Below are positions 1 to 64,000 of a stretch of DNA of 64,000 bases, one piece after another (position 1 is the stretch's first letter; the number at the start of each line of letters is the position of its first letter). Made by a program: the position numbers and the translations under genes. The notes beneath the pieces were generated by a model, which saw only the letters and a program-made list of their open reading frames with translations, searched no databases and had not been told where the DNA came from. This DNA comes from an uncultured virus (IMG/VR IMGVR_UViG_3300002092_000003). Taxonomy: Duplodnaviria > Heunggongvirae > Uroviricota > Caudoviricetes. Where the stretch lies: IMG/VR virus record IMGVR_UViG_3300002092_000003, positions 1-64,000 of that record; one strand, written 5' to 3'.

Positions 1-94
1 AAGAAATAAAAGAATTGGAAGTAGCTTTAGCAATTGCAGAAACGAGATACGAATCGGCATACGACCAATTAAATCAACAAAATAAGGAGTAATT

Positions 95-376
95 ATGGCT
101 TACAAGTATATTGATTTCGGTGAAATTTTAGAAAAAAAAGCAAAAGACGGCGAAGCAAAAGGCGAGCTGTATATTAAGATTACAAAAGATGTTACGCTAA
201 AAGCTGGTACATTCGTAAACTTAAACGATCCCAAAGAAAAGTATCAGCGTATGCTTGATAGCGGTAAGCTGGATGAAAAAGGCGTTGACGATGTTACTGA
301 AAAGATCAGTGCTTATGCTAAGGGTGGACGCTTAAGCTTCGTTAAGAAGATTTTGAACTACAAAAGTGAAGAGTAG
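95..376 (+). CDS. hypothetical protein
   Basis: 93-aa ORF with TAAGGAG SD; followed by a hairpin at 392-409. Confidence 0.75.
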   Translation: MAYKYIDFGEILEKKAKDGEAKGELYIKITKDVTLKAGTFVNLNDPKEKYQRMLDSGKLDEKGVDDVTEKISAYAKGGRLSFVKKILNYKSEE

Positions 377-577
377 ATGAAATTATCAGATGAGGGGCTT
401 CGGTCCCTCTCTTCTCGTTGGCTTGTTGTACATAAGTCAGATTACATATACTGGCTTATGCTTAGAGAAGCTTACGAAGATATAGATCTACTATCTACTC
501 GCTATGATATGCATTGGGCGGCTAACTTTCGTGTTCCTATATTGTATTCTAAAGTAATTTGCGCATTGCGAGGATAG
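377..577 (+). CDS. small protein, C-terminal SKL-motif family
   Basis: ends PILYSKVICALRG*. Confidence 0.65.
   Translation: MKLSDEGLRSLSSRWLVVHKSDYIYWLMLREAYEDIDLLSTRYDMHWAANFRVPILYSKVICALRG
392..415 (+). terminator. possible intrinsic terminator/hairpin
   Basis: GAGGGGC-TTCG-GTCCCTC stem with UUCG loop followed by TCTTCT; weak U-tract. Confidence 0.45.
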
Positions 578-596
578 CGATTTTTGGAGAAAATCT

Positions 597-758
597 ATGA
601 TACACACCGATTACAACATATTCTGTTACGTCTGGCAATCTCCTATCAACATTAGAACACATGCATTAGTATCCCGCCGAAGAGCAGGACAGAAGTACAA
701 TCATAAAGTAACTATGCTAATGTCTCCGCTAATACGAGCAATGTATGCTAAGGCATGA
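597..758 (+). CDS. small protein, SKL-motif family (53 aa, not in ORF track)
   Basis: GGAGA SD; MIHTDYNIF...VTMLMSPLIRAMYAKA*. Confidence 0.7.
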   Translation: MIHTDYNIFCYVWQSPINIRTHALVSRRRAGQKYNHKVTMLMSPLIRAMYAKA

Positions 759-915
759 GTATAGGGCAGGGGAGAAATATGATCACATAAATTCAATATC
801 AGGATTTATCCTTGGCGTAGATGAATATTACGCTGATAGCAGACAATGTATGGATGATATTGCCATTAGAATCTGCGTTTACCAAACTAAACTTATACAA
901 GCGATGTTCAAATGA
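745..915 (+). CDS. small protein, SKL-motif family (56 aa, not in ORF track)
   Basis: MLRHEYRAG...ICVYQTKLIQAMFK*; overlaps both neighbours. Confidence 0.7.
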   Translation: MLRHEYRAGEKYDHINSISGFILGVDEYYADSRQCMDDIAIRICVYQTKLIQAMFK

Positions 916-1106
916 AGTATATATTTAATCCCAAGGAACTAATCGCTTATTCAGATTATGGGGAGGATTACATAGAAGAATTACAACACTATGTAAATGG
1001 AAAATATAACATAAATATTCCACATTTTACTTCAGGTTGTGATTATGTATATGTATGGAGAGCAAAAATAATAAAAACAAAACTGTTGACAGCCCTTTTC
1101 AAATAA
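912..1106 (+). CDS. small protein, SKL-motif family
   Basis: ends AKIIKTKLLTALFK*; ATGA overlap with the upstream ORF. Confidence 0.7.
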   Translation: MKYIFNPKELIAYSDYGEDYIEELQHYVNGKYNINIPHFTSGCDYVYVWRAKIIKTKLLTALFK

Positions 1107-1135
1107 TATAACATGTATCTAACGGAGGCAACCAA

Positions 1136-2269
1136 ATGAACTTAAATCAAATCAAACGCTCACTTACTACTCTCTTCGACGCTAACATTACACCACTATT
1201 TATCGGACATGCGGGTGTCGGTAAAACTTCTATCGTACAACAGTATGCAGAAGAAAACGGCTATGACCTTAAAGTTATTCGCCTAGGTACAATGTCAGAT
1301 GCTGGTGACTTACTTGGTCTAGCAGACTTTAAACGCGGCAAAGATGGCATTGCAATCGAGACTTTGTATGTCGCTCCTAAGTTCATTCCGCTTAACGGCA
1401 GAACAGAAAAAAAGACGATACTATTCTTTGATGAGATTAACAGATGTCACAAAGATTTAATACAGGCTATCTTCCAAGTTGTGGAAGGTGGTGGACAACT
1501 CGGACCGCACACACTTGACAGCGGCACAAAGGTAATTGCAGCTTGTAATCCGCCTTCAGATGATTACATGGTACTAGACATTACCGATGCAGCATTTAAC
1601 GATAGATTCTGCCACATTGCTTTTGAACCTACTGTAGAAGACTTTCTCGGCTATGCTAAAGAAAAGTTCAATAACAGTATTTATGAGTTTTACCGCGATC
1701 AGCCTCAGTTTATTGAGATGACTAGATCACACATTGACTTAAGCTACGTTAAACCTTCCCGCAGATCGGGAGAAAAAGTATCTAAGCTAATGAATTTAAA
1801 GATAGCCGACGATGTTCGTATGGAAGTATTTGCTGGGATTATTGGCGCGGAAGCGGCTACAAGCTTAGAAAGATACTTAAAAGAAAAAGTTACTAATGTA
1901 GATCCTAAAGATGTACTATATAGTTATAAGAAAGTATCTAAGAAAGTGAAAGCTATGGATATGGCTACACTTAACAGTACTTTCAATGGCATGAAAGATA
2001 TTCTCGGAGAGATCGAGCCGGGGAATTTCAAAGTGTTATTGCCGAATCTTGTACAGTTCCTTAAAGATGTTCCTGTAGAGTTTATGACAAATGCAATCAT
2101 TCAGATGCTACTTGTTGAGAACTTTATTAATGACGACGATACAATAGAATTGCTACTGAATAACGATGACCTTACTGCAATCATTTTAGAGCAAAGAAAG
2201 CTTGGTGTTGTGGATAAAGTAATCGCTGATTTTACAGCAGCTCAAGAAGCTGAAAAGAAAGAAGAATAA
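1136..2269 (+). CDS. MoxR-like AAA+ ATPase
   Basis: Walker A GHAGVGKT, Walker B ILFFDEINR, AACNP sensor, DAAFNDRF arginine finger; GGAGG SD. Confidence 0.9.
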   Translation: MNLNQIKRSLTTLFDANITPLFIGHAGVGKTSIVQQYAEENGYDLKVIRLGTMSDAGDLLGLADFKRGKDGIAIETLYVAPKFIPLNGRTEKKTILFFDEINRCHKDLIQAIFQVVEGGGQLGPHTLDSGTKVIAACNPPSDDYMVLDITDAAFNDRFCHIAFEPTVEDFLGYAKEKFNNSIYEFYRDQPQFIEMTRSHIDLSYVKPSRRSGEKVSKLMNLKIADDVRMEVFAGIIGAEAATSLERYLKEKVTNVDPKDVLYSYKKVSKKVKAMDMATLNSTFNGMKDILGEIEPGNFKVLLPNLVQFLKDVPVEFMTNAIIQMLLVENFINDDDTIELLLNNDDLTAIILEQRKLGVVDKVIADFTAAQEAEKKEE

Positions 2270-2299
2270 GTCCCTCCGAAGGATAGTGTTTGTTGTGTG

Positions 2300-2336
2300 G
2301 CGGAGATAATATTACTAGTGTTATCTCCGTTTTTTA
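2300..2336 (+). terminator. intrinsic terminator
   Basis: CGGAGATAATA-loop-TGTTATCTCCG followed by TTTTTT. Confidence 0.75.
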
Positions 2337-2348
2337 TTTGGAGTATTT

Positions 2349-2498
2349 ATGTATGTAAACATTGCACGTTATCGAGCTTTACAAGGACTTATAACTTACA
2401 CACACTATGATACAGAAGTTGATTACAAATATTTCTTGCAATATAAAAAAACTATGATAGAATCAAAATTGTTAGAAGCTTTACGCAAAGGAGGCTGA
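2349..2498 (+). CDS. small protein, SKL-motif family (49 aa, not in ORF track)
   Basis: GGAG SD; MYVNIARYR...KTMIESKLLEALRKGG*. Confidence 0.7.
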   Translation: MYVNIARYRALQGLITYTHYDTEVDYKYFLQYKKTMIESKLLEALRKGG

Positions 2499-2500
2499 GA

Positions 2501-2725
2501 ATGAAACGAAGTGAAATGATTGCAATTCTTAAAAGAGAACTATCGAATGCTTCCAGATTTTGCACAACAGACAACGGTACAGTTAGGTATCATTCGGTAT
2601 ATATTGATAATCTTTTAACCGCGATAGAAAATGCAGGAATGATGCCTCCCGATAACGGCACTAATAATTATGAATTTACTTATAGTTGGACTCCTGAAAA
2701 TAACGAGGAAACACAAAATGATTAA
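2501..2725 (+). CDS. hypothetical protein, paralogue of 61244..61447
   Basis: MKRSEMI...IENAGMMPP...YSWTPE versus MKKSEII...LEDEGMVPP...YDWESE. Confidence 0.75.
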   Translation: MKRSEMIAILKRELSNASRFCTTDNGTVRYHSVYIDNLLTAIENAGMMPPDNGTNNYEFTYSWTPENNEETQND

Positions 2726-3905
2726 TTCAACACCACTTTCAAACGCAATTGTAAGCATGACTCTGGACACAAACAGCAATAGCTTGTTTTATGCTCACAT
2801 GCTAATGAACTGCAAAATAACATATTCAGATAAATTGCCCGCCCCTGCTGGCGTGAGAGTAACCTCTCGCATTGAAATTACAATTAATCCCGCGCTGTGG
2901 AATCCCATCTCCACTACTGCACAGATTGGAATACTAAAGCATGAGATGATGCACGTTATCATGGGACATACTGGACAAAAGAAACAACTTGTAGAAACGC
3001 TAAAGCTATCTCACAAGCAGTTAAATATCGCTATGGATTGCGCTATTAATCAGCTTGATGATTTGCCTACACGCCTAAAGGATTTGGGCTGCGTTACTGT
3101 AGAAGCGTTCAGGAAGGGCGTGAAAAAGTATTACAAAGGTGAGGTCAAGCCAAACATGACCATGGAATATTATGCTCGGATTATCAAGGAAGTTCAGGAT
3201 GAATACGAGTCTCAAGGTGGAGACTATTCCGAGTTTGGCGAGGACTTAGACGATCACGAAGGCATGGATGAAACAGAAGGTGCTAGCGAGGCTATGCAGC
3301 GCGAGGTCGTAAAGCAATCTGTGCGTGATGCGCTAAAGAAGCAAGCGGGGAATGCTCCGTCTGGCTTAGACATCTTCATCAAGGATTTGATGGAAGCTAA
3401 AGTAGATTGGAAAAAAGAACTTAAGAGTTTCTTTAACAATAGTATTAACTATACTAAAACTACTACACGTTCCCGACGTAACCGTCGATACGGTACGCTA
3501 TATGCAGGTAAAAAGAAAGATTACCAAATGAAAGTTGCATTTATGATTGATACCTCTGGCTCGATGGGAGCTACTGAGTTTACTCAGGCATGGGGGGAAA
3601 TTTGTCGCATAAAAACATTGTATCCTGATATGGAAGTTACGATTATCGAATGCGATGCTGAGGTACAGCAAGTAAGGGAGTTTAAAAAGTCGATGGATTT
3701 CAATCTCAAAGGCGGAGGAGGTACTTTGTGCCAACCTGCAATAGATGAGGCTACTCGTCAGGAAGTTGATTTCATGATATACTTTACAGATGGTGGTATC
3801 TTCGATCAGCCGGTAAATCCTAAAGTACCGTTTCTGTGGGTGCTGTGTGGTGGAAATAGCTTGCATGGTAATGTAGATTTCGGTAGAAAGGTGGTAGTGC
3901 AGTGA
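2718..3905 (+). CDS. metallopeptidase-like + VWA domain protein (DUF2201-like MoxR partner)
   Basis: HEMMH zinc motif, NIAMDCAIN, VDWKKEL, MIDAS DTSGSM, GGGGT, YFTDG; start placed at ATG 2718 after GAGG. Confidence 0.88.
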   Translation: MINSTPLSNAIVSMTLDTNSNSLFYAHMLMNCKITYSDKLPAPAGVRVTSRIEITINPALWNPISTTAQIGILKHEMMHVIMGHTGQKKQLVETLKLSHKQLNIAMDCAINQLDDLPTRLKDLGCVTVEAFRKGVKKYYKGEVKPNMTMEYYARIIKEVQDEYESQGGDYSEFGEDLDDHEGMDETEGASEAMQREVVKQSVRDALKKQAGNAPSGLDIFIKDLMEAKVDWKKELKSFFNNSINYTKTTTRSRRNRRYGTLYAGKKKDYQMKVAFMIDTSGSMGATEFTQAWGEICRIKTLYPDMEVTIIECDAEVQQVREFKKSMDFNLKGGGGTLCQPAIDEATRQEVDFMIYFTDGGIFDQPVNPKVPFLWVLCGGNSLHGNVDFGRKVVVQ

Positions 3906-4087
3906 AGTTGGGAAGGTATGTCTGCTTTGATGGACAAATAAAGTCTGTAGAATTTAAACACATAAGAGAAAATAAAGAATTTGCTGCGGCTTATAATCAA
4001 GTAGAAGAGGATTGTGTGTATGCTGGATGGAGTGGATGGATTACTGTTCCGGTGGCAAATAGCAAACTTGTGAGAGCCTTACTATGA
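3902..4087 (+). CDS. small protein, SKL-motif family
   Basis: ends VPVANSKLVRALL*. Confidence 0.7.
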   Translation: MKLGRYVCFDGQIKSVEFKHIRENKEFAAAYNQVEEDCVYAGWSGWITVPVANSKLVRALL

Positions 4088-4281
4088 AAAACAGTACATT
4101 GTATTGCTATTCGTTAAAGGCGTTAGGAAATAGCTTATCACAGCTTATATGGTTTGTGAAGTGGGGAGATATTAAATACAACTTCCATAGATGGGATGAT
4201 GCCGGTAGAAGCATATACGCAGATAAGGTTTGGAAGTATGATGTTGTAAAAAGCAAAATAGTATTGGGATTATATAAGTAG
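4084..4281 (+). CDS. small protein, SKL-motif family
   Basis: ends YDVVKSKIVLGLYK*. Confidence 0.7.
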   Translation: MKNSTLYCYSLKALGNSLSQLIWFVKWGDIKYNFHRWDDAGRSIYADKVWKYDVVKSKIVLGLYK

Positions 4282-4288
4282 GAGCATT

Positions 4289-6250
4289 ATGGAATATGTA
4301 AGAGTTTGCAATGATTTAAAAGACAAAGGCACTTTAATTCCTGCTAACGGAACAGACCTTTCTAGTATCTATAAGCGTATTAACCGCGAAAAGGATAATT
4401 ATGCATCTATATACTATTTTACAGAAGCACACAACGAGCAGTTTAAAAAGACAGGTAGCGTGGCGGGGATTACAGACGTAACTACTGATAGGCTTGTATG
4501 GGACTTCGATAGCGAGGATAGCGTAGGCGTAGCGCAAAAAGACGCTAAAGAGCTTGTTAGACGGCTTAAAAAGGAAGGATATACTGACGATGTAATTCGC
4601 ATATGCTTTTCCGGTAACAAAGGATTTGACGTTTCAGTATTACTTAAAGATGAAAGGCTTACTCCGCGAGAAGTGAAGAATATTTGTATGAATTTTGCCG
4701 ATGGTTTAAAAACAGTAGATGCTAAGATATACAATGCTACGCGAATACTACGCCTACCATTAACTAAGCATCCTAAGTCGGGGCTGTACAAGATACCATT
4801 GTCAGTAGAGGATTTACAATCGTTTACAGCAGATGAGATTCGTACAGCGGCTAAAGATAATTTGGAATATGCGGATATTAAGGATGCATGGGGGAAGGGA
4901 ATGCTATCAAAGAATATACTGGAATTAAAAGCAAAGACACCTTTAATCAAAACTAATGAAGAGATTATTAAATCTTTGGATATTTCTAACTTAAATAAAG
5001 ATGCAATGCCTAAAGGTTGGAATCTTGCTCAGTGGGCATTATTTAATGGATATTTTGAATCTGGAAATAGAAGTACTGCGCTGCTTTGTTTAGCATCATT
5101 TTTATCTAAATCTTTTACGGAAGATCATGTATATAGGATGTTGAAGGGTACTTGTGAGTTACAAGCCCAAAGAACTGGCGATAACAGATTCCCCGATACC
5201 GAGCTGTATAATAACATTGTAGCTCAAGTTTATGGACCTAGTTGGAAAGGGGGGGTATATTCTGTAACTGATCCTAATAGCTGGCTTCATGAGTATGCAT
5301 CTGAGATGGGATTATTACAAGAAGCAACTTTAACTGTTTCAAAAGACATATTAACTACACAACAAGTAGGTAAATTATTTGAAGAGTTCGCGGTTAATAT
5401 TGATAAAAATAGAATTAGCATTGGTATTAAGGAATTAGATGATGCTTTAGATATGCTAGTAGGGAGAGTTTATATTATCGCAGGTTCTCCGGGCAGTGGA
5501 AAATCGAGTCTGTTAATACAGATATTTGAGGGACTCTCTTCTCAAGGAAATAAGGCAATATATTTTTCTTTTGATATGTCTTTGCAAGATAACTTTCAAA
5601 AAATTATACAAAAAGAATTTAAAATTACAGCAAAACAAGTATTTGAACAATATCAGAACTTAGAAAGGAGAGCGGAATTTCATAAAGTATTTGATTCTAA
5701 ATATAGTAATATCATTTTCATAAATTCTTCAGGTATGACTATAGACGCTATGCGAGATAGAATTACTCAAGCCGAATTAGTACATGGTGAAATCAAAGTA
5801 GTTGCAGTAGATTACATGACTTTAACACAATCAGATAAAGGGGATAGTAATGAACATTCTAAATCAGTAATACAAGGATTAAAATCTATTGCTACTGATA
5901 TGCGTAAATGTGTTATAAGTTTAAATCAACCAAATAAAGCCAATCAAAAAATAAATGAGCCTATAGGAAGCTACGGGGGAATACAAGGATCATCTTCTGT
6001 GCAAGAACTTGCAAATGTTATCCTTTGGGTTTATCGTCCCGGAGCTTCAGCTACTAGTTTTGAACGGGATAAATATTACTCAATTGAATGTATGAAGAAT
6101 CGGCATGGCGCAATGTTTTCCGTTGACCTCCAATGGGCAGGAGTGACCGGCACAGTTCGAAGCTTAACTCCAGTAGAAAAGATGGATTTAGAGAGATTGA
6201 GAAGAGATTTAAAAAATGAAAAGAATGGGGAGAGCGAGGATTTATTTTAA
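4289..6250 (+). CDS. primase-helicase (AEP-type primase + DnaB-like SF4 helicase)
   Basis: N-terminal WDFD, FSGNKGF, RILRLPLTKH; C-terminal GSPGSGKS, VAVDY, LNQ, KNRHG. Confidence 0.88.
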   Translation: MEYVRVCNDLKDKGTLIPANGTDLSSIYKRINREKDNYASIYYFTEAHNEQFKKTGSVAGITDVTTDRLVWDFDSEDSVGVAQKDAKELVRRLKKEGYTDDVIRICFSGNKGFDVSVLLKDERLTPREVKNICMNFADGLKTVDAKIYNATRILRLPLTKHPKSGLYKIPLSVEDLQSFTADEIRTAAKDNLEYADIKDAWGKGMLSKNILELKAKTPLIKTNEEIIKSLDISNLNKDAMPKGWNLAQWALFNGYFESGNRSTALLCLASFLSKSFTEDHVYRMLKGTCELQAQRTGDNRFPDTELYNNIVAQVYGPSWKGGVYSVTDPNSWLHEYASEMGLLQEATLTVSKDILTTQQVGKLFEEFAVNIDKNRISIGIKELDDALDMLVGRVYIIAGSPGSGKSSLLIQIFEGLSSQGNKAIYFSFDMSLQDNFQKIIQKEFKITAKQVFEQYQNLERRAEFHKVFDSKYSNIIFINSSGMTIDAMRDRITQAELVHGEIKVVAVDYMTLTQSDKGDSNEHSKSVIQGLKSIATDMRKCVISLNQPNKANQKINEPIGSYGGIQGSSSVQELANVILWVYRPGASATSFERDKYYSIECMKNRHGAMFSVDLQWAGVTGTVRSLTPVEKMDLERLRRDLKNEKNGESEDLF

Positions 6251-6279
6251 TTGACTATTTATATTTAAAATGATATATT
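6251..6279 (+). promoter_or_regulatory. sigma70-type promoter
   Basis: TTGACT-17 nt-TATATT with extended TG. Confidence 0.6.
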
Positions 6280-6316
6280 GTAAATGGGATTTTGATTTAC
6301 TTTTATCGGAGTATAT

Positions 6317-7072
6317 ATGGGCGCAAAATTAGTTGAGGTTATTAAAAATAAGGGTTTATTTTTATTTGGAAATGAAAAATTCTATCGAATATTAACTAAT
6401 GATCAAATTCATCCTTTAAATAAAGAGGAATTAAAAATATTTAAACGATATGTATCATCTGCTAAACATAGACAAATTGAATTTAAATTAACTAAACTCT
6501 ATTTTAAACAACTTATAAATAAAAAATGTACCTATTGCAATTCTGCTCCCAATACTTACGGAGGCATAGATAGAATTAATAGTTCTGGAGATTATGATAT
6601 TTATAATGTTACTCCATGCTGCGCTATTTGTAATAGAGCAAAACACACTTCATCTTATCCTGAATTTGATGAATATATGAATAATTTAAGAAACATAACA
6701 GATGAACAGAAATATAATGAAATTACAGAGATTGAATCGCCTAAAACTGTATTTAAATTTTTAGGTTTTATAGAAGATACATTTGATTTAACCGTAAGAA
6801 GAAGTTTAGCAGAGTTTTTAATGCATAATACTGAAATTGTTAATTACAAAAGTATATCAATATCTATATCTAATATACAACGTACCATTGACAATAAAGA
6901 TATAATAGAGTATCGAGAACAAATGATTATTCCTTGTTTTGTAAATTTCATAGAACTTAAAACTAAAGTTTATGAAATGTTTTCAGAAAAAGGAGTATAT
7001 AAATTATTAGATTCTAACCAGCTTCAACAAAAGTTATATCTTCTTTCTAAAAAAAATAAAGGAAAATTCTAA
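6317..7072 (+). CDS. HNH-like endonuclease domain protein
   Basis: CTYC...GIDRINSSGDY...NVTPCCAICNRAK; very AT-rich. Confidence 0.7.
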   Translation: MGAKLVEVIKNKGLFLFGNEKFYRILTNDQIHPLNKEELKIFKRYVSSAKHRQIEFKLTKLYFKQLINKKCTYCNSAPNTYGGIDRINSSGDYDIYNVTPCCAICNRAKHTSSYPEFDEYMNNLRNITDEQKYNEITEIESPKTVFKFLGFIEDTFDLTVRRSLAEFLMHNTEIVNYKSISISISNIQRTIDNKDIIEYREQMIIPCFVNFIELKTKVYEMFSEKGVYKLLDSNQLQQKLYLLSKKNKGKF

Positions 7073-7245
7073 TGTGGGCATATCGACAATACTACTTAGG
7101 CAATCTAATCTCCAGTTTTTATCATCCCGATAACGGTAGGTTCTTTATGGCACATGGCACTGATACTTACGCTTGCTCTCCAAGAATGTATACACAAATC
7201 CGTAAAATTGCAGAAACTACTGTAATGAGGACATTACTATGCTAG
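7072..7245 (+). CDS. small protein, SKL-motif family (57 aa, not in ORF track)
   Basis: MWAYRQYYLG...RKIAETTVMRTLLC*. Confidence 0.65.
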   Translation: MWAYRQYYLGNLISSFYHPDNGRFFMAHGTDTYACSPRMYTQIRKIAETTVMRTLLC

Positions 7246-7415
7246 ACCACTATAGATATTTTGCACAAGGGAGAATTGCAATAGATGCATTTGCAGTAAG
7301 CAACTATCTGTATGTACGAGATCTTTTCGAAAATCGTTACTTCTGTTCTGCTGAACACTATACGTTCCTTGCTAAAGCTAGCAATACTAAACTCATAAAG
7401 GCACTACTATGCTAA
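7239..7415 (+). CDS. small protein, SKL-motif family (58 aa, not in ORF track)
   Basis: MLDHYRYFAQG...AKASNTKLIKALLC*. Confidence 0.72.
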   Translation: MLDHYRYFAQGRIAIDAFAVSNYLYVRDLFENRYFCSAEHYTFLAKASNTKLIKALLC

Positions 7416-7588
7416 ACATATATAAGCATTTAGTTCAAAACGGCTATACACTAAAGAAGAGTCCCTTTGGGGGAGTTTGTATGTTTATCCTTAGAACTCG
7501 TACCGGAGACTTTAAAGTTTCAGAAAAGATATATGCTCAAATGTATCGGATATCCTGCACTAAAGTAACGCAGGCACTGTTAAAATGA
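7409..7588 (+). CDS. small protein, SKL-motif family (59 aa, not in ORF track)
   Basis: MLNIYKHLVQNG...YRISCTKVTQALLK*. Confidence 0.7.
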   Translation: MLNIYKHLVQNGYTLKKSPFGGVCMFILRTRTGDFKVSEKIYAQMYRISCTKVTQALLK

Positions 7589-7659
7589 ATTCAGTATTAG
7601 CTACCATTTGCATTCTGCTAATTTCTGTGCTATTCTATTTTGCATACACGGGAGAGTAA
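7585..7659 (+). CDS. 24-aa single-TM peptide
   Basis: MNSVLATICILLISVLFYFAYTGE*; ATGA-coupled, and its end carries the SD for 7661. Confidence 0.5.
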   Translation: MNSVLATICILLISVLFYFAYTGE

Positions 7660-7660
7660 C

Positions 7661-8146
7661 ATGAGATTTCTACTAATCGCCCTTTTAATTCATGCTTTAG
7701 GCTTCAGTCTTTTTCTAAACAACAGAAAGATTGTAACTGGCGATCCAAAGCTTGTTGCGTTAGCAAATACTATACTAGCCGACATTAAAGAGCAAGGCGC
7801 TGATATACCAACCTTTTACTCTCTTGAATTAGTATTTGAAGAAGAGATTAAGCATCCCGATAGGTATGGTAACACTACTATCGGCTACACTCAGTATTAC
7901 ACAACTCCTATGCCGCTTATCACTATCAATAGAGCTATATGGAACAGCTTTAACGCAGACCGTCGATATATGCTAGTACTTCATGAAATCGGACATGCTA
8001 TCTGGCGAAGGGATCATGATGACATGCTACTGCCAAACTTTATACCGCGAAGTATCATGACAACTAATATATTTAATGTTGACATCTTCACTGCGAATAA
8101 AGTATACTATATACGAGAATTGTTTTCTAAGTCGGGGGAAATATGA
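7661..8146 (+). CDS. membrane-anchored/secreted zinc metallopeptidase
   Basis: hydrophobic N-terminus, HEIGH motif followed by H and a Met-turn-like SIM. Confidence 0.7.
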   Translation: MRFLLIALLIHALGFSLFLNNRKIVTGDPKLVALANTILADIKEQGADIPTFYSLELVFEEEIKHPDRYGNTTIGYTQYYTTPMPLITINRAIWNSFNADRRYMLVLHEIGHAIWRRDHDDMLLPNFIPRSIMTTNIFNVDIFTANKVYYIRELFSKSGEI

Positions 8147-8532
8147 AAAAATGCGGTAGATGCTTGATTACAAAATCAACAACAGAATTTGGCAAGAATA
8201 GCCAAGTGAAAGATGGATTAGCTTGGGCATGTAAAGAATGCGGAAGGAAGCATCAGAAGATCTCATATCTTACTGTTAAGATGCGTAAAAGCAAAGTAGA
8301 ACCTCTTGTGCGCAATTGCGGTACTTGTGCTTGGCAATACAATGGTAAATGCTCTGTAAGATCCCCCGGCAGCGTGACAACGGTAGATAGCGATGATAAG
8401 TGCGGTAAATGGGAACGAATTAGAGAACGCGAGATTGAAAATGAATTTGCAGATGATAATTACGAAAATAGCTTGACAGCGCAATTCGAAGGTATTAATA
8501 TGCATGAGAGGGATTATGCGATACAGCTTTAA
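8143..8532 (+). CDS. zinc-finger protein
   Basis: CGRC...CKEC (as in HNH N-terminal ribbons) plus CGTC...C...C. Confidence 0.6.
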   Translation: MKKCGRCLITKSTTEFGKNSQVKDGLAWACKECGRKHQKISYLTVKMRKSKVEPLVRNCGTCAWQYNGKCSVRSPGSVTTVDSDDKCGKWERIREREIENEFADDNYENSLTAQFEGINMHERDYAIQL

Positions 8533-8716
8533 ACAAGATGACCTAACTGGATACCTTGCGCGTGTCGGTAACTTTATGGAAGAGTTTGCCGATAACGTAG
8601 ATGATACTTTATATGAAATGCGTCCATGGAGTGACCATCAGTATTATGATTGTGCCGTATACTGGAAACGAGATATATTTATGAGTAAATTAGCGATAGC
8701 AATATTTGGAGTATAA
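8516..8716 (+). CDS. small protein, SKL-motif family
   Basis: ends RDIFMSKLAIAIFGV*. Confidence 0.68.
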   Translation: MRYSFKQDDLTGYLARVGNFMEEFADNVDDTLYEMRPWSDHQYYDCAVYWKRDIFMSKLAIAIFGV

Positions 8717-8717
8717 T

Positions 8718-8999
8718 ATGAAAATAGGTGATTTAGTAGTGATGAAACAGTCTGCACGTAAAAACTTTTATGAAACGCAGAAGCTAGTAGAATGTTTCGA
8801 GTTTCAAGGTTCTATGCGACCGCAAGATTTTGTAAGCTTTGTAAACGAGTATGTTGGCTTTATAAGCAAGAAGACAGGGTTAGGGCGTATTGTGAGTATA
8901 AACATTATGGACGGAGATACTATCTTTAAAGTAGAGTTTTACGGTCCGGTTGGCTTAGACTTCCACTACTTTGATAAGAAGGATTTAAGGAGAGTATAA
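8718..8999 (+). CDS. hypothetical protein
   Basis: MKIGDLV start typical of small SH3-like phage proteins; GGAG SD. Confidence 0.65.
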   Translation: MKIGDLVVMKQSARKNFYETQKLVECFEFQGSMRPQDFVSFVNEYVGFISKKTGLGRIVSINIMDGDTIFKVEFYGPVGLDFHYFDKKDLRRV

Positions 9000-9166
9000 T
9001 GAGTATATATTACAGTAGTATTACTCATAATTTTAGATTAGTATATGTTGATGTATTTTTTAATGCTATTATAATAGAAACTCCTTACGGCAAAAACTAC
9101 TTTAGTAGGGATGAAGCTGTTGATATGCTATCTAGCGAGAATCATATATTCATAGGGTATTTATAA
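8999..9166 (+). CDS. hypothetical protein (55 aa, not in ORF track)
   Basis: AGGAG SD; MSIYYSS...HIFIGYL* fills the gap up to the polymerase. Confidence 0.6.
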   Translation: MSIYYSSITHNFRLVYVDVFFNAIIIETPYGKNYFSRDEAVDMLSSENHIFIGYL

Positions 9167-11641
9167 ATGACTGATTTTACAATAGAGACACAGCAAGAAT
9201 ATGACGAGTTTATAAGCTGTTTAGCCGATGGTAGTGCTGAAGTGTTAGCTAAGTCAGATAACATACTGCAAACGTCCGTAGGCTCTGTAATGCTCTCAGA
9301 AGAGTATAAGAATAAGCTTGCTCAGGATGATTTAATCTACGGTAAGAATAAGCTTTCGCATATTACGAACATTAGTTACAAAAACGACAATGTTCATATT
9401 TTCCGTGAGTTTGAGGGGAAAATACAAGAAAATATTATGCCGTTCGCACAGTATGTTTTGTCTCCTCACAGTGCTACTGGAGCACAGAGACTTACCGGCG
9501 ATACCCATTATAAATATATAAAGGAATATGCGACGGAATCTGCATTTTTAGAAATCAAAAAGAACGTATATAAATACAGACTTTATCATTTGAATTATCC
9601 ACCAGAGGCATTTATGACTCGCCATGGATATACATACTTTAAAGGCATGAAGCCTAAAGAATTAAGTATGGTGTCTTTTGATATTGAAACTTCTGGGCTG
9701 AATAATCAAGCTAAAAACGCTACAATATATTTAATTACTAATACATACCGTAAAGGTGACTATTACGAAAATAAGACATTCAATTGCGATGATTATAAAG
9801 ATAACGGAGAAATGCTTTTAGCATGGTGCGAATGGATTCGTGACGTTAATCCGTCGTTAATTCTTGGACATAATATATATGTATTTGATTTGCCTTATAT
9901 TCGAGCAATAGCTAATAAATTTAATGTTCCATTGGAATTAGGGCGCGATGGTTCTGAATTATTCTTTGAGGAACGTCCACGAGAAAAACGTAAAGATGGA
10001 TCGCAGTCATATAGCTACCACCGACCTATTTGTTTTGGTCGTGATATGCTTGATACATTCTTTCTAGTATTAACTGCTGACAGTCAACGACAATTAACTT
10101 CTTATGCACTTAAATCTATTATCAAAGAATTAGGGATGGAAGAAGAAGGGCGTGTATTTATTGATGCAGGTAAGATAAACGAATATTGGAAAGATCCTGT
10201 AATGCGAGATTTAGTAATTAAATACGGAGAAGCCGATAGCCGAGATAGTATAAAGTTATATGATCATTACGCTACACCGTTTTTTTATTTCACTAACCAC
10301 ATACCAAAGCCATTTCAGCTAATGATGGAATCTGCTACTGGTTCACAGATTAATATGTTTTTAGTTCGTGCTTATTTACAGAATAATGAAAGTATCCCCA
10401 TGGCTACCGATTTAACCGATGTAAAGGTTGAAGGTGGTATTTCTTTTGCTGTTCCGGGTATTTATCGTAATATGGTAAAAGTAGATTTAAAATCAGCTTA
10501 TCCAAGTCAGATATTGAGATTTAAGCTATATGACGAAAAGAAAGATCCTAAAGCTTATTTTTATGAAATGGTAAAACATTTTACTTATGCTAGATTTGAG
10601 TACAAAAGATTAGGAAAAGAAACTGGTGATAGTCATTATAAGGATTTAGATGCTGTTAGCAAAATCTTTATTAACAGTAGCTATGGTGTTACCAATACAA
10701 ACGGATTACATTTTAATAACAGTGAAATAGCAAAGAAAATTACTGGCGAGTCTCGTGCTGTAATCGATATGGCATTGCGCTGGGCTAGCGGTAATAATAA
10801 AGATTACTGGATGGAAAAGTTTAGAATAAGCGTTGGAAAAGATGACGATGAAATTCCACATCTCAGTATTCCTGTTGTGCTTCCCGTAAATAAATCTTAT
10901 GATTTTACTATTGGGGCGACTGATACAGATTCTATTTCATTTTCAAAAGCTGATATGTCTCCAATTTCACCAGAAGAGGTTAAGGTTCTTACTGCTGAAT
11001 TAAATAGTATTTCCCCTAATATGATGGTATGGGAAGATGACGGCTATTTCGAGTGTATGATATGCTTTAAAGCGAAGAACTATGTACTATATGATGGTAA
11101 AAAAATTAAACTTAAGGGATCATCGCTAATTGACCAGAAACGTGAACCAGCTTTACGTGAGATGACAAAATTAATGATTGATGATTTAGTATTCAATAGT
11201 GGAGGGCGATTAGTTGATATTTATGAAAATTATATCCGTGAAGCTAAATCTCCTGATGATATCATGCGTTGGGCACAGAAAAAAACTGTAACTAAAGCTA
11301 TTACAAATTGTGCTAAAGATCCTGATGCGCGAGCTAATGAACGTGTGGTATATGATGCAATAAAACATAAACATATTCAGGAAGGCGATAAAGTATACTT
11401 ATTTCCTTGTATCTTGGATAGACAAATTGAAACCACTGTAACTAAAAACGGTAAAGAAAAACACAAAGAAATACTAAAAAAGGGCTTATGTTTAGCCGAT
11501 GAATGGGTAGGACAGCATGATTATAATAAGTTAGTTGAAAGAGTTGTTGCAACTATCGAAATATTAGCGAATGTTGTTGACATGTCCAAATTTATCGATT
11601 ACTCTCTAGTTAAGAATAAGCTCTTATTGGAGGAGTTATGA
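9167..11641 (+). CDS. family B DNA polymerase with 3'-5' exonuclease
   Basis: Exo motifs SFDIETSG, GHNIYVFDLPY, YGEAD; Pol motifs VDLKSAYPS, KIFINSSYG, ATDTDS, KNY. Confidence 0.93.
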   Translation: MTDFTIETQQEYDEFISCLADGSAEVLAKSDNILQTSVGSVMLSEEYKNKLAQDDLIYGKNKLSHITNISYKNDNVHIFREFEGKIQENIMPFAQYVLSPHSATGAQRLTGDTHYKYIKEYATESAFLEIKKNVYKYRLYHLNYPPEAFMTRHGYTYFKGMKPKELSMVSFDIETSGLNNQAKNATIYLITNTYRKGDYYENKTFNCDDYKDNGEMLLAWCEWIRDVNPSLILGHNIYVFDLPYIRAIANKFNVPLELGRDGSELFFEERPREKRKDGSQSYSYHRPICFGRDMLDTFFLVLTADSQRQLTSYALKSIIKELGMEEEGRVFIDAGKINEYWKDPVMRDLVIKYGEADSRDSIKLYDHYATPFFYFTNHIPKPFQLMMESATGSQINMFLVRAYLQNNESIPMATDLTDVKVEGGISFAVPGIYRNMVKVDLKSAYPSQILRFKLYDEKKDPKAYFYEMVKHFTYARFEYKRLGKETGDSHYKDLDAVSKIFINSSYGVTNTNGLHFNNSEIAKKITGESRAVIDMALRWASGNNKDYWMEKFRISVGKDDDEIPHLSIPVVLPVNKSYDFTIGATDTDSISFSKADMSPISPEEVKVLTAELNSISPNMMVWEDDGYFECMICFKAKNYVLYDGKKIKLKGSSLIDQKREPALREMTKLMIDDLVFNSGGRLVDIYENYIREAKSPDDIMRWAQKKTVTKAITNCAKDPDARANERVVYDAIKHKHIQEGDKVYLFPCILDRQIETTVTKNGKEKHKEILKKGLCLADEWVGQHDYNKLVERVVATIEILANVVDMSKFIDYSLVKNKLLLEEL

Positions 11642-11949
11642 ATAAATACATAAACACAATTTCACAGCTAATACATGCGATAGGATTAACGTTATTCCTT
11701 CTGTTTTTAATTACTGCTCCTATAATACTTACCATTGCTGGATACAGCGATTTACATCGAAAATATATCGTTGGCACTTGCCTTCGAAATTCCGTAAGTA
11801 CTATCAAGATAACAACATTGCATTTAGATGGCAGATTTGATATCACAACAAGCCCTACCAGCTATGTAGATTACAACAGCAAGCTTGTGACTCGTAGCTA
11901 TTTAGACGAATATAATTTTCACATCGTTGACTGTCGGGAGTTTATCTAA
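11638..11949 (+). CDS. membrane protein, hypothetical
   Basis: N-terminal hydrophobic helix; GGAGG SD. Confidence 0.6.
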   Translation: MNKYINTISQLIHAIGLTLFLLFLITAPIILTIAGYSDLHRKYIVGTCLRNSVSTIKITTLHLDGRFDITTSPTSYVDYNSKLVTRSYLDEYNFHIVDCREFI

Positions 11950-12143
11950 TGACAAAAATACAATACATAAAGCTTCTCACACAAGCAAAGCTGAAAACTA
12001 CAGATGATTTCTTCGCGTGGCTGATAGAGTCTCCTAGTTTCATAGACTTATCGCCTATAGAGATCGAAATCAACTTCTTGCTGTACTCAGTTGCCTTCGA
12101 TGCATACTGCGTTGCTGCATTCGAGTACGGCAATGAGCACTAA
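11949..12143 (+). CDS. hypothetical protein
   Basis: coupled ORF with GGAG SD. Confidence 0.55.
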   Translation: MTKIQYIKLLTQAKLKTTDDFFAWLIESPSFIDLSPIEIEINFLLYSVAFDAYCVAAFEYGNEH

Positions 12144-12348
12144 ATACAGAGCTAAGTATTCCCGCAAAGGTAAGTATAATGGTTTTCACCACGATAAGTT
12201 GTTGCGCACTTTAAGCAGATGCGGTCCTTTAGTGAGTGTTTGTTGTTTATTTGGCATCGATGGTACGATTTTTGATAATGAATTCTTGAAAATATCCGAA
12301 CTTGTTATACAGAGTAAGCTTATAAGGAGTATACTGTGCGAGAAGTAA
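12133..12348 (+). CDS. small protein, SKL-motif family
   Basis: MSTKYRAKY...ELVIQSKLIRSILCEK*. Confidence 0.7.
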   Translation: MSTKYRAKYSRKGKYNGFHHDKLLRTLSRCGPLVSVCCLFGIDGTIFDNEFLKISELVIQSKLIRSILCEK

Positions 12349-12524
12349 TTAAACTGCAGAAGCATATAATCGAAGAGATCGTAGAAGTAATCGCTGAAGA
12401 GCTTGACATGCCTTCTATAGGGCTTGAAGAGAACGAAGTGCTCGTGCAGCTAGTATCTCTCAGTATTGCGCTGTACCTGTCTAAGCTGAATCCTGAGAAC
12501 GATAAGAAAGGGGAAATACATTGA
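12336..12524 (+). CDS. hypothetical protein
   Basis: GTG start; its SD AAGGAG lies inside the upstream motif codons. Confidence 0.65.
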   Translation: MREVIKLQKHIIEEIVEVIAEELDMPSIGLEENEVLVQLVSLSIALYLSKLNPENDKKGEIH

Positions 12525-12796
12525 AAATAGCTAGACTGCGTGTAAAAACTCTCCGCGAGCTTGCAAGAGAATTCGATGACATTACTCTCGGACTTGAAGG
12601 TGACATCTTCGTAAAGGATGCTGGCATGTCTACCATCAATCGCAGTATCCTTGGACGCACTGTGTTAGGGCATCCTAGTGCTGATGGTACACAATATATA
12701 CTATTATGCTATATAGATAACGATAGGGCTAAACAAACTCTAAATAGTATTCTATATAAGGAATATGTACAAATATTGGCTGAGGGAGAAATATGA
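12521..12796 (+). CDS. hypothetical protein
   Basis: coupled ORF. Confidence 0.55.
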   Translation: MKIARLRVKTLRELAREFDDITLGLEGDIFVKDAGMSTINRSILGRTVLGHPSADGTQYILLCYIDNDRAKQTLNSILYKEYVQILAEGEI

Positions 12797-12990
12797 GTGC
12801 AGATTATCTGTATAATAATCTCAATAAGAATAAAACAGCCTTAGATGCAGTCAAATACTTTATTCGCCGACTTGAGAAAGAACCTATACATTCTATATGG
12901 TTCAAAAAGAACGCTGATGACAACTTTGAAATAAAGCTTAAGGCAGTAAAATCAGCGGTATTACTTGCTTTACTTAAGGAGCATATATGA
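12793..12990 (+). CDS. small protein, SKL-motif family (divergent)
   Basis: ends LKAVKSAVLLALLKEHI*. Confidence 0.55.
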   Translation: MSADYLYNNLNKNKTALDAVKYFIRRLEKEPIHSIWFKKNADDNFEIKLKAVKSAVLLALLKEHI

Positions 12991-13104
12991 GAAGATTACT
13001 AAAATTACTGTGGAAGCTTAAAAGAGAAAACAGAATACTAAAACGGTGTGTTACGCAATATAGTGACAACGGATTTCGCCTAGCCAAGAAGTGCTTAACA
13101 GAGC

Positions 13105-13133
13105 TTGACAATAACAAATAAGTGTAGTACTAT
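13105..13133 (+). promoter_or_regulatory. sigma70-type promoter
   Basis: TTGACA-17 nt-TACTAT. Confidence 0.65.
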
Positions 13134-13157
13134 AGAAATTATACCGTAACATAGGAA

Positions 13158-14324
13158 TTGTTTATGAGTTTTAAATGGGACAGCGAATCGATAAAGGAAT
13201 TAATTAGGCTTAGGCAACAAGGTAAAACTTGGAACGAGCTTACAAAGAAATTCCCCGGAAATACCGCCAATGCTTTACGAAAAACTTTCTATCGATATGA
13301 CGGAATAGATTCTGCCTCTGATCCTGTTGTTGAAAGCTTAAAGAAAGAAAATAGCGCAAAGAAAGCTCGATCTATTGTATTAAAACAAAATAATCATATT
13401 GTATCTTATTTTGAAAAAAGACAAGATCTAATATCTGAAATTAAAGATTTAGTAGATAATACTAAATTTACTAAACCTAAGATTGTCAAGCCTAAAATTG
13501 ATAAAAAAAAAAGAAATATGACGGTAGAAGTCATGCTCACCGATTTACACTATGGTAAAAAAACAAAGACGTTTAATGCTGTAGTCGCTAGACAGCGTAT
13601 GAAAAAGTATGGTGAAGTTGTACTTTCTGATTACAAACGATATTCTGCACATTACAACGTTGAGCACTTCATTTTGTATATGGGTGGAGATATGATTGAA
13701 AATGCTAGCTTTCACGGATCAGAGTCGCTAAGAGCCTCTGAATTCGGAAACAGTGAGCAGGTAGTATTAGCTATACGTTCCCTTTATGAAGACTTAATAG
13801 TGCCTGTTGCGGCTACGGGAAGGCGTATTACGATTGTTGCAGTTAGGGGTAATCACGATAGATACTCAGAACACCAGACATACCAAGATCCCGGAAAAGA
13901 AGATCTTACTTGGATTATTTATAAAACACTTGAACAACTTTGTCAGCTCGCTAAACTAAATAATATTACATTTAAAATTCCTGAAGGTGTTTATCATGTA
14001 GAGGAAATTTACGGATGTCCTGTATTATATGAGCATGGCGATCATGTTAAAGGTGGATTAGCTCGTAAGACGTTTGAATCACATATGTCAAAAAGAAGTA
14101 AGCAAGTTGGTAAATTAATTAAATTTGGCAGATTTGGGCACTTCCATGAAAAGACTATGTTTGGGCGCGGTAAGATTATTGTTAATGCGTCTTTAGCTGG
14201 ACAAGATGGATATAGTGAAATAAATGGCTATGATTCTGAAGCATCTCAGACAATAAATTACTATATTGAAACTGAAAATCGCCCAGACCCATTTTACCAT
14301 TCTTTTCCGGTGTGTTTAGAGTAA
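13158..14324 (+). CDS. calcineurin-like metallophosphoesterase with N-terminal HTH-like region
   Basis: TDLHYG, GGDMIE, GNHD, EHGD, GHFH motifs. Confidence 0.85.
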   Translation: MFMSFKWDSESIKELIRLRQQGKTWNELTKKFPGNTANALRKTFYRYDGIDSASDPVVESLKKENSAKKARSIVLKQNNHIVSYFEKRQDLISEIKDLVDNTKFTKPKIVKPKIDKKKRNMTVEVMLTDLHYGKKTKTFNAVVARQRMKKYGEVVLSDYKRYSAHYNVEHFILYMGGDMIENASFHGSESLRASEFGNSEQVVLAIRSLYEDLIVPVAATGRRITIVAVRGNHDRYSEHQTYQDPGKEDLTWIIYKTLEQLCQLAKLNNITFKIPEGVYHVEEIYGCPVLYEHGDHVKGGLARKTFESHMSKRSKQVGKLIKFGRFGHFHEKTMFGRGKIIVNASLAGQDGYSEINGYDSEASQTINYYIETENRPDPFYHSFPVCLE

Positions 14325-14866
14325 CTATGGATTGTAAAATTTGTCAAAAACCATTCGTAGCTAGATCCCATAAACATCTTATCTGTAGTATAGGGTGTAC
14401 TGAAGAAAATAAAAGAAGAATTTCTTTAGAATCTTATTATAGAGTAAAAGGGGATGACATTCCAAAAAGGGAGCGAACTTACAACACGGATTTTCCTAAA
14501 GTTAGTAAGAGAGAGCAAAGAGCTAAATATAGGGCAAAAAATAAAGATAAGATTAAACAAAGATCTAGGGACTACAATGCAAAAAGCTACAATACTAGAA
14601 AAAATTACCATTTAAAAAAACATTTTAATATAACACTAGATGAATATAATAATTTACTAGAATTACAAGATCATAGTTGTAAGATCTGTTTAAATCATGA
14701 AAGCACCTTCACTAAAAAGCTAGCAGTAGATCACTGTCATTCTACCGGAAAAATAAGAGGTTTACTTTGCGATAATTGTAACCGTTCAATAGGAATGTTG
14801 AAAGATTCTATCGAAATTTTACAAAATGCCATTAATTATTTAAAAAAGAGTCAAGAAGATGATTAG
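14312..14866 (+). CDS. recombination endonuclease VII-like (homing) endonuclease
   Basis: CKIC...LAVDHCHSTGKIRGLLCDNCNRSIG. Confidence 0.88.
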   Translation: MFRVTMDCKICQKPFVARSHKHLICSIGCTEENKRRISLESYYRVKGDDIPKRERTYNTDFPKVSKREQRAKYRAKNKDKIKQRSRDYNAKSYNTRKNYHLKKHFNITLDEYNNLLELQDHSCKICLNHESTFTKKLAVDHCHSTGKIRGLLCDNCNRSIGMLKDSIEILQNAINYLKKSQEDD

Positions 14867-15395
14867 AGACAGAGAAATTGAACGCCTAATCAGCTACGCA
14901 AAAGGTTTAGGCTTGCAAGTCATATACGACGACAAGACAGATAACAATGCTGCCGCTAGCTGGGCACTTGATGGCTCTGAAATTACTTTATATTCTCGTA
15001 CTAAACAAAATAAGACTGAACTTATCATAGCTTTGGTCCATGAGCTAGGGCATCACCTGCATTGGATATATCAGAAACAGCGTAAACATGACTTTAAATT
15101 TGATGAAGCTATCACTCGCGAAATGCTTGTTGAGAATAAGCTTACATCTATCCCTACTCCCAAACACCTACGCAAGAAAATACTAGACATTGAAAAAGCT
15201 GGAGCTGAATACTGGCACACAGTGTATAAAGATGTCGGCTTAAAAATCCCACTGTGGAAAGTAAACATGTGGAAAGAGTTTGACATTTGGCAATACGAAG
15301 TGTATTATCAAAAAGGAGCTTTTGCAAATGTTAAAGTTAGAAAAGCAAAGCTGAAAACTCTAATGGAGAAATACAAGAATGCTAGTAGTAATTAG
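14859..15395 (+). CDS. ImmA/IrrE-like metallopeptidase
   Basis: LVHELGHH motif with downstream E. Confidence 0.6.
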   Translation: MIRDREIERLISYAKGLGLQVIYDDKTDNNAAASWALDGSEITLYSRTKQNKTELIIALVHELGHHLHWIYQKQRKHDFKFDEAITREMLVENKLTSIPTPKHLRKKILDIEKAGAEYWHTVYKDVGLKIPLWKVNMWKEFDIWQYEVYYQKGAFANVKVRKAKLKTLMEKYKNASSN

Positions 15396-15990
15396 TGGAA
15401 AAGCTCGCCATGGCAAGGATTCTGTATTCAACATCTTAGCTCAATGCGGAGGCTTTAAGCGTATAGCATTCGCCGATCCCCTTAAACGCATATGCTCTCA
15501 AGTATTCAATCTCCCCTTAGAAACATTCTACGACGATGCTATAAAAGACTCCCCCTTCGCCTCTCCCATCAAATGGGCATATCCCTATCAAATACAATTA
15601 GAGTACCTTACAGGCGGCAAGCTACCTGCCTTAGATTTTGTATTCCTTTCTCCGCGAGATCTTCTACAGAAAGTTGGCACTGATATTGTCAGACAGTATA
15701 TTGCAGATGATTTCTGGATTAAGCTACTGGTAAAGGAACTGCAAGAGATGGACGGTAACGTAGCTATTACAGACGCTAGGTTCCAAAATGAACGCGATGC
15801 GCTGAAAGCTATTGGCGGAATGCTAATGCTCGTTAAAAAGCCTAGCAGCGAAGCTGCGGGCGACAGCCATGTGACAGAGAACGATCTTGGAAGCGAAGCT
15901 GACTATTCTATTATAATTAATAACGATGGTACTTTAGCAGAGCTTGACCATGATGTGAAGATGTGGTATAGTCTTAAATATGCTAGGTAG
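15379..15990 (+). CDS. deoxynucleoside monophosphate kinase (T4 gp1-like)
   Basis: ISGKARHGKDS P-loop, FADPLK, RDLLQKVGT, ITDARFQNE, HVTE. Confidence 0.9.
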   Translation: MLVVISGKARHGKDSVFNILAQCGGFKRIAFADPLKRICSQVFNLPLETFYDDAIKDSPFASPIKWAYPYQIQLEYLTGGKLPALDFVFLSPRDLLQKVGTDIVRQYIADDFWIKLLVKELQEMDGNVAITDARFQNERDALKAIGGMLMLVKKPSSEAAGDSHVTENDLGSEADYSIIINNDGTLAELDHDVKMWYSLKYAR

Positions 15991-16216
15991 TAAATACAGA
16001 GAACATTTACGCGGAAAAAGAATAAAGTGGTTTGTACTTTCTAGGTTTATGAAAGAAGTATACAATATGCCATCAAGAGGTAGAAGCTTTGTAAGAGATA
16101 ATTCTACTAGACCTTGTAATTTCGCAGATTTAGATTGTACTTGGCTTCGACACGAAGTATACTATTCCCCTCTCATTAGGAGCTTACTTGATACAAAAAA
16201 TAAAAGAGCATCTTGA
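15980..16216 (+). CDS. small protein, SKL-motif family
   Basis: MLGSKYREHLRG...HEVYYSPLIRSLL followed by a short tail. Confidence 0.7.
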   Translation: MLGSKYREHLRGKRIKWFVLSRFMKEVYNMPSRGRSFVRDNSTRPCNFADLDCTWLRHEVYYSPLIRSLLDTKNKRAS

Positions 16217-16343
16217 ACGCAAAGCCCTTGGCTTAAACTTGTTTTATACCGATGCTGAATTACTGGAAGAAGCTTACTACGAATTGCTAATACTGTCGCA
16301 AGATTTAGAACGTGCTGAACAAGGTGATTTGCGTGAACTATAG
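16188..16343 (+). CDS. hypothetical protein (51 aa, TTG start, not in ORF track)
   Basis: SD AGGAG inside the upstream motif; (M)IQKIKEHLERK...GDLREL*. Confidence 0.55.
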   Translation: MIQKIKEHLERKALGLNLFYTDAELLEEAYYELLILSQDLERAEQGDLREL

Positions 16344-16536
16344 AGGTAAGTTATTTGACGGCAAATGGGTAGATTACTGCCACCCTAGTGATGCATTATT
16401 CCTTCTACTAAATAATAAATTTAGTTATACTGAATTTTGGAATGCTTGCAGTGTAGGTCATACTTCTTATGATTACCCCGTATTAGTTTATGTTTCTGAA
16501 GTGGGAGCAAGTTCTATTGTAAGGGCATTATGCTAG
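16333..16536 (+). CDS. small protein, SKL-motif family
   Basis: (M)NYRGK...SEVGASSIVRALC*. Confidence 0.65.
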   Translation: MNYRGKLFDGKWVDYCHPSDALFLLLNNKFSYTEFWNACSVGHTSYDYPVLVYVSEVGASSIVRALC

Positions 16537-16931
16537 ACAGACGAATATTTCTATGGCGTAAAGAAAACGGCGAATGGAAGTCTACTGCTATTAAAAACAT
16601 AGAGGCTGGCGACAAGATACTTGGTGCAGACTTCGAAAATAAAATCAATATAACGCTTACCGTTAAATCTGCCATTCCCATGGTGGCTCCTTATACGCAA
16701 GTATTCCTCAGCAATGGGCAAATACTATCCCTTGCAAAAACACCTTCATTGCTTACTGAGCTAGGCTGGGTAGAGCCTGTAAAGGGCACAAAGATTATTC
16801 ATGCGCGATATGAGCCTTATGTAATGAAAGTACGGCATAATTTATTAGGGTATAATTTTATTGACATAATGGTCGATAAAGACTATCCTATAATCGCAAG
16901 CAGTGGATACTATTTTAGAGCTAGGAGTTAG
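16530..16931 (+). CDS. stand-alone degenerate Hint-like domain protein
   Basis: AIKNIEAGDKILG, VFLSNGQILSLAKTPSLLTELGWVE and FIDIMV follow Hint block spacing; no catalytic Cys1 or block B His. Confidence 0.5.
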   Translation: MLDRRIFLWRKENGEWKSTAIKNIEAGDKILGADFENKINITLTVKSAIPMVAPYTQVFLSNGQILSLAKTPSLLTELGWVEPVKGTKIIHARYEPYVMKVRHNLLGYNFIDIMVDKDYPIIASSGYYFRARS

Positions 16932-16932
16932 T

Positions 16933-17112
16933 GTGCAATATCCCTTCAAATGCGATGATAGAATAAATTGGTGGGCAATTCGACATGTATTCTTGTTATT
17001 ATATAATCCACATGCTTTTACTTATAGAGCACAAGCTGGTAATCACAGCAAAGACAAGTACTTTTTTAAACAAGCAGTTTGGCAATCTAAAGTTATAAAG
17101 GCGTTATCGTAG
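16933..17112 (+). CDS. small protein, SKL-motif family
   Basis: ends KQAVWQSKVIKALS*; AGGAG SD before GTG. Confidence 0.72.
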   Translation: MQYPFKCDDRINWWAIRHVFLLLYNPHAFTYRAQAGNHSKDKYFFKQAVWQSKVIKALS

Positions 17113-17141
17113 AGGATGAAATCCTCGTTATGGGAGTAACT

Positions 17142-17342
17142 ATGAAATTCCGCCATTACCTTATAAATAAATTCGGCAGACCTCATTATAATCTTAACGA
17201 AATGATGTGTTGGGCTACTTATGAGTATGGTTATCCTCAAATACAAGAATGGGAAACAGGCGACAGGTATTCAGGTTACTACTTTGCAACGCAGGGTGTT
17301 ATGCAATCTAAAGTGGTCAGGAGCTTATGTGCGAAAGTTTAG
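17142..17342 (+). CDS. small protein, SKL-motif family
   Basis: MKFRHYL...QGVMQSKVVRSLCAKV*. Confidence 0.72.
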   Translation: MKFRHYLINKFGRPHYNLNEMMCWATYEYGYPQIQEWETGDRYSGYYFATQGVMQSKVVRSLCAKV

Positions 17343-17568
17343 AGAGCGGTATTTAGGTATGGATGTTTGCGGAACCGATCTCGGATACGATTGGATGGAT
17401 AGCATTACTGTTTATTGCAGAAAATCATATGAAGGTAATAATTACCCCGATATTGCTAATTGTTTAGAAGAACTCGAATCTGATTACATAATTAGACAAG
17501 CGGTACTAGATACTAAACTTATACGTTCATTACTTCTGGAGGAATACACTGAAGGAAAAAAAGAATAG
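17329..17568 (+). CDS. small protein, SKL-motif family
   Basis: (M)RKFRERYLG...RQAVLDTKLIRSLL followed by a short tail. Confidence 0.72.
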   Translation: MRKFRERYLGMDVCGTDLGYDWMDSITVYCRKSYEGNNYPDIANCLEELESDYIIRQAVLDTKLIRSLLLEEYTEGKKE

Positions 17569-17776
17569 CGAAATTGAGCATCTGAAAGGCATAATCCGTA
17601 AGCTTACAAAAGAAAATACTGAATTGCGAAAGCAGCTGAAAAAAGAACTTGTATTTGTGCCTAAACCTGACGCGGCTACTTGCAAAAAATGCAAAGCTGT
17701 GGTACACTTAATTGCAGTTCCCGGCGGTAAGAGATTTCTGTACTGTAAGGACTGTAAAACGAGAGAGGAAATATAA
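17549..17776 (+). CDS. coiled-coil + zinc ribbon protein (probable CTG start)
   Basis: GGAGG SD 6 nt before CTG; EIEHLKGIIRKLTKENTELRKQL, CKKC...CKDC. Confidence 0.6.
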   Translation: MKEKKNSEIEHLKGIIRKLTKENTELRKQLKKELVFVPKPDAATCKKCKAVVHLIAVPGGKRFLYCKDCKTREEI

Positions 17777-17929
17777 ATGACAATACTAGAAAAGCTAAAA
17801 GCAAAGATTAAGCAAATTCACCGCATACCCCCTTCAGACGAATTGGATGCTGATACAGAAACCATGTTGGATTATTTTGCTAAGGAAATACTGATTTTTG
17901 TGAAGGAACATAAAGATGAGCTGGAGTAA
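17777..17929 (+). CDS. hypothetical protein (50 aa)
   Basis: GAGG SD; MTILEKLKAKIK... Confidence 0.55.
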   Translation: MTILEKLKAKIKQIHRIPPSDELDADTETMLDYFAKEILIFVKEHKDELE

Positions 17930-18086
17930 GATCTATTTACCCGTAAACCTAATATACTGTGCGAGATATACTGAGATGACCTCTTGGTGTAATACTCTGC
18001 CACACTATACGGGAGATTCGGCTATTTGTAACTTTGCAATTGAATCTAAATTAATAAAGGCATTATATGGACAAAACTTATCGTAA
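17916..18086 (+). CDS. small protein, SKL-motif family (56 aa, not in ORF track)
   Basis: MSWSKIYLP...NFAIESKLIKALYGQNLS*. Confidence 0.72.
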   Translation: MSWSKIYLPVNLIYCARYTEMTSWCNTLPHYTGDSAICNFAIESKLIKALYGQNLS

Positions 18087-18252
18087 TCAGTATATTGGTA
18101 AAGAAGTTTACTATGCTGAACTACGTTTTATAAAAGCGAAGCTTTCGAGTGCTTATCCGTGGATATATGCGGATTTTGATGCTTGTGAATCAGATTCAGT
18201 ATTTGTATTTTTGGTAGTGCATTCTAAAGTAGTAGAGGCTGTGTATGGATAA
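18067..18252 (+). CDS. small protein, SKL-motif family
   Basis: MDKTYRNQYIG...FLVVHSKVVEAVYG*. Confidence 0.7.
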   Translation: MDKTYRNQYIGKEVYYAELRFIKAKLSSAYPWIYADFDACESDSVFVFLVVHSKVVEAVYG

Positions 18253-18625
18253 GAAATTAAAAGCTCGTGTTGTAAACATTCTCCGTCGTGCGTGGATGCG
18301 GGATAAAGAGCGTAGCGCGGCATATGCTGCTGCAAGACGCGGTAGAGGCTTATACGAGTGTGTGCTGTGTCCTAAAGGTATATTGCATGGTCCTAAAGAA
18401 GTACAGATCGATCATGTGCAAGGGTGTGTTCCTGTAACTGGAGCTACTACTATCGATGATTATGTAACTAGACTTTTTGTGCCCTCATCAGGACTGCAAA
18501 TATTATGTAAACCTCACCATAAAGAAAAAACATTAGCAGAAAATGAAGCAAGACGCAATTATCACTTGACACAGAAAGCAAAGAGTGCTAAACTGAAGAA
18601 GCGTTTGAAAAAGAGGAAGAAATGA
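18245..18625 (+). CDS. HNH endonuclease
   Basis: YECVLC...VQIDHV...LQILCKPHHKEKT. Confidence 0.8.
   Translation: MDKKLKARVVNILRRAWMRDKERSAAYAAARRGRGLYECVLCPKGILHGPKEVQIDHVQGCVPVTGATTIDDYVTRLFVPSSGLQILCKPHHKEKTLAENEARRNYHLTQKAKSAKLKKRLKKRKK
18566..18594 (+). promoter_or_regulatory. sigma70-type promoter
   Basis: TTGACA-17 nt-TAAACT with extended TG. Confidence 0.55.
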
Positions 18626-18873
18626 AATTTATTATACTATTATTACTAAATACTAATCTACATGCTAAAACTTTAAAATTTCAATATAAAGATCATGTTA
18701 AACTAATTAAAAATCTTACAGAAGATGATATATTTTATAAATGTAAAACTAGATTATATGAAATCATAGAATATACCAGAAATCCAAATGCTTATTTACT
18801 AAATTCGATAGGATCGGATGGAAAATGTGATAAAAATCAACCAGAAAATAATTTAATAAAGATAGTAAAATGA
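18622..18873 (+). CDS. secreted hypothetical protein
   Basis: signal-peptide-like MKFIILLLLNTNLHA. Confidence 0.55.
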   Translation: MKFIILLLLNTNLHAKTLKFQYKDHVKLIKNLTEDDIFYKCKTRLYEIIEYTRNPNAYLLNSIGSDGKCDKNQPENNLIKIVK

Positions 18874-18984
18874 AAGATTTAAGTTTAAAGGTGACGGGTG
18901 GATTTTGTATCCTTGCTGTTATTTTTATTCCTCTTGGATTTATAAAAGCAGCTGAATTATTGGCTAAATTACTAGGAAAATAAA

Positions 18985-19218
18985 ATGTATTTAAAAGATC
19001 CCAAAACTGGCGAACAGTCTGTATCGCTAACAATGCTCGTATTTTCGTTTGTACTTACCACTGCAGCAGCTATTTTTGTATTTGTAAAAACTGGAAGTAG
19101 TAGCCTTTTAGAAACTCAGTTTTTTACGCTTACGGGTTTGTACTTCTCTCGTCGTATCACATTTAAAGGTCAAAGCTTCGGCGCTGACACAACATCGCAA
19201 GAAGCGAATAAGGAGTAA
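18985..19218 (+). CDS. two-TM membrane protein, holin candidate
   Basis: two hydrophobic segments and a charged C-terminus. Confidence 0.5.
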   Translation: MYLKDPKTGEQSVSLTMLVFSFVLTTAAAIFVFVKTGSSSLLETQFFTLTGLYFSRRITFKGQSFGADTTSQEANKE

Positions 19219-19220
19219 AC

Positions 19221-20000
19221 ATGAAGTTTTTATTAGCAGCTATTTTAGCATTCAGTATTGCTGCGCAAGCTGACACAGTTACACTTTCAGATCAGAACAC
19301 TCTATCATTGAATGGACCTGTCGATGGACATTCTATGACTACTTTAATGACTAAGTTACAAGAGCTAAACAAAATTGATACTAAAGAGCCTATTTTCCTT
19401 TTAATCAATAGTCCCGGTGGAAGTATCTATGACGGATTTGATTTCATCCGTTTTGCAGAAACATCTAAAAGACCTATAAATACCATTACTATTTTTGCCG
19501 CATCTATGGCATTCCAAATTGTAGAAGCTTTAGGTACAAGATATGTAACTAGCTATTCAACCCTTATGTCACATAGAAGTAAAGGTGGCTTTCAAGGAGA
19601 ATTTCCCGGACAAGTTAACAGTAGATATTCTCATGTGATGTCACATATTATTGAACAAGATGTTAAGCTTATTGCTCGCACAAATGGTAAGCAAACTGCA
19701 GAATCATATGCTACTTTAATTGCTGACGAGTACTGGGCTAATAGTTCTCGTGCTATTGAGGATGGATTTGCTGATAAAGAAGTTACGGTATCTTGTGATA
19801 AATCTTTGCAAGGATCTCGACAAGAAACCGTAGATATTGGAATTGCTGTATTAAATGTTGAGTTCTCAAATTGTCCATTGATTACAAGTCCTCTTTCTGT
19901 TAAAGCTGTGCAGGGTACTAACTATGTAGAAGAGCATAATATAAATATAAATGCTGAATTCAGAAAATTGTTTGATGTTAAAAACATAGATAAAATCTAA
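19221..20000 (+). CDS. ClpP-like serine protease with N-terminal signal peptide
   Basis: LLINSPGGS, catalytic AASMA, LMSH, AIEDGFAD; N-terminus MKFLLAAILAFSIAAQA. Confidence 0.82.
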   Translation: MKFLLAAILAFSIAAQADTVTLSDQNTLSLNGPVDGHSMTTLMTKLQELNKIDTKEPIFLLINSPGGSIYDGFDFIRFAETSKRPINTITIFAASMAFQIVEALGTRYVTSYSTLMSHRSKGGFQGEFPGQVNSRYSHVMSHIIEQDVKLIARTNGKQTAESYATLIADEYWANSSRAIEDGFADKEVTVSCDKSLQGSRQETVDIGIAVLNVEFSNCPLITSPLSVKAVQGTNYVEEHNININAEFRKLFDVKNIDKI

Positions 20001-20011
20001 GGAATACTAAA

Positions 20012-20284
20012 ATGGAAACTTTAAAGAAATATTTCAGTTACATTATCGGCGGTCTAGGAGCAATCCTAGCCGCTGTTTTCTTTTTCCAGAAGAAAAAAAT
20101 TGACAGCTTGGAAAAAGATGCTATACTGGCTAATGTCGATAAGACAGATGCGGTACTCGGCGCAAAGCAAGAAGCTATTGCTGAAAAGAAAGCTGAAGTT
20201 GCGCAAGAAATGCAAGCGGCTAAACCTGCTCAAGCGGAGAACTTAGATGACAAAGCAATTGAAGACTACTGGAACAAGAAGTAA
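20012..20284 (+). CDS. N-terminal TM + coiled coil (i-spanin-like)
   Basis: IIGGLGAILAAVFFF followed by a helical K/E/A-rich tail. Confidence 0.45.
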   Translation: METLKKYFSYIIGGLGAILAAVFFFQKKKIDSLEKDAILANVDKTDAVLGAKQEAIAEKKAEVAQEMQAAKPAQAENLDDKAIEDYWNKK

Positions 20285-20465
20285 AATCTGGTGGTGTAAT
20301 GTAAGTCGTTCTCCAAGTAATATTGTCGCTGATTTAACTTTATACTACGACGAGTATTCTGAAAATGACCATTTCTGTGATAGATTTCCTTCTCCTATTT
20401 GTTGGATGAAATCTACTGTAATAACCTCAAGTTTAGTGAAGGTATTAATTGATCAAATGGATTAA
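20247..20465 (+). CDS. small protein, SKL-motif family
   Basis: ends STVITSSLVKVLIDQMD*. Confidence 0.6.
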   Translation: MTKQLKTTGTRSKIWWCNVSRSPSNIVADLTLYYDEYSENDHFCDRFPSPICWMKSTVITSSLVKVLIDQMD

Positions 20466-20703
20466 AAATATATTCCGCCGTAAGACTATACTTGACGATT
20501 TGTCAATTGTGCTTGTTGACAAAATCGGCTGTGGATGGTATAATTTACATAGTAACAATGGAGTAATCTATGAGTTCCACTATGATGAAGACGGTAGCAT
20601 ACATATATATCACGATGGCGATATTGTATTTAGTAGTGACGATCACAGCGAAGCTTTTAGCTTATACGTAACCATATACACTTTACCGGGAATTCACAAA
20701 TGA
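20449..20703 (+). CDS. hypothetical protein
   Basis: TTG start with AAGGT SD inside the upstream motif. Confidence 0.55.
   Translation: MIKWIKNIFRRKTILDDLSIVLVDKIGCGWYNLHSNNGVIYEFHYDEDGSIHIYHDGDIVFSSDDHSEAFSLYVTIYTLPGIHK
20516..20544 (+). promoter_or_regulatory. consensus sigma70 promoter
   Basis: TTGACA-17 nt-TATAAT with extended TG. Confidence 0.75.
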
Positions 20704-21101
20704 ATATATTTCACCATAAACACAAACACTTATCTACTACATTTGGAAACGATTGGTTTGCACTTAAAGCTGAAGCATTTGCTAGGTTTTTTGGCACTCC
20801 TATATTTTTGATTGGACAAACTGTGCTAGTAACTACTTGGATTATTGCTAACATACTAGGTATAGTGCATTTTGATTTATACCCTTTTATTCTGCTTAAC
20901 TTGGCTTTTAGCTTACAAGCTGCGTATGCTGCTCCTTTAATATTATTAGCTCAGACACGACAGGCAGACCGCGATAAAGCACATTCTGAGGCTGATGCGG
21001 AACACCGAGAAGCTATTGCTGCGGAGAGCAAAGAAATACTAAAAAGAATTGAATTGCTCACTGTTGAGGTTCATGAACACATTTTAAAGGAATCAAAATG
21101 A
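20700..21101 (+). CDS. DUF1003-family membrane protein
   Basis: FDLYPFILLNLAFSLQAAYAAPLILLAQTRQADRD signature. Confidence 0.88.
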   Translation: MNIFHHKHKHLSTTFGNDWFALKAEAFARFFGTPIFLIGQTVLVTTWIIANILGIVHFDLYPFILLNLAFSLQAAYAAPLILLAQTRQADRDKAHSEADAEHREAIAAESKEILKRIELLTVEVHEHILKESK

Positions 21102-21478
21102 AAATATTATTAATACTCTGCCTATCGATTTCACTAGCCCATGCTGGTAATGTTTCTGTAATTACAAAAGGCACTCCCGCCCCCTTCGATGGGGTACTGT
21201 TCTCCCGTGAGATGGAAAAGGCTATTCGCCAAACCGACTTAGACAACGTGTTTTTAAAACAGCAGAATGCCTCTTTGACGCGTTTAAACGATCTATCTGA
21301 GCAAGAGACAGCTATAGTTACTAAACGCTATGAGAATATGCAATTGAAGGCTAATGAGCTTGCTGAGAAGCAAGTGAAAATGGATAACAACAGCTTCTGG
21401 AAAAATAGCTTGTATTTTATCAGCGGTGCGCTAATTACAGGGCTTATTACTTATGGAGTAGCTCGTGCAGTCAAATAG
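21098..21478 (+). CDS. signal peptide + coiled coil + C-terminal TM protein (spanin-like candidate)
   Basis: MKILLILCLSISLAHA, KGTPAPFDGVLF, C-terminal hydrophobic helix. Confidence 0.5.
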   Translation: MKILLILCLSISLAHAGNVSVITKGTPAPFDGVLFSREMEKAIRQTDLDNVFLKQQNASLTRLNDLSEQETAIVTKRYENMQLKANELAEKQVKMDNNSFWKNSLYFISGALITGLITYGVARAVK

Positions 21479-21513
21479 TATTTGGTTTTGTTCTGTAAAT
21501 AAAGAGGCTATAT

Positions 21514-21699
21514 TTGCAGATATATAAATGGCTTTCCCGCAAAAATCCTGTTAATGATATCAATACGTTTCCTGATTATTTTTTCGATAGTAAAAAGATT
21601 GTATGGATTGATAATGCACATAATAAAAATCATTCCCCTGTAAAGCAAGAGGTATTTGAAAGTGGACTTATCAAAGCTATCTTTGGAAGAATTAGCTGA
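21514..21699 (+). CDS. small protein, SKL-motif family
   Basis: ends KQEVFESGLIKAIFGRIS*. Confidence 0.65.
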   Translation: MQIYKWLSRKNPVNDINTFPDYFFDSKKIVWIDNAHNKNHSPVKQEVFESGLIKAIFGRIS

Positions 21700-21991
21700 A
21701 TTAGCTCAGTCCGATGATATGGACAGTTTCAGCGAATGGTTTCGTTGGGCAAACATCCGTCCCGGTTCGGGATACATCCCTTTGAAATGGCTATACAATA
21801 ATTATATCACACAAGGCTATTTTCCTCTTGACTTTTCTGATTTCTGTGTTAAACTATCCGACGCTATGGGGAATAAAAAGGGATTTACGTTTAATTTCGG
21901 TTCGCCGTTAATTAGCCTTTACACGGAATATACCTTTGAAAAAAAGAAAGACAGATTTAAAAAAACACCGCCACCTAAACCGCGCTCTTAA
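21656..21991 (+). CDS. hypothetical protein
   Basis: GAGG SD before TTG. Confidence 0.6.
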   Translation: MKVDLSKLSLEELAELAQSDDMDSFSEWFRWANIRPGSGYIPLKWLYNNYITQGYFPLDFSDFCVKLSDAMGNKKGFTFNFGSPLISLYTEYTFEKKKDRFKKTPPPKPRS

Positions 21992-22400
21992 CTCTCGAAC
22001 ACGTTCTGATGTCATCGACTATGATTATCTTGATAAGCTTTCACCTACAGAATTAGAATGGCTAAATCGCTTTACGGGAGAGTATGTATCTGGTGCTTTT
22101 AAGAAGCTTCCAGACAGTGTACGAGGCGATGGACGCTATTGTGAGGATAACCTACATACCACTCCAGAACAACGTAAAGAAAGCTATAAGCGGAATAATG
22201 ACCGCAATAATGACTATATTAGTGTAGGCAAGGCAAAAGGTCAAGCAATTTATCCAGTAGATATTTTTGAAACTATAGATGAGGCTACTTATGCTGAGAT
22301 CAACGATTTTGAAACGCTGATGCAAAAGCGTATTGATGGTGAAGAAATAATATGGGAAGAGGATAAAAAAGGAAGAGTAATTAAAAAGGCAAAACCTTAA
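21936..22400 (+). CDS. hypothetical protein, last gene of the + strand block
   Basis: 154-aa ORF converging on the late block. Confidence 0.7.
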   Translation: MKKRKTDLKKHRHLNRALNSRTRSDVIDYDYLDKLSPTELEWLNRFTGEYVSGAFKKLPDSVRGDGRYCEDNLHTTPEQRKESYKRNNDRNNDYISVGKAKGQAIYPVDIFETIDEATYAEINDFETLMQKRIDGEEIIWEEDKKGRVIKKAKP

Positions 22401-22686
22401 TACCATAAAGGAATACAATTGTTCCGGCAATGGCAGGTATAACTTTTAGCAATACAAAGTTTACCATTTTTATGTGATCTTTTATTGGCTTAATATCTGT
22501 TTGGAATTTATCGAGTAATGTAGTTATTTCAGTCTGTACAAGTTCAATTTCTTGCTCATTAATATCAGAACGCTTCTCGTGAATTTCGAGAGAGTCAGTG
22601 TTGCGTGTAAGCTGTATTTCGATTTCATGCAGCTTTTCTAACAATTTATCTAACTTGTCTTCAATCTTATTGAGCTTCTGATCCAT
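22381..22686 (-). CDS. coiled coil + C-terminal TM protein (holin/XhlA-like candidate)
   Basis: heptad N-terminus; FVLLKVIPAIAGTIVFLYGI. Confidence 0.5.
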   Translation of the reverse strand: MDQKLNKIEDKLDKLLEKLHEIEIQLTRNTDSLEIHEKRSDINEQEIELVQTEITTLLDKFQTDIKPIKDHIKMVNFVLLKVIPAIAGTIVFLYGIKVLPF

Positions 22687-24469
22687 CGCTAGGTTCCTCT
22701 AGTGCTTTAAGTTTCTGTCTATAGTAAGGTTGTTGCATTAATGTATTTACCATTGCATTTTTCTTGCTTGTATCTACAGTGTCGTTCACTTTCTGTAAAG
22801 CTTTTGTAATAAAGCTATCTGCTCCGTGAATTTGTGTAGCTTTTTGTATCATGCTATTTGTATTGTCTATAATATTAGATGCTGTATTTATTGCTTTACC
22901 TGCGCCAGTTGCTACAGCTTGTCCTGCCATTGTAGCGCCTTTTCCGATTATTCCCCCGCCACTTAAACCTTGTGCAGAGCGGGCTAATTCTAAACGCTCA
23001 GAAGCGTCTTTAGCTTGCTTTAAAAGCCCTTCTTTTAATTCAGGCTTTACATTGCCAAGTAAATCACCTACTTTATTTAATTGCTCACGAGCTGCTGTAC
23101 CGCCAGAAGTATCTGATCCTACTCTCGACATCACTTTACGCAATGCTTCAGTTTGCCCAATACCTTCCGCAACACTTCCACGAGACTGTCCAAGTACGTC
23201 TTGAGAAGTCATCATAGTAGATAATGCTTTATCGATTGCTTCCATAGGTGTAGCATTTGGATTGCTCTTTATGATATTCTGCACCATAGGATTATCTACG
23301 CCAGATGCAATTTCAGGAGTAATACTTTGTCTTACTTTATCATTTAAGCTATTAGTAAAATCTAATACTGCTTTTCTAGCTTCTGGAGTTTTTAAACTGT
23401 TATCTCCGGCTACTGTATAGTTAGCTGCCATTTTTCGTATTCTATCAGTTTGTGCGGGAGTTAATTCAGTAGTGCCTACTACGCTGTTATCTTCCATAAT
23501 AGAAGATGCTAATTTTTGTAATATGCTCTTGTCGCTTCCTTGTAGAGGATCTGATCCAAGTTCTGATGCAGTTTGATACAAGTTATTTATATCGTCAGAT
23601 GCATTTACAGTAACTCCGGCTTCTTCTGCTTTTTTTAATATAGCAGATTTCGCTTGCCCAAGTTCTGACGTTGTATCTAATAGTTGCTTACGAACACCGC
23701 TGGCAGCTTCTGTAGATTTTGCTTCAGCTTCGTGTAATCCGCTAGTTGTGAAAGGATTAAATCCCTCTTCTCTAGCTAGTTTAAATGTCCCTAGTATCTT
23801 TTTGCCAATACCATAATCTTCTGCTAAGTTTTTAGCTCCTGACATTGCGCTTCCTGCTGCTTGCCCTAAACCTGAAAGTGCAGCTCCTCCAGCAGCGCCG
23901 GTAGCAGCTCCTAATCCAGTTTCTTTAGCTAAATCTGTTCCTGTATTTGCTGTAGAAGTTCCTATAGCATTTGCAGCTCCTAGACCAGCTCCAAGCTTTC
24001 CAGCTTGTAATAGCTTCTGCCCTGTAGATAAAGCTTCTCCGCCTCCTACAAGTCCTTTTAATAGATTTATACCGGCAAGAGGTGCAGCAGCTACTGCTTG
24101 CCCAATTCCTCCTGTTATATTTCCAGCAATAGAAGTTAATGGATTTGCTGATTCTGCAGCATTATAGTTTGCACGAGATTCATCACGTTCTTTTTTATAA
24201 GCTTCAACATCTGGATTAGAGATGCCAGCGCCTAGTAAATTAGCTATTTGTTCAGCTGCACCAACCGGATGTTGTAATGCGCCTGTTAACTCATCGGCTA
24301 AACCGAAAGTTGCACCTTGAGCTGCTCCTCTACCGAATGATTCTAATTTGGAAGGTTCAGCGGGGGCTGCTCCTAATTCAGCTGGAGATGGTAGATCGTT
24401 AGCTGATAATAGCTCATGTGGATCGGGAAGATCTTTTAAACTTATTTCATTATTTGATGACATAACCAC
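22667..24469 (-). CDS. putative DNA ejection/internal virion protein
   Basis: SFGRGAAQGATFGLADE and Gly/Ala zipper segments; position after tail genes. Confidence 0.65.
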   Translation of the reverse strand: MVMSSNNEISLKDLPDPHELLSANDLPSPAELGAAPAEPSKLESFGRGAAQGATFGLADELTGALQHPVGAAEQIANLLGAGISNPDVEAYKKERDESRANYNAAESANPLTSIAGNITGGIGQAVAAAPLAGINLLKGLVGGGEALSTGQKLLQAGKLGAGLGAANAIGTSTANTGTDLAKETGLGAATGAAGGAALSGLGQAAGSAMSGAKNLAEDYGIGKKILGTFKLAREEGFNPFTTSGLHEAEAKSTEAASGVRKQLLDTTSELGQAKSAILKKAEEAGVTVNASDDINNLYQTASELGSDPLQGSDKSILQKLASSIMEDNSVVGTTELTPAQTDRIRKMAANYTVAGDNSLKTPEARKAVLDFTNSLNDKVRQSITPEIASGVDNPMVQNIIKSNPNATPMEAIDKALSTMMTSQDVLGQSRGSVAEGIGQTEALRKVMSRVGSDTSGGTAAREQLNKVGDLLGNVKPELKEGLLKQAKDASERLELARSAQGLSGGGIIGKGATMAGQAVATGAGKAINTASNIIDNTNSMIQKATQIHGADSFITKALQKVNDTVDTSKKNAMVNTLMQQPYYRQKLKALEEPSDGSEAQ

Positions 24470-26048
24470 TCTTAGTTAATAAATCTGTTGCAGCTCCTAC
24501 GTCCATATTATGTTTTACTGCATAATCTTGTACCGTAGACTGAGATACAGTTCCTTTACTAGTTTGCGCTTGTGGAGTAGCTTCTCCAGTATTAAATCTA
24601 TTTGTATAAGTAGCATCTAGTGTTTTATAATCATCAGGATTTAAATGTGCTTTAGCCGGTTCTAGTATTCTGCCGTATCTATCTGATATAGTTTTTTGAG
24701 CATCCTTAGCTAATCCGTTTGAGTAGTTTAAATACTGTTTTAAAAATGCACCTGCATTTGCTCCAGTAGGTTCGTTTGCAAATTTCTGATATACTTCAGC
24801 AAATTTACTCTTTAAAGTACCTTCGTCTAAATGTCCGAATGCAGCTTCTGTAGAACCTTGTCCACTGGCTACCTTTGTTAATTCAGTTTTAAGTAAGTTT
24901 ACCATCTGTTGAGAAATATTGTCTAAATTTCCTCTATATGGTGCAACTAGTGTATTTATTTTATCGGTGGCATATAAATCTCTCTCTGCTTGCTGAACAG
25001 CTGGATTTCCTCTCATTTGTTCTAACATTGCATGAGTTTTATCGAATGCTTTAGATTGTTGTTCTGAAGCTTTTGCAGAAGATGCTACTTGTTTATTAGA
25101 CATGATCTGTGCCATACCTAATTGTTTTGCTTGTAACATTTCAGCAATTTTAGCTTGCATATCTTGGTGATGCATTAATACTGGAAACATTTTCTCCATA
25201 GAACCATATGTTGCCGTATCTGCTACATTCATTCCACTTTGCTTCATAGCATCGCGCATAGCTTTGCTTACATCACTGTTAGGATCGTTTTTATCTTTTT
25301 GATCTTGTAAGGCTAACATATCTGTTGCAGCTTTACGTTTTGCAGTTAAGTCTGTAATAGGATTGTTCGCATTCTCAAAATTCTGCTTATCCTCTTCTGC
25401 GTGATCGTTTCCAATCATAGCGCCCGCACCTAATCCTGCAACACTGCTTCCAATTTTATTTGCACCTTGCATGATGGATGCTAACATTCTGTTGAAGTTT
25501 GTATCTTTTTGTGCTTTCTCGTACTCTGCGTCTCTTACTTGAGCCGGGGCTGCTATAGGAGCAGTAGGAGCCGTTGGTGGAGTAGAGCTATTTGTTGGAG
25601 ATCCTATTCCGATTGATTTTAATTTAGTTAACATACCGGCTGTAGAATCTGGCTCTGCATTCTCGTCTGCATTAGATTCTTCTGCGACATCTTTAGGTGG
25701 TTGTTTATTATTTGTAATACCAACTCCACTTATATCTTCATTTCGATATGGAATTGTTACATCAGGAAGTCCTAATGTTTTATTATTAGATTTTAAAGCT
25801 GAAAGATCTGAATCTGAAATTTGATTTGCTATTTGTGTTGGTGCGTTTTGTCCCGGCAATCCATTCATTAAAGTAGATATTGGATTAGTATTATCTAAAG
25901 GGCGTTGCATTGGAATATTTGAGGAAGAGTTATCTGTCGATTGTAACGCGGCTAATTGCTCTGGAGTTAATGGTGCATCCGCTGAAGTTTGAGATTTATT
26001 TTGCTCTGGTAATGTTTCTAATAATTTTTTTAAAGTTGCATCATCCAT
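24450..26048 (-). CDS. putative DNA ejection/internal virion protein
   Basis: Q/A-rich helical protein; start placed at ATG 26048 after GGAG. Confidence 0.6.
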   Translation of the reverse strand: MDDATLKKLLETLPEQNKSQTSADAPLTPEQLAALQSTDNSSSNIPMQRPLDNTNPISTLMNGLPGQNAPTQIANQISDSDLSALKSNNKTLGLPDVTIPYRNEDISGVGITNNKQPPKDVAEESNADENAEPDSTAGMLTKLKSIGIGSPTNSSTPPTAPTAPIAAPAQVRDAEYEKAQKDTNFNRMLASIMQGANKIGSSVAGLGAGAMIGNDHAEEDKQNFENANNPITDLTAKRKAATDMLALQDQKDKNDPNSDVSKAMRDAMKQSGMNVADTATYGSMEKMFPVLMHHQDMQAKIAEMLQAKQLGMAQIMSNKQVASSAKASEQQSKAFDKTHAMLEQMRGNPAVQQAERDLYATDKINTLVAPYRGNLDNISQQMVNLLKTELTKVASGQGSTEAAFGHLDEGTLKSKFAEVYQKFANEPTGANAGAFLKQYLNYSNGLAKDAQKTISDRYGRILEPAKAHLNPDDYKTLDATYTNRFNTGEATPQAQTSKGTVSQSTVQDYAVKHNMDVGAATDLLTKSGYVIK

Positions 26049-26049
26049 A

Positions 26050-27321
26050 TTATACTCCAAAATATCCTTTAGCGGCTGATAATAGATCATTAACATTTAT
26101 TCCACCGGGATTTGATGCAATAGTCGTTTGAGCTGGTGCAGGAGCTGCTGGTGCTACTCCTGTTGTGGCGGGAGCGGCAGTAGCATTTGCATTTTTTGCT
26201 ACTCCTGCTACGATATCTCCAATGCCAGTTCCAATACCTTTTGTATTTGTTGCAGTTGCTTGTCCAGCAGCAAGTTGTCTTGCGGCTTCTGCTTGTTGTG
26301 CAGCTGTAGTTCTTGATCCAGCATTGTTTAATACTTCAGCATTAAATTTATTAATTGCATTTGTATCTTGTGCTTTAGCTTGTGCTTGTCCAAAATTACT
26401 ATTAATTGCAGACTGTCCCATAGTTCCAACATTCTGTAATGCCGCTAATTGTACTGCTCTACTTTGTTGAGTAATTCTGTCAGCTTCTGCAGCTTGTTGC
26501 GCTCCAATAGCTTGAGAAGCTTGTTGTTGCTGTACCATAGCTTGTGCCGGAGACATATTTAATCCACGTCTAGCCATATCTGTGTTTATTTGTGATTGCT
26601 GTCCTTGCATTGTTGCATCGGCTTTCTGTTGTGCCTGACGCATTGCAATTAAATCTTCTGGAGTTAACCCGCTTTGAGCACGAGCTTGCATTCCTGAAAG
26701 AGCTTGTTGTCTAGCTGCTACGAGAGTAGGATCATCTGTATATGAGCTTAATGCGGAAGGTGATACTTGGGCTGAAGTTCCTGCGGCTTTGATTGCAGCT
26801 GCTGCAGCGGCATTTGAGGCATCTCTATTTCCAGAAGCTTGACTATTTCCAAGAATACCCGCTGCTACTGGAGCTAATCCCCCTAACACTGCCATTCCTG
26901 TAGGGCTTCCTAAAGCACTTAATCCGCCTTTATAGGCATTAGAGAGCTTAGATCCTATGGTACTTAATAGTCCGGGATGAGCTTGGTCGTATGCGGCTTT
27001 AGCTGCTGCAGCATCAGCTGTAGCTTGTTGATCTTCATATCCGCTTTGAGCGTCTCTTGCTGTACCATTGCTTTGTGCTCTTTGTATTTCGCTAGCTTGG
27101 TCTGCTGGAGACATTGCATTCCATTGGTCTTGATCAATGCCTAAATCATAAGCATCTTGGCTGAAAGCTTGATTAGCAGCTACTCCTTTTGCGATACCCG
27201 AAGTATCTTGTAATACTCCTGATGAATCGTCATTAATCCCCTGTGTTGCAGGAGATACGGGAGCTACAGGAGCATCGCCTAGCCCAAGCATATTTTTTAA
27301 ACCGTTAAACGAAAGATCCAT
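26050..27321 (-). CDS. putative DNA ejection/pilot protein
   Basis: A/Q-rich; DMARRGL and Gly-rich hydrophobic segments typical of podovirus ejection proteins. Confidence 0.65.
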   Translation of the reverse strand: MDLSFNGLKNMLGLGDAPVAPVSPATQGINDDSSGVLQDTSGIAKGVAANQAFSQDAYDLGIDQDQWNAMSPADQASEIQRAQSNGTARDAQSGYEDQQATADAAAAKAAYDQAHPGLLSTIGSKLSNAYKGGLSALGSPTGMAVLGGLAPVAAGILGNSQASGNRDASNAAAAAAIKAAGTSAQVSPSALSSYTDDPTLVAARQQALSGMQARAQSGLTPEDLIAMRQAQQKADATMQGQQSQINTDMARRGLNMSPAQAMVQQQQASQAIGAQQAAEADRITQQSRAVQLAALQNVGTMGQSAINSNFGQAQAKAQDTNAINKFNAEVLNNAGSRTTAAQQAEAARQLAAGQATATNTKGIGTGIGDIVAGVAKNANATAAPATTGVAPAAPAPAQTTIASNPGGINVNDLLSAAKGYFGV

Positions 27322-27339
27322 ATTGAATACCTCTACCTA

Positions 27340-27349
27340 TATTTGTTAA
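27340..27349 (-). promoter_or_regulatory. putative phage late promoter TTAACAAATA-N4-TAG
   Basis: one of 7 intergenic copies, all upstream of - strand late genes. Confidence 0.7.
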
Positions 27350-27382
27350 AATAAACCAAGTTACTGAAATCTTTACCGACCA

Positions 27383-27811
27383 CTATTCATGAAAAAACTC
27401 TAAATCCTTGCCTGTTAAAGCTCCAGCCAATTTATATCCTTGTGTATTATTAACTACTTGCATTAAGTTCAATCTTTCTAGCCTTCGCACTACAGCCTTT
27501 GTATTGGTAGCATATAGCATAAATTCAAATCCCGCAAGCTTTGCTTCTGTAAAAATGTGAGGTAATAGCATATCCAAAGCTTCGCTACAATCTCTAACTT
27601 TAGCCGCTTTATCTGTAATCACAAATCCTAACCATGCTATATCTATGTTAGAAGATACAAAATAAGAAAAGGCTATAGGCTTATCATCTTTGTAAACAAA
27701 ATAAGCATCTTTACTTATACTAGCTTCTGTACAGATTTTCCAATCATAAGCTTTAAACCATGATTGCAATATACTGAAGTCTTCCCTTTTATATAAACTT
27801 AGTTTTAACAT
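27383..27811 (-). CDS. GNAT-fold protein (virion-associated acetyltransferase-like)
   Basis: IAWLGFVITD...AKLAGFEFML...RRLERL; between the nozzle and ejection genes as in other podoviruses. Confidence 0.6.
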   Translation of the reverse strand: MLKLSLYKREDFSILQSWFKAYDWKICTEASISKDAYFVYKDDKPIAFSYFVSSNIDIAWLGFVITDKAAKVRDCSEALDMLLPHIFTEAKLAGFEFMLYATNTKAVVRRLERLNLMQVVNNTQGYKLAGALTGKDLEFFHE

Positions 27812-30374
27812 AAACCTGCAACAATTTATTTCTGCGTTTTCTACTATTTAATTCTCTTAATCTCTCATCTTCTGTTTTATTATAGTTATCATCCGTCTCT
27901 GTTAAATCCGCCCATATCTGACCTTTAGTTACAATCAAATGATGTTCAGTAGCCATAGGGAATACTACCACTTCTTTTTTAATATGTAAATTCTCAGCAT
28001 CGTCACTAGTTTTTACTCTTTTCCAAACACCGTTTTCAAAAACAGCGTGACCGCCAGATACTTCTACTCCGTTATAGTTATACAAGTCTTGTGAGTATCC
28101 TTCTCCGATACCAATGACAGTACCGCCTAGATCTACAGTATCTCCGATTTTTATATTCTTTATTTTTTTATACTTGCCGTTTTCCATTAGTATTTCTGTG
28201 TCGCCATCAAAACAGAAAAAGTTAGAAACTGCAGATACTACTTTTTTAGCAATAGATGCTGGTTGTTTTATGATAGTGTTCGATACAGTGTTACCTAATC
28301 CTTTTCCTATACTAGTTAGTCCTCCTAGTATGTCACCTTTTGATATTTGTTTTAATCCACCTAGCGATTGCTTAGTAGTATTATACATATCAGATCCAGC
28401 CGTTCCCGCTACATTAAGTCCTCCATTAAAGAGTCCTGATCCAGCATTTAATGCCATAGATGCAGGTTTTAATAATGTCCCCGCAGGTCCAAGATTGCTA
28501 CCTAACTTATCTGTTAATCCAGATACTGCTTGCATCATTTCGGGAGTTACTAATCCAGCTAGAGGTCCTAATACTGGAGTTAATGCTGTCTGTAATGCCA
28601 ATTTAGCTGCTGCTTTTGAAGCATCGCTTGTAGTGTTAGCATTTACTCCATTGCTTAATAGATTCTGTCCTATGTTTAGCCCGCCAGCAATAGTCCCACC
28701 ACTTCCGGGAGCAAAATTGCCAGCAAGTTGCGCTGCTGCCTCTTTCTTCGCTTCAGTTTCTGCTTGTTGTTTAGCATACCCTACCGGATCTTTTGCTGCG
28801 GCAATAGGATCAAAGCCTATTGCATCGGAGGCTTGTTGCCCAGCCATTTGTTTAGCAGATGCCATTGGATTGCTTAACGCTGAAATAGGATTGAATCCTA
28901 CTGCTTCACTTGCTTGTTGCCCTGCTAAATTTTGAGCATAAGCTAATGGATTACTAACTACTGAAGGATCAAATCCATACTGTTTAACTAATGCAGCTTC
29001 TGCTTGTTGTTGAGCATAGTTCATTGGATTCGATAATATCTTGCTTGTATCTCCTAATGCTCCAGTATCTACACCGAGAGCTGCGGCTTGATTCTTTGCT
29101 GTACTGCTTGCTTGTTGCAATGCCATTTGTCTAGCATATGCAGCGGGATTAGTTATAGCTTGCGCACTAATTCCTGAAGTATCAGAGATAGCATTATTAG
29201 CATCAGTTAATTGTCCTTGTACTGCGTTTGTTGCAGTAGACTGCGCTTGATTAGTTGCTGCAGTTTTAGCTAAATCAAACATTGAAGGTTGATTAAAAAC
29301 ATTAGTTAAAGCTGTAGGAGCTTTAGGGGAATCTGAAGCTGCTTTAGCTGCAGTAGTCATGCCCCCTAATACCATTCCTGCTGTTGATGTAGGAGCTGCT
29401 TGCTGTGGTACAGCTTGTTCTTTAGCAGGAGTTGGAGAAGCGGCAGGAGCCGAGGGAGCAGCTGGAGAAGATGTTGAGGTTTGTTGAGAAATTTGATCTC
29501 CAGATTGTGCTGGAGCATTAGCTGATGCAAATTTACTATAGCTACCGCCTCTATTTTGGAAAGGCATTCTCTGTGCGGTATTACTTTCTGCATTAGCAGC
29601 TACAGCTCTTTGCTGTCCAGCTACAGGAGCTGCAGTAGTTGTGTTCTCGCCTTGAACTGCGTTGGTTACGCCTTGAGGTCCAGCAAACTTCTGATCTGCT
29701 AAATTATACTGTGCGAATTTAGAAAACCCACTATCTTGTGCGCCTACTTTTTGGTAGTGACCGAGGGCATCTTTTGTAATTTGGTTTCCGGCAGCGTCGG
29801 TTCCTTGATATGAGTTACCCGCTTGCTTTGCAGCATTAAACTGTTGCTCATATGCGGGATCTATCCATTGCTTATTCATATTCTGATTTTTAATGTAATC
29901 AGTTAGATTGCCAAAATCTTTAGCGTTGTATCCTGAGAGTTGTCCATTGTTACTGAATACTGCAGAACCGCTTTCCTTATCGATACCTTGGTAATCTCCA
30001 AGTCCTTTAAACTGTTGTTCTCCTGCATAATTCTCGTAAGATTTACCTGCATTAGAGGGATCTTTCGCTAAATTAGCAAGTGTTCTGGAAAAATCATTCT
30101 TATCGAACGATGAGTAGTTGCCATTATTGTTATAGATAGCATTGCCAGTTTTATCATATCCTACAAATTGTCCTGCGGCAGCAACTTGAGCATCTTCATC
30201 TGCATCTGTTTGATTTTTTGCTGTTTCCGCATCTTGTTGCGCTTGCACTTGACTTAATTGACGTTCTAATGCCATAGAATTAGAAGACATCCAATTACCT
30301 TCATTCCGATCAGCATCTTTACTATCTTGTAGTTGTTTTTGTAAATCTGCTATTTGTGAATTATAATCTGCCAT
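27789..30374 (-). CDS. low-complexity virion protein with C-terminal Hint domain
   Basis: Cys721 CFDGDTEILMENG...IKNIKIGD...VSGGHAV...IWADLTET; internal NPxxYAxQxA repeats. Confidence 0.8.
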   Translation of the reverse strand: MADYNSQIADLQKQLQDSKDADRNEGNWMSSNSMALERQLSQVQAQQDAETAKNQTDADEDAQVAAAGQFVGYDKTGNAIYNNNGNYSSFDKNDFSRTLANLAKDPSNAGKSYENYAGEQQFKGLGDYQGIDKESGSAVFSNNGQLSGYNAKDFGNLTDYIKNQNMNKQWIDPAYEQQFNAAKQAGNSYQGTDAAGNQITKDALGHYQKVGAQDSGFSKFAQYNLADQKFAGPQGVTNAVQGENTTTAAPVAGQQRAVAANAESNTAQRMPFQNRGGSYSKFASANAPAQSGDQISQQTSTSSPAAPSAPAASPTPAKEQAVPQQAAPTSTAGMVLGGMTTAAKAASDSPKAPTALTNVFNQPSMFDLAKTAATNQAQSTATNAVQGQLTDANNAISDTSGISAQAITNPAAYARQMALQQASSTAKNQAAALGVDTGALGDTSKILSNPMNYAQQQAEAALVKQYGFDPSVVSNPLAYAQNLAGQQASEAVGFNPISALSNPMASAKQMAGQQASDAIGFDPIAAAKDPVGYAKQQAETEAKKEAAAQLAGNFAPGSGGTIAGGLNIGQNLLSNGVNANTTSDASKAAAKLALQTALTPVLGPLAGLVTPEMMQAVSGLTDKLGSNLGPAGTLLKPASMALNAGSGLFNGGLNVAGTAGSDMYNTTKQSLGGLKQISKGDILGGLTSIGKGLGNTVSNTIIKQPASIAKKVVSAVSNFFCFDGDTEILMENGKYKKIKNIKIGDTVDLGGTVIGIGEGYSQDLYNYNGVEVSGGHAVFENGVWKRVKTSDDAENLHIKKEVVVFPMATEHHLIVTKGQIWADLTETDDNYNKTEDERLRELNSRKRRNKLLQVYVKTKFI

Positions 30375-30772
30375 TAGTTAACCAATAATAAGGTTAGAGT
30401 AAATTGTTTGTTTGCTGGTAGCCCTGCTACTTTTTGTATTTCTATTGTAGTGTTTGTCTGACTAAATGTTATGAATGGACAAGCTGTTGGAAATGCATCA
30501 GCACAAACCGCTTTTAATATAACACAACCTCTTACATTTGTCAAGGATGTAGTTAATACAGTCCTTTGTAAAGGAGTACCTGTTCCATCTACTTCCAATA
30601 CAACAGTTTGATATTGCATAGGTAGGTTGTCTTCAATACTAAGACCTTTGCGAAAGGCTCTCTCTACGTCATCAAAAAATGGATTAAGGGAACGAGCAAG
30701 CTTCCCGATGTTCTCACGAAACTCAGGAGTGAAATCATTTATGTTAATCTTTTTTGTTTGTATCTTAGCCAT
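30374..30772 (-). CDS. putative virion structural protein
   Basis: 132-aa coupled ORF in the late block. Confidence 0.65.
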   Translation of the reverse strand: MAKIQTKKININDFTPEFRENIGKLARSLNPFFDDVERAFRKGLSIEDNLPMQYQTVVLEVDGTGTPLQRTVLTTSLTNVRGCVILKAVCADAFPTACPFITFSQTNTTIEIQKVAGLPANKQFTLTLLLVN

Positions 30773-31013
30773 TGTGTCCGCGTAATGCGCCCATTAATCT
30801 TGCAAATTTATGTTGTGGAGTTAGAGGTTCCATTGGATTATGGGGAACCGCTGGAGCTTCTGGTGGAGTAGTGGCAGCTTGCTTATTTGATAATAGATGT
30901 TGTAATAAAGCAGCGTGATCTACTGGAAGACTAGGCGGTGCTACCGGAGGAGTAGGAGAAGTGCTCTCAGGAATTTGTGCTGGAAGTTTTAAACCTTTTA
31001 GTATATTTTTCAT
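30765..31013 (-). CDS. Pro-rich small late protein
   Basis: ends KFARLMGALRGHNG. Confidence 0.6.
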   Translation of the reverse strand: MKNILKGLKLPAQIPESTSPTPPVAPPSLPVDHAALLQHLLSNKQAATTPPEAPAVPHNPMEPLTPQHKFARLMGALRGHNG

Positions 31014-31019
31014 ATATTC

Positions 31020-34000
31020 CTATTTGTATGCTCTGTCACTGTATGCATTGTATGATAAGCTTAATCCGTAAAGTGCGAAAGTTTGAAGTGCGATCCCATG
31101 ATTAAATGTTACGCCTATGGTACGTGCTCTTTGTTTTTTGAGAGGTACATAAGTTCGTAATGGCGCTCTATCCCCTAATCCCCCGAATACTGCACCTTGT
31201 CCAAAAACAAAGTCTCCGAAGTTACCATGGCTATTAGGTTTAATTTCTACCGTTTCAGGGTTCATAGATAAATCGCTGCTGTAGCCTAGTTTCGCAGCAT
31301 AGAAGCTTCTAAATTCAAACATCAAAGTTCCTTGTGAGAACTGTTTAAATGCTGAAGGATCTCCACCATGCTGAGGCACAAATTCAATATCAGTTTTAAT
31401 ACCTTTGTATACTAGTATTGGTCCTTCTATAAACGCAGGAACTTTTTCTAATCCAAAATCTACAGTTATGTTATTCTTATCAATTACTATAGCTTCATGG
31501 AATACTGTTCCCATAGATAAACTATAATTGTTCAGGTAAGGAGTGTTTGACTGATTTAGACGATTAATTATTTGATTAAAATTTATCTGTAAGTTTACAA
31601 AATCAGAAAGCCCAAGATATGTATATGCAGTATGACCGTTGGTATCCGTGAATGTTGTAGGATCTTGAATATTTAACTGCGCAATTATAGCCTGTATTTT
31701 AGAATCTAAGTTATTACCTTGCATCATCTGTAAATTGTCAAAAAAAGCATAGCTATTCATACCGCGATCTAAATCTAATTTCTTTAATAGCTGATTTATT
31801 TTATATATAGTTACATATTGAGTTTGAGTAATAACGTCATCTGTTTCTACTAAAGAAAAACTCGATGGTTTTATTCTATTTCCATTTATAGCATTCGAAG
31901 ATAATGATAATGCTATTTCTCTATCTGCATAATCAAATCTATTAAAGTTCTTTCTTTCGCGTTCATACACGTTATCAAGTGCTGATCCAAAATACAAAGT
32001 ATCTACGTCTAACTTTAGTATTCCGCATGATTTAGCTACTTTCCATTCAGTCCAAGCATTTGTATCTACATTGTATCTATAGCATACAGTCGAATAAGTA
32101 TCAGCTTTATTTAATATCGTGAAGAATAAATAGGATCTATCTGTTTCATATCCTACACCAAAGCTTACTCTCGCTAGATTATTAGATGTAGTTATAAAAG
32201 GTATAAGCTTATCGTATATTGGTTTAGATATTACATCTTTACCGACCTCTGATAACTTAGCGATACCTTGATTACCGAAATAGTATATCTCATTGTTTAC
32301 CACAGCGACACTATCTGAAGATTTTAATAATACCGTGTTATCAAACAAGGATACTGAAAAGCTTGCAGCATCTTGCCCTGATAGACGGAATAGTCCATCA
32401 CCTTTAAATATGAATAGAGATTCTCGCAATGCTTTAATACGAAGAATAGGGAAATCTGAAGATCCTATAAGTATTTGATTTACAATAGGAACTGATTCTG
32501 GTTGATCTTGTTTTGAGTATGATAAGCCATTAATTGCCGCACTGCTTGCGCTAGCACCTTTTTTAATGTTTACTGTGTATCCCGCAGTTACAATTGCAGA
32601 TACATTTACTCCTATATTATATTTCGTAGTAGAAGTTACATTTGTAACAGTGTGTATGCCGTTTATGCTATCAGTAGTAGAGCTTAGTAAAATTATTACT
32701 TTATCTCCAATACTTAACCCATGTGTAGTAGTTGTAGTTATTTCAGTAGGATTAGCAATGCTTGCATTGGTATTTATATTTAAATAATTTAAAGCAGGAG
32801 AAAAATTGGTAGCCAATGCTACATCATTTATAATTAAATAAAAAGCACTATCTACTGTAGTTTTACGCTTTAAGGACAATAGCCCCGGAACACTTGTAGA
32901 TCCTGATGCATAACTTGCTGTAACTATTTCACTGGTATTTGCGTTTATTGCATTTATTAATGATTTAATAATTTCTTCGATTTGAATAAATATATCAGCG
33001 TCATTGCTTAAATAAATAAATCCAGAACTGAAGTCCTCTCCTAAACCTTGTTGAGGAGTAGAGAATGTGAATGCTGTTGGAGCGTCTGTACTATCTACTG
33101 TAGCATCTGCATTTCCAAATTTAATATTGGTTATAGATACATCACCTAACAATGCTACCGCAGCAAAATCTCCCGTAGCGTTTAGAGCATTGGCGATTAC
33201 TGTAGCTACGTCCTGTGCAGTAACAGAAGCTGATACATCGGCTCTTAAGGGAATTCTTCCATTTTTTTGTGCTGTAGCTGGCACACTATTATCACCAATC
33301 TTATCCATCCATACATAATAACGTCTAGCATTTAAAGCTGAATTTGTAAGGAAGAAACTGTTGTCACTAAAGAATGCGGGAGATTGGCAAATGATAAGAG
33401 ATTGCTCTTCTAATCCGCGCAAAGTATATGTATTTGTAGTAGTACCATCCGACACAGATAAGTTAGTTGCACCGCTTATAAATCCTGTAGTGGAAGTCAT
33501 TGTAGTATTTAGTATGTGATGAAGTCTTGTGTTTGCATAAAATGTAAAGTTATTGAATAGCTCTATATCACGAGATACTGGAGGAGCATCATTAGTTTGA
33601 AAGCCCCCTTCTGCTGTTGTATTTGTATATAATTGTTCGCCGGCATTTCTAAACTCTTCGCTAATAAAATCATTATATACAATAGTCTTAGAAGAGAGTT
33701 CTGCCGAAGTAGGATTACCTTCGAATATTAATCTATAATCATCAGTAAATGCATCCGTAAGGGCGCGTAATTCTGTGCGATAAATACGGAATATAGCATC
33801 TGTGGAAATTATTGTATANGGTATATAGAAGGTTAAATCTACAGAAGCTCCNTCTTGAACTTCGTTATAAGCTGCTATTAATGCAGAAGGTGATCCTTCT
33901 ACAAATAATCCATTNACATCTTTTAATGCCCATGTAACTTTATAAGCAGTTTGGAAATTNTTATTAAGAAAACCAGATATAGAGAAGTTNGGAGTAGCTT

Positions 34001-34454
34001 TNCCGCCAATACCGTTAGGTGCTCCTGCATCTGTAATTACTCCAACTGCCGAGGAAAAATCGGCAGATGACTTAGCTGAAATCTTTTTGATTCCTTCTGA
34101 TGTAGTCAAATACAAATTACCTTTAGTTTCTAATGCTTTTATTCTAATATCACTGGCTACTTCATTATAACTTCCATTGAAGTTAGTGAATACTCCAGTT
34201 CCGTCGTCAAATGCTAATAAGCTATTAACGTGGCTTATAATTGTATGTTTATATACTAATAATTGTCTAGCTCTATCAGTCGATGTAACAGATAAATTAG
34301 GTCCGTAGTAAGCTATTCCTCGGCGTGACTGTATTATACCGTCTCTATCGATTACCGTGTTATTTGCCTTTAGCAAAGCTCCGGGTTGAACTTCTGATAG
34401 ATTATTGTAATATGTCATTAAGCCTGTCGGCTTCATGCTGAGAATGCTTGACAT
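31020..34454 (-). CDS. tail nozzle / DNA stabilisation protein (tail tubular B-like)
   Basis: 1144 aa, beta-propeller-like; ANNTVIDRDGIIQSRRG, YSKQDQPESVP, LFIFKGDG; follows the adaptor gene. Confidence 0.72.
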   Translation of the reverse strand: MSSILSMKPTGLMTYYNNLSEVQPGALLKANNTVIDRDGIIQSRRGIAYYGPNLSVTSTDRARQLLVYKHTIISHVNSLLAFDDGTGVFTNFNGSYNEVASDIRIKALETKGNLYLTTSEGIKKISAKSSADFSSAVGVITDAGAPNGIGXKATXNFSISGFLNXNFQTAYKVTWALKDXNGLFVEGSPSALIAAYNEVQXGASVDLTFYIXYTIISTDAIFRIYRTELRALTDAFTDDYRLIFEGNPTSAELSSKTIVYNDFISEEFRNAGEQLYTNTTAEGGFQTNDAPPVSRDIELFNNFTFYANTRLHHILNTTMTSTTGFISGATNLSVSDGTTTNTYTLRGLEEQSLIICQSPAFFSDNSFFLTNSALNARRYYVWMDKIGDNSVPATAQKNGRIPLRADVSASVTAQDVATVIANALNATGDFAAVALLGDVSITNIKFGNADATVDSTDAPTAFTFSTPQQGLGEDFSSGFIYLSNDADIFIQIEEIIKSLINAINANTSEIVTASYASGSTSVPGLLSLKRKTTVDSAFYLIINDVALATNFSPALNYLNINTNASIANPTEITTTTTHGLSIGDKVIILLSSTTDSINGIHTVTNVTSTTKYNIGVNVSAIVTAGYTVNIKKGASASSAAINGLSYSKQDQPESVPIVNQILIGSSDFPILRIKALRESLFIFKGDGLFRLSGQDAASFSVSLFDNTVLLKSSDSVAVVNNEIYYFGNQGIAKLSEVGKDVISKPIYDKLIPFITTSNNLARVSFGVGYETDRSYLFFTILNKADTYSTVCYRYNVDTNAWTEWKVAKSCGILKLDVDTLYFGSALDNVYERERKNFNRFDYADREIALSLSSNAINGNRIKPSSFSLVETDDVITQTQYVTIYKINQLLKKLDLDRGMNSYAFFDNLQMMQGNNLDSKIQAIIAQLNIQDPTTFTDTNGHTAYTYLGLSDFVNLQINFNQIINRLNQSNTPYLNNYSLSMGTVFHEAIVIDKNNITVDFGLEKVPAFIEGPILVYKGIKTDIEFVPQHGGDPSAFKQFSQGTLMFEFRSFYAAKLGYSSDLSMNPETVEIKPNSHGNFGDFVFGQGAVFGGLGDRAPLRTYVPLKKQRARTIGVTFNHGIALQTFALYGLSLSYNAYSDRAYK

Positions 34455-35422
34455 TAGAACATACCTCCGCGAGTAATACCGCGTCTTTGTCTTAGAGTTC
34501 CGTGTCTATTTACAGCTTTTCGTGGAGCACCTTCTACTCGGTTATCCAATCCAATAGCCATTTTAGCTTCCATTTCTGATAATTTATTGCTAGCATTAGT
34601 AAGACCTTGGGTATCCCCAATTGCCTCTAGGACGCGCTGTGCGACTCTCTGAGCTAATACTGAATGTAGTTCTGTGGGAACATTAGGTATACAAGATTCT
34701 CCCGCTAAAGCCACCATATCGCCTACTGCGAGGGATTGGGGAATATCTGCTGGATCGAAGGTAATTGTGCGTCCTGATACGTTGGCATTTAAAGCTACTT
34801 TATCAATGTCTATAATTACATGTGGAGATTTTGCTTTAATGAAGTCGTATTGAGTTCCTGATGTGAATTTTTTTGGTAATGTTGTGTTAAACGTAATGAT
34901 TCCAGATACTGTGTCTATATTTAGTATTGTAGCCACCTCAGCATCGGGAACAAGCATATTTGGACGCATATAGTAGTAAAATACTAAGCTTCCGCGAGGA
35001 CTAACACTTACTTTAGGAAATAACACTAAGTCTCCGCCTTCCATGTAAAAGCGTCTCCAGTTACTATTTTCTACTGCGTTAATAAGGTATGTATACTTAT
35101 CATCTACAGCAATTTGCGTCATTTCGTATTCTGTTCCGCCTTGATCGTCAAGCTTATAGGATACTTCTCGCAATTTGTTGAATAATGCTCTTTCGGGAAC
35201 CGCATAATTAGATACTTCGGGAATGATTAATCGCTCCTCTTGAAATATTAAATATTCGTCTTTTTGTTGTAAAATTACAGGAACTATGCCTATTGTAATT
35301 TCTTCATTCATAATATCGATTAAATCAGCATCGGTAAAGGTGTCCTGAGAAGTTGGAACCATTGCACGACGTTTTATCGACTTAAGTAAGCCGTTAGTGG
35401 TTAATGCACCTTTCGTAATCAT
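34454..35422 (-). CDS. head-tail adaptor (tail tubular A-like)
   Basis: LLKSIKRR...FTDADL...IPNVPTELHSVLA; position in the late block. Confidence 0.65.
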   Translation of the reverse strand: MITKGALTTNGLLKSIKRRAMVPTSQDTFTDADLIDIMNEEITIGIVPVILQQKDEYLIFQEERLIIPEVSNYAVPERALFNKLREVSYKLDDQGGTEYEMTQIAVDDKYTYLINAVENSNWRRFYMEGGDLVLFPKVSVSPRGSLVFYYYMRPNMLVPDAEVATILNIDTVSGIITFNTTLPKKFTSGTQYDFIKAKSPHVIIDIDKVALNANVSGRTITFDPADIPQSLAVGDMVALAGESCIPNVPTELHSVLAQRVAQRVLEAIGDTQGLTNASNKLSEMEAKMAIGLDNRVEGAPRKAVNRHGTLRQRRGITRGGMF

Positions 35423-35423
35423 T

Positions 35424-35807
35424 TTATGCCTTTTTAGCTTTTAATTCTGCTATCTTTTTTTCAAGTTCGGCGATTTCCATGTCTGGATTTTTCTCTTCAG
35501 CTGACTCTTCTTCTGGAGACTCTGAATTTTCTTCAGCATCCTCTGATTCTAAGTCCTCGTCTTTAGGAGATAATTCATCCATTTTATCTTTAGCTAGCTC
35601 TAAGCCAGTTTTAAGACCTTCTGGAGAGTTTGATGCTACAGTTACTTTTTTCAAACCGCTCATCATGTCATCTTTCGACTTACCCTTAAGCATGTCTGAA
35701 AGTTCTTTCATTACAGATGCTTTAGCTTCCATGTTCTTAGCATCTGGGGGATTAGAGGCTTGATCTTGAGCCTTTTTCATCATTAGTTTTTTGAATTGTT
35801 CAATCAT
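35424..35807 (-). CDS. small acidic late protein
   Basis: GGAG SD; preceded by a late motif copy. Confidence 0.7.
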   Translation of the reverse strand: MIEQFKKLMMKKAQDQASNPPDAKNMEAKASVMKELSDMLKGKSKDDMMSGLKKVTVASNSPEGLKTGLELAKDKMDELSPKDEDLESEDAEENSESPEEESAEEKNPDMEIAELEKKIAELKAKKA

Positions 35808-35826
35808 TTGGTGTATCTCCTATCTA

Positions 35827-35836
35827 TATTTGTTAA
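35827..35836 (-). promoter_or_regulatory. putative phage late promoter
   Basis: TTAACAAATA-TAGA-TAG. Confidence 0.7.
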
Positions 35837-35860
35837 AATACGTGTTTTCAGTAACTTGTT

Positions 35861-36034
35861 TTAAAATAAAAAGAAATAGCTTCCCATTAGGCTAAAAGGC
35901 AGCAGCATTTGTTCTGCACATCCATTTACCCAAAAACTCTCAGCTCCGTTATCTAGGTTACTATTTGTAACCTTTTGAAATGCTACACCATTTACCCAAT
36001 TTGTTTCTGCACCTTTCGGATCTATTGCTGCCAT
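35861..36034 (-). CDS. 57-aa tail-associated peptide (not in ORF track)
   Basis: MAAIDPKGAETNWVNG...GAESFWVNG...GSYFFLF*; AGGA SD. Confidence 0.6.
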   Translation of the reverse strand: MAAIDPKGAETNWVNGVAFQKVTNSNLDNGAESFWVNGCAEQMLLPFSLMGSYFFLF

Positions 36035-36035
36035 A

Positions 36036-38537
36036 TTATCCTACCTTCCAATCGTCTATATTAATCCATCCTGTAACGCCATCACAAGTGACCGCAAAAC
36101 TCATAGCACAATTATCAATCGCAGCTACTGTTGTTCCTTGAAGATATTGCCATTGTCCTGATGCCCCAGAAGTGGCAGTTGCCAAAATAGTATCTACCAA
36201 AATTCCACAAGCAGTGTCTTTTTTTACTATTAACGAGGGGAAGTTCCCTCCATACGCAGTTCCATCTCCAATTACCGACATTCTTACCCAAACCCCTATA
36301 GTTATTGTGTTTCCACTAGGTACGGGGACATATTTGATTGGACTTTCATATTTAAAGCCTAATCCATAGGAAGGTATTACTATTGCAGGTGTTAGACGAG
36401 TAGAGGGTGAGTTTAAATGGTATATTGTAGAATCTGCTATACCTGAGCCATATAAATCATAAGTTTTGTGATTACCTGAAATTTGTTGATGTCTAGCACT
36501 TCTAACAACTGAGCCTATTTGGGCAGTATTAACCATCGTCACACTGGAATTAAACTTACAATTTCTAAAAATAATATCGCAGTATTGTGTAGTTTGAATA
36601 TAAACATCAGATGCATTTAATGTTGAAACTGCACCAAATACGCAGTTATCAATTCTAAATCCTGTATAACTTGCTCCCGATGCAAAATGTAATCCTCGGG
36701 ATACCCCTAAGCTACCACTATCAATGGAAAGATTGCTAAAATTAATATTATAATTAATGGCATTACTAATATAAATATTTGCCCCTCCGGCAAAATTATT
36801 AAAAATATTACCATTATCAAAAGTAAAGTAATAAGCTCCAGTTATATATAAACCATAACTTAAATTATTCCAAATAACTAAATTAGAAATAATTGGATAT
36901 GCTGGATATGAAGATCCTGATATTCCAATTAACTGTACTCCTTGAAGTGTATTAGTGTGAGAATTAATATTAGATATGGAGCCGCTAAATGCTGTTGTAT
37001 TTCCATTAAGGTAAATACCCACTCCGGTAGAAGAAGAAGCATTAAGTCCATTGATATTTCCACTAAATTGTAATAGATTTATTAATGGAGTAGAAGCTGC
37101 TACATTCTTAATTGCTGTCCATCCAGTAATGTTAGTGTTAATAGATCCTAGCATCGCTCCCGCAAAAAGATGGTAGGTATTTATGTTATAAGAAACACAA
37201 TTAGTAATACTTATATTATCGGCATTGAAACTAGAATTAGATAGATATAAACCATAACTTCCAGTAACAACAAAATCATGAAGAGCACATCCATTCATTG
37301 TTAATGAACCACTTCCATTGCTAATATCGGAAGTAATTCCATGCTGAGTTGCTATGTTTCTACCTAGCCATTTCAATTCAGTATTATAAATAGAGATAAT
37401 GGAGTAGTCTTCTCCATATATATAACCTTGAGTTGCCGTACTAGTTCCGTTAATTAGTATATTTCTCGTTAAATTAATTACTTCTCCTTGTGTCGGAGAA
37501 GTTCCAGAATGCGCAAATGCAGAAGTAGTTGTGATGTTTACAGTAGAAGTTGTAACTGTTCCAGTAATAACTTTAGATTCAGACTGTGCTACAGTTGTTC
37601 CAGTTGCGGCAATAGCTATATTATCTCCTGCTTTCCAATTTGTGGGGGTAGAATTTAAAACTAAAAATGATTGAGAAACCGGCATATCATTAGCCAAGAA
37701 TGTCATATTGGTTTTAGCTAATCCATAAGTCTTAAATGTTCCACCTCCATGGGCAATTAAACCTCCAGAAGACGTGGCTAGAAGTAAATTTGCAGTTCCT
37801 GTACTAGGTATAGGAGATATAGAGGTTCCTATTATTAATGATCCTCCATTATATATCGAAATTAATCCAGAACAAGCAAAATAATATGAAGTGCTTGCTG
37901 TATTAGCATATTGTAAAATTCCCTTAGTTGAAATGTCAATTTGAGTATATTGATTTGGCGTAGAATTGGTAAGATTCATGGTAACATTAAATGAATTAGA
38001 TGTTCCAGCTCCTGTATACTCTCCTTGAATATTTATAATATCGGCTGAAGTAGCGGGGGCTACTGACATAGAGCTAGATCTTAGAAAAGTTGCTAATCCT
38101 GTACCGCCGTTTGAATAAAATGATGCAGTTGCACCTACTGTTGCAATGCTTATTTTAATTTGATATATATCTGTTCCATTGGGAATAAAACTACCTGATG
38201 ATGGCTTTAGTACAAGCCATCCTAATGGCATTCCAACTGTAGTATTTATATCTGTCATATTAAGAGTAACTACCATCGCATTACTTGCAGTTGTGGTATT
38301 ATATAGAGTGAATGTAATAGTTCCTGTTCCTGATGCACTTGCTAATTTAACTGCAAAGGCTGTTACGGCTCCTACTGCGAAATTAGTCGGAGTAATATTA
38401 GCTGAAGTAAAGGGAGTGCCTCCTACTACGGCTGTAGTAGAGCTGGTAATATTTGAATAAGTTGAATCGTTATATATAAGCCCCCATGTTGAAGCTGTAT
38501 TTATATTTCCACTAGCAACTGGAGCATAAATTGCCAT
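36036..38537 (-). CDS. tailspike-like parallel beta-helix protein
   Basis: N/I/G-rich repeats (GLYLS, GIYLN, GLYIT); G8-like NWKAGDNIAIA...EVINLTRNI. Confidence 0.7.
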   Translation of the reverse strand: MAIYAPVASGNINTASTWGLIYNDSTYSNITSSTTAVVGGTPFTSANITPTNFAVGAVTAFAVKLASASGTGTITFTLYNTTTASNAMVVTLNMTDINTTVGMPLGWLVLKPSSGSFIPNGTDIYQIKISIATVGATASFYSNGGTGLATFLRSSSMSVAPATSADIINIQGEYTGAGTSNSFNVTMNLTNSTPNQYTQIDISTKGILQYANTASTSYYFACSGLISIYNGGSLIIGTSISPIPSTGTANLLLATSSGGLIAHGGGTFKTYGLAKTNMTFLANDMPVSQSFLVLNSTPTNWKAGDNIAIAATGTTVAQSESKVITGTVTTSTVNITTTSAFAHSGTSPTQGEVINLTRNILINGTSTATQGYIYGEDYSIISIYNTELKWLGRNIATQHGITSDISNGSGSLTMNGCALHDFVVTGSYGLYLSNSSFNADNISITNCVSYNINTYHLFAGAMLGSINTNITGWTAIKNVAASTPLINLLQFSGNINGLNASSSTGVGIYLNGNTTAFSGSISNINSHTNTLQGVQLIGISGSSYPAYPIISNLVIWNNLSYGLYITGAYYFTFDNGNIFNNFAGGANIYISNAINYNINFSNLSIDSGSLGVSRGLHFASGASYTGFRIDNCVFGAVSTLNASDVYIQTTQYCDIIFRNCKFNSSVTMVNTAQIGSVVRSARHQQISGNHKTYDLYGSGIADSTIYHLNSPSTRLTPAIVIPSYGLGFKYESPIKYVPVPSGNTITIGVWVRMSVIGDGTAYGGNFPSLIVKKDTACGILVDTILATATSGASGQWQYLQGTTVAAIDNCAMSFAVTCDGVTGWINIDDWKVG

Positions 38538-38810
38538 TTAAGACTCCTTGTCTATAGTTACTTCTGTTAATAGATCTGGATTTAAATATGTTGGATCTAA
38601 ATTTGGATCGATGTTTGGAATAATAATAGGTGATATATTATTAATTATTACTTGATTGGCAGCTATAAGTAGTTCGTCTTCATTAACATTTTCGGAAAAT
38701 ACTATATCTAATCTTATTGATGGGAATATACCACTATTATCACTTAATATTAAACTATAAGAAGTTTGTCCATATTGTGTGATAGGATTTATAAAATGAG
38801 CTTGATACAT
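38538..38810 (-). CDS. hypothetical tail-associated protein
   Basis: MYQAHF...; between fibre and spike genes. Confidence 0.55.
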   Translation of the reverse strand: MYQAHFINPITQYGQTSYSLILSDNSGIFPSIRLDIVFSENVNEDELLIAANQVIINNISPIIIPNIDPNLDPTYLNPDLLTEVTIDKES

Positions 38811-39826
38811 TAAAATCCTCTCATGAATGCTACTACATTCCATGTGCTAGAAGTACCACTATAGATAGCGCCAATATAGTCTACTGATCCCGCTGATGTC
38901 GAAAGTGCGATAAACGTCAAATCAGTGCCAAATTTCCAAGCTGTACCAAAAGAAATAGTTCTATTCCCCGTACCGTCTTGTTTCAATAGCCAAGAACATT
39001 TTTGTCCGTTAGTTGGATTAGTTGGATTAGCGAGAGTTCTATTTCCCCCTAATGTTACCGTAAATGTATTAGCTAAACTTGCATCTGTTGTAATGTTTAC
39101 TGCATCTGTTAATGCAAAACTAGAAAATACTTTTGCTCCAGAAATATTTTGAGCTGTTGTTAGATCAACAAAATTCTTAGTTGCCGATCCAGTTCCTCCA
39201 TTTACTAAAGGAAGAATTCCAGTTATTTTAGTTGTTAAGTCGATAGATCCTGCTAGCATGGCATTAGTTACTCTAGTAGCTCCTATAACAGCTACTCCAG
39301 TATTTGATATAGTAATATCTCCAGATACTGCGGTGGAGGTTGGTACATTTCCTGCATTACCTAATAATATATTAGCAGAAGATAAGTTTTCCAACTTATT
39401 AAAGGCTATGGCTGCGGCTGAATTAACCATAGTATTGGTAATAACATTGTTCGCAATTGACGCGGTTGAAGATCCCGGTCCACTAGCAGTAACATCTCCA
39501 GTTAAGGCAGTAATATAATTGCCTACATTCTGTTTTAATGTTAATTTTGTATCTGTGTCATCCCTAACTTCTACAATTGCAGTTTGTACATCGGTAGAAG
39601 AAATATCACCATTCGGGATAATAGAAATAGCAGAAGCATTATGTGCATCTGTAGTATTTGCAATATGAGTATCTATATCACCACTAACTTCGGCTATAGC
39701 ATCTTGTACATTAGTTGCACTAATAGATCCCGTTGGAACAAACGTAATATCAGATGCAGCTCCAGTAGAAGAACCGCCATCTATTAAATCAAATTGTGAA
39801 GTTATTGGATTAAATTTATATTTCAT
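38810..39826 (-). CDS. tail fibre protein
   Basis: ALTGDVT repeats; C-terminal FTVTLGGNRTLANPTN...QDGTGNRT module. Confidence 0.8.
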   Translation of the reverse strand: MKYKFNPITSQFDLIDGGSSTGAASDITFVPTGSISATNVQDAIAEVSGDIDTHIANTTDAHNASAISIIPNGDISSTDVQTAIVEVRDDTDTKLTLKQNVGNYITALTGDVTASGPGSSTASIANNVITNTMVNSAAAIAFNKLENLSSANILLGNAGNVPTSTAVSGDITISNTGVAVIGATRVTNAMLAGSIDLTTKITGILPLVNGGTGSATKNFVDLTTAQNISGAKVFSSFALTDAVNITTDASLANTFTVTLGGNRTLANPTNPTNGQKCSWLLKQDGTGNRTISFGTAWKFGTDLTFIALSTSAGSVDYIGAIYSGTSSTWNVVAFMRGF

Positions 39827-40809
39827 AATCTTTCTATAGAAACAACATCTGAATTTGCGTTATAAGTAAGTATTAAGCTTGCGACGAGTTCTCGGTTTGT
39901 ACCTTTTGTATCCATTGTGATAGTTGGCATAAAGCAGGTAACATCTTGAATTCGTGTAGTTATGCCTATTAATTTATTCGTAATAGTCACACTGTCGTCA
40001 CTTATATTTGTTAAAAAAAAGGTATTCAACGCTGAGGCTGTAGCGGCGGCAACTTGCACAGCTGTTGCTCCTAAAGCTATGGCAACTGGTATGGCTGTTT
40101 TACCCGCTATAAGAGGATCTGTTCCGCCACTAGCAACATTGTACCATACATAATATTGTACTGCATCTAAAGCACTGTTAATAAAGAAGTATGTGTTATT
40201 TAATGGATTAGCGTTTACGCCGGGAACATTTCTAAGGTATAGATTTGTATTCTTGTCATAGCTATCAGCTCTAACTCCTACTGTAGAATTTGAGATTACT
40301 GCAAATGCTTGATTTCCTATTGCAAAGAATTTAGCATCAGCTTCTATTGCCGCAATTAGTTTATTAGCAATTGCTACTTCAGAATCTGTTCCCAAGAGAG
40401 CTACTATGATAAATCGATAAACTCCGCTATCTATTGGTGTCGAATTGGCTCCGTCTGTATTAAAGAATACTCCTACCGGACCTACATCATCGTAAATTAC
40501 TAAATAAGTTCCAGCTAAATTCTGTGGAGTGCGATTGTAGAAGGATAATGACGTTTTGTGTGCAGTTCCTCTTTCATCGTTGCGAAATGTTATGGTTTGT
40601 TGCTGATAACTACCGTTGGAATAGTATTTTGCTGTTTCTATTTCTCCAATGCCATTACCAGAAGATACATAAGTGAGATCTACTTTAGAAAAGCGAACAG
40701 GTACTAATGTATTTACAGGGATAACATCTATTGCATGATTCTCTTCATTGTGAGCGTCACGCAATACATTAGGTGCGTCGTATAAGCTTAATCCATTTTG
40801 TTTACTCAT
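39823..40809 (-). CDS. virion structural protein
   Basis: internally duplicated module also present in 31020..34454. Confidence 0.65.
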   Translation of the reverse strand: MSKQNGLSLYDAPNVLRDAHNEENHAIDVIPVNTLVPVRFSKVDLTYVSSGNGIGEIETAKYYSNGSYQQQTITFRNDERGTAHKTSLSFYNRTPQNLAGTYLVIYDDVGPVGVFFNTDGANSTPIDSGVYRFIIVALLGTDSEVAIANKLIAAIEADAKFFAIGNQAFAVISNSTVGVRADSYDKNTNLYLRNVPGVNANPLNNTYFFINSALDAVQYYVWYNVASGGTDPLIAGKTAIPVAIALGATAVQVAAATASALNTFFLTNISDDSVTITNKLIGITTRIQDVTCFMPTITMDTKGTNRELVASLILTYNANSDVVSIERL

Positions 40810-43358
40810 TAAACACCTACGTTTCTAGATCTAAATTTAATCGTGTTAGATACAAAACCTGCAGAATTCAAACTCGTATATTGGATTTGCCCTGCAGATG
40901 TAATCGAAAATACTACTCCACTATTATCGCCTAATCCTTCTATTGATATATCGAAGCTTCCATTTTTCTGTATTCCTAGTATATGGAATGTTTCGTATTT
41001 ATTTGTGGTAGCAATTATTGTTACAGATACTTCTGCATCAAATGCTCTAGTAACTCCGCTTGCAAAAGCAAATCCTGTTACATTAGCTACTGCGGATTGA
41101 TTATTTGCGGCAGAAAATGATGTAGGTACAATGTCTCCAGCAACTACATTAGCTTTTCCATTAAAGGTATTCCAATCGGTAGATGTTAAATATCCAGCTA
41201 AAGAGGGGCTAGCAGCTTGTGTAGCTATTATTGCTTGCGCTGCCGTTAAATGGTATCTTTCTGTAGAAGTACCGCCTTGCAAGCCCGCCAAATCATTATG
41301 TGAGCCAACTAAAGTAGTTACCATGTGTGAGTATGTTGCCGTTCCATTTATAAAAAATTGTAAGGTTCTATTAGCACTCGCAATACCGTAAACTCTTAAT
41401 CCTATTTTATCAGAAGGAAGTACTGTAAACGAAGGCTGTACTACTTTAGTTTCAATTAATACAGTAGCAGTGCTGCTTATATTAACGCTCTGTGTTCCAA
41501 AAAGTAAGCTGTGTTTTGTACAAGCTACTGCAGTTTCATTAGTATATCCTGAAAGTGTTGCAATTGTTACTGAAGTTCCGCTTGTAAAAGCTGTAATTTG
41601 AAAAGTTCCAATGTTAGTTTGCACATAAGAGGCTAATCGTTGATTGGCATTTGCATCTCCAGATACGAAAATAGAACTACTTGCTGTACAAGTTCGAGAA
41701 GTTCCCGTGCCTGTTACTGTTATTGTTGCAGTTTGTGCAATTATTCTATGTACATCAAATCCTAATTGAGAAGTTCCGCTTGCGTTATTTGTATTGCAAT
41801 AGAAATGAAATTCCCAAGATCCTCCGGGCAAAACTATATTATCTACAGTTTTATCATAAATATACCCTTTTCCGAATACTGTTGTACCAGCAGGAACTAC
41901 TATGCTATTTGTAGTCGTTGTTCCAATAGCTGGATTTATTAATAATCCACCATATGTATCAATTACAGTTGTATCATCTGGATAAAATACTACCCCTGCG
42001 CCAACTCCTGTAGAAGTAATAGGAGAATTTACCCATTCAATTCCATTATAAGTAAGTCTGTCGTTAACTGCTGGAGATGCTATAGTTACATCAGATAGTG
42101 CATCTAATACAGTAGGAATATTTGCATCTAATTTTTCAATAGAAGAGATTATACTATCAGCAGAGGTTATTGTTCCCGTAGAAGGGGTATATCCTGTAAG
42201 TGTTTTTGCTATTACTGCATCATTTGCAAGTGTAGGAACATCTGCAGATCCTGATAATTCTCCCGCTAGCTTAATAATACCTTTTGTTGCATTTGTTGCA
42301 TTAGGAGCTACTACTGCAGAAGCTGCTGCGTCTACATAAGCGGTAGTTGCTACTTGAGTAGAATTATTAGAAGGAGATGCTGTTGGTGCAGTAGGTGTTC
42401 CCGTTAAAGCTGGAGATGCTAAATTAGCTTTTAAATTTAAAGCTGTTTGTTGTGCTGTAGATACTGGTTTATTAGCATCGCTTGTGTTATCTATGTTACC
42501 TAATCCTATATCGCCCTTTACAAGCGTCACAGCCCCGGTATAGCCATTTACGCTAGATACCGCATCTGTCATATTCCATTTTTCATAACGTGCTATAGCG
42601 CCGTTATAAACGCATTTATCGCCTGCAGTAAATACTATAGCTCCGTTTCCGAAGTTTACAGATCCATTAGCAGTGACTTGATATACATCTCCGTTATTAC
42701 CAGTACCATCTGTTAAAGTAGGAGTATTTGTTGCAGCACTCCATAATCCTTTGTATTCCATTGGATCAGGAAGATTTGCTATTGCAGTTTCTAGTGCTTG
42801 TATCGCAACTTTATTTGTTGAATTATCAGGAATTATTACTCCTGTAAATGTACCTAAATTTGTAGCTAATGGCGCTACGCCAGAGAGAGTTTGTAATTGG
42901 GATACTCCTGCAGCAGATGCTACAGAAAGATCGATAACGCCGGTACTTGTGTTTGAGCTATAGCTTATAGAGTTATCTACTGAGGTTAGGGATATAGTAT
43001 CTAATCCTGTTAGCAATGTTCCGTTTACATCTATAGAGGAAATACCAGTGCTAGATTGGGCAATTCCCGATGCAAGTAAGTGTACATTTAATCCAGTAGT
43101 AGCATAAGCATCACAAGTTACTAAAATAAAATCGAACTCTGCTACTGTTAGGTTCTTAATTGCATTGCCAACTAGGGTATCAATTAAATTCCAATTAGAT
43201 TGCCCTTTAATTCTTCCATATACCGAGAATGTATTCCCAGAGTTAGCATTTTCAATTACAAATCGTACACGTATTTCAGCACTTGTGCGATATTCACCTA
43301 TAACTCCGGTTTGCGAAACTAAGGTGTCTATTCCGAAAATATCAGTATTATTAGCCAT
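40809..43358 (-). CDS. tail fibre protein
   Basis: YKGLWSAATNTP, VSSVNGYTGAV, GLGNIDNTSD, KANLASPALTGTPTAPT...QVATTAYV fibre motifs. Confidence 0.85.
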   Translation of the reverse strand: MANNTDIFGIDTLVSQTGVIGEYRTSAEIRVRFVIENANSGNTFSVYGRIKGQSNWNLIDTLVGNAIKNLTVAEFDFILVTCDAYATTGLNVHLLASGIAQSSTGISSIDVNGTLLTGLDTISLTSVDNSISYSSNTSTGVIDLSVASAAGVSQLQTLSGVAPLATNLGTFTGVIIPDNSTNKVAIQALETAIANLPDPMEYKGLWSAATNTPTLTDGTGNNGDVYQVTANGSVNFGNGAIVFTAGDKCVYNGAIARYEKWNMTDAVSSVNGYTGAVTLVKGDIGLGNIDNTSDANKPVSTAQQTALNLKANLASPALTGTPTAPTASPSNNSTQVATTAYVDAAASAVVAPNATNATKGIIKLAGELSGSADVPTLANDAVIAKTLTGYTPSTGTITSADSIISSIEKLDANIPTVLDALSDVTIASPAVNDRLTYNGIEWVNSPITSTGVGAGVVFYPDDTTVIDTYGGLLINPAIGTTTTNSIVVPAGTTVFGKGYIYDKTVDNIVLPGGSWEFHFYCNTNNASGTSQLGFDVHRIIAQTATITVTGTGTSRTCTASSSIFVSGDANANQRLASYVQTNIGTFQITAFTSGTSVTIATLSGYTNETAVACTKHSLLFGTQSVNISSTATVLIETKVVQPSFTVLPSDKIGLRVYGIASANRTLQFFINGTATYSHMVTTLVGSHNDLAGLQGGTSTERYHLTAAQAIIATQAASPSLAGYLTSTDWNTFNGKANVVAGDIVPTSFSAANNQSAVANVTGFAFASGVTRAFDAEVSVTIIATTNKYETFHILGIQKNGSFDISIEGLGDNSGVVFSITSAGQIQYTSLNSAGFVSNTIKFRSRNVGV

Positions 43359-43370
43359 TTATTTTAGCCC

Positions 43371-43787
43371 TTATGCAATGCGTCTTTTTATTTTATATAC
43401 TAACACTTCGTTTTTATTAGCAATTTCACCAATGAGCTGCTCTGTACCGCGAGATACAGCTTTTGTATCTATTAGCTTTTGTATTTCGTCATTAATGTAT
43501 AGAATTTGCGACAATAAGGCTTCATAATATGCTTTGTTCTCAGGAGCTAGCTTTGGCATAGCTTTTACTTTAGCCGATACTTGCATTAAGATACTGTCGA
43601 GATCTATTACTTGTATTCCGTCTTTACCGATGATTCTTTCGATAACATCATCATAGTCAGATTCTGCTGCATTGTAAACTTCAGCAAAAAACTCATGATC
43701 TTGGTGAAATGCTATCTTGCCGCAAACATTGTGATAATGATGTGAGATAATTTGAAGAGCGCGTAGGCATATTGCTAAATTTAACAT
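43371..43787 (-). CDS. Dps/ferritin-like four-helix protein
   Basis: HHYHN...FHQDHEFFAEVY...DDVIERI matches the Dps ferroxidase-centre pattern. Confidence 0.7.
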   Translation of the reverse strand: MLNLAICLRALQIISHHYHNVCGKIAFHQDHEFFAEVYNAAESDYDDVIERIIGKDGIQVIDLDSILMQVSAKVKAMPKLAPENKAYYEALLSQILYINDEIQKLIDTKAVSRGTEQLIGEIANKNEVLVYKIKRRIA

Positions 43788-43812
43788 ATTTATTCCCTGC
43801 AAGTATTCTTGT

Positions 43813-44418
43813 CTATTGTAATTTAAGTCGTGCGGCAGCTCTAGCTGCTATTATATCTGCAGATACTTGAACTCCCAATTCCATTGCCTTTATAACATGA
43901 AAATCAGTGTCTTGTAATAGCTTGTGTGCTGCTGCTTTGTCTGCCAAAGAAGTAATCTTCGCCATTGCAGCATCATAACATGCGGATAAAATATCAGCAT
44001 TCGGCTGTGCAATATTCTTGTAGCCGAAGCGTACAATCTTGCCATCACAAATATTTAAGCTATCGTTTTCATTATCAATTAGCGATTGCTTATCAGATAA
44101 ATATTCTCCGATTGCGATTGCAAGGTCAGGAATACTAGAAAACTTTAATGCTTCTAAGTCTGGCATAGCTTCGTAGTATGTTTCTTCTACTTGCACAGTC
44201 TCGTCGTAAGCTGCTACGCCTGCAGTTAGTATTGCTTCTTTATTAAGCTTGTATACGCCGTCTACTTGCTCCATGCGTTCGCATAGTACTTGCTCGATTG
44301 CTGGGTGATGGATGATTTGATCTACAAGCCGTGTTTTTGGTAATGCTGATAGTACTCCGTCTGTTAGGGAGTAGTCGATGTGCTCGATAAGAGGGAGTAA
44401 GAGATTTTGTATGTTCAT
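43813..44418 (-). CDS. tail fibre assembly/chaperone-like protein
   Basis: C-terminal LLQDTDFHVIKAME...RAAAR; directly after a fibre gene. Confidence 0.55.
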   Translation of the reverse strand: MNIQNLLLPLIEHIDYSLTDGVLSALPKTRLVDQIIHHPAIEQVLCERMEQVDGVYKLNKEAILTAGVAAYDETVQVEETYYEAMPDLEALKFSSIPDLAIAIGEYLSDKQSLIDNENDSLNICDGKIVRFGYKNIAQPNADILSACYDAAMAKITSLADKAAAHKLLQDTDFHVIKAMELGVQVSADIIAARAAARLKLQ

Positions 44419-44443
44419 ATATTTCCTTGCAGCCTACTGGATG

Positions 44444-47400
44444 CTATTTAATTTTAAGTATTTCTAATTGCGCATATACTTCATTTACTGAAAAACTTGC
44501 AGCAATCCCATATCCTGTAGTATTTACTGAAGTTTGAACTTGCGATTGTAGTTCAAAAGTCTTAGCTGAAGTTATTATGATTTCTCCAGATAATAGACTT
44601 GAAAATTGCATCCCTCCGACAGTATTTAATGTTTTTATATTAGATCCTATAATGGTATCAGTTGAGTCTGTTATATTTCTAATTTTAGTTTTAGAATTAT
44701 CAGTTTGTTCGAAAACCGCATGACCTTTTAAACTATAAGTTCCCGCAGATAATATAAATTGGTTACTAGATAGAGAGGTAACTATTCCTGTAGTATCTGT
44801 TAAAGTATTCAACGTGCGAGTTTGCCAAGATCCTGAAGTTGCAGATCCTCCTGCTGTACCGCTAGCTACAGAATGACTCAAATAAGCAATTCTCGGCGCT
44901 AGATTCGGCAGAGCTGAAAGCGACGGAGAACGCGAAGCGTTGAATACGAAGTATCCAGATGCTGAAGCATTTCCTGCAATATCTACTGTCCTTCCTGTAT
45001 TTGATGCTGTTACCGCTACACCTGCTGTTATTACTAAAATTCCAGTTAATTCATTGTAGTAAACATCAGTTCCGCCTTCATTAACATTTGCTCCATATAC
45101 GACTCTATCATAAGTCAAAGGAGTAACTTTAGCAGCTGATGCATATAAATCTACTTGCTTACTCTTTAATCCTTTACCGATAAAAATATCAAATCTTGCA
45201 GGAGATGCGCTTGTGGAAGCAGCACTAAAGGCTCTAGAAAAAACTTGAATACCGTTCGTATTCATGCTAGTAGTTGTTTGAGTCGGGGCGCTGGTAGCTA
45301 TTGTGGCGGCGTTTCCTACAGAGGCAAATGTATAAGTATTAAAAGTACCGATAGCGTCTACTGTAGGATCTATTGCAGTACTTTTAAAAGCAAATGTCAG
45401 TGTGTCTGATGATACTTGCTGAAGAGGAGTTACTATTGCTGAAGATTCTGCTGTTGCTGTTAAAGTTAGATCTCCCATTCTTAGCACATCAGAAGATCCT
45501 CTTTGAATCCTGATTATATCTCCTATAGCTAATTGTACATTTGCTGACATTTCGCTACTATTATTAGCTCCCGATGATGTGGCATAAGTAAGTATTCCGT
45601 CAGGAGTAGTGGTAGTTAAAGTTGTTGCATTTCGAGTTATATACCCACTAAATCCAGATCCAGTAGGTGAGTAAAATCTACAGCTAATTTTTAGTTCACA
45701 ATTTTTTAATGCTTTAAAACTTGTTCCATTTACAGCATCGCTTAAAACTTGAATAACTCCGAGATTTGTATTCTTATTTAAAGAGAGAATTGAAACTCCC
45801 GTATTTGTTGATCCGTATTGGGTATTGTTACCTAACCCTTCAATAGCTTCTGTTACTGTTGTACTAATGCTGGAAACATCACTAATTCCAGTAGAAAGTT
45901 GGACATCATCGAAAGCTAATATTTTTCCGCTATTCAATACTTTTACTTGAAATCCTACTCTAATACTAGCACATGTAGATGGAATAATTACCCCAACTAT
46001 TGCAGAGCTTGTTGAGCCGTTTGTGCCGATGATAACATCTGTAGCTGCACTCAATATTGCGCTGTTGGTAACATCATATATCACAATAGCAATATCGCTA
46101 GTAGCTCCATTATACTGATATGGTAATGTAAGGAATGTTTGTTGTCCTCTAAAGCGTAAATCAACAGCTTGTGCAGGAGAAGAAACATAATCGTTTAACG
46201 ATCCCCCAGCTTGCGTTAATTTATAGCTAGCAGAGCCATGTAATGGCGTTGAGGTATCTTTTGCGAAAGTAGCAGCAAGAGATCCTCCGCCTAAGAATGT
46301 TGCGTTATTTCCGGTAGACCAATCTGTAATAGCCTCAGTACCTACTAATTGAAATACTGAAGAGAGAGATGAAGATCCTCCGCCTGAGCCGGAACCTCCA
46401 GTAATCTGCCATCTTGAGCTTGTGCTATCATATTGTAAGTATAGGGCTGCATTATTGGTAAAAGTAAGTGCGGTGTTTGTTCCTGTATATATTCTATTAG
46501 CTGCTGTACCTGTAGCTGCTGAAGAATCTATTACCTGAACGTCTACACCTGTTCTGTTTAGTATTGTTAGTTGTTGTCCATTAGCGCCTGCGGGAATGTT
46601 CGCAAGTGAGGTAAGGGAAGCATTGGTAAGTCTTATTGCTCCGCCTGTAAACGCTGTTAAAGAAGCGTTAGCTCCTGTAGTGGAGCTGTCAGTAGCAGCT
46701 TGTATTTCTAAATGTTTTGTGCTAGCAAGAGTAAGATTGTTTGTGCCTACAGTAATATCAGTCGCTTCTGACATTACGCCAGAACCGTTGTTAGCTAAAA
46801 GAGCAGAAGCTGTGCCGGAAGCAAGCTTAGTGCGAGCGATGGCAGCAGCGGCATCTATGTTAGCGTTAGCTATTGCGGTTATAGTATTTGCAGTAGCTAC
46901 TATTGTTTTATTTGTGAGGGTTACCGCTGCAGCATTTTTAGTTGCATCGCTAGTATTATCTACGTTACCTAAGCCTACGTCAGTAGCTGTTACTGTTACG
47001 TTAGCGGAAAGTGCGTGACCATTTACAGTAGTGGTTTTGTCTACTTTTAAGCCAAGTTTTGTATCAGTGTCGTCGCGTACTTCTTGAACTGCAGCTTGTA
47101 CGTTAGTAGAAGAGATATCGCCGTTAGGAACGAAGGCTATTTCAACTGCATCGTTTTGTAATGCAAGTCCGGTATCAACATAAGTCTTTACCGCAAGGGC
47201 GGAAGGTATTTGTGTATTTGATGCTGTAGCCAAGCTTGTACTGGTGTTAAGTACTCCACTTGCAAGCATTGATGTTGCTATATTACTGATAGTATTACTA
47301 GCTGCATCTATTGATTTATTTGTGAGTATTTGTACTTGGTCTGCAGTAACGAGTTCTCGTATTGCAGCTCCGATATATGCTTTTAGTTTAGCAGAAGTGC

Positions 47401-47497
47401 TGTTGTTAAAAATCGTACCTTCGTTGGTTGTGCTTAGGTCAGCCGTTTCTCCGCGAAGTTCGATTCCTTTAGAAAAATACCTAGGTGTAGTCGCCAT
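44444..47497 (-). CDS. tail fibre protein
   Basis: LTNKSID, GLGNVDNTSD; C-terminal GTAGGSATSGSWQTRTLN module. Confidence 0.85.
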   Translation of the reverse strand: MATTPRYFSKGIELRGETADLSTTNEGTIFNNSTSAKLKAYIGAAIRELVTADQVQILTNKSIDAASNTISNIATSMLASGVLNTSTSLATASNTQIPSALAVKTYVDTGLALQNDAVEIAFVPNGDISSTNVQAAVQEVRDDTDTKLGLKVDKTTTVNGHALSANVTVTATDVGLGNVDNTSDATKNAAAVTLTNKTIVATANTITAIANANIDAAAAIARTKLASGTASALLANNGSGVMSEATDITVGTNNLTLASTKHLEIQAATDSSTTGANASLTAFTGGAIRLTNASLTSLANIPAGANGQQLTILNRTGVDVQVIDSSAATGTAANRIYTGTNTALTFTNNAALYLQYDSTSSRWQITGGSGSGGGSSSLSSVFQLVGTEAITDWSTGNNATFLGGGSLAATFAKDTSTPLHGSASYKLTQAGGSLNDYVSSPAQAVDLRFRGQQTFLTLPYQYNGATSDIAIVIYDVTNSAILSAATDVIIGTNGSTSSAIVGVIIPSTCASIRVGFQVKVLNSGKILAFDDVQLSTGISDVSSISTTVTEAIEGLGNNTQYGSTNTGVSILSLNKNTNLGVIQVLSDAVNGTSFKALKNCELKISCRFYSPTGSGFSGYITRNATTLTTTTPDGILTYATSSGANNSSEMSANVQLAIGDIIRIQRGSSDVLRMGDLTLTATAESSAIVTPLQQVSSDTLTFAFKSTAIDPTVDAIGTFNTYTFASVGNAATIATSAPTQTTTSMNTNGIQVFSRAFSAASTSASPARFDIFIGKGLKSKQVDLYASAAKVTPLTYDRVVYGANVNEGGTDVYYNELTGILVITAGVAVTASNTGRTVDIAGNASASGYFVFNASRSPSLSALPNLAPRIAYLSHSVASGTAGGSATSGSWQTRTLNTLTDTTGIVTSLSSNQFILSAGTYSLKGHAVFEQTDNSKTKIRNITDSTDTIIGSNIKTLNTVGGMQFSSLLSGEIIITSAKTFELQSQVQTSVNTTGYGIAASFSVNEVYAQLEILKIK

Positions 47498-47522
47498 TAT
47501 TTATGTCCCTTTTATTAGTATA

Positions 47523-47993
47523 CTATGTTGAGAGGATGCCTGTACCACGGAATTTTAGTAAACCTCCGTAGTTAGCTCCTGCAAAATTAGTTGATGTATA
47601 ATTTACTTGACCGCCAGTAGTGATCGTTAGCGATATACCAGCATTGCCGATACCATCTTGCTGTAGGAGCCATCCGCTTCCTCCAGTGAATAAGCCTACA
47701 AGATTGATTTCTTCTGACATCTCAGATCCAGTTACCGATCTATATACAGAGCATGTTGCTGTAAAAGAGCGCACTGTTCCGGGATCAAAGAAAAAGCCGG
47801 AGATTGCAGTAGGAGAGCTTATGTTGTTGCTGATGATAGCTGATGTTTCGAGAATGTCGGAGGGACCTGCAAGGGAATTGAGGACGTTGGTTACTTCTGT
47901 AGCCCAGTCTGTAACGGGCTGTCCCCACGGACTTTGCTCTCCCTGTTCGGGAAATTCAAAAGGGGTATTATTTATAGTAAGTGTAATTGCCAT
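47523..47993 (-). CDS. virion structural protein
   Basis: C-terminal domain paralogous to the C-terminus of 40809..43358. Confidence 0.7.
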   Translation of the reverse strand: MAITLTINNTPFEFPEQGEQSPWGQPVTDWATEVTNVLNSLAGPSDILETSAIISNNISSPTAISGFFFDPGTVRSFTATCSVYRSVTGSEMSEEINLVGLFTGGSGWLLQQDGIGNAGISLTITTGGQVNYTSTNFAGANYGGLLKFRGTGILST

Positions 47994-48014
47994 GAAGTCT
48001 CCTATGTCTACATA

Positions 48015-48024
48015 TATTTGTTAA
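48015..48024 (-). promoter_or_regulatory. putative phage late promoter
   Basis: TTAACAAATA-TATG-TAG. Confidence 0.7.
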
Positions 48025-48061
48025 TATGAGGATTTAGGAGGGGGAACGTGATTACAGGAGG

Positions 48062-48646
48062 TTATCTTTTAATTATCGTTTTGTATAGATTTTTGTATTT
48101 TTTGCATGAGTTAATAAAAATATACCTATGTTTAATTGGTCGTTCCCGTTCTTGAAGATTTTCTCCGTGTCTTTGCTTTAAAGACGCTACTGTTTCATTT
48201 TTAAATAAAGATGAGCTGTGTATATTTGGAGTGGAAACTAAGAACCATTCCTTTTTTTTGGAGGTTAATCCTAAATATTCAAAATTAGCAGCTTTATATA
48301 TAATCCCTCTATGTCCTTGAGATGTATCTGCGTAGGATACTACTATAGATGGCTTAGGTAGTAACTTTAAACTTTTAGCTATTAAATATGATGCGGTATT
48401 TTTAGTATTGTTTTTTAGATACAACCTATTTAGTTCTAGCACCAAAGATTCATACCCCGGCTGCACAAATGATTTTGCTATATTTGGGCTAGAAGGTATT
48501 CCATATGTTACAAATCCTGCTAATTGATTATTCTGAAATAATCCAAAAGCATAGCTCACCGAGCATTTTCGGCGAAGATAATGATTTTCTAACATCAAGG
48601 GAAGGTAATCTTCTTTATTGATCTTTTTCACTGAAAAGCCAATCAT
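48062..48646 (-). CDS. Mom-like DNA modification protein (GNAT fold)
   Basis: ENHYL, VLELNRL, VSYAD..QGHRGIIYKAANF pattern of Mu Mom-like proteins. Confidence 0.75.
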   Translation of the reverse strand: MIGFSVKKINKEDYLPLMLENHYLRRKCSVSYAFGLFQNNQLAGFVTYGIPSSPNIAKSFVQPGYESLVLELNRLYLKNNTKNTASYLIAKSLKLLPKPSIVVSYADTSQGHRGIIYKAANFEYLGLTSKKKEWFLVSTPNIHSSSLFKNETVASLKQRHGENLQERERPIKHRYIFINSCKKYKNLYKTIIKR

Positions 48647-49358
48647 TCAATTCCTCCTCATCTTCTTTATTTGATTTTCTAATATTATCAGCTCCCCATA
48701 GAGCTTGTAAATTTGTGTAATGACATCTTTCATACATCTGTTCTTCAGTCTTAGCATTACTTAATGGTTTTTTATGATCAATATGCCATCCACTTCCGTA
48801 GTTTTCCCACGACATTCCTGAGGTAAAAGTAGATTCTAAATGCTCCATTAAAGTAATTTTGTCGCATCCGATATACTCTGCGAAATGCGTAGTCTTTTTC
48901 CAATCTTTAAATTTAAGGGCGTACCAAAGCCTGTTTCTTAAATTGCGTATAATTCTAAACTTCCAATCAGTTTTAATCTTGTGTTTATTTCTAGCTATAC
49001 TTTTTTTAATAATTATATCTTTGTTCTGTTCGTAATATTTCATTGCTCTAATTTTAACATATTCTTTGTTTACTTGATATCTTGCTGATGTTCTTATTTT
49101 TCGACAAGGTTTACAGATCGCGGAAAGTCCAGATGGATTATTTTTATCTTTATGAAAATGTAAAGATCCTTTTATCTCTCCGCAATCACAACAAGATTTT
49201 TCGGATACACAAACTACATTAGATACCATAGATCTTCTTTCTTTCTTTTTTGATTCGGAGCAAACTTTACAGCTATTGCGTAAACCGTCTATTTTATGTT
49301 TGTCTTTGTAGAATTCTAAATGTGATTTGTCTTGGTGACATTGATTACACGTCTTCAT
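48615..49358 (-). CDS. HNH homing endonuclease
   Basis: tandem CxxC ribbons; GMSWENYG.GWHIDHKKP...HYTNLQALW..DN. Confidence 0.88.
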   Translation of the reverse strand: MKTCNQCHQDKSHLEFYKDKHKIDGLRNSCKVCSESKKKERRSMVSNVVCVSEKSCCDCGEIKGSLHFHKDKNNPSGLSAICKPCRKIRTSARYQVNKEYVKIRAMKYYEQNKDIIIKKSIARNKHKIKTDWKFRIIRNLRNRLWYALKFKDWKKTTHFAEYIGCDKITLMEHLESTFTSGMSWENYGSGWHIDHKKPLSNAKTEEQMYERCHYTNLQALWGADNIRKSNKEDEEELNDWLFSEKDQ

Positions 49359-49364
49359 GTATTT

Positions 49365-49393
49365 AGTATATCAGAGCTTTGCAGAAAAGTCAA
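49365..49393 (-). promoter_or_regulatory. sigma70-type promoter for the HNH-Mom pair
   Basis: TTGACT-17 nt-TATACT with extended TG, ending 6 nt before the ATG (near-leaderless). Confidence 0.65.
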
Positions 49394-49435
49394 GGAAAGG
49401 TATAGTATTAATTCCGTTTTATTTATGGAAGGGAG

Positions 49436-49464
49436 AAAAAAGGGAAGGCATTACACCTTCCCTT
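49436..49464 (-). terminator. intrinsic terminator after the major capsid gene
   Basis: AAGGGAAGGT-GTAA-TGCCTTCCCTT then TTTT on the - strand. Confidence 0.85.
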
Positions 49465-49478
49465 AAATTAATTTTTAA

Positions 49479-50535
49479 TTAATTTACAATTCCAGTGATG
49501 ATAACTTGTTTACCCGGTGCTTTACAGAAAAGCGACTGGTTAGAGTAACATCTAAGTTCGAATCCTGCGTTGTTTTCTAACTCGCGGAAAAATTCATCAG
49601 ATTTTCCTGGCTGTTTAAATGTAATATCTGTACTTCCAATGCGTTGGAAATCATCTGGAGAAATCAAGAATGCATGTCCTTCTTTTACGAAAATAGAAGA
49701 ATGGATTTCGATTTTACCGTTTTGAGAATGGAACTCGATAGATTCGCTACCGTTTACCATTTCGTCTTTTTTGTATGAGCTGTCAAATCTGCGGTTAGCA
49801 GCCATGTCAGTCATTAAATCAGACCATGTTCTTGGGTTAACGAAAGCTACTACAGAAGTTTCCAAACCTTTTTCTACAGCTGCAGCAAGTGCAAGCGATA
49901 CTTTAGGGAATGTTAAAGCTCCAGCAGCTCCGAAAGTGTTACCTTTCCATAAAGAGTATTGAGAAGCAGAGATACCAAACAACGAACTTGCATTCGTAAT
50001 GATTTTGTATAGTCCCGGCATTTCTTTACCTTGAGCACCATAGTGGTAAATTACGTCTGTAGCAATTGTTCCAGCTGGTAAGCTGTCAACAGTTACAGTT
50101 CTAGCTGACATATCTACGCTTACAACTTTACAGTCACCGCGAAGAGTTGAGCTAGTTGCATCGTAAATTTCAAGTCTCATGTTTTCAGATCCAACCCAAA
50201 TTCCCGGTGCCCATTCAGCAGTTGTGATAGTAAGAACGTTTGCAGCTGTTGATGCAATAGTTCCGTATCCTGATTGACCGTAGAAAAGAGCGATTTCTAC
50301 TTTACGAACGATTGATTTCATCATGTTCGCAACAAGAAATTTAGTTCCATCTTCGAAAGCCTTATCGCCGCCGCCAAGAGAGGCGTATGCAGCATCGTAT
50401 GCCATTACTGAACGCAATAGCATTTGGAATCCGCGTACTTGAGCATTCTTAATTTGTCCAGTGATTGGAGCGTTAAGAGCGAAAGCACCTTCATCTTCTG
50501 CAGCGAAAGTAATACCGTGTTCTAAGCCTAAAACT
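49479..50535 (-). CDS. major capsid protein, exon 2
   Basis: continues exon 1 in frame (QPV-VLGLEHGITF...); abundant-protein codon usage; between scaffold and a terminator. Confidence 0.85.
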
Positions 50536-51425
50536 CAATTAATTTTGTTGTTACCATTCTCTTTCGAGAAACGGGAGAAACTCTTCGGATTCTCCTCTCT
50601 ACCTTCGTATATACGTAGAGTTCAGACTGTCGCTTCACCTTTCGGTGTCTTTTCACTCAGTCGTTCACGGTCTAGATTATATCGTGCTATTAGAAGATCA
50701 TTAACTAGCGTTAAATTAATGTTTCTCCAATCACTGTGATGTCCAATTTTGAAATGACAACTTTCGCAAAATAGCTTTAAGTTATCTACATCAAAAAATG
50801 CATCTGGATATAACGCTAAAGGTAAGATATGGTGAAGTTCTAAATTATTTAAACTTTCACAATTTTCACACTTGTTATTTCTATGTTTTCTAACAAGAGC
50901 TTTTAAAGATTGCCATTTTGAAGATCCGTAGACAACATTTCTATCAACTACTTTAATTTCTTCTTTTAATTGTTCTGACAATCTTTTAACATATCCTCGG
51001 TTTCTAATAGAAGCAGCTTCTGACTGAGAAGTTAAAATCCCTTCTTCTTTCAAAACTAGCATTAGTTTATATCTACTTATCCCTAACTTTTCGCTAGTTC
51101 TATATGTAGATTGTGTTTCTTTATACACTCTAATGATTTCTTCTAATGGATGTGTTAATTCCTTTTTTCGTTTTTTACCATTTGCAACCTTATGCAATGA
51201 TTGTGTTCTTCTAATTCCAGCATCATCTATAATAGAATTTACAACGTCAATTTTAATACCTAAATCTCTAGCTATTAGAGTTGGTGTTTTATTTTCTTGT
51301 TGATATTTTTCTATTATTAAATGTTTCATATATTTCAAGTTCCGCCCTGTTTCCCTAAAATAAGCTTACCATATTAGGGGTTCCAAGTCAATCAGAAAAG
51401 ATTTTAAACCAGCAGTTGTTACTTT
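50536..51425 (-). mobile_element. group I intron (890 nt) in the major capsid gene
   Basis: 5' exon ends in U, intron ends in G; P1 ACCGGU/GCUGGU, P3 UCUUUUC/GAAAAGA, P7 GACUG/CAGUC, P8 CACC-GAAA-GGUG. Confidence 0.92.
50622..51338 (-). CDS. intron-encoded HNH endonuclease
   Basis: CENC...LELHHILP...NLKLFCESCH; N-terminal HTH-like repeats; stop lies in the intron S element. Confidence 0.85.
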   Translation of the reverse strand: MKYMKHLIIEKYQQENKTPTLIARDLGIKIDVVNSIIDDAGIRRTQSLHKVANGKKRKKELTHPLEEIIRVYKETQSTYRTSEKLGISRYKLMLVLKEEGILTSQSEAASIRNRGYVKRLSEQLKEEIKVVDRNVVYGSSKWQSLKALVRKHRNNKCENCESLNNLELHHILPLALYPDAFFDVDNLKLFCESCHFKIGHHSDWRNINLTLVNDLLIARYNLDRERLSEKTPKGEATV

Positions 51426-51583
51426 ACCGGTTGATTATAGAAATTTCCCGGTTGTTTTTGCTTTTGAGCAAATTTGATAATGTTGTAAAGTTTAACACCT
51501 TCTGGTATTAAATGTTCTAGTTTGTCGGCGTAAACTTCTTTAAAAAGACCGTTTAGTGACGAGAGATTGTTAGCTGTTGACAT
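51426..51583 (-). CDS. major capsid protein, exon 1 (not in ORF track)
   Basis: MSTANNLSSLNGLFKEVYAD...GNFYNQP+GT; AAGGA SD; spliced product 404 aa. Confidence 0.85.
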
Positions 51584-51630
51584 TTGTCATTTCCTTTTGT
51601 TTGGTTTCCTTAGAAACCGTTTTTTGTTAA

Positions 51631-52047
51631 TTACTTTTTAGTATAACTGATTAATAGTTCGCATTCAGAAGTGTTAGCTCCTGTAAGGTCTGCTGCTGAA
51701 TCGATATCTACAACGATATAACCGTTTGATAAAGATACTGCTGCTGTTTGTGTAGATGTAATATTAACTACGTCTACTTTGTGTACTTTTCCAACTACTC
51801 CGATAGCTGCAAGATCAAGTACAACTGAGTACAAGCCTGTTGCGTCTACTGGTGATACAGTAGTTACTCCTGCTGGAGCTGCTGTTTGACCAGCTGCTAC
51901 TACAATAACTACACCGGGAAGATCCGATGAAGATACTTTTGAAGCTGCGGTTGCATTTCCTACGATTTTTACTCGAATAGGAAGAATGACTGTTTTAAGA
52001 ATTCGGTCTTGTAGAGCCGAATCTTTTTCTAATAGTGAAGATGCCAT
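51631..52047 (-). CDS. putative capsid decoration/accessory protein
   Basis: AGGAG SD; between scaffold and capsid; A/V/T-rich. Confidence 0.55.
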   Translation of the reverse strand: MASSLLEKDSALQDRILKTVILPIRVKIVGNATAASKVSSSDLPGVVIVVAAGQTAAPAGVTTVSPVDATGLYSVVLDLAAIGVVGKVHKVDVVNITSTQTAAVSLSNGYIVVDIDSAADLTGANTSECELLISYTKK

Positions 52048-52170
52048 TGTTAGTCTCCTGTGACTGTTTTTTATTAAAGAGAAAATATTACTAGAATCAG
52101 TCTCTGTCTTTCGGTATCTCGTGGGCATGTAGCTTGCACAAAAGCCTCAAAATGTACATTCATCTATGTA

Positions 52171-52180
52171 TATTTGTTAA
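52171..52180 (-). promoter_or_regulatory. putative phage late promoter
   Basis: TTAACAAATA-TACA-TAG. Confidence 0.7.
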
Positions 52181-52200
52181 AAAGGCGGTTTCCCGCCCGT
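52179..52200 (-). terminator. intrinsic terminator after the scaffold gene
   Basis: GGCGG-GAAA-CCGCC then TTTTT on the - strand. Confidence 0.75.
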
Positions 52201-52232
52201 TAAAACGAAGTTTTACTTGCAGTATTCTGCGA

Positions 52233-53138
52233 TTACCAAGCTCCTTTAAAGAAATCTGATGCCTTTTGACGCTCAACTGGCTTAGATTCTACCTTTTTAG
52301 AGCCTGTATCCGCCACCTTAACTGCATTAAGTTGTTGTTTTTTCATGCTACTAAGGTAATTTGTGCGTATTTTCTTTACTCTATCGCGAGAAATCAAATC
52401 TTCTACTAAATCATCTGGTAATTTTGATAACATATCACGCATATCGTCAATATACTGTTTCTTAACGATAGGAATAAGCTCTTTCATGTCGATATCAATG
52501 CCGTTTGTGAAAGCAATATATGCTAAATCTGCCATTTTCTGTGTAATGTAATTTGACTTCGGAAGTTCTCCGATTTCAATAGCTTCCATGATCTCTTTTT
52601 CGATTTGTACTGCAGCATCGGCTTGTAGCCTCTCAAATTCCATTTTTTGTTTCGCCGTTTCATTAGCTTTCTTTTCAGTTTGTAGCTTCATTAATTCCGC
52701 TCTAGCCGCTTCTAACTCTAGTTGTTCTGGAGACTTAGCTTCGATATCTAACTCATTATTTAAAATAGCTTCAGCTAATTGTCTGCGTTGTTCTCTTGAG
52801 ATATTTAAGTCGGGATTAGATAATATAGACATTGGATCTGATTGTAGCTTTTGAAAGAATTGATCAACAGTTTTCTCATACTCTTTTAGCTGTTTTTCGC
52901 TTGCTGCTTTACCTTGAAATGCTTCATTTGCAGCTTTTTCCATTTGTAAAGCTTTTTGTATTCTTGCTTTATCATTTAGATTTACGCTTTCTTTTACAGT
53001 CTTTCCATTTACTTTTAACTCAAACTCCTGAAGCATTTCTGCTAAAGCTTGGGCTGCAGGTTCCGTTGCTGGGGTAGATGAGATGTCTGCTGATTCGTCG
53101 GAAATTGCCGACTCAATGTTTTCATTTTCTTCTGACAT
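52233..53138 (-). CDS. putative capsid scaffolding protein
   Basis: acidic N-terminus, FELKVNGK, coiled coil; between portal and capsid; start placed at ATG 53138 after AAGGAG. Confidence 0.7.
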   Translation of the reverse strand: MSEENENIESAISDESADISSTPATEPAAQALAEMLQEFELKVNGKTVKESVNLNDKARIQKALQMEKAANEAFQGKAASEKQLKEYEKTVDQFFQKLQSDPMSILSNPDLNISREQRRQLAEAILNNELDIEAKSPEQLELEAARAELMKLQTEKKANETAKQKMEFERLQADAAVQIEKEIMEAIEIGELPKSNYITQKMADLAYIAFTNGIDIDMKELIPIVKKQYIDDMRDMLSKLPDDLVEDLISRDRVKKIRTNYLSSMKKQQLNAVKVADTGSKKVESKPVERQKASDFFKGAW

Positions 53139-53228
53139 AGTAACTCCTTGATAATCCGCCGTTTTATTCTTCTTGAAATAAATAGGCATCATATTAGCTA
53201 TCTCGTAATTGAGGTAAGCACTTAATAC

Positions 53229-53238
53229 TATTTGTTAA
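53229..53238 (-). promoter_or_regulatory. putative phage late promoter
   Basis: TTAACAAATA-GTAT-TAA (variant). Confidence 0.6.
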
Positions 53239-53249
53239 AGTGATCATAT

Positions 53250-53278
53250 TTGACTTTTTAAACAAGAGGGTATATACT
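53250..53278 (+). promoter_or_regulatory. sigma70-type promoter
   Basis: TTGACT-17 nt-TATACT directly before 53289. Confidence 0.65.
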
Positions 53279-53288
53279 ATTCCTAGAG

Positions 53289-53714
53289 GTGCTTATGTTA
53301 TACTATTCGCAAGCAATACAGAAACAACAGACATTATCAATAATTAAATACATGGAATCTAATAATGGGAAGAATACTAATCACGCTAGCTCTGCATTTG
53401 GACTCTATGGCATTAAACCTACAACAGCTTTGGAACTCGGCTATCACATCACTAAAAAAAATGAAACTGAAGTAGCTAATAAGCTCTACGATAAGCTTTC
53501 AGTTATTGCACAAGGCAATACTTCTGCTATTGTTTATGGATGGTTAAAAGGCGCTAATGGACTTAGAAGGCAGTATAATAAACCTCTATATTATCGCCCT
53601 ATAGAAAGTCATTGGCATGTAAAAAAATACAATAAATACCTTTCTGAATACCAAAGATTTTTATTTGATACTACGACAATGTTAGCTAGGATTTCCACTC
53701 AACATTTGCCCTAA
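53289..53714 (+). CDS. lytic transglycosylase (SLT-like) protein
   Basis: IKYMES catalytic Glu, SAFGLYGIKPTTA, AIVYGWLKG. Confidence 0.65.
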   Translation: MLMLYYSQAIQKQQTLSIIKYMESNNGKNTNHASSAFGLYGIKPTTALELGYHITKKNETEVANKLYDKLSVIAQGNTSAIVYGWLKGANGLRRQYNKPLYYRPIESHWHVKKYNKYLSEYQRFLFDTTTMLARISTQHLP

Positions 53715-54260
53715 TTTAGCAAACTTAAGCTTTTTAGTTTCATCGTCTTCAGGTTCGGTTGGTGTTTTGTATTGGTCAAAATTAAATTGAGGTTTATCAG
53801 CAACTTCATCGCTTCCTTTGCCTAATTCTGGTGAGTTCATTGCAAATTTTGCTAAACCTACTCCGGGAACAAAATCAGAAGCAACATCTGCAGCTTCCAT
53901 TCCAGCTTCTCCGAGTTTTCCCTCATTAGCACTCTTTGCTACATGGAGTCCGCCTAATGCAGCAGCTCCTAATCCGAGCATTGGCATTAATTTAGCGAAT
54001 CCTCCCGCATTTTGTACTAGTGACAACGGATTTATCCCTGATGCACCTTCTACTTCAGATGCTGCCTTTGGTATAACTGCACCGCCTTCTTTAATTATAT
54101 TAGCTCCGTCAGTTAAATCGCTTATAGGCAATCCTTTTGGAGTTATGCCGCGACCTTCAGCTATGTTTCTAGCTACATTAGCTTCTCTTCCTTCTAGTAT
54201 TTTTGCATATTTTGCTTTATCTCTTGCGATTTGGCGGTCTTCCATTAAGCTCATTATCAT
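53682..54260 (-). CDS. putative internal virion protein
   Basis: Gly-zipper segment shared with 54257..55075; ends KFAKLGQML. Confidence 0.6.
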   Translation of the reverse strand: MIMSLMEDRQIARDKAKYAKILEGREANVARNIAEGRGITPKGLPISDLTDGANIIKEGGAVIPKAASEVEGASGINPLSLVQNAGGFAKLMPMLGLGAAALGGLHVAKSANEGKLGEAGMEAADVASDFVPGVGLAKFAMNSPELGKGSDEVADKPQFNFDQYKTPTEPEDDETKKLKFAKLGQMLSGNPS

Positions 54261-55075
54261 TTCCCCAATAATTGTTTTAATTTATCAAATTTATCTGGCG
54301 TATCTTCGTTTTGCTGTATAGCTGAGTCTTCTGTATCTAATCCTATTGGTAATGCTGAAAGTCTATCTTGTGTAGTAGCCTGTGCTGCATCATCTGGGTT
54401 CAACTTAAGTCTATCGCGTATTGTGCTTGCTGCTCCTGCGATTCCTGTAGGATCTATCATTGCTCCTGCATCCATTAATCCACCGGGAATATCTCCTGCC
54501 ATAGCTTTTTGTCCAGCACCTAATGCTAGTGCTCCGGCTCCCAAAGCTCCTAGTCCTAACTTTCCACCTGATAATAGTTTTTGTAAGGCTTCTTTTTCAA
54601 AAAATCCACCTTCATGATGTTGTCCGAAAGCTTTCAATGCATTTTCTAATCCTTCTCCTTTAAGCGTATCTGATACTTCACTAAGAGGTTGAGAAGATGT
54701 TGCTCCCTTAGTTAATACGTCGTCAGCATGACCTAATTCATGTAATCGAGTTCCCATTTGTCTATTGGGAATTTCTAAATTACTTGGAGGTAGATAAATT
54801 TTGTTCTCATTTAAATTATATCGTCCAGCTATTTCAGATGGAAGTTTTGTGTGTTCTATTGGAACTTGCGATAGTATATCTTTGTTTTGAAAAGCATTTA
54901 AAGGATTATCATAATTTTCACGAACATGCTGCCCAAGCATAGTGCCCAGTTCATTGCGAATTGCCATGGGATCTCTATTACGTAATAGGTCAGCAACAGC
55001 TTCGTCATCGCCAATTCCTAATGCTTTCCCAAGATCTGAAAATAATGCTTGTCTTTTTTTAGGTATTTCACTCAT
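54257..55075 (-). CDS. putative internal virion protein with HEXXH metallopeptidase-like motif
   Basis: AGRYN...IYL...RLHELGHAD; Gly zipper; ends KFDKLKQLLGK. Confidence 0.6.
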   Translation of the reverse strand: MSEIPKKRQALFSDLGKALGIGDDEAVADLLRNRDPMAIRNELGTMLGQHVRENYDNPLNAFQNKDILSQVPIEHTKLPSEIAGRYNLNENKIYLPPSNLEIPNRQMGTRLHELGHADDVLTKGATSSQPLSEVSDTLKGEGLENALKAFGQHHEGGFFEKEALQKLLSGGKLGLGALGAGALALGAGQKAMAGDIPGGLMDAGAMIDPTGIAGAASTIRDRLKLNPDDAAQATTQDRLSALPIGLDTEDSAIQQNEDTPDKFDKLKQLLGK

Positions 55076-57186
55076 TATTGTTTAGGTCCTTGCGGAGGTG
55101 GCGGTGGTGGAAGTTGAACTCCTGCGCTAGCCATCCCAGCTTGGGGAGTCATTGGTAGCCCTTGTAGAGGAGCTGATGGTACGGGCATGTTTGGCATTCC
55201 AGCTTGAGGAGTCATTGGTAGCCCTTGTAGAGGAGCTGATGGTACGGGCATGTTTGGCATTCCAGCTTGAGGAGCGCCTGCTTGCGGTCCCGGAGCTTGT
55301 GTTAAATCTCCCGGAGTTGGACCTTGAGGTGCTGCTGGAGGGATTGGTTGTTGATTTAATGCTTGCATTAAGCCGGGGTCCATTTGTCTAGCAATGTTAA
55401 TGTGATCCATAATATGATCGAGTACAACCTTAGAGATCACTTGATCTTTTCGTAAATTAGGATCAGCTAATACTGACTTATGTTGTTTAATATGGACCAT
55501 GTGATCATCTATAGCTAACACAGGTACGACTGTTCCTGACATCATCATTTCATTTTCAAGTTCAATTAAATTCTCTTCTCGAACTAAAGGATCGGTCATT
55601 ACTTCAATCTTACCTGTATTAATTACTTGTAAATATTGATCGATGGTAAAGCTTTCCGCTTTCATTTGAAGCATCTGTTCTGCCATTTGAATACGCCCTG
55701 CAGTTGTACGTGCAAGAGGATTTCCAACATCAACTACTACTCTATTGATTTCTTGTAAGTCATCAGATTTGAATTCTTTTATGTATGTTTTGTTATTCTT
55801 ACCTACAATAGAAGCCACTCGTGGCGATTGTGCATAATCTTTTAGTACTTCTATTAAGCCTGTTCCCATGTCTTCCATTAATGCAACATATTGTTGTTGA
55901 AGTCCTGAGATAAATTGTATAGCCATTGACTGTACTAATGCTAAAGCTGTTCCTGATTTCAAATTAGCTTCAGGGTTTCCACGAGTAACACTATTAATAC
56001 CAGAAAGTGTCTCAATTGTACGTTCAAGGGTGCCTAAAAATTCCATAGTTTGCGGAGAAGTTGACTGTAAATTTAATGCAACAGGAGGTTCTAAACCTTC
56101 TATAATATTTAATGCTCCAGACAGATTTGTCATGTTAACATTTGAGCCAGTTTTCACGAAAATATTCTGAACACCAAAGGCGGTATGATTTGATAATACT
56201 GAAGAGTATAAACTGTTAATTGCTTCCTGTAAAGGCATTAAATCAAATAGATTTGAATAACCAAACGGAGTTCCTAAGTAATCATTAGGGCTAATTCTAA
56301 AAATTGGAATACGTCTATATGGTAAAGGTTGGTCCAAAAGAATAATGTGATCATTTAAAAATACTAATTCACGTCCATCTGGCATAGAATCTGTTTTTCT
56401 GTGATGAAAAGTATAAACTCCTACCTCTTCTGATTCAGCATGGTTAAATACTTTTAAATAGTATCCATCTGCCATATCTTTAGTCGGCAGTCCTAAAATA
56501 TCATCTGTATATTCTGGGTATTTAGCAACAAGATCGTGTCTGTTTTTAAATGTTCGAGAAATAATCCAATCGTGATCATTATCTTCCTTAGACATATCAA
56601 AAATAACATCAAAGGGCGATAAATTAGAGAATTTAACATCTCCTTCATGGATGGATAATCCAGTTTCTTCGTCTGATTCTACTACTTTACCTTCAGTAGC
56701 ATCCCATTCCATTTTAACATACCCTGCACCGAGTACAATAGCCATTTCTACGGCGGTGCGGATGTATCTTTCCATACGTTTTTCACGCATATAATAATCT
56801 AAAAGCCCATTAGCTAATTGTGTTTGAACAAGAGATTTATAGTCGGTATTTGCTGCTCTAGCTTCAAGAGATGGACGGGAACTTGTAGTCATTACGAGCA
56901 TATGCTGCCCTAAATTTCGAACATGGTTAACGGCTAGGTTTGTTAATTCTCCCTGTTCTCCTCCGAATGTAACTTGATGACTATTTACTGCATTTGCAAA
57001 GAACGCTCCGTGATATGCCATCCATACATCTCGTAGCTTTTGCATAAAACCATTAGCTCTTAACGCATTGGTCCAATCATTGATTTTCGCCATCATTATG
57101 GCGGCAGCTTCTGGTCCGTCTTTGGCGGCAAAATATGCTTTATCGGAATTAGTGTTACTTTTAGCAGTTTGATCGATTCTAGCCAT
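55075..57186 (-). CDS. portal protein (podovirus type)
   Basis: 703 aa after TerL; GAGYVKMEWD, SPFDV, LMPLQEAIN, SGINSVTRG...SGTAL; Pro/Gln tail. Confidence 0.88.
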   Translation of the reverse strand: MARIDQTAKSNTNSDKAYFAAKDGPEAAAIMMAKINDWTNALRANGFMQKLRDVWMAYHGAFFANAVNSHQVTFGGEQGELTNLAVNHVRNLGQHMLVMTTSSRPSLEARAANTDYKSLVQTQLANGLLDYYMREKRMERYIRTAVEMAIVLGAGYVKMEWDATEGKVVESDEETGLSIHEGDVKFSNLSPFDVIFDMSKEDNDHDWIISRTFKNRHDLVAKYPEYTDDILGLPTKDMADGYYLKVFNHAESEEVGVYTFHHRKTDSMPDGRELVFLNDHIILLDQPLPYRRIPIFRISPNDYLGTPFGYSNLFDLMPLQEAINSLYSSVLSNHTAFGVQNIFVKTGSNVNMTNLSGALNIIEGLEPPVALNLQSTSPQTMEFLGTLERTIETLSGINSVTRGNPEANLKSGTALALVQSMAIQFISGLQQQYVALMEDMGTGLIEVLKDYAQSPRVASIVGKNNKTYIKEFKSDDLQEINRVVVDVGNPLARTTAGRIQMAEQMLQMKAESFTIDQYLQVINTGKIEVMTDPLVREENLIELENEMMMSGTVVPVLAIDDHMVHIKQHKSVLADPNLRKDQVISKVVLDHIMDHINIARQMDPGLMQALNQQPIPPAAPQGPTPGDLTQAPGPQAGAPQAGMPNMPVPSAPLQGLPMTPQAGMPNMPVPSAPLQGLPMTPQAGMASAGVQLPPPPPPQGPKQ
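55132..55273. repeat. 63-bp tandem repeat (about 2.2 copies) in the portal C-terminus
   Basis: encodes PQAGMPNMPVPSAPLQGLPMT twice. Confidence 0.9.
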
Positions 57187-57202
57187 TAAATACCTCTATT
57201 AT

Positions 57203-57212
57203 TATTTGTTAA
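57203..57212 (-). promoter_or_regulatory. putative phage late promoter
   Basis: TTAACAAATA-ATAA-TAG before the portal. Confidence 0.7.
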
Positions 57213-57235
57213 TATAGAGATTTCAGAGGTTTAGG

Positions 57236-57946
57236 CTAAAATTTATTGTTTTTGCTGGAATTTTCTGAAAACGGGATGACTTGTAAGTTCCAAGGAACAT
57301 GAAGCCCTGATACGGTTTTTCCTTGCAAAGGAACTTGATGATCAACAGAATATCTAATTCCAGTTTCTTTTGTTAAACGAGATGCTTCTTTATAAAATGC
57401 TCTTATTTGCTTAAAATGCTCCTTGGTTAACCAAGGAGGAGTTCTTTGCAGCTTGGCTGCTCGACGTTTTCCTGTTTTAGCGTTTATTTTGTCAGGATTT
57501 TGCTGTCCGTATCTGCGATCTTTCTCTCTCATCTTATCTATATTTGCATTATAATATATTTTTCGTTTAGCAATAATTTCATCTCTATGTTTTAGTTCGT
57601 ATTCTTTTTTTACAAAAGCAACTCGGTCTTTGTTTTTTGCAACATATTCTCTTTGTCTAATCTTTATCCGTTCTTTATTTTTTTCTTGATATATATGAGT
57701 AATTTCTTTTATATGTTCTTTATTTTCAACTGCATATCGTCTTTTTCTAGCTCTAGCTTCTGCTAAATGATTTTTATCATAAGTCGATTTAGTTTTTTTG
57801 ATCTTATCTTTATTTTCTAGTCGATATGTAGTTATTAGTATTTTAGTGCAACTTTTGCATATAGTTTTTAGTCCATCAGTCATGCCTTTATGTTTGGTAA
57901 ATTCTGTTAAAGTTAAATATTGGTTACATCTACTACAGTTTTTCAT
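57236..57946 (-). CDS. HNH homing endonuclease
   Basis: RRAAKLQRTPPWL...VDHQVPLQGKTVSGLHVPWNLQVI...N.SKNN. Confidence 0.9.
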   Translation of the reverse strand: MKNCSRCNQYLTLTEFTKHKGMTDGLKTICKSCTKILITTYRLENKDKIKKTKSTYDKNHLAEARARKRRYAVENKEHIKEITHIYQEKNKERIKIRQREYVAKNKDRVAFVKKEYELKHRDEIIAKRKIYYNANIDKMREKDRRYGQQNPDKINAKTGKRRAAKLQRTPPWLTKEHFKQIRAFYKEASRLTKETGIRYSVDHQVPLQGKTVSGLHVPWNLQVIPFSENSSKNNKF

Positions 57947-57950
57947 AAGT

Positions 57951-59384
57951 TTATCTTTTTCTATTATTTCTAAATGGATTAGACATAACTTCTCGCATTC
58001 CTTGTTCGAATGTCATTGTCTTATCACTATTAGGATCATACACGTCTCCTACTGAATTGTCAAATCCATAAGGATATGGATTTTTGGTTTTTTGAATGTT
58101 TCTAAGCATATAAGAAAGAGCATCTATAGCATCCGCATGTCCATTATCCGGAGTTCTGTCGTAACTAGTTCGTTGTTTATTCCATGTTCCTGATTTTAAA
58201 TGAAAAATTAAAGTCTTACAACGGGGATTTATAGATAACATCTCATCACTTATAGATAATCTTACATTATTTAATGCAGCCTCTTTATTATCTTTCTGCG
58301 TTGGTCTTATCGATAGACCATAATCTACAGTAAGTTCGTTCAATAAAATTAAATTGTTATTATCTGCCACCCTCATATATGGCTTTTTGAATCCCCATAG
58401 TGATTCTTCTTTATCGCCAATTAATGTAGCTAGTTTACTAGTAGTGAGTTCTCTTCCTTTAATTACAATCTCATCTTCGATTACCATTATTCCGGCTCTA
58501 AAATCATAATATCCAAAAAGAGCTACGGTGAGATCCCTAAAGCCTATGTCGAGCGAAACATAAGAATCAAAAAAAGGAGGTCGTTTCCTTTCGTGTACAA
58601 TTAATTCCATATTTTCTTCTGTTGCTTCAGGAATGATAGCAGATTCCTCATCAGTAATCATCATGCATAAATATTCTCGTTTAAAATCAGTAGAATCCTT
58701 TCCTCCTACTTCTTTTGCAAACATTTCAACATCTTCTATCGTATAGCGAGGGCAATCATGTATTGTTTTTTTTACTAAAGTTCCATCAAATTCGGCTTGT
58801 TTAATAATGTCATAGAACGGATGATTTGCTGACCTCGGAGGAGTACTACATATCAATAAGTTACCTCGCGTAGTATTTAATTTAGGAAATAAAACTGATT
58901 TTAAAATATAATCTAAATCATCTACGAACCCTGCTTCATCAACAATAATCAAATGTGACTTACTTCCTCGTAAATCATCAGCTCTATCTTGATTTAATGC
59001 ACCGAGTTCAAGAATAGAACCATTCGGAAATCTAAATAAGTTGTCTTGTGATTTATATTCCGGTGCAATATCTTTAGGGCAAGTCTTTAACACTTCGCGC
59101 AATGTAGTTTTTGCAATTTTCTTTGCTTGATTAAGCCTTGGAGCACAAAAGGTTACAATTATTCCCGGTCGTTGTAAACATTCTTGCACTGCTATAGTAG
59201 ATAGTGCATAAGTCTTCCCGCTTTGGCGAGAAAGTACTACAACTTGTGTTTTAATGTTATTTTCTTTATATTGTTTGTAAACTTCTTTCTGATTTTTATC
59301 AAGAAGGAATTCTACAATGTTCCCTTGCCTCCATAATATTTCACGGGCTTGGGCGGGACTGAATTTTGTTGGAATATCTGACAT
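57951..59384 (-). CDS. terL: terminase large subunit
   Basis: SRQSGKT Walker A, IIVDEAG Walker B, STP coupling motif, REYLC, SLDIG and HADAIDA nuclease Asp residues. Confidence 0.93.
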   Translation of the reverse strand: MSDIPTKFSPAQAREILWRQGNIVEFLLDKNQKEVYKQYKENNIKTQVVVLSRQSGKTYALSTIAVQECLQRPGIIVTFCAPRLNQAKKIAKTTLREVLKTCPKDIAPEYKSQDNLFRFPNGSILELGALNQDRADDLRGSKSHLIIVDEAGFVDDLDYILKSVLFPKLNTTRGNLLICSTPPRSANHPFYDIIKQAEFDGTLVKKTIHDCPRYTIEDVEMFAKEVGGKDSTDFKREYLCMMITDEESAIIPEATEENMELIVHERKRPPFFDSYVSLDIGFRDLTVALFGYYDFRAGIMVIEDEIVIKGRELTTSKLATLIGDKEESLWGFKKPYMRVADNNNLILLNELTVDYGLSIRPTQKDNKEAALNNVRLSISDEMLSINPRCKTLIFHLKSGTWNKQRTSYDRTPDNGHADAIDALSYMLRNIQKTKNPYPYGFDNSVGDVYDPNSDKTMTFEQGMREVMSNPFRNNRKR

Positions 59385-59385
59385 A

Positions 59386-59790
59386 CTATTGCTCTTTGTC
59401 AGTTTCTATCGCTTGTAGTGCTAGATTTATTAGATCTTCCTGACTTAACTGCTCTTGTTTCTTGGGTTTTGCTTTTGGTAACTCTTTTCCTTGTATATTT
59501 AGCATACACTTTACATATATATCAAATGCTCGTATTTGTTTGTCGTCTAATGGTTGTATCTTTGCTTCTTTGTATAAGCGTTCTATTTCCAGTTTACAGA
59601 GTTCTAATTCATTTGAAGCTACTGGTATGCTTTCATCTTTAGAATGCATCATAAGGGCTTCTAGGTGCCTTATACGATCACTTAATTTAGTATTCTCAGC
59701 CTGAGTTGAGGCAACTAATGTAAAAAGATCCTCAGTATAATTCTGAAGTTCCTTTAAGTTCTTAAAATTAGAGAAATCTATCTTAGCCAT
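59386..59790 (-). CDS. possible terminase small subunit
   Basis: helical 134-aa protein directly upstream of terL; position only. Confidence 0.35.
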   Translation of the reverse strand: MAKIDFSNFKNLKELQNYTEDLFTLVASTQAENTKLSDRIRHLEALMMHSKDESIPVASNELELCKLEIERLYKEAKIQPLDDKQIRAFDIYVKCMLNIQGKELPKAKPKKQEQLSQEDLINLALQAIETDKEQ

Positions 59791-59807
59791 ATAGGAAGTA
59801 TCCTTGC

Positions 59808-60107
59808 TTATTTAAATCTCACTCCGCCAGCTCCCATTGAACCGCTCATTTTGATTGCATTCATTGAAGATCGGGTTTCAGTAACTACTTCTTCCATTCT
59901 TGAAATCTTTTCTAGTATATCTTCATTTAACTTAACTGCTTTTATCTGATTAACATACTTATCATAGCTTAAATACGCTAATGCTGCGATAAATATAAGT
60001 GAATCTGCAAAAGAAGGGTGAAATATTATTATTCTTGTAAGATAAATACAAATAAGTATTAATAGGTGATTATACCCTTTAAATTGTTCGATCATTTTGC
60101 TCTCCAT
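59808..60107 (-). CDS. two-TM + coiled-coil membrane protein
   Basis: first gene of the late block. Confidence 0.6.
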   Translation of the reverse strand: MESKMIEQFKGYNHLLILICIYLTRIIIFHPSFADSLIFIAALAYLSYDKYVNQIKAVKLNEDILEKISRMEEVVTETRSSMNAIKMSGSMGAGGVRFK

Positions 60108-60195
60108 AGCGATGTTAAAAAAGTAGAGGAAGGCGTTAGCATCTATAAATTGTGTTACACTAGTAACGATATGATTTGCTTTGCACTACTATATC

Positions 60196-60205
60196 TATTT
60201 GTTAA
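60196..60205 (-). promoter_or_regulatory. putative phage late promoter
   Basis: TTAACAAATA-GATA-TAG. Confidence 0.7.
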
Positions 60206-60402
60206 AATACTAAACCTTCGTTTCAGACTACTATAGGATAGAATATACAAATTCTCTCTTTTAGTATTATAAGCTATTAATATTACAACAAATATATACA
60301 ATTTGTAAGAATATTCCGATGCATTTGGAGTGGTAACGGAGGTTGCGTTCACAGCTCCGCTCCCTTTCAGGAGCTAGAGTGTTCGGAGGAGAGGATGCTT
60401 CT

Positions 60403-60431
60403 ATTATACACATTACTAAAAAAGCTGTCAA
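60403..60431 (-). promoter_or_regulatory. consensus sigma70 promoter
   Basis: TTGACA-17 nt-TATAAT on the - strand. Confidence 0.75.
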
Positions 60432-60542
60432 GCATAAAATTATACCAACATCTGATCTTTAAGTAAAAACAAATATATACGATAAAAATATAATTGTAGA
60501 CATTTGTTTAGTTTTCGTGTTATCCTATTTTTAGGAGATTTT

Positions 60543-60749
60543 ATGTCAAAAATTAACTATGATAAAATGAACCGAACTAGAAATGTATATGATAGAGGTT
60601 ATAGTCCTCGAAGCTACAGTAGAATTAAAGTTGAATTTGCAACTGTAAAACAGAAAGAGTTAATGGTTAAACTTGGAATCGATTTTGGTAGATTAATCTC
60701 AAAAAGAGACGCTTCTGACCTTATATCGAAAAGACTTGACAGAAAATAA
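60543..60749 (+). CDS. hypothetical protein
   Basis: AGGAG SD; ATVKQ...LGI...ISKRDASDLI. Confidence 0.7.
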   Translation: MSKINYDKMNRTRNVYDRGYSPRSYSRIKVEFATVKQKELMVKLGIDFGRLISKRDASDLISKRLDRK

Positions 60750-60764
60750 ATACTATGATAGGAT
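60736..60764 (+). promoter_or_regulatory. sigma70-type promoter
   Basis: TTGACA-17 nt-TAGGAT with extended TG. Confidence 0.55.
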
Positions 60765-60803
60765 ACGTTATCCAGCTTTTATTCCCCGTAGAAGCTAAAT
60801 ATA

Positions 60804-60836
60804 GTGCAACAGGATTAAAACACTTGTTGCATTTTT
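60804..60836 (+). terminator. intrinsic terminator
   Basis: TGCAACAGG-loop-CTTGTTGCA then TTTTT. Confidence 0.7.
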
Positions 60837-60851
60837 AATTTAGGAAGATGC

Positions 60852-61235
60852 ATGATTACAATGTCTGAAATTTTAAAAGGGAAAACATTAGCCGATCAGT
60901 CTCATGCTATTCAAGATAATTTGGAAGAGCTTCTTGAGAAGATTAATAAGGTGCGAGTTGCATATAATCAACCGATGATTGTAACTTCTGGACTTAGATC
61001 TTCAGAAGATCAGGCTCGAATAAATCCAAAGGCTTCTCATAGTAAACATTTGACGGGAAATGCAGTTGATATTCAAGATCTCGATGGAAATCTACATCAA
61101 TGGTGTAAAGATAATGAATCTCTATTAACCGAAATCGGATTGTGGTTAGAGAATCGACAAGGTGTGTGGCAGCATTTTCAAAGTATTCCTTTTGGATCTT
61201 ATCAGTCTGGTGGAACAATTTGGTTTAACCCCTAG
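60852..61235 (+). CDS. peptidase M15-family endolysin
   Basis: VTSGLRS, SKHLTGNAVDI, WQHFQ zinc ligands. Confidence 0.85.
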   Translation: MITMSEILKGKTLADQSHAIQDNLEELLEKINKVRVAYNQPMIVTSGLRSSEDQARINPKASHSKHLTGNAVDIQDLDGNLHQWCKDNESLLTEIGLWLENRQGVWQHFQSIPFGSYQSGGTIWFNP

Positions 61236-61243
61236 GAATATAT

Positions 61244-61447
61244 ATGAAAAAAAGCGAAATAATTAAAAGATTATGCATCTTTGCAGATAAAGAACAATTA
61301 TTTGATTTACGAGATCAATATGATTATTCAATAGCGAAGAAAATACTTCAATTTTTAGAAGATGAAGGGATGGTTCCACCTTTATTATATACAGGAACTC
61401 AAACAGAACCTACTGACATTTATGATTGGGAATCGGAAGATGTATAA
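61244..61447 (+). CDS. hypothetical protein, paralogue of 2501..2725
   Basis: MKKSE...GMVPP...WE. Confidence 0.7.
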   Translation: MKKSEIIKRLCIFADKEQLFDLRDQYDYSIAKKILQFLEDEGMVPPLLYTGTQTEPTDIYDWESEDV

Positions 61448-61643
61448 ATTCAAAAAAGTAAGCGATCCCCAAAATAGATTCGATAACGTTGAAATCGAGC
61501 ATTCAGCAGATGTAGTTACGGCTTCCGATCTCGCGGAAGCTTTCTATTTTTTTGCAATAGGTTGTGGATTTCAGCCTACGTCAGTAATTTCAGGGATGGA
61601 AACAGTATTAGAACAATACAAAAAGGACGAAGATGAGCAGTAA
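61440..61643 (+). CDS. hypothetical protein
   Basis: MYKFKK...LAEAFYFFAIGCGF. Confidence 0.65.
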   Translation: MYKFKKVSDPQNRFDNVEIEHSADVVTASDLAEAFYFFAIGCGFQPTSVISGMETVLEQYKKDEDEQ

Positions 61644-62175
61644 AGAACCTAGATTACCAAAAGAACTTACTGGAAAGCCTAGACATCTTCCTCGAATGCC
61701 AGAAAATATATTAGATTACAGTGACATGGAAAGACTAGGGGATGCTGAAGTATTACAACGTTCTGCGGAGAATCTTTCGATGGAGCAAAATGAATTAAAA
61801 AGAATTATTGACGTATACCATAAAAACATGCTATTATGTCTTACTGAAGGGTATGTAGTTACTATTCCGAATGTAGTAAGTCTTTATACTGCCGTTTATA
61901 AACCTAGAGAGGGTGTTCGCGGTGTGTTATCAAATGGATTTGAACGAGTAGAACAGTGGTCGATATCAATTAGAGCGGTTACGAAATCTATAGCAAGAAG
62001 AATTGTAAGAAAGAACGCAAAATATATTAGGGAGACTCACGGTTATGAAGCTTTATTTGAACCAGAACCAAACAAGTTACTTGAACGAAATTATTTCTAC
62101 AACTGCATTGACCGCCCAAAAAGCGAACGATGGGCAGGTGGCAAAGATCCTCGCAGATCTGGCGAAGAAAATTAG
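61633..62175 (+). CDS. possible HU/IHF-like DNA-binding protein
   Basis: AENLSMEQNELKRIIDVYHKNMLLCLTEGYVVTIPNVVSL...PREG resembles the HU helices and strand. Confidence 0.4.
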   Translation: MSSKEPRLPKELTGKPRHLPRMPENILDYSDMERLGDAEVLQRSAENLSMEQNELKRIIDVYHKNMLLCLTEGYVVTIPNVVSLYTAVYKPREGVRGVLSNGFERVEQWSISIRAVTKSIARRIVRKNAKYIRETHGYEALFEPEPNKLLERNYFYNCIDRPKSERWAGGKDPRRSGEEN

Positions 62176-62476
62176 TCCCAAACATAGTTATGTAAAGCTA
62201 AAAGCCTACGAAGCGGAATATGTATTAGAGTACATTGAGGCTACTAGAAGTGCTTTAGATGATGCATTAGTTACTTTATCTACAGATGAAAGAGAAGAGA
62301 AAGATCGCCTCATACAAAAAGCTACAGGGATGAGAGATGAATTAGAAGGTGTAGTATTTTTAATCCGATCTAAAGGAATACTTACCCAAGCAGAAAAAGA
62401 AGTGGAATATAATAGAGCAATGAATAAAGATATTGAAGCCGCAATAAGCTATGAGCCGGAAATCGAAAATGTTTAA
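62045..62476 (+). CDS. hypothetical protein
   Basis: 143-aa helical ORF with GGAG SD. Confidence 0.6.
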   Translation: MKLYLNQNQTSYLNEIISTTALTAQKANDGQVAKILADLAKKISPKHSYVKLKAYEAEYVLEYIEATRSALDDALVTLSTDEREEKDRLIQKATGMRDELEGVVFLIRSKGILTQAEKEVEYNRAMNKDIEAAISYEPEIENV

Positions 62477-62705
62477 TCCTCCTACTTGCCAATGTACAAC
62501 ATGTGATACAGTGCTCAGATCCCGGTGGGAAGGGCACTTTGTCCGTTGCGAATGTGGAGAATCTTTTGTTGATCAGACACGCTACTATAGCCGATATGGC
62601 GGTAATGTTAAGTCTATTGAACAACTTTTAGCAATAGATTTTTATGCCATTATTTTTAGTGAGAATCTACAAGAATTTCTTGACCAAAATCCAGAAATGG
62701 AGTAG
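62451..62705 (+). CDS. small zinc-ribbon protein
   Basis: QCTTCDTVLRS...FVRCECGESFVD. Confidence 0.65.
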   Translation: MSRKSKMFNPPTCQCTTCDTVLRSRWEGHFVRCECGESFVDQTRYYSRYGGNVKSIEQLLAIDFYAIIFSENLQEFLDQNPEME

Positions 62706-62740
62706 TATCTTTCTCAGGCTAACACTATCAAGGGGAATCA

Positions 62741-64000
62741 GTGAACTTATCTAATAAACTTCTTTCGGACATTACAGCATTCAGAACTTACGCAAAATAT
62801 ATGGCACATTTAGGTCGCAGAGAAACTCTCTCAGAAACTATTAATCGTGACATGATTATGCATCTTCAGAAATTCCCAAAGCTTTCTAACGAAATTACAA
62901 AATCATTTAGGTATGTGCATGATTTAAAAGTTATGCCTTCTATGCGAGCTTTGCAGTTCGCCGGTGAAGCAGTATTAAAAAATAATATGCGTCAATTTAA
63001 TTGTTCGTATGCACCTATCGACGATACAAAAGTATTCAGTGAAGCATTATTTCTTTTGCTTTCCGGTGTAGGGTTTGGATTTTCTGTTCAACAAAGACAT
63101 ATCAGTAAATTACCAAAGCTTAAGAAACCAAACGAAAGTGTTCGTTATATTGTACACGATAGTATTGAAGGGTGGAGTGATGCATTAAACACTCTATTAG
63201 AAGCATTCTTTTTCGGTAAAATTAAACCTGATTTTGATTTATCTTTAATTCGCGCAAAGGGTTCTTATTTAGTAACTACTGGAGCAAAAGCTCCCGGTCC
63301 AGAACCTCTTAAAGTAATGTTAAAGCAAATAGAAGAGCGTTTAAATTTATCTATAGGACGACGATTAACTTCATTAGAAGTGCATGATATTGTGTGTATT
63401 ATTTCAGATGCAGTATTGGCGGGAGGCATAAGACGTGCCGCGCTTATTTCTCTATTCGATAGAACAGACATTGCAATGTTAAAATGTAAACATGGAAACT
63501 GGTGGGAAAAGCATCCTTATCGCGCTCGTGCAAATAATAGTGCCGTATTGCCGAGAGGCAAAACCACAAAAGAAGAATTTGATTTCATCTACGATATGTG
63601 TAGAGATAGCGGAAGTGGTGAGCCGGGAATTTATTGGACAAACAATGAAGATCACGGAACAAATCCATGCAAACCATTGTATTCTACTATACTAACCGAC
63701 AAGGGATATATTACATTTGAGCAAGCATTAAAACTAGAATCATTAATGGTAATGGGAATAGATGGAAAATACAAAGAAGCATCCAAACCGTTTAAAACGG
63801 GATCTCAAAGAACAATTACAAAAATAACATTATCTAATGGTAAATATTTATTTGGAACAGAAAATCATTTACATATGTTAGAGTCTAATGAGTGGAAGAG
63901 AATGGATGAACTTGAAATAGGAGATCATTTAAAATTCTCAACTAATAAAATATTTGCCACTGAAGTTGATAATAAAAAAGAATATGAAGACGGATTATTT
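62741..64000 (+). CDS. nrdJ: class II (B12-dependent) ribonucleotide reductase, partial, intein-containing
   Basis: GTG start after AGGGG; RTYAK, RRET, PSMRALQFAG, FNCSY, GVGFGFSV, VLAGGIRRAALI, RANNS, GEPG, GTNP; runs off the window. Confidence 0.9.
   Translation, partial: MNLSNKLLSDITAFRTYAKYMAHLGRRETLSETINRDMIMHLQKFPKLSNEITKSFRYVHDLKVMPSMRALQFAGEAVLKNNMRQFNCSYAPIDDTKVFSEALFLLLSGVGFGFSVQQRHISKLPKLKKPNESVRYIVHDSIEGWSDALNTLLEAFFFGKIKPDFDLSLIRAKGSYLVTTGAKAPGPEPLKVMLKQIEERLNLSIGRRLTSLEVHDIVCIISDAVLAGGIRRAALISLFDRTDIAMLKCKHGNWWEKHPYRARANNSAVLPRGKTTKEEFDFIYDMCRDSGSGEPGIYWTNNEDHGTNPCKPLYSTILTDKGYITFEQALKLESLMVMGIDGKYKEASKPFKTGSQRTITKITLSNGKYLFGTENHLHMLESNEWKRMDELEIGDHLKFSTNKIFATEVDNKKEYEDGLF
63668..64000 (+). 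mobile_element. intein at the RNR NP/C active-site position (partial)
   Basis: GTNP|CKPLYSTILTDKG block A; ITLSNGKYLFGTENH block B; WKRMDELEIGD. Confidence 0.88.

What the first reader, a model, noticed from the sequence alone, without database searches (positions are those of the whole stretch)
377..21699. Dispersed family of about 22 small early proteins with unrelated bodies but one conserved C-terminal helix
Seen directly, C-terminal segments by ORF start: 377 ILYSKVICALR; 597 MLMSPLIRAMY; 745 VYQTKLIQAMF; 912 IIKTKLLTALF; 2349 MIESKLLEALR; 3902 VANSKLVRALL; 4084 VVKSKIVLGLY; 7072 IAETTVMRTLL; 7239 ASNTKLIKALL; 7409 ISCTKVTQALL; 8516 IFMSKLAIAIF; 12133 VIQSKLIRSIL; 12793 AVKSAVLLALL; 15980 VYYSPLIRSLL; 16333 VGASSIVRALC; 16933 VWQSKVIKALS; 17142 VMQSKVVRSLC; 17329 VLDTKLIRSLL; 17916 AIESKLIKALY; 18067 VVHSKVVEAVY; 20247 VITSSLVKVLI; 21514 VFESGLIKAIF. 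Consensus [VI]xx[ST]K[LVI][IVL][RK][AS]L. All are 49-79 aa, on the + strand, in the early block, and rich in Y/W/C/D; seven are below the ORF-track cutoff. The Ser is encoded by TCT/TCA/AGC/AGT/TCC, which points to protein-level rather than DNA-level conservation. Inference: a variable-payload, constant-tag system, with the amphipathic helix acting as a docking, targeting or degradation tag (for a membrane, a host hub, or a phage chaperone/protease) that delivers a diversified repertoire of host-takeover or anti-defence peptides. I cannot name a described family that fits.
Basis: partly seen in the sequence, partly recalled or inferred. Interest (0 to 1): 0.92.

Follow-up and report, generated by a model that had tools for sequence, protein, structure and literature searches.

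The report
Phage family of 35 small proteins
An uncultured 81-kb freshwater phage devotes about a quarter of its genes to one undescribed family of roughly 60-residue proteins that differ almost everywhere except a shared C-terminal strand-plus-helix, probably a fast-evolving set of host-directed binders whose function is still unknown.

Summary
All 22 ORFs exist as written. The motif is selected at the protein level: the cap Ser is encoded by both TCN and AGY, and information content peaks at codon position 2.

The family is larger than reported. There are 35 copies in the 80,981-bp genome, 27 of them firm by leave-one-out scoring. That is 8.6% of the DNA and about 24% of ORFs.

It is absent from 78 related phage loci and from 5 whole related genomes. 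In 1.84 billion proteins the only foreign hits are two orthologs. Pfam, PHROGs, NCBIfam, PADLOC and PDB sequences give nothing.

- **Module:** the conserved part is about 17 residues, not 11.
- **R/K position:** it is mostly the Shine-Dalgarno site of the overlapping next gene.
- **Bodies:** they show no pairwise similarity.
- **Single-family signs:** a narrow size range, a second N-terminal motif in 17 of 35 and no copy on a large protein favour one fast-diverging family over a portable tag.

Function and partner are unknown. This scan has noted analogous arrays, with other motifs, in other phages (unchecked notes).

The parts
377..577 (+). family member o377, 66 aa
   Evidence: Leave-one-out rank 5 of 29,093.
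597..758 (+). family member o597, 53 aa
   Evidence: Leave-one-out rank 3. The next gene's start lies 10 nt after the +4 codon.
745..915 (+). family member o745, 56 aa
   Evidence: Leave-one-out rank 1. Carries the N-terminal motif.
912..1106 (+). family member o912, 64 aa
   Evidence: Leave-one-out rank 1. In the AF2 model, helix 57-63 coincides with the motif.
2349..2498 (+). family member o2349, 49 aa
   Evidence: Leave-one-out rank 1. This stretch is replaced by 219 other letters in a related phage contig.
3902..4087 (+). family member o3902, 61 aa (GTG start)
   Evidence: Leave-one-out rank 1. Overlaps the start of o4084 by ATGA.
4084..4281 (+). family member o4084, 65 aa
   Evidence: Leave-one-out rank 1.
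7072..7245 (+). probable diverged member o7072, 57 aa
   Evidence: Fails leave-one-out on the motif (rank 15,132). Kept because it stands in tandem with o7239 and o7409, has the same size and end, and carries the N-terminal motif.
7239..7415 (+). family member o7239, 58 aa
   Evidence: Leave-one-out rank 1.
7409..7588 (+). family member o7409, 59 aa
   Evidence: Leave-one-out rank 35. Carries the N-terminal motif.
8516..8716 (+). family member o8516, 66 aa (an alternative start lies at 8504)
   Evidence: Leave-one-out rank 1.
12133..12348 (+). family member o12133, 71 aa (an alternative start lies at 12091)
   Evidence: Leave-one-out rank 1.
12793..12990 (+). probable member o12793, 65 aa
   Evidence: Leave-one-out rank 167. 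The motif lies at the C-terminus.
15980..16216 (+). family member o15980, 78 aa
   Evidence: Leave-one-out rank 1.
16333..16536 (+). family member o16333, 67 aa (an alternative start lies at 16312)
   Evidence: Leave-one-out rank 20.
16933..17112 (+). family member o16933, 59 aa (an alternative start lies at 16903)
   Evidence: Leave-one-out rank 1, with the best score of all, 20.1 bits.
17142..17342 (+). family member o17142, 66 aa
   Evidence: Leave-one-out rank 4. Has a foreign ortholog, P0126.
17329..17568 (+). family member o17329, 79 aa (GTG start; an alternative start lies at 17221)
   Evidence: Leave-one-out rank 1.
17916..18086 (+). family member o17916, 56 aa
   Evidence: Leave-one-out rank 1.
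18067..18252 (+). family member o18067, 61 aa
   Evidence: Leave-one-out rank 8.
20247..20465 (+). probable member o20247, 72 aa
   Evidence: Leave-one-out rank 113. The motif lies at the C-terminus.
21514..21699 (+). family member o21514, 61 aa (TTG start)
   Evidence: Leave-one-out rank 1.
1136..3905 (+). MoxR-type AAA+ ATPase (1136-2269) and DUF2201 metallopeptidase-like/VWA protein (2670-3905), embedded among family members. This is context and a speculative partner only.
   Evidence: Pfam and PHROGs hits. MoxR is missing from 4 of 5 related genomes that also lack the family.

Best explanation
This is one lineage-specific, massively expanded family of small proteins (about 49-90 aa, median about 64), encoded in the replication-gene (early/middle) block of an uncultured tailed phage.

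**Anatomy of a copy**
- Each copy keeps a C-terminal module of about 17 residues. It reads as a short strand-like stretch (aromatic at -9, hydrophobic at -7, K/R at -6, V/I/A at -3, hydrophobic at -2).
- A Ser/Thr helix cap follows, then a two-turn amphipathic helix, K-[LVI]-[IVL]-x-[AS]-[LI]-[LFY].
- Half the copies also keep an N-terminal aromatic-basic pair.
- The 30-50 residues in between are rich in Trp, Tyr and Cys and have diverged beyond recognition.

**Most likely mechanism**
- The conserved ends form the common scaffold or contact surface of one small fold.
- The variable middle gives each copy its own target.
- Together they would form a repertoire of stoichiometric binders or inhibitors aimed at host (takeover or anti-defence) or phage proteins, made early in translationally coupled strings.

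**Shown:** the family itself, its size, selection on the protein, restriction to this lineage, and the overlap of the next gene's ribosome site with the helix codons.

**Inferred:** the fold, early expression, binding and the biological role.
For: **Family and copy number**
- 35 copies; 27 of 35 rank 8 or better among 29,093 ORFs in leave-one-out scoring.
- 10 copies were found outside the training window.
- 26 of 35 stand in 9 tandem arrays (coordinates).

**Protein-level selection**
- Information by codon position is 0.60/1.01/0.34 bits.
- The cap residue is encoded by TCN 15 times, AGY 11 times and ACN 8 times.
- Codon use in the motif is close to the genome's.
- Motif strength is equal whether or not a downstream start overlaps it (scores, grouped as).

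**One family rather than a tag**
- Conserved columns run on to -9, with z scores of 4 to 19.
- The N-terminal M-x(1-4)-[YFW]-[RK] motif occurs in 17 of 35, against 91 of 1,679 decoy ORFs and 2.9 +/- 1.6 in shuffles (the motif was defined after seeing the alignment).
- Sizes are 49-90 aa.
- No hit lies in a stop-to-stop frame longer than 120 aa in this genome.
- No longer protein appears among the 15 significant hits in 1.84 billion proteins.

**Each body is itself under constraint**
- Three foreign orthologs keep their bodies: 71% identity for P0135; P0126 and P0137 by eye.

**Lineage restriction**
- 0 of 27,655 ORFs in 78 related loci reach 12 bits.
- 0 of 5 whole related genomes match, against 35 matches in the phage's own genome.

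**Helix prediction**
- Both AF2 models put a helix on the motif, and it is their best-scored region.
Against: - Bodies show no pairwise similarity above shuffled controls: best E 0.006, and 2 hits at E<0.01 against 0-4 in shuffles.
- Body-only profiles recover held-out members only weakly: 1-4 of 16 fall in the top 16 of 1,771. Common descent of the bodies is therefore inferred, not shown.
- Both AF2 models are of low confidence (pLDDT 67.5 and 54.4). They disagree on the body, helical in one and a beta sheet in the other.
- Conserved exposed basic residues (K at +1 in 26 of 35; K/R at -6 in 23 of 35) are as expected for a docking surface as for a fold.
- No expression data were found (one search listed no RNA run).
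- Early timing rests only on position and strand. The sigma-70 promoter scan was at chance level.
Confidence: 0.55

Rival explanations
1. Portable docking or targeting tag. Bodies of separate origin, or of separate fold, each carry the same C-terminal handle. The handle brings them to one common hub, either a host protein or a phage protein such as the neighbouring MoxR ATPase and VWA/metallopeptidase pair.
For: - No pairwise similarity between bodies, even between tandem neighbours.
- Conserved surface-type residues in the module: K at +1 in 26 of 35, K/R at -6 in 23 of 35.
- In the ortholog pair o78399/P0137 the last 17 residues are identical while the body differs widely (compared by eye).
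- MoxR and the VWA protein lie among family members. MoxR is missing from 4 of 5 relatives that lack the family. This is one lineage, so the link is weak.
Against: - Payload size is narrow, 49-90 aa overall.
- There is no linker, and conservation continues into the body to -9.
- Half the members share a second motif at the N-terminus.
- The module is not found on any larger protein.
- In two other ortholog pairs the module changes as fast as the body (by eye).
- MoxR/DUF2201 pairs belong to PHROGs that are common in phages, so they are not specific to this family.
Confidence: 0.25
2. Membrane-targeting amphipathic helix. The C-terminal helix would lie on the inner membrane, as the C-terminal helices of MinD or FtsA do (recalled, from no call), bringing a set of small proteins to the membrane.
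For: - The helical pattern read from the sequence has hydrophobic residues at +2, +3, +6 and +7 and polar or basic residues at +1, +4 and +8.
- It lies close to the C-terminus.
Against: - The helix is only two turns long.
- The tightly kept Ser/Thr cap (34 of 35) and small residue at +5 (Ala, Ser or Gly in 32 of 35) are more typical of a packed helix.
- The basic residue at +4 is an artefact of the next gene's ribosome site.
- There is no direct test.
Confidence: 0.08
3. By-product of gene overlap. On this reading the peptide is conserved only because the 3' end of each ORF holds the ribosome-binding site and start codon of the next gene.
For: - In 17 of 34 members a candidate start lies 8-11 nt after the first base of the +4 codon.
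- Among those 17, the +4 codon is AGG, AAG, AGA or GAG in 12, and the residue is K or R in 14. Among the other 17 the counts are 2 and 2.
- Leu at +6 is TTA in 11 of 12 coupled members and 6 of 13 others.
Against: - This explains only positions +4 and +6 to +8.
- The other 17 members keep the rest of the motif equally well (scores).
- Positions -9 to +3 lie upstream of any Shine-Dalgarno site.
- Ser is encoded by two unconnected codon families.
- Third codon positions are the least conserved.
Confidence: 0.03

Closest known systems
Lineage-specific expansion of a small zinc-ribbon protein (~35 copies) in Bacillus phage G (PMC7824862; passage read)
   Same: About 35 copies of one small protein in a single phage lineage. 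It is recognisable by a short signature and its function is unknown. That paper calls the expansion 'unprecedented'.
   Different: - There is no zinc ribbon here: 8 of 35 members have no Cys at all.
- The signature is a C-terminal strand-plus-helix.
- The genome is 81 kb rather than a jumbo phage, so the family takes 8.6% of the DNA.
- No sequence relation was found.
Capsid targeting sequence (CTS) of the diverse internal proteins of T-even phages (PMC3012670; passage read)
   Same: Highly diverse proteins that keep only one short conserved segment. The paper reads them as anti-defence proteins.
   Different: - The CTS is N-terminal and serves packaging into the prohead, with cleavage by the head protease (recalled).
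- Here the segment is C-terminal.
- The genes lie in the replication block, on the strand opposite the structural genes.
- Sizes are uniform.
Arrays of small early phage proteins sharing a C-terminal helix, noted earlier by this scan in T4 (e.2-e.5), T4-like giant phages and jumbo phages (AI notes e1-295287, e1-5854584, e1-5972876, e1-323220)
   Same: The same pattern: many small, otherwise dissimilar, probably early proteins ending in one protein-level conserved helix. The partner is unknown.
   Different: - The motifs and phages are different.
- No sequence look-alike was found in the scan's index.
- The notes are unchecked and two carry 'part of it fell'. They are leads, not support.
Poxvirus ankyrin/PRANC and other viral F-box-like families (recalled; no call)
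   Same: A works-like analogy for the rival reading: variable binding heads plus a conserved C-terminal docking motif for one host hub.
   Different: - Eukaryotic viruses, long repeat heads and a known partner (the SCF ligase).
- Nothing here shows a hub.
- There is no sequence relation.

Membership tests
Any described protein family (Pfam, PHROGs, NCBIfam, PADLOC, PDB sequences) | A significant profile match | tested here: not met
   - Pfam and PHROGs: 0 families for the 22 members.
- NCBIfam and PADLOC: 0 families for the 35 members.
- PDB sequences: best E-value 1.8.
- ESM Atlas: no usable hit.
Lineage-specific expansion of a small phage protein (the kind, e.g. the phage G zinc ribbon) | Many paralogous copies in one genome sharing a signature | tested here: met
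   35 copies, of which 27 are firm by leave-one-out scoring.
Lineage-specific expansion of a small phage protein (the kind) | Absent or rare outside the lineage | tested here: met
   - 0 hits in 78 related loci.
- 0 hits in 5 whole related genomes.
- Only 2 foreign orthologs among 15 significant hits in 1.84 billion proteins.
Phage G zinc-ribbon family itself | Paired Cys zinc-ribbon motif | tested here: not met
   Members hold 0-4 Cys each, and 8 of 35 have none.
T-even internal proteins with CTS | The conserved tag is at the N-terminus | tested here: not met
   The strong motif lies 0-11 residues from the C-terminus.
T-even internal proteins with CTS | Proteins are packaged in the virion and processed by the head protease | not testable with these tools
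   No virion proteome is available. The genes lie in the replication block, on the opposite strand to the head genes.
C-terminal degradation tags (ssrA/ClpX-type; recalled definition) | Conserved residues at the extreme C-terminus | tested here: not met
   The residues after the motif vary from 0 to 11 in number and are not conserved.
Peroxisomal PTS1 (-SKL-COOH; recalled) | The tripeptide is at the extreme C-terminus in a eukaryotic host | tested here: not met
   S-K-[LVI] is followed by 5-15 further residues. The genome is that of a tailed phage, with terminase, portal and major head protein.
MinD/FtsA-type membrane targeting helix (recalled) | The C-terminal amphipathic helix is sufficient for membrane binding | not testable with these tools
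   Only the amphipathic pattern can be read from the sequence.

The most novel reading that the evidence does not exclude
The shared C-terminal module is a docking handle. Through it, about 35 different specificity heads plug into a single hub. One candidate hub is the MoxR AAA+ ATPase with its VWA/metallopeptidase partner, which is encoded among them and is missing from 4 of 5 relatives that lack the family. On this reading a mid-sized phage carries an adaptor repertoire for remodelling or destroying many host proteins, a bacterial-virus counterpart of viral F-box-like adaptor families.
Probability: 0.12. Interest if true: 0.85.

Novelty: new member of a known kind. Interest (0 to 1): 0.55.

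Why it matters
A quarter of this phage's genes belong to one family that no database describes. That investment is unusually large for an 81-kb genome. The only expansion of similar copy number I found in print, in a jumbo phage, was called unprecedented (PMC7824862, passage).

- Such arrays are likely to hold host-takeover or anti-defence functions.
- The conserved module gives a simple handle for finding the common fold or the common partner experimentally.
- The overlap of the next gene's ribosome site with a conserved helix is a clean example of two constraints sharing the same codons. It should be kept in mind when reading C-terminal motifs in compact phage genomes.

Tried and rejected
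**Unavailable or uninformative tools**
- AF2 of two members: low confidence.
- Fold search of model 1 against 48,161 chains: best Z 2.2, which says nothing.
- ESM Atlas: no usable hit.

**Searches for relatives**
- Scans with PolB, the PolB of a closer relative in genome contigs and an ortholog pair gave no true relative. The two metagenome loci L082 and L083 are false positives.
- The word-indexed profile search found 66 candidates, only one of them foreign.

**Expression and promoters**
- No RNA holder was listed for the stretch.
- Contigs of run X3 leave most small-ORF stretches uncovered. Only the joint 2263-2718 is used as evidence.
- The sigma-70 promoter scan gave 75 sites against 77.9 +/- 10.7 in shuffles, so it says nothing about early promoters.

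**Body-level tests**
- Body-only profile cross-validation gave only weak enrichment.

**Readings considered and dropped**
- A degradation tag, PTS1 and a zinc ribbon (see the membership tests).
- A DNA-level repeat or recombination site, because third codon positions are the least conserved.
- ClpP-like protease as partner. It begins with a signal-peptide-like sequence, lies among membrane-protein genes, and occurs in 2 of 5 relatives that lack the family.

**Not done**
- dN/dS of motif against body could not be computed, because no DNA of the orthologs could be fetched.

Full report
**1.

They are 49-79 aa and on the + strand, and the quoted segment lies 0-10 residues from the stop.

A loose residue-class pattern occurs 30 times in the six frames of the window (27 on the + strand and 3 on the - strand). 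Of these, 22 are the quoted sites, all at the ends of small + strand ORFs before 22 kb.

A 23-residue profile built from the 22 gives these scores:
- the 22 themselves: 13.6-30.1 bits;
- the next ORF in the window: 10.1 bits;
- the best of 20 shuffled windows: 12.4 bits;
- the best of 27,655 stop-to-stop ORFs in 78 loci of related phages (1.5 Mb): 9.8 bits, with none at 12 or more.

**2. The family is larger than reported**

The window is the first 64 kb of an 80,981-bp viral record with 71-bp direct terminal repeats. The + strand block runs on from about 60 kb over the genome end into the window.

The profile trained only on the window found ten more + strand small ORFs at 64-81 kb, with the same C-terminal segment, at 8.1-15.4 bits (starts chosen). 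Reading the ORF list added three weaker candidates.

In genome coordinates the extra members start at 65990, 66184, 68486, 68692 (Cys in place of Ser/Thr), 68961, 69139, 69362, 76085, 78214, 78399, 78617, 79230 and 79411.

In leave-one-out tests, a 17-residue profile built from the other 34 was ranked against 29,092 decoy ORFs:
- 19 of 35 rank first;
- the weak ones are o16333 (rank 20), o7409 (35), o68486 (92), o20247 (113), o12793 (167), o69362 (175), o68692 (985) and o7072 (15,132).

The 35 ORFs take 6,924 nt, which is 8.6% of the genome. In a crude greedy ORF set of 145, they are about 24% of all ORFs and 31% of the 111 in the + strand block.

Twenty-six of the 35 stand in nine tandem arrays (coordinates).

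**3. Conservation acts on the protein, with one local exception**

Within the 11 motif codons, mean information is 0.60, 1.01 and 0.34 bits at codon positions 1, 2 and 3. The helix-cap residue is encoded by TCN (15), AGY (11), ACN (8) and TGY (1). Codon choice inside the motif is close to the genome's usage.

The exception is the variable position written [RK].
- In 17 of 34 members, a candidate start codon of the next ORF lies 8-11 nt after the first base of that codon.
- In those 17, the codon is AGG, AAG, AGA or GAG in 12, and the residue is K or R in 14.
- In the other 17, the counts are 2 and 2 (Fisher p = 0.0013 and 9e-5).
- Leu at +6 is TTA in 11 of 12 coupled members against 6 of 13 others.

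So the next gene's Shine-Dalgarno site and ATG are written into the helix codons, and they explain positions +4 and +6 to +8 in half the family. They do not explain the rest. Uncoupled members keep the motif equally well (scores), and positions -9 to +3 lie upstream of any ribosome site.

Some of the downstream starts are uncertain. For o8516, an ATG 12 nt further on, preceded by GGAG, looks better (read).

**4. Anatomy**

Columns anchored on the cap residue were compared with 1,000 within-protein shuffles (residue counts).

| Position | Residues | z score |
|---|---|---|
| -9 | Tyr in 10 of 35 | 4.0 |
| -7 | hydrophobic or aromatic | 6.8 |
| -6 | K/R in 23 of 35 | 11.3 |
| -3 | V/I/A in 31 of 35 | 19 |
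| -2 | hydrophobic | 5.5 |

After these come:
- S/T in 34 of 35 at position 0;
- K in 26 of 35 at +1;
- L/V/I in 35 of 35 at +2;
- mostly I/V/L at +3;
- A/S/G in 32 of 35 at +5;
- L/I/M/V in 35 of 35 at +6;
- L/F/Y in 27 of 35 at +7.

The alternating pattern before the cap suggests a strand. After the cap, hydrophobic residues at +2, +3, +6 and +7 with polar ones at +1, +4 and +8 give a two-turn amphipathic helix. This is my reading of the sequence. Both AF2 models place a helix exactly there, and it is their best-scored region.

At the other end, 17 of 35 members begin M-x(1-4)-[YFW]-[RK]. That compares with 91 of 1,679 decoy small ORFs (Fisher p = 2e-12) and 2.9 +/- 1.6 in composition-matched shuffles, where 0 of 2,000 reach 17. 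I defined this motif after seeing the alignment.

Between the two ends nothing aligns.
- With the module removed, all-against-all BLASTP gives a best E of 0.006 and 2 hits at E<0.01. Twenty shuffles give 0-4 hits and a minimum E of 4e-4.
- Body-only profiles recover held-out members only weakly: 1-4 of 16 fall in the top 16 of 1,771.

Compared with the long ORFs of the phage, the family is enriched in W (3.3x), C (2.7x), Y (2.2x), H (1.7x) and R (1.65x), but not in D (0.96x). Charge ranges from strongly basic to acidic.

**5. Distribution**

- The PolB of this phage has hundreds of relatives at 40-60% identity.
- The 78 IMG/VR loci around such PolB genes lack the family.
- Five whole related records also lack it: 0 matches, against 35 in the phage's own genome as a positive control.
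- An exhaustive profile search of 1.84 billion representative proteins gave 15 hits at E of 0.001 or less. Thirteen are this phage's own proteins. Two are foreign orthologs, P0135 of o65990 and P0137 of o78399.
- The word-indexed search added P0126, an ortholog of o17142.
- In that library, relatives above 50% identity are hidden behind one representative, so close relatives may hold more orthologs.

The orthologs keep their bodies, so each body is itself under constraint. P0135 is 71% identical over the full length. In P0137 the last 17 residues are identical while the body differs widely. In the other two pairs the module changes about as fast as the body (by eye).

Two runs labelled freshwater metagenome hold the stretch and may be its source. 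A third holds a relative. One of its contigs is collinear with MoxR, the VWA gene, the primase and ORF 12336, at roughly 77-87% identity. It jumps across small-ORF stretches. At 2263-2718, which holds o2349 and a 74-aa ORF, it carries 219 other letters instead.

**6. Structure**

| Model | Alignment | pLDDT | pTM | Body prediction |
|---|---|---|---|---|
| o912 | 35 rows | 67.5 | 0.46 | helical |
| o65990 | 37 rows | 54.4 | 0.28 | four strands, then the C-terminal helices |

The two models disagree on the body and are too weak to decide whether the helix packs on it.

**7. Context**

The genome is that of a tailed phage.
- **Structural genes:** terminase, portal, major head protein and tail genes lie on the - strand at 22-60 kb.
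- **Replication genes:** the + strand block holds a DnaB-type helicase-primase, PolB, a dNMP kinase, endonuclease VII, exonucleases, Erf and a class II ribonucleotide reductase.
- **Family position:** the family is interleaved with these replication genes, so early or middle expression is inferred from position only.
- **MoxR and VWA:** a MoxR-type ATPase and a DUF2201 metallopeptidase-like/VWA protein lie among members. MoxR is missing from 4 of the 5 relatives that lack the family. This is one lineage, and both proteins belong to common phage PHROGs.
- **ClpP-like protein:** it begins with a signal-peptide-like sequence, sits among membrane-protein genes, and occurs in 2 of the 5 relatives.

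**8. Reading**

I put most weight (0.55) on one fast-diverging, lineage-specific family. Its conserved ends make the common scaffold or contact surface, and its variable, aromatic-rich middle gives each copy its own target. This would be a binder repertoire for host takeover or anti-defence, made in translationally coupled strings.

The arguments against a portable tag on unrelated payloads (0.25) are:
- the narrow size range;
- the lack of a linker;
- the second motif at the N-terminus;
- the absence of the module from any larger protein.

The arguments for a portable tag are:
- the complete lack of body similarity;
- the conserved basic surface residues.

A membrane-targeting helix (0.08) is a special case that I cannot test. 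Gene-overlap constraint as the full explanation (0.03) is refuted for all but three or four positions.

**9. Comparison and novelty**

The kind is known: lineage-specific expansions of small phage proteins.
- The closest copy number in print that I found is the ~35-copy zinc ribbon of Bacillus phage G, called unprecedented (PMC7824862; passage read). This family has no zinc ribbon and sits in a far smaller genome.
- The T-even internal proteins keep only a capsid targeting sequence (PMC3012670; passage read). That tag is N-terminal and serves packaging.
- This scan has unchecked notes of similar C-terminal-helix arrays, with other motifs, in T4 and giant phages. No sequence look-alike of this family is in its index.
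- My four literature searches turned up no description of this family. They were keyword searches and cannot show that it is absent from print.

**10. Open**

Fold, partner, timing and function are all unknown.

Noticed in passing
window 62741-64000, continuing to genome 65626 (L081:1-1626): A class II (B12-type) ribonucleotide reductase gene is interrupted by an intein that carries a LAGLIDADG domain. The Pfam hits are RNR-II_ins_dom, Intein_splicing, LAGLIDADG_3 and Ribonuc_red_lgC. Three of the four fall below Pfam's curated cut-off.
   Followed up: partly
window 6317-7072, 14312-14866, 48615-49358, 50622-51338, 57236-57946: Five HNH/endonuclease VII-type genes are scattered over both gene blocks. 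With the intein, this suggests a genome rich in homing elements.
   Followed up: no
window 48062-48646 (-): A Mom-family DNA modification protein (Pfam PF25680, E 1e-37; PHROG 1384) lies next to the head genes.
   Followed up: no
window 18870-21478 (+): A cluster of small membrane-type proteins surrounds a ClpP-family protease that begins with a signal-peptide-like sequence, together with a DUF1003 protein. It could be a lysis or envelope module rather than a head protease.
   Followed up: no
L081:3926-4180 (genome 67926-68180): An 84-aa ORF carries a copy of the motif pattern about 30 residues before its end. It may be a member with a C-terminal extension. The profile did not score it highly.
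   Followed up: no
L081:9449-10060 (genome 73449-74060): A lipoprotein-like ORF (its start ends in ...LLASCGK) carries collagen-type G-x-y repeats (Pfam Collagen, E 1e-7) inside the + strand block.
   Followed up: no
whole genome: The phage's own small proteins are on record from 8-13 contigs, the longest 118,838 bases. That is longer than the 80,981-base record, so the longest contig could be a concatemer-like assembly or a larger context.
   Followed up: no
window 2299-2331 (+): A 15-pair hairpin followed by a T run lies just after the MoxR gene and before o2349. It is the strongest terminator-like site in the first 20 kb.
   Followed up: no
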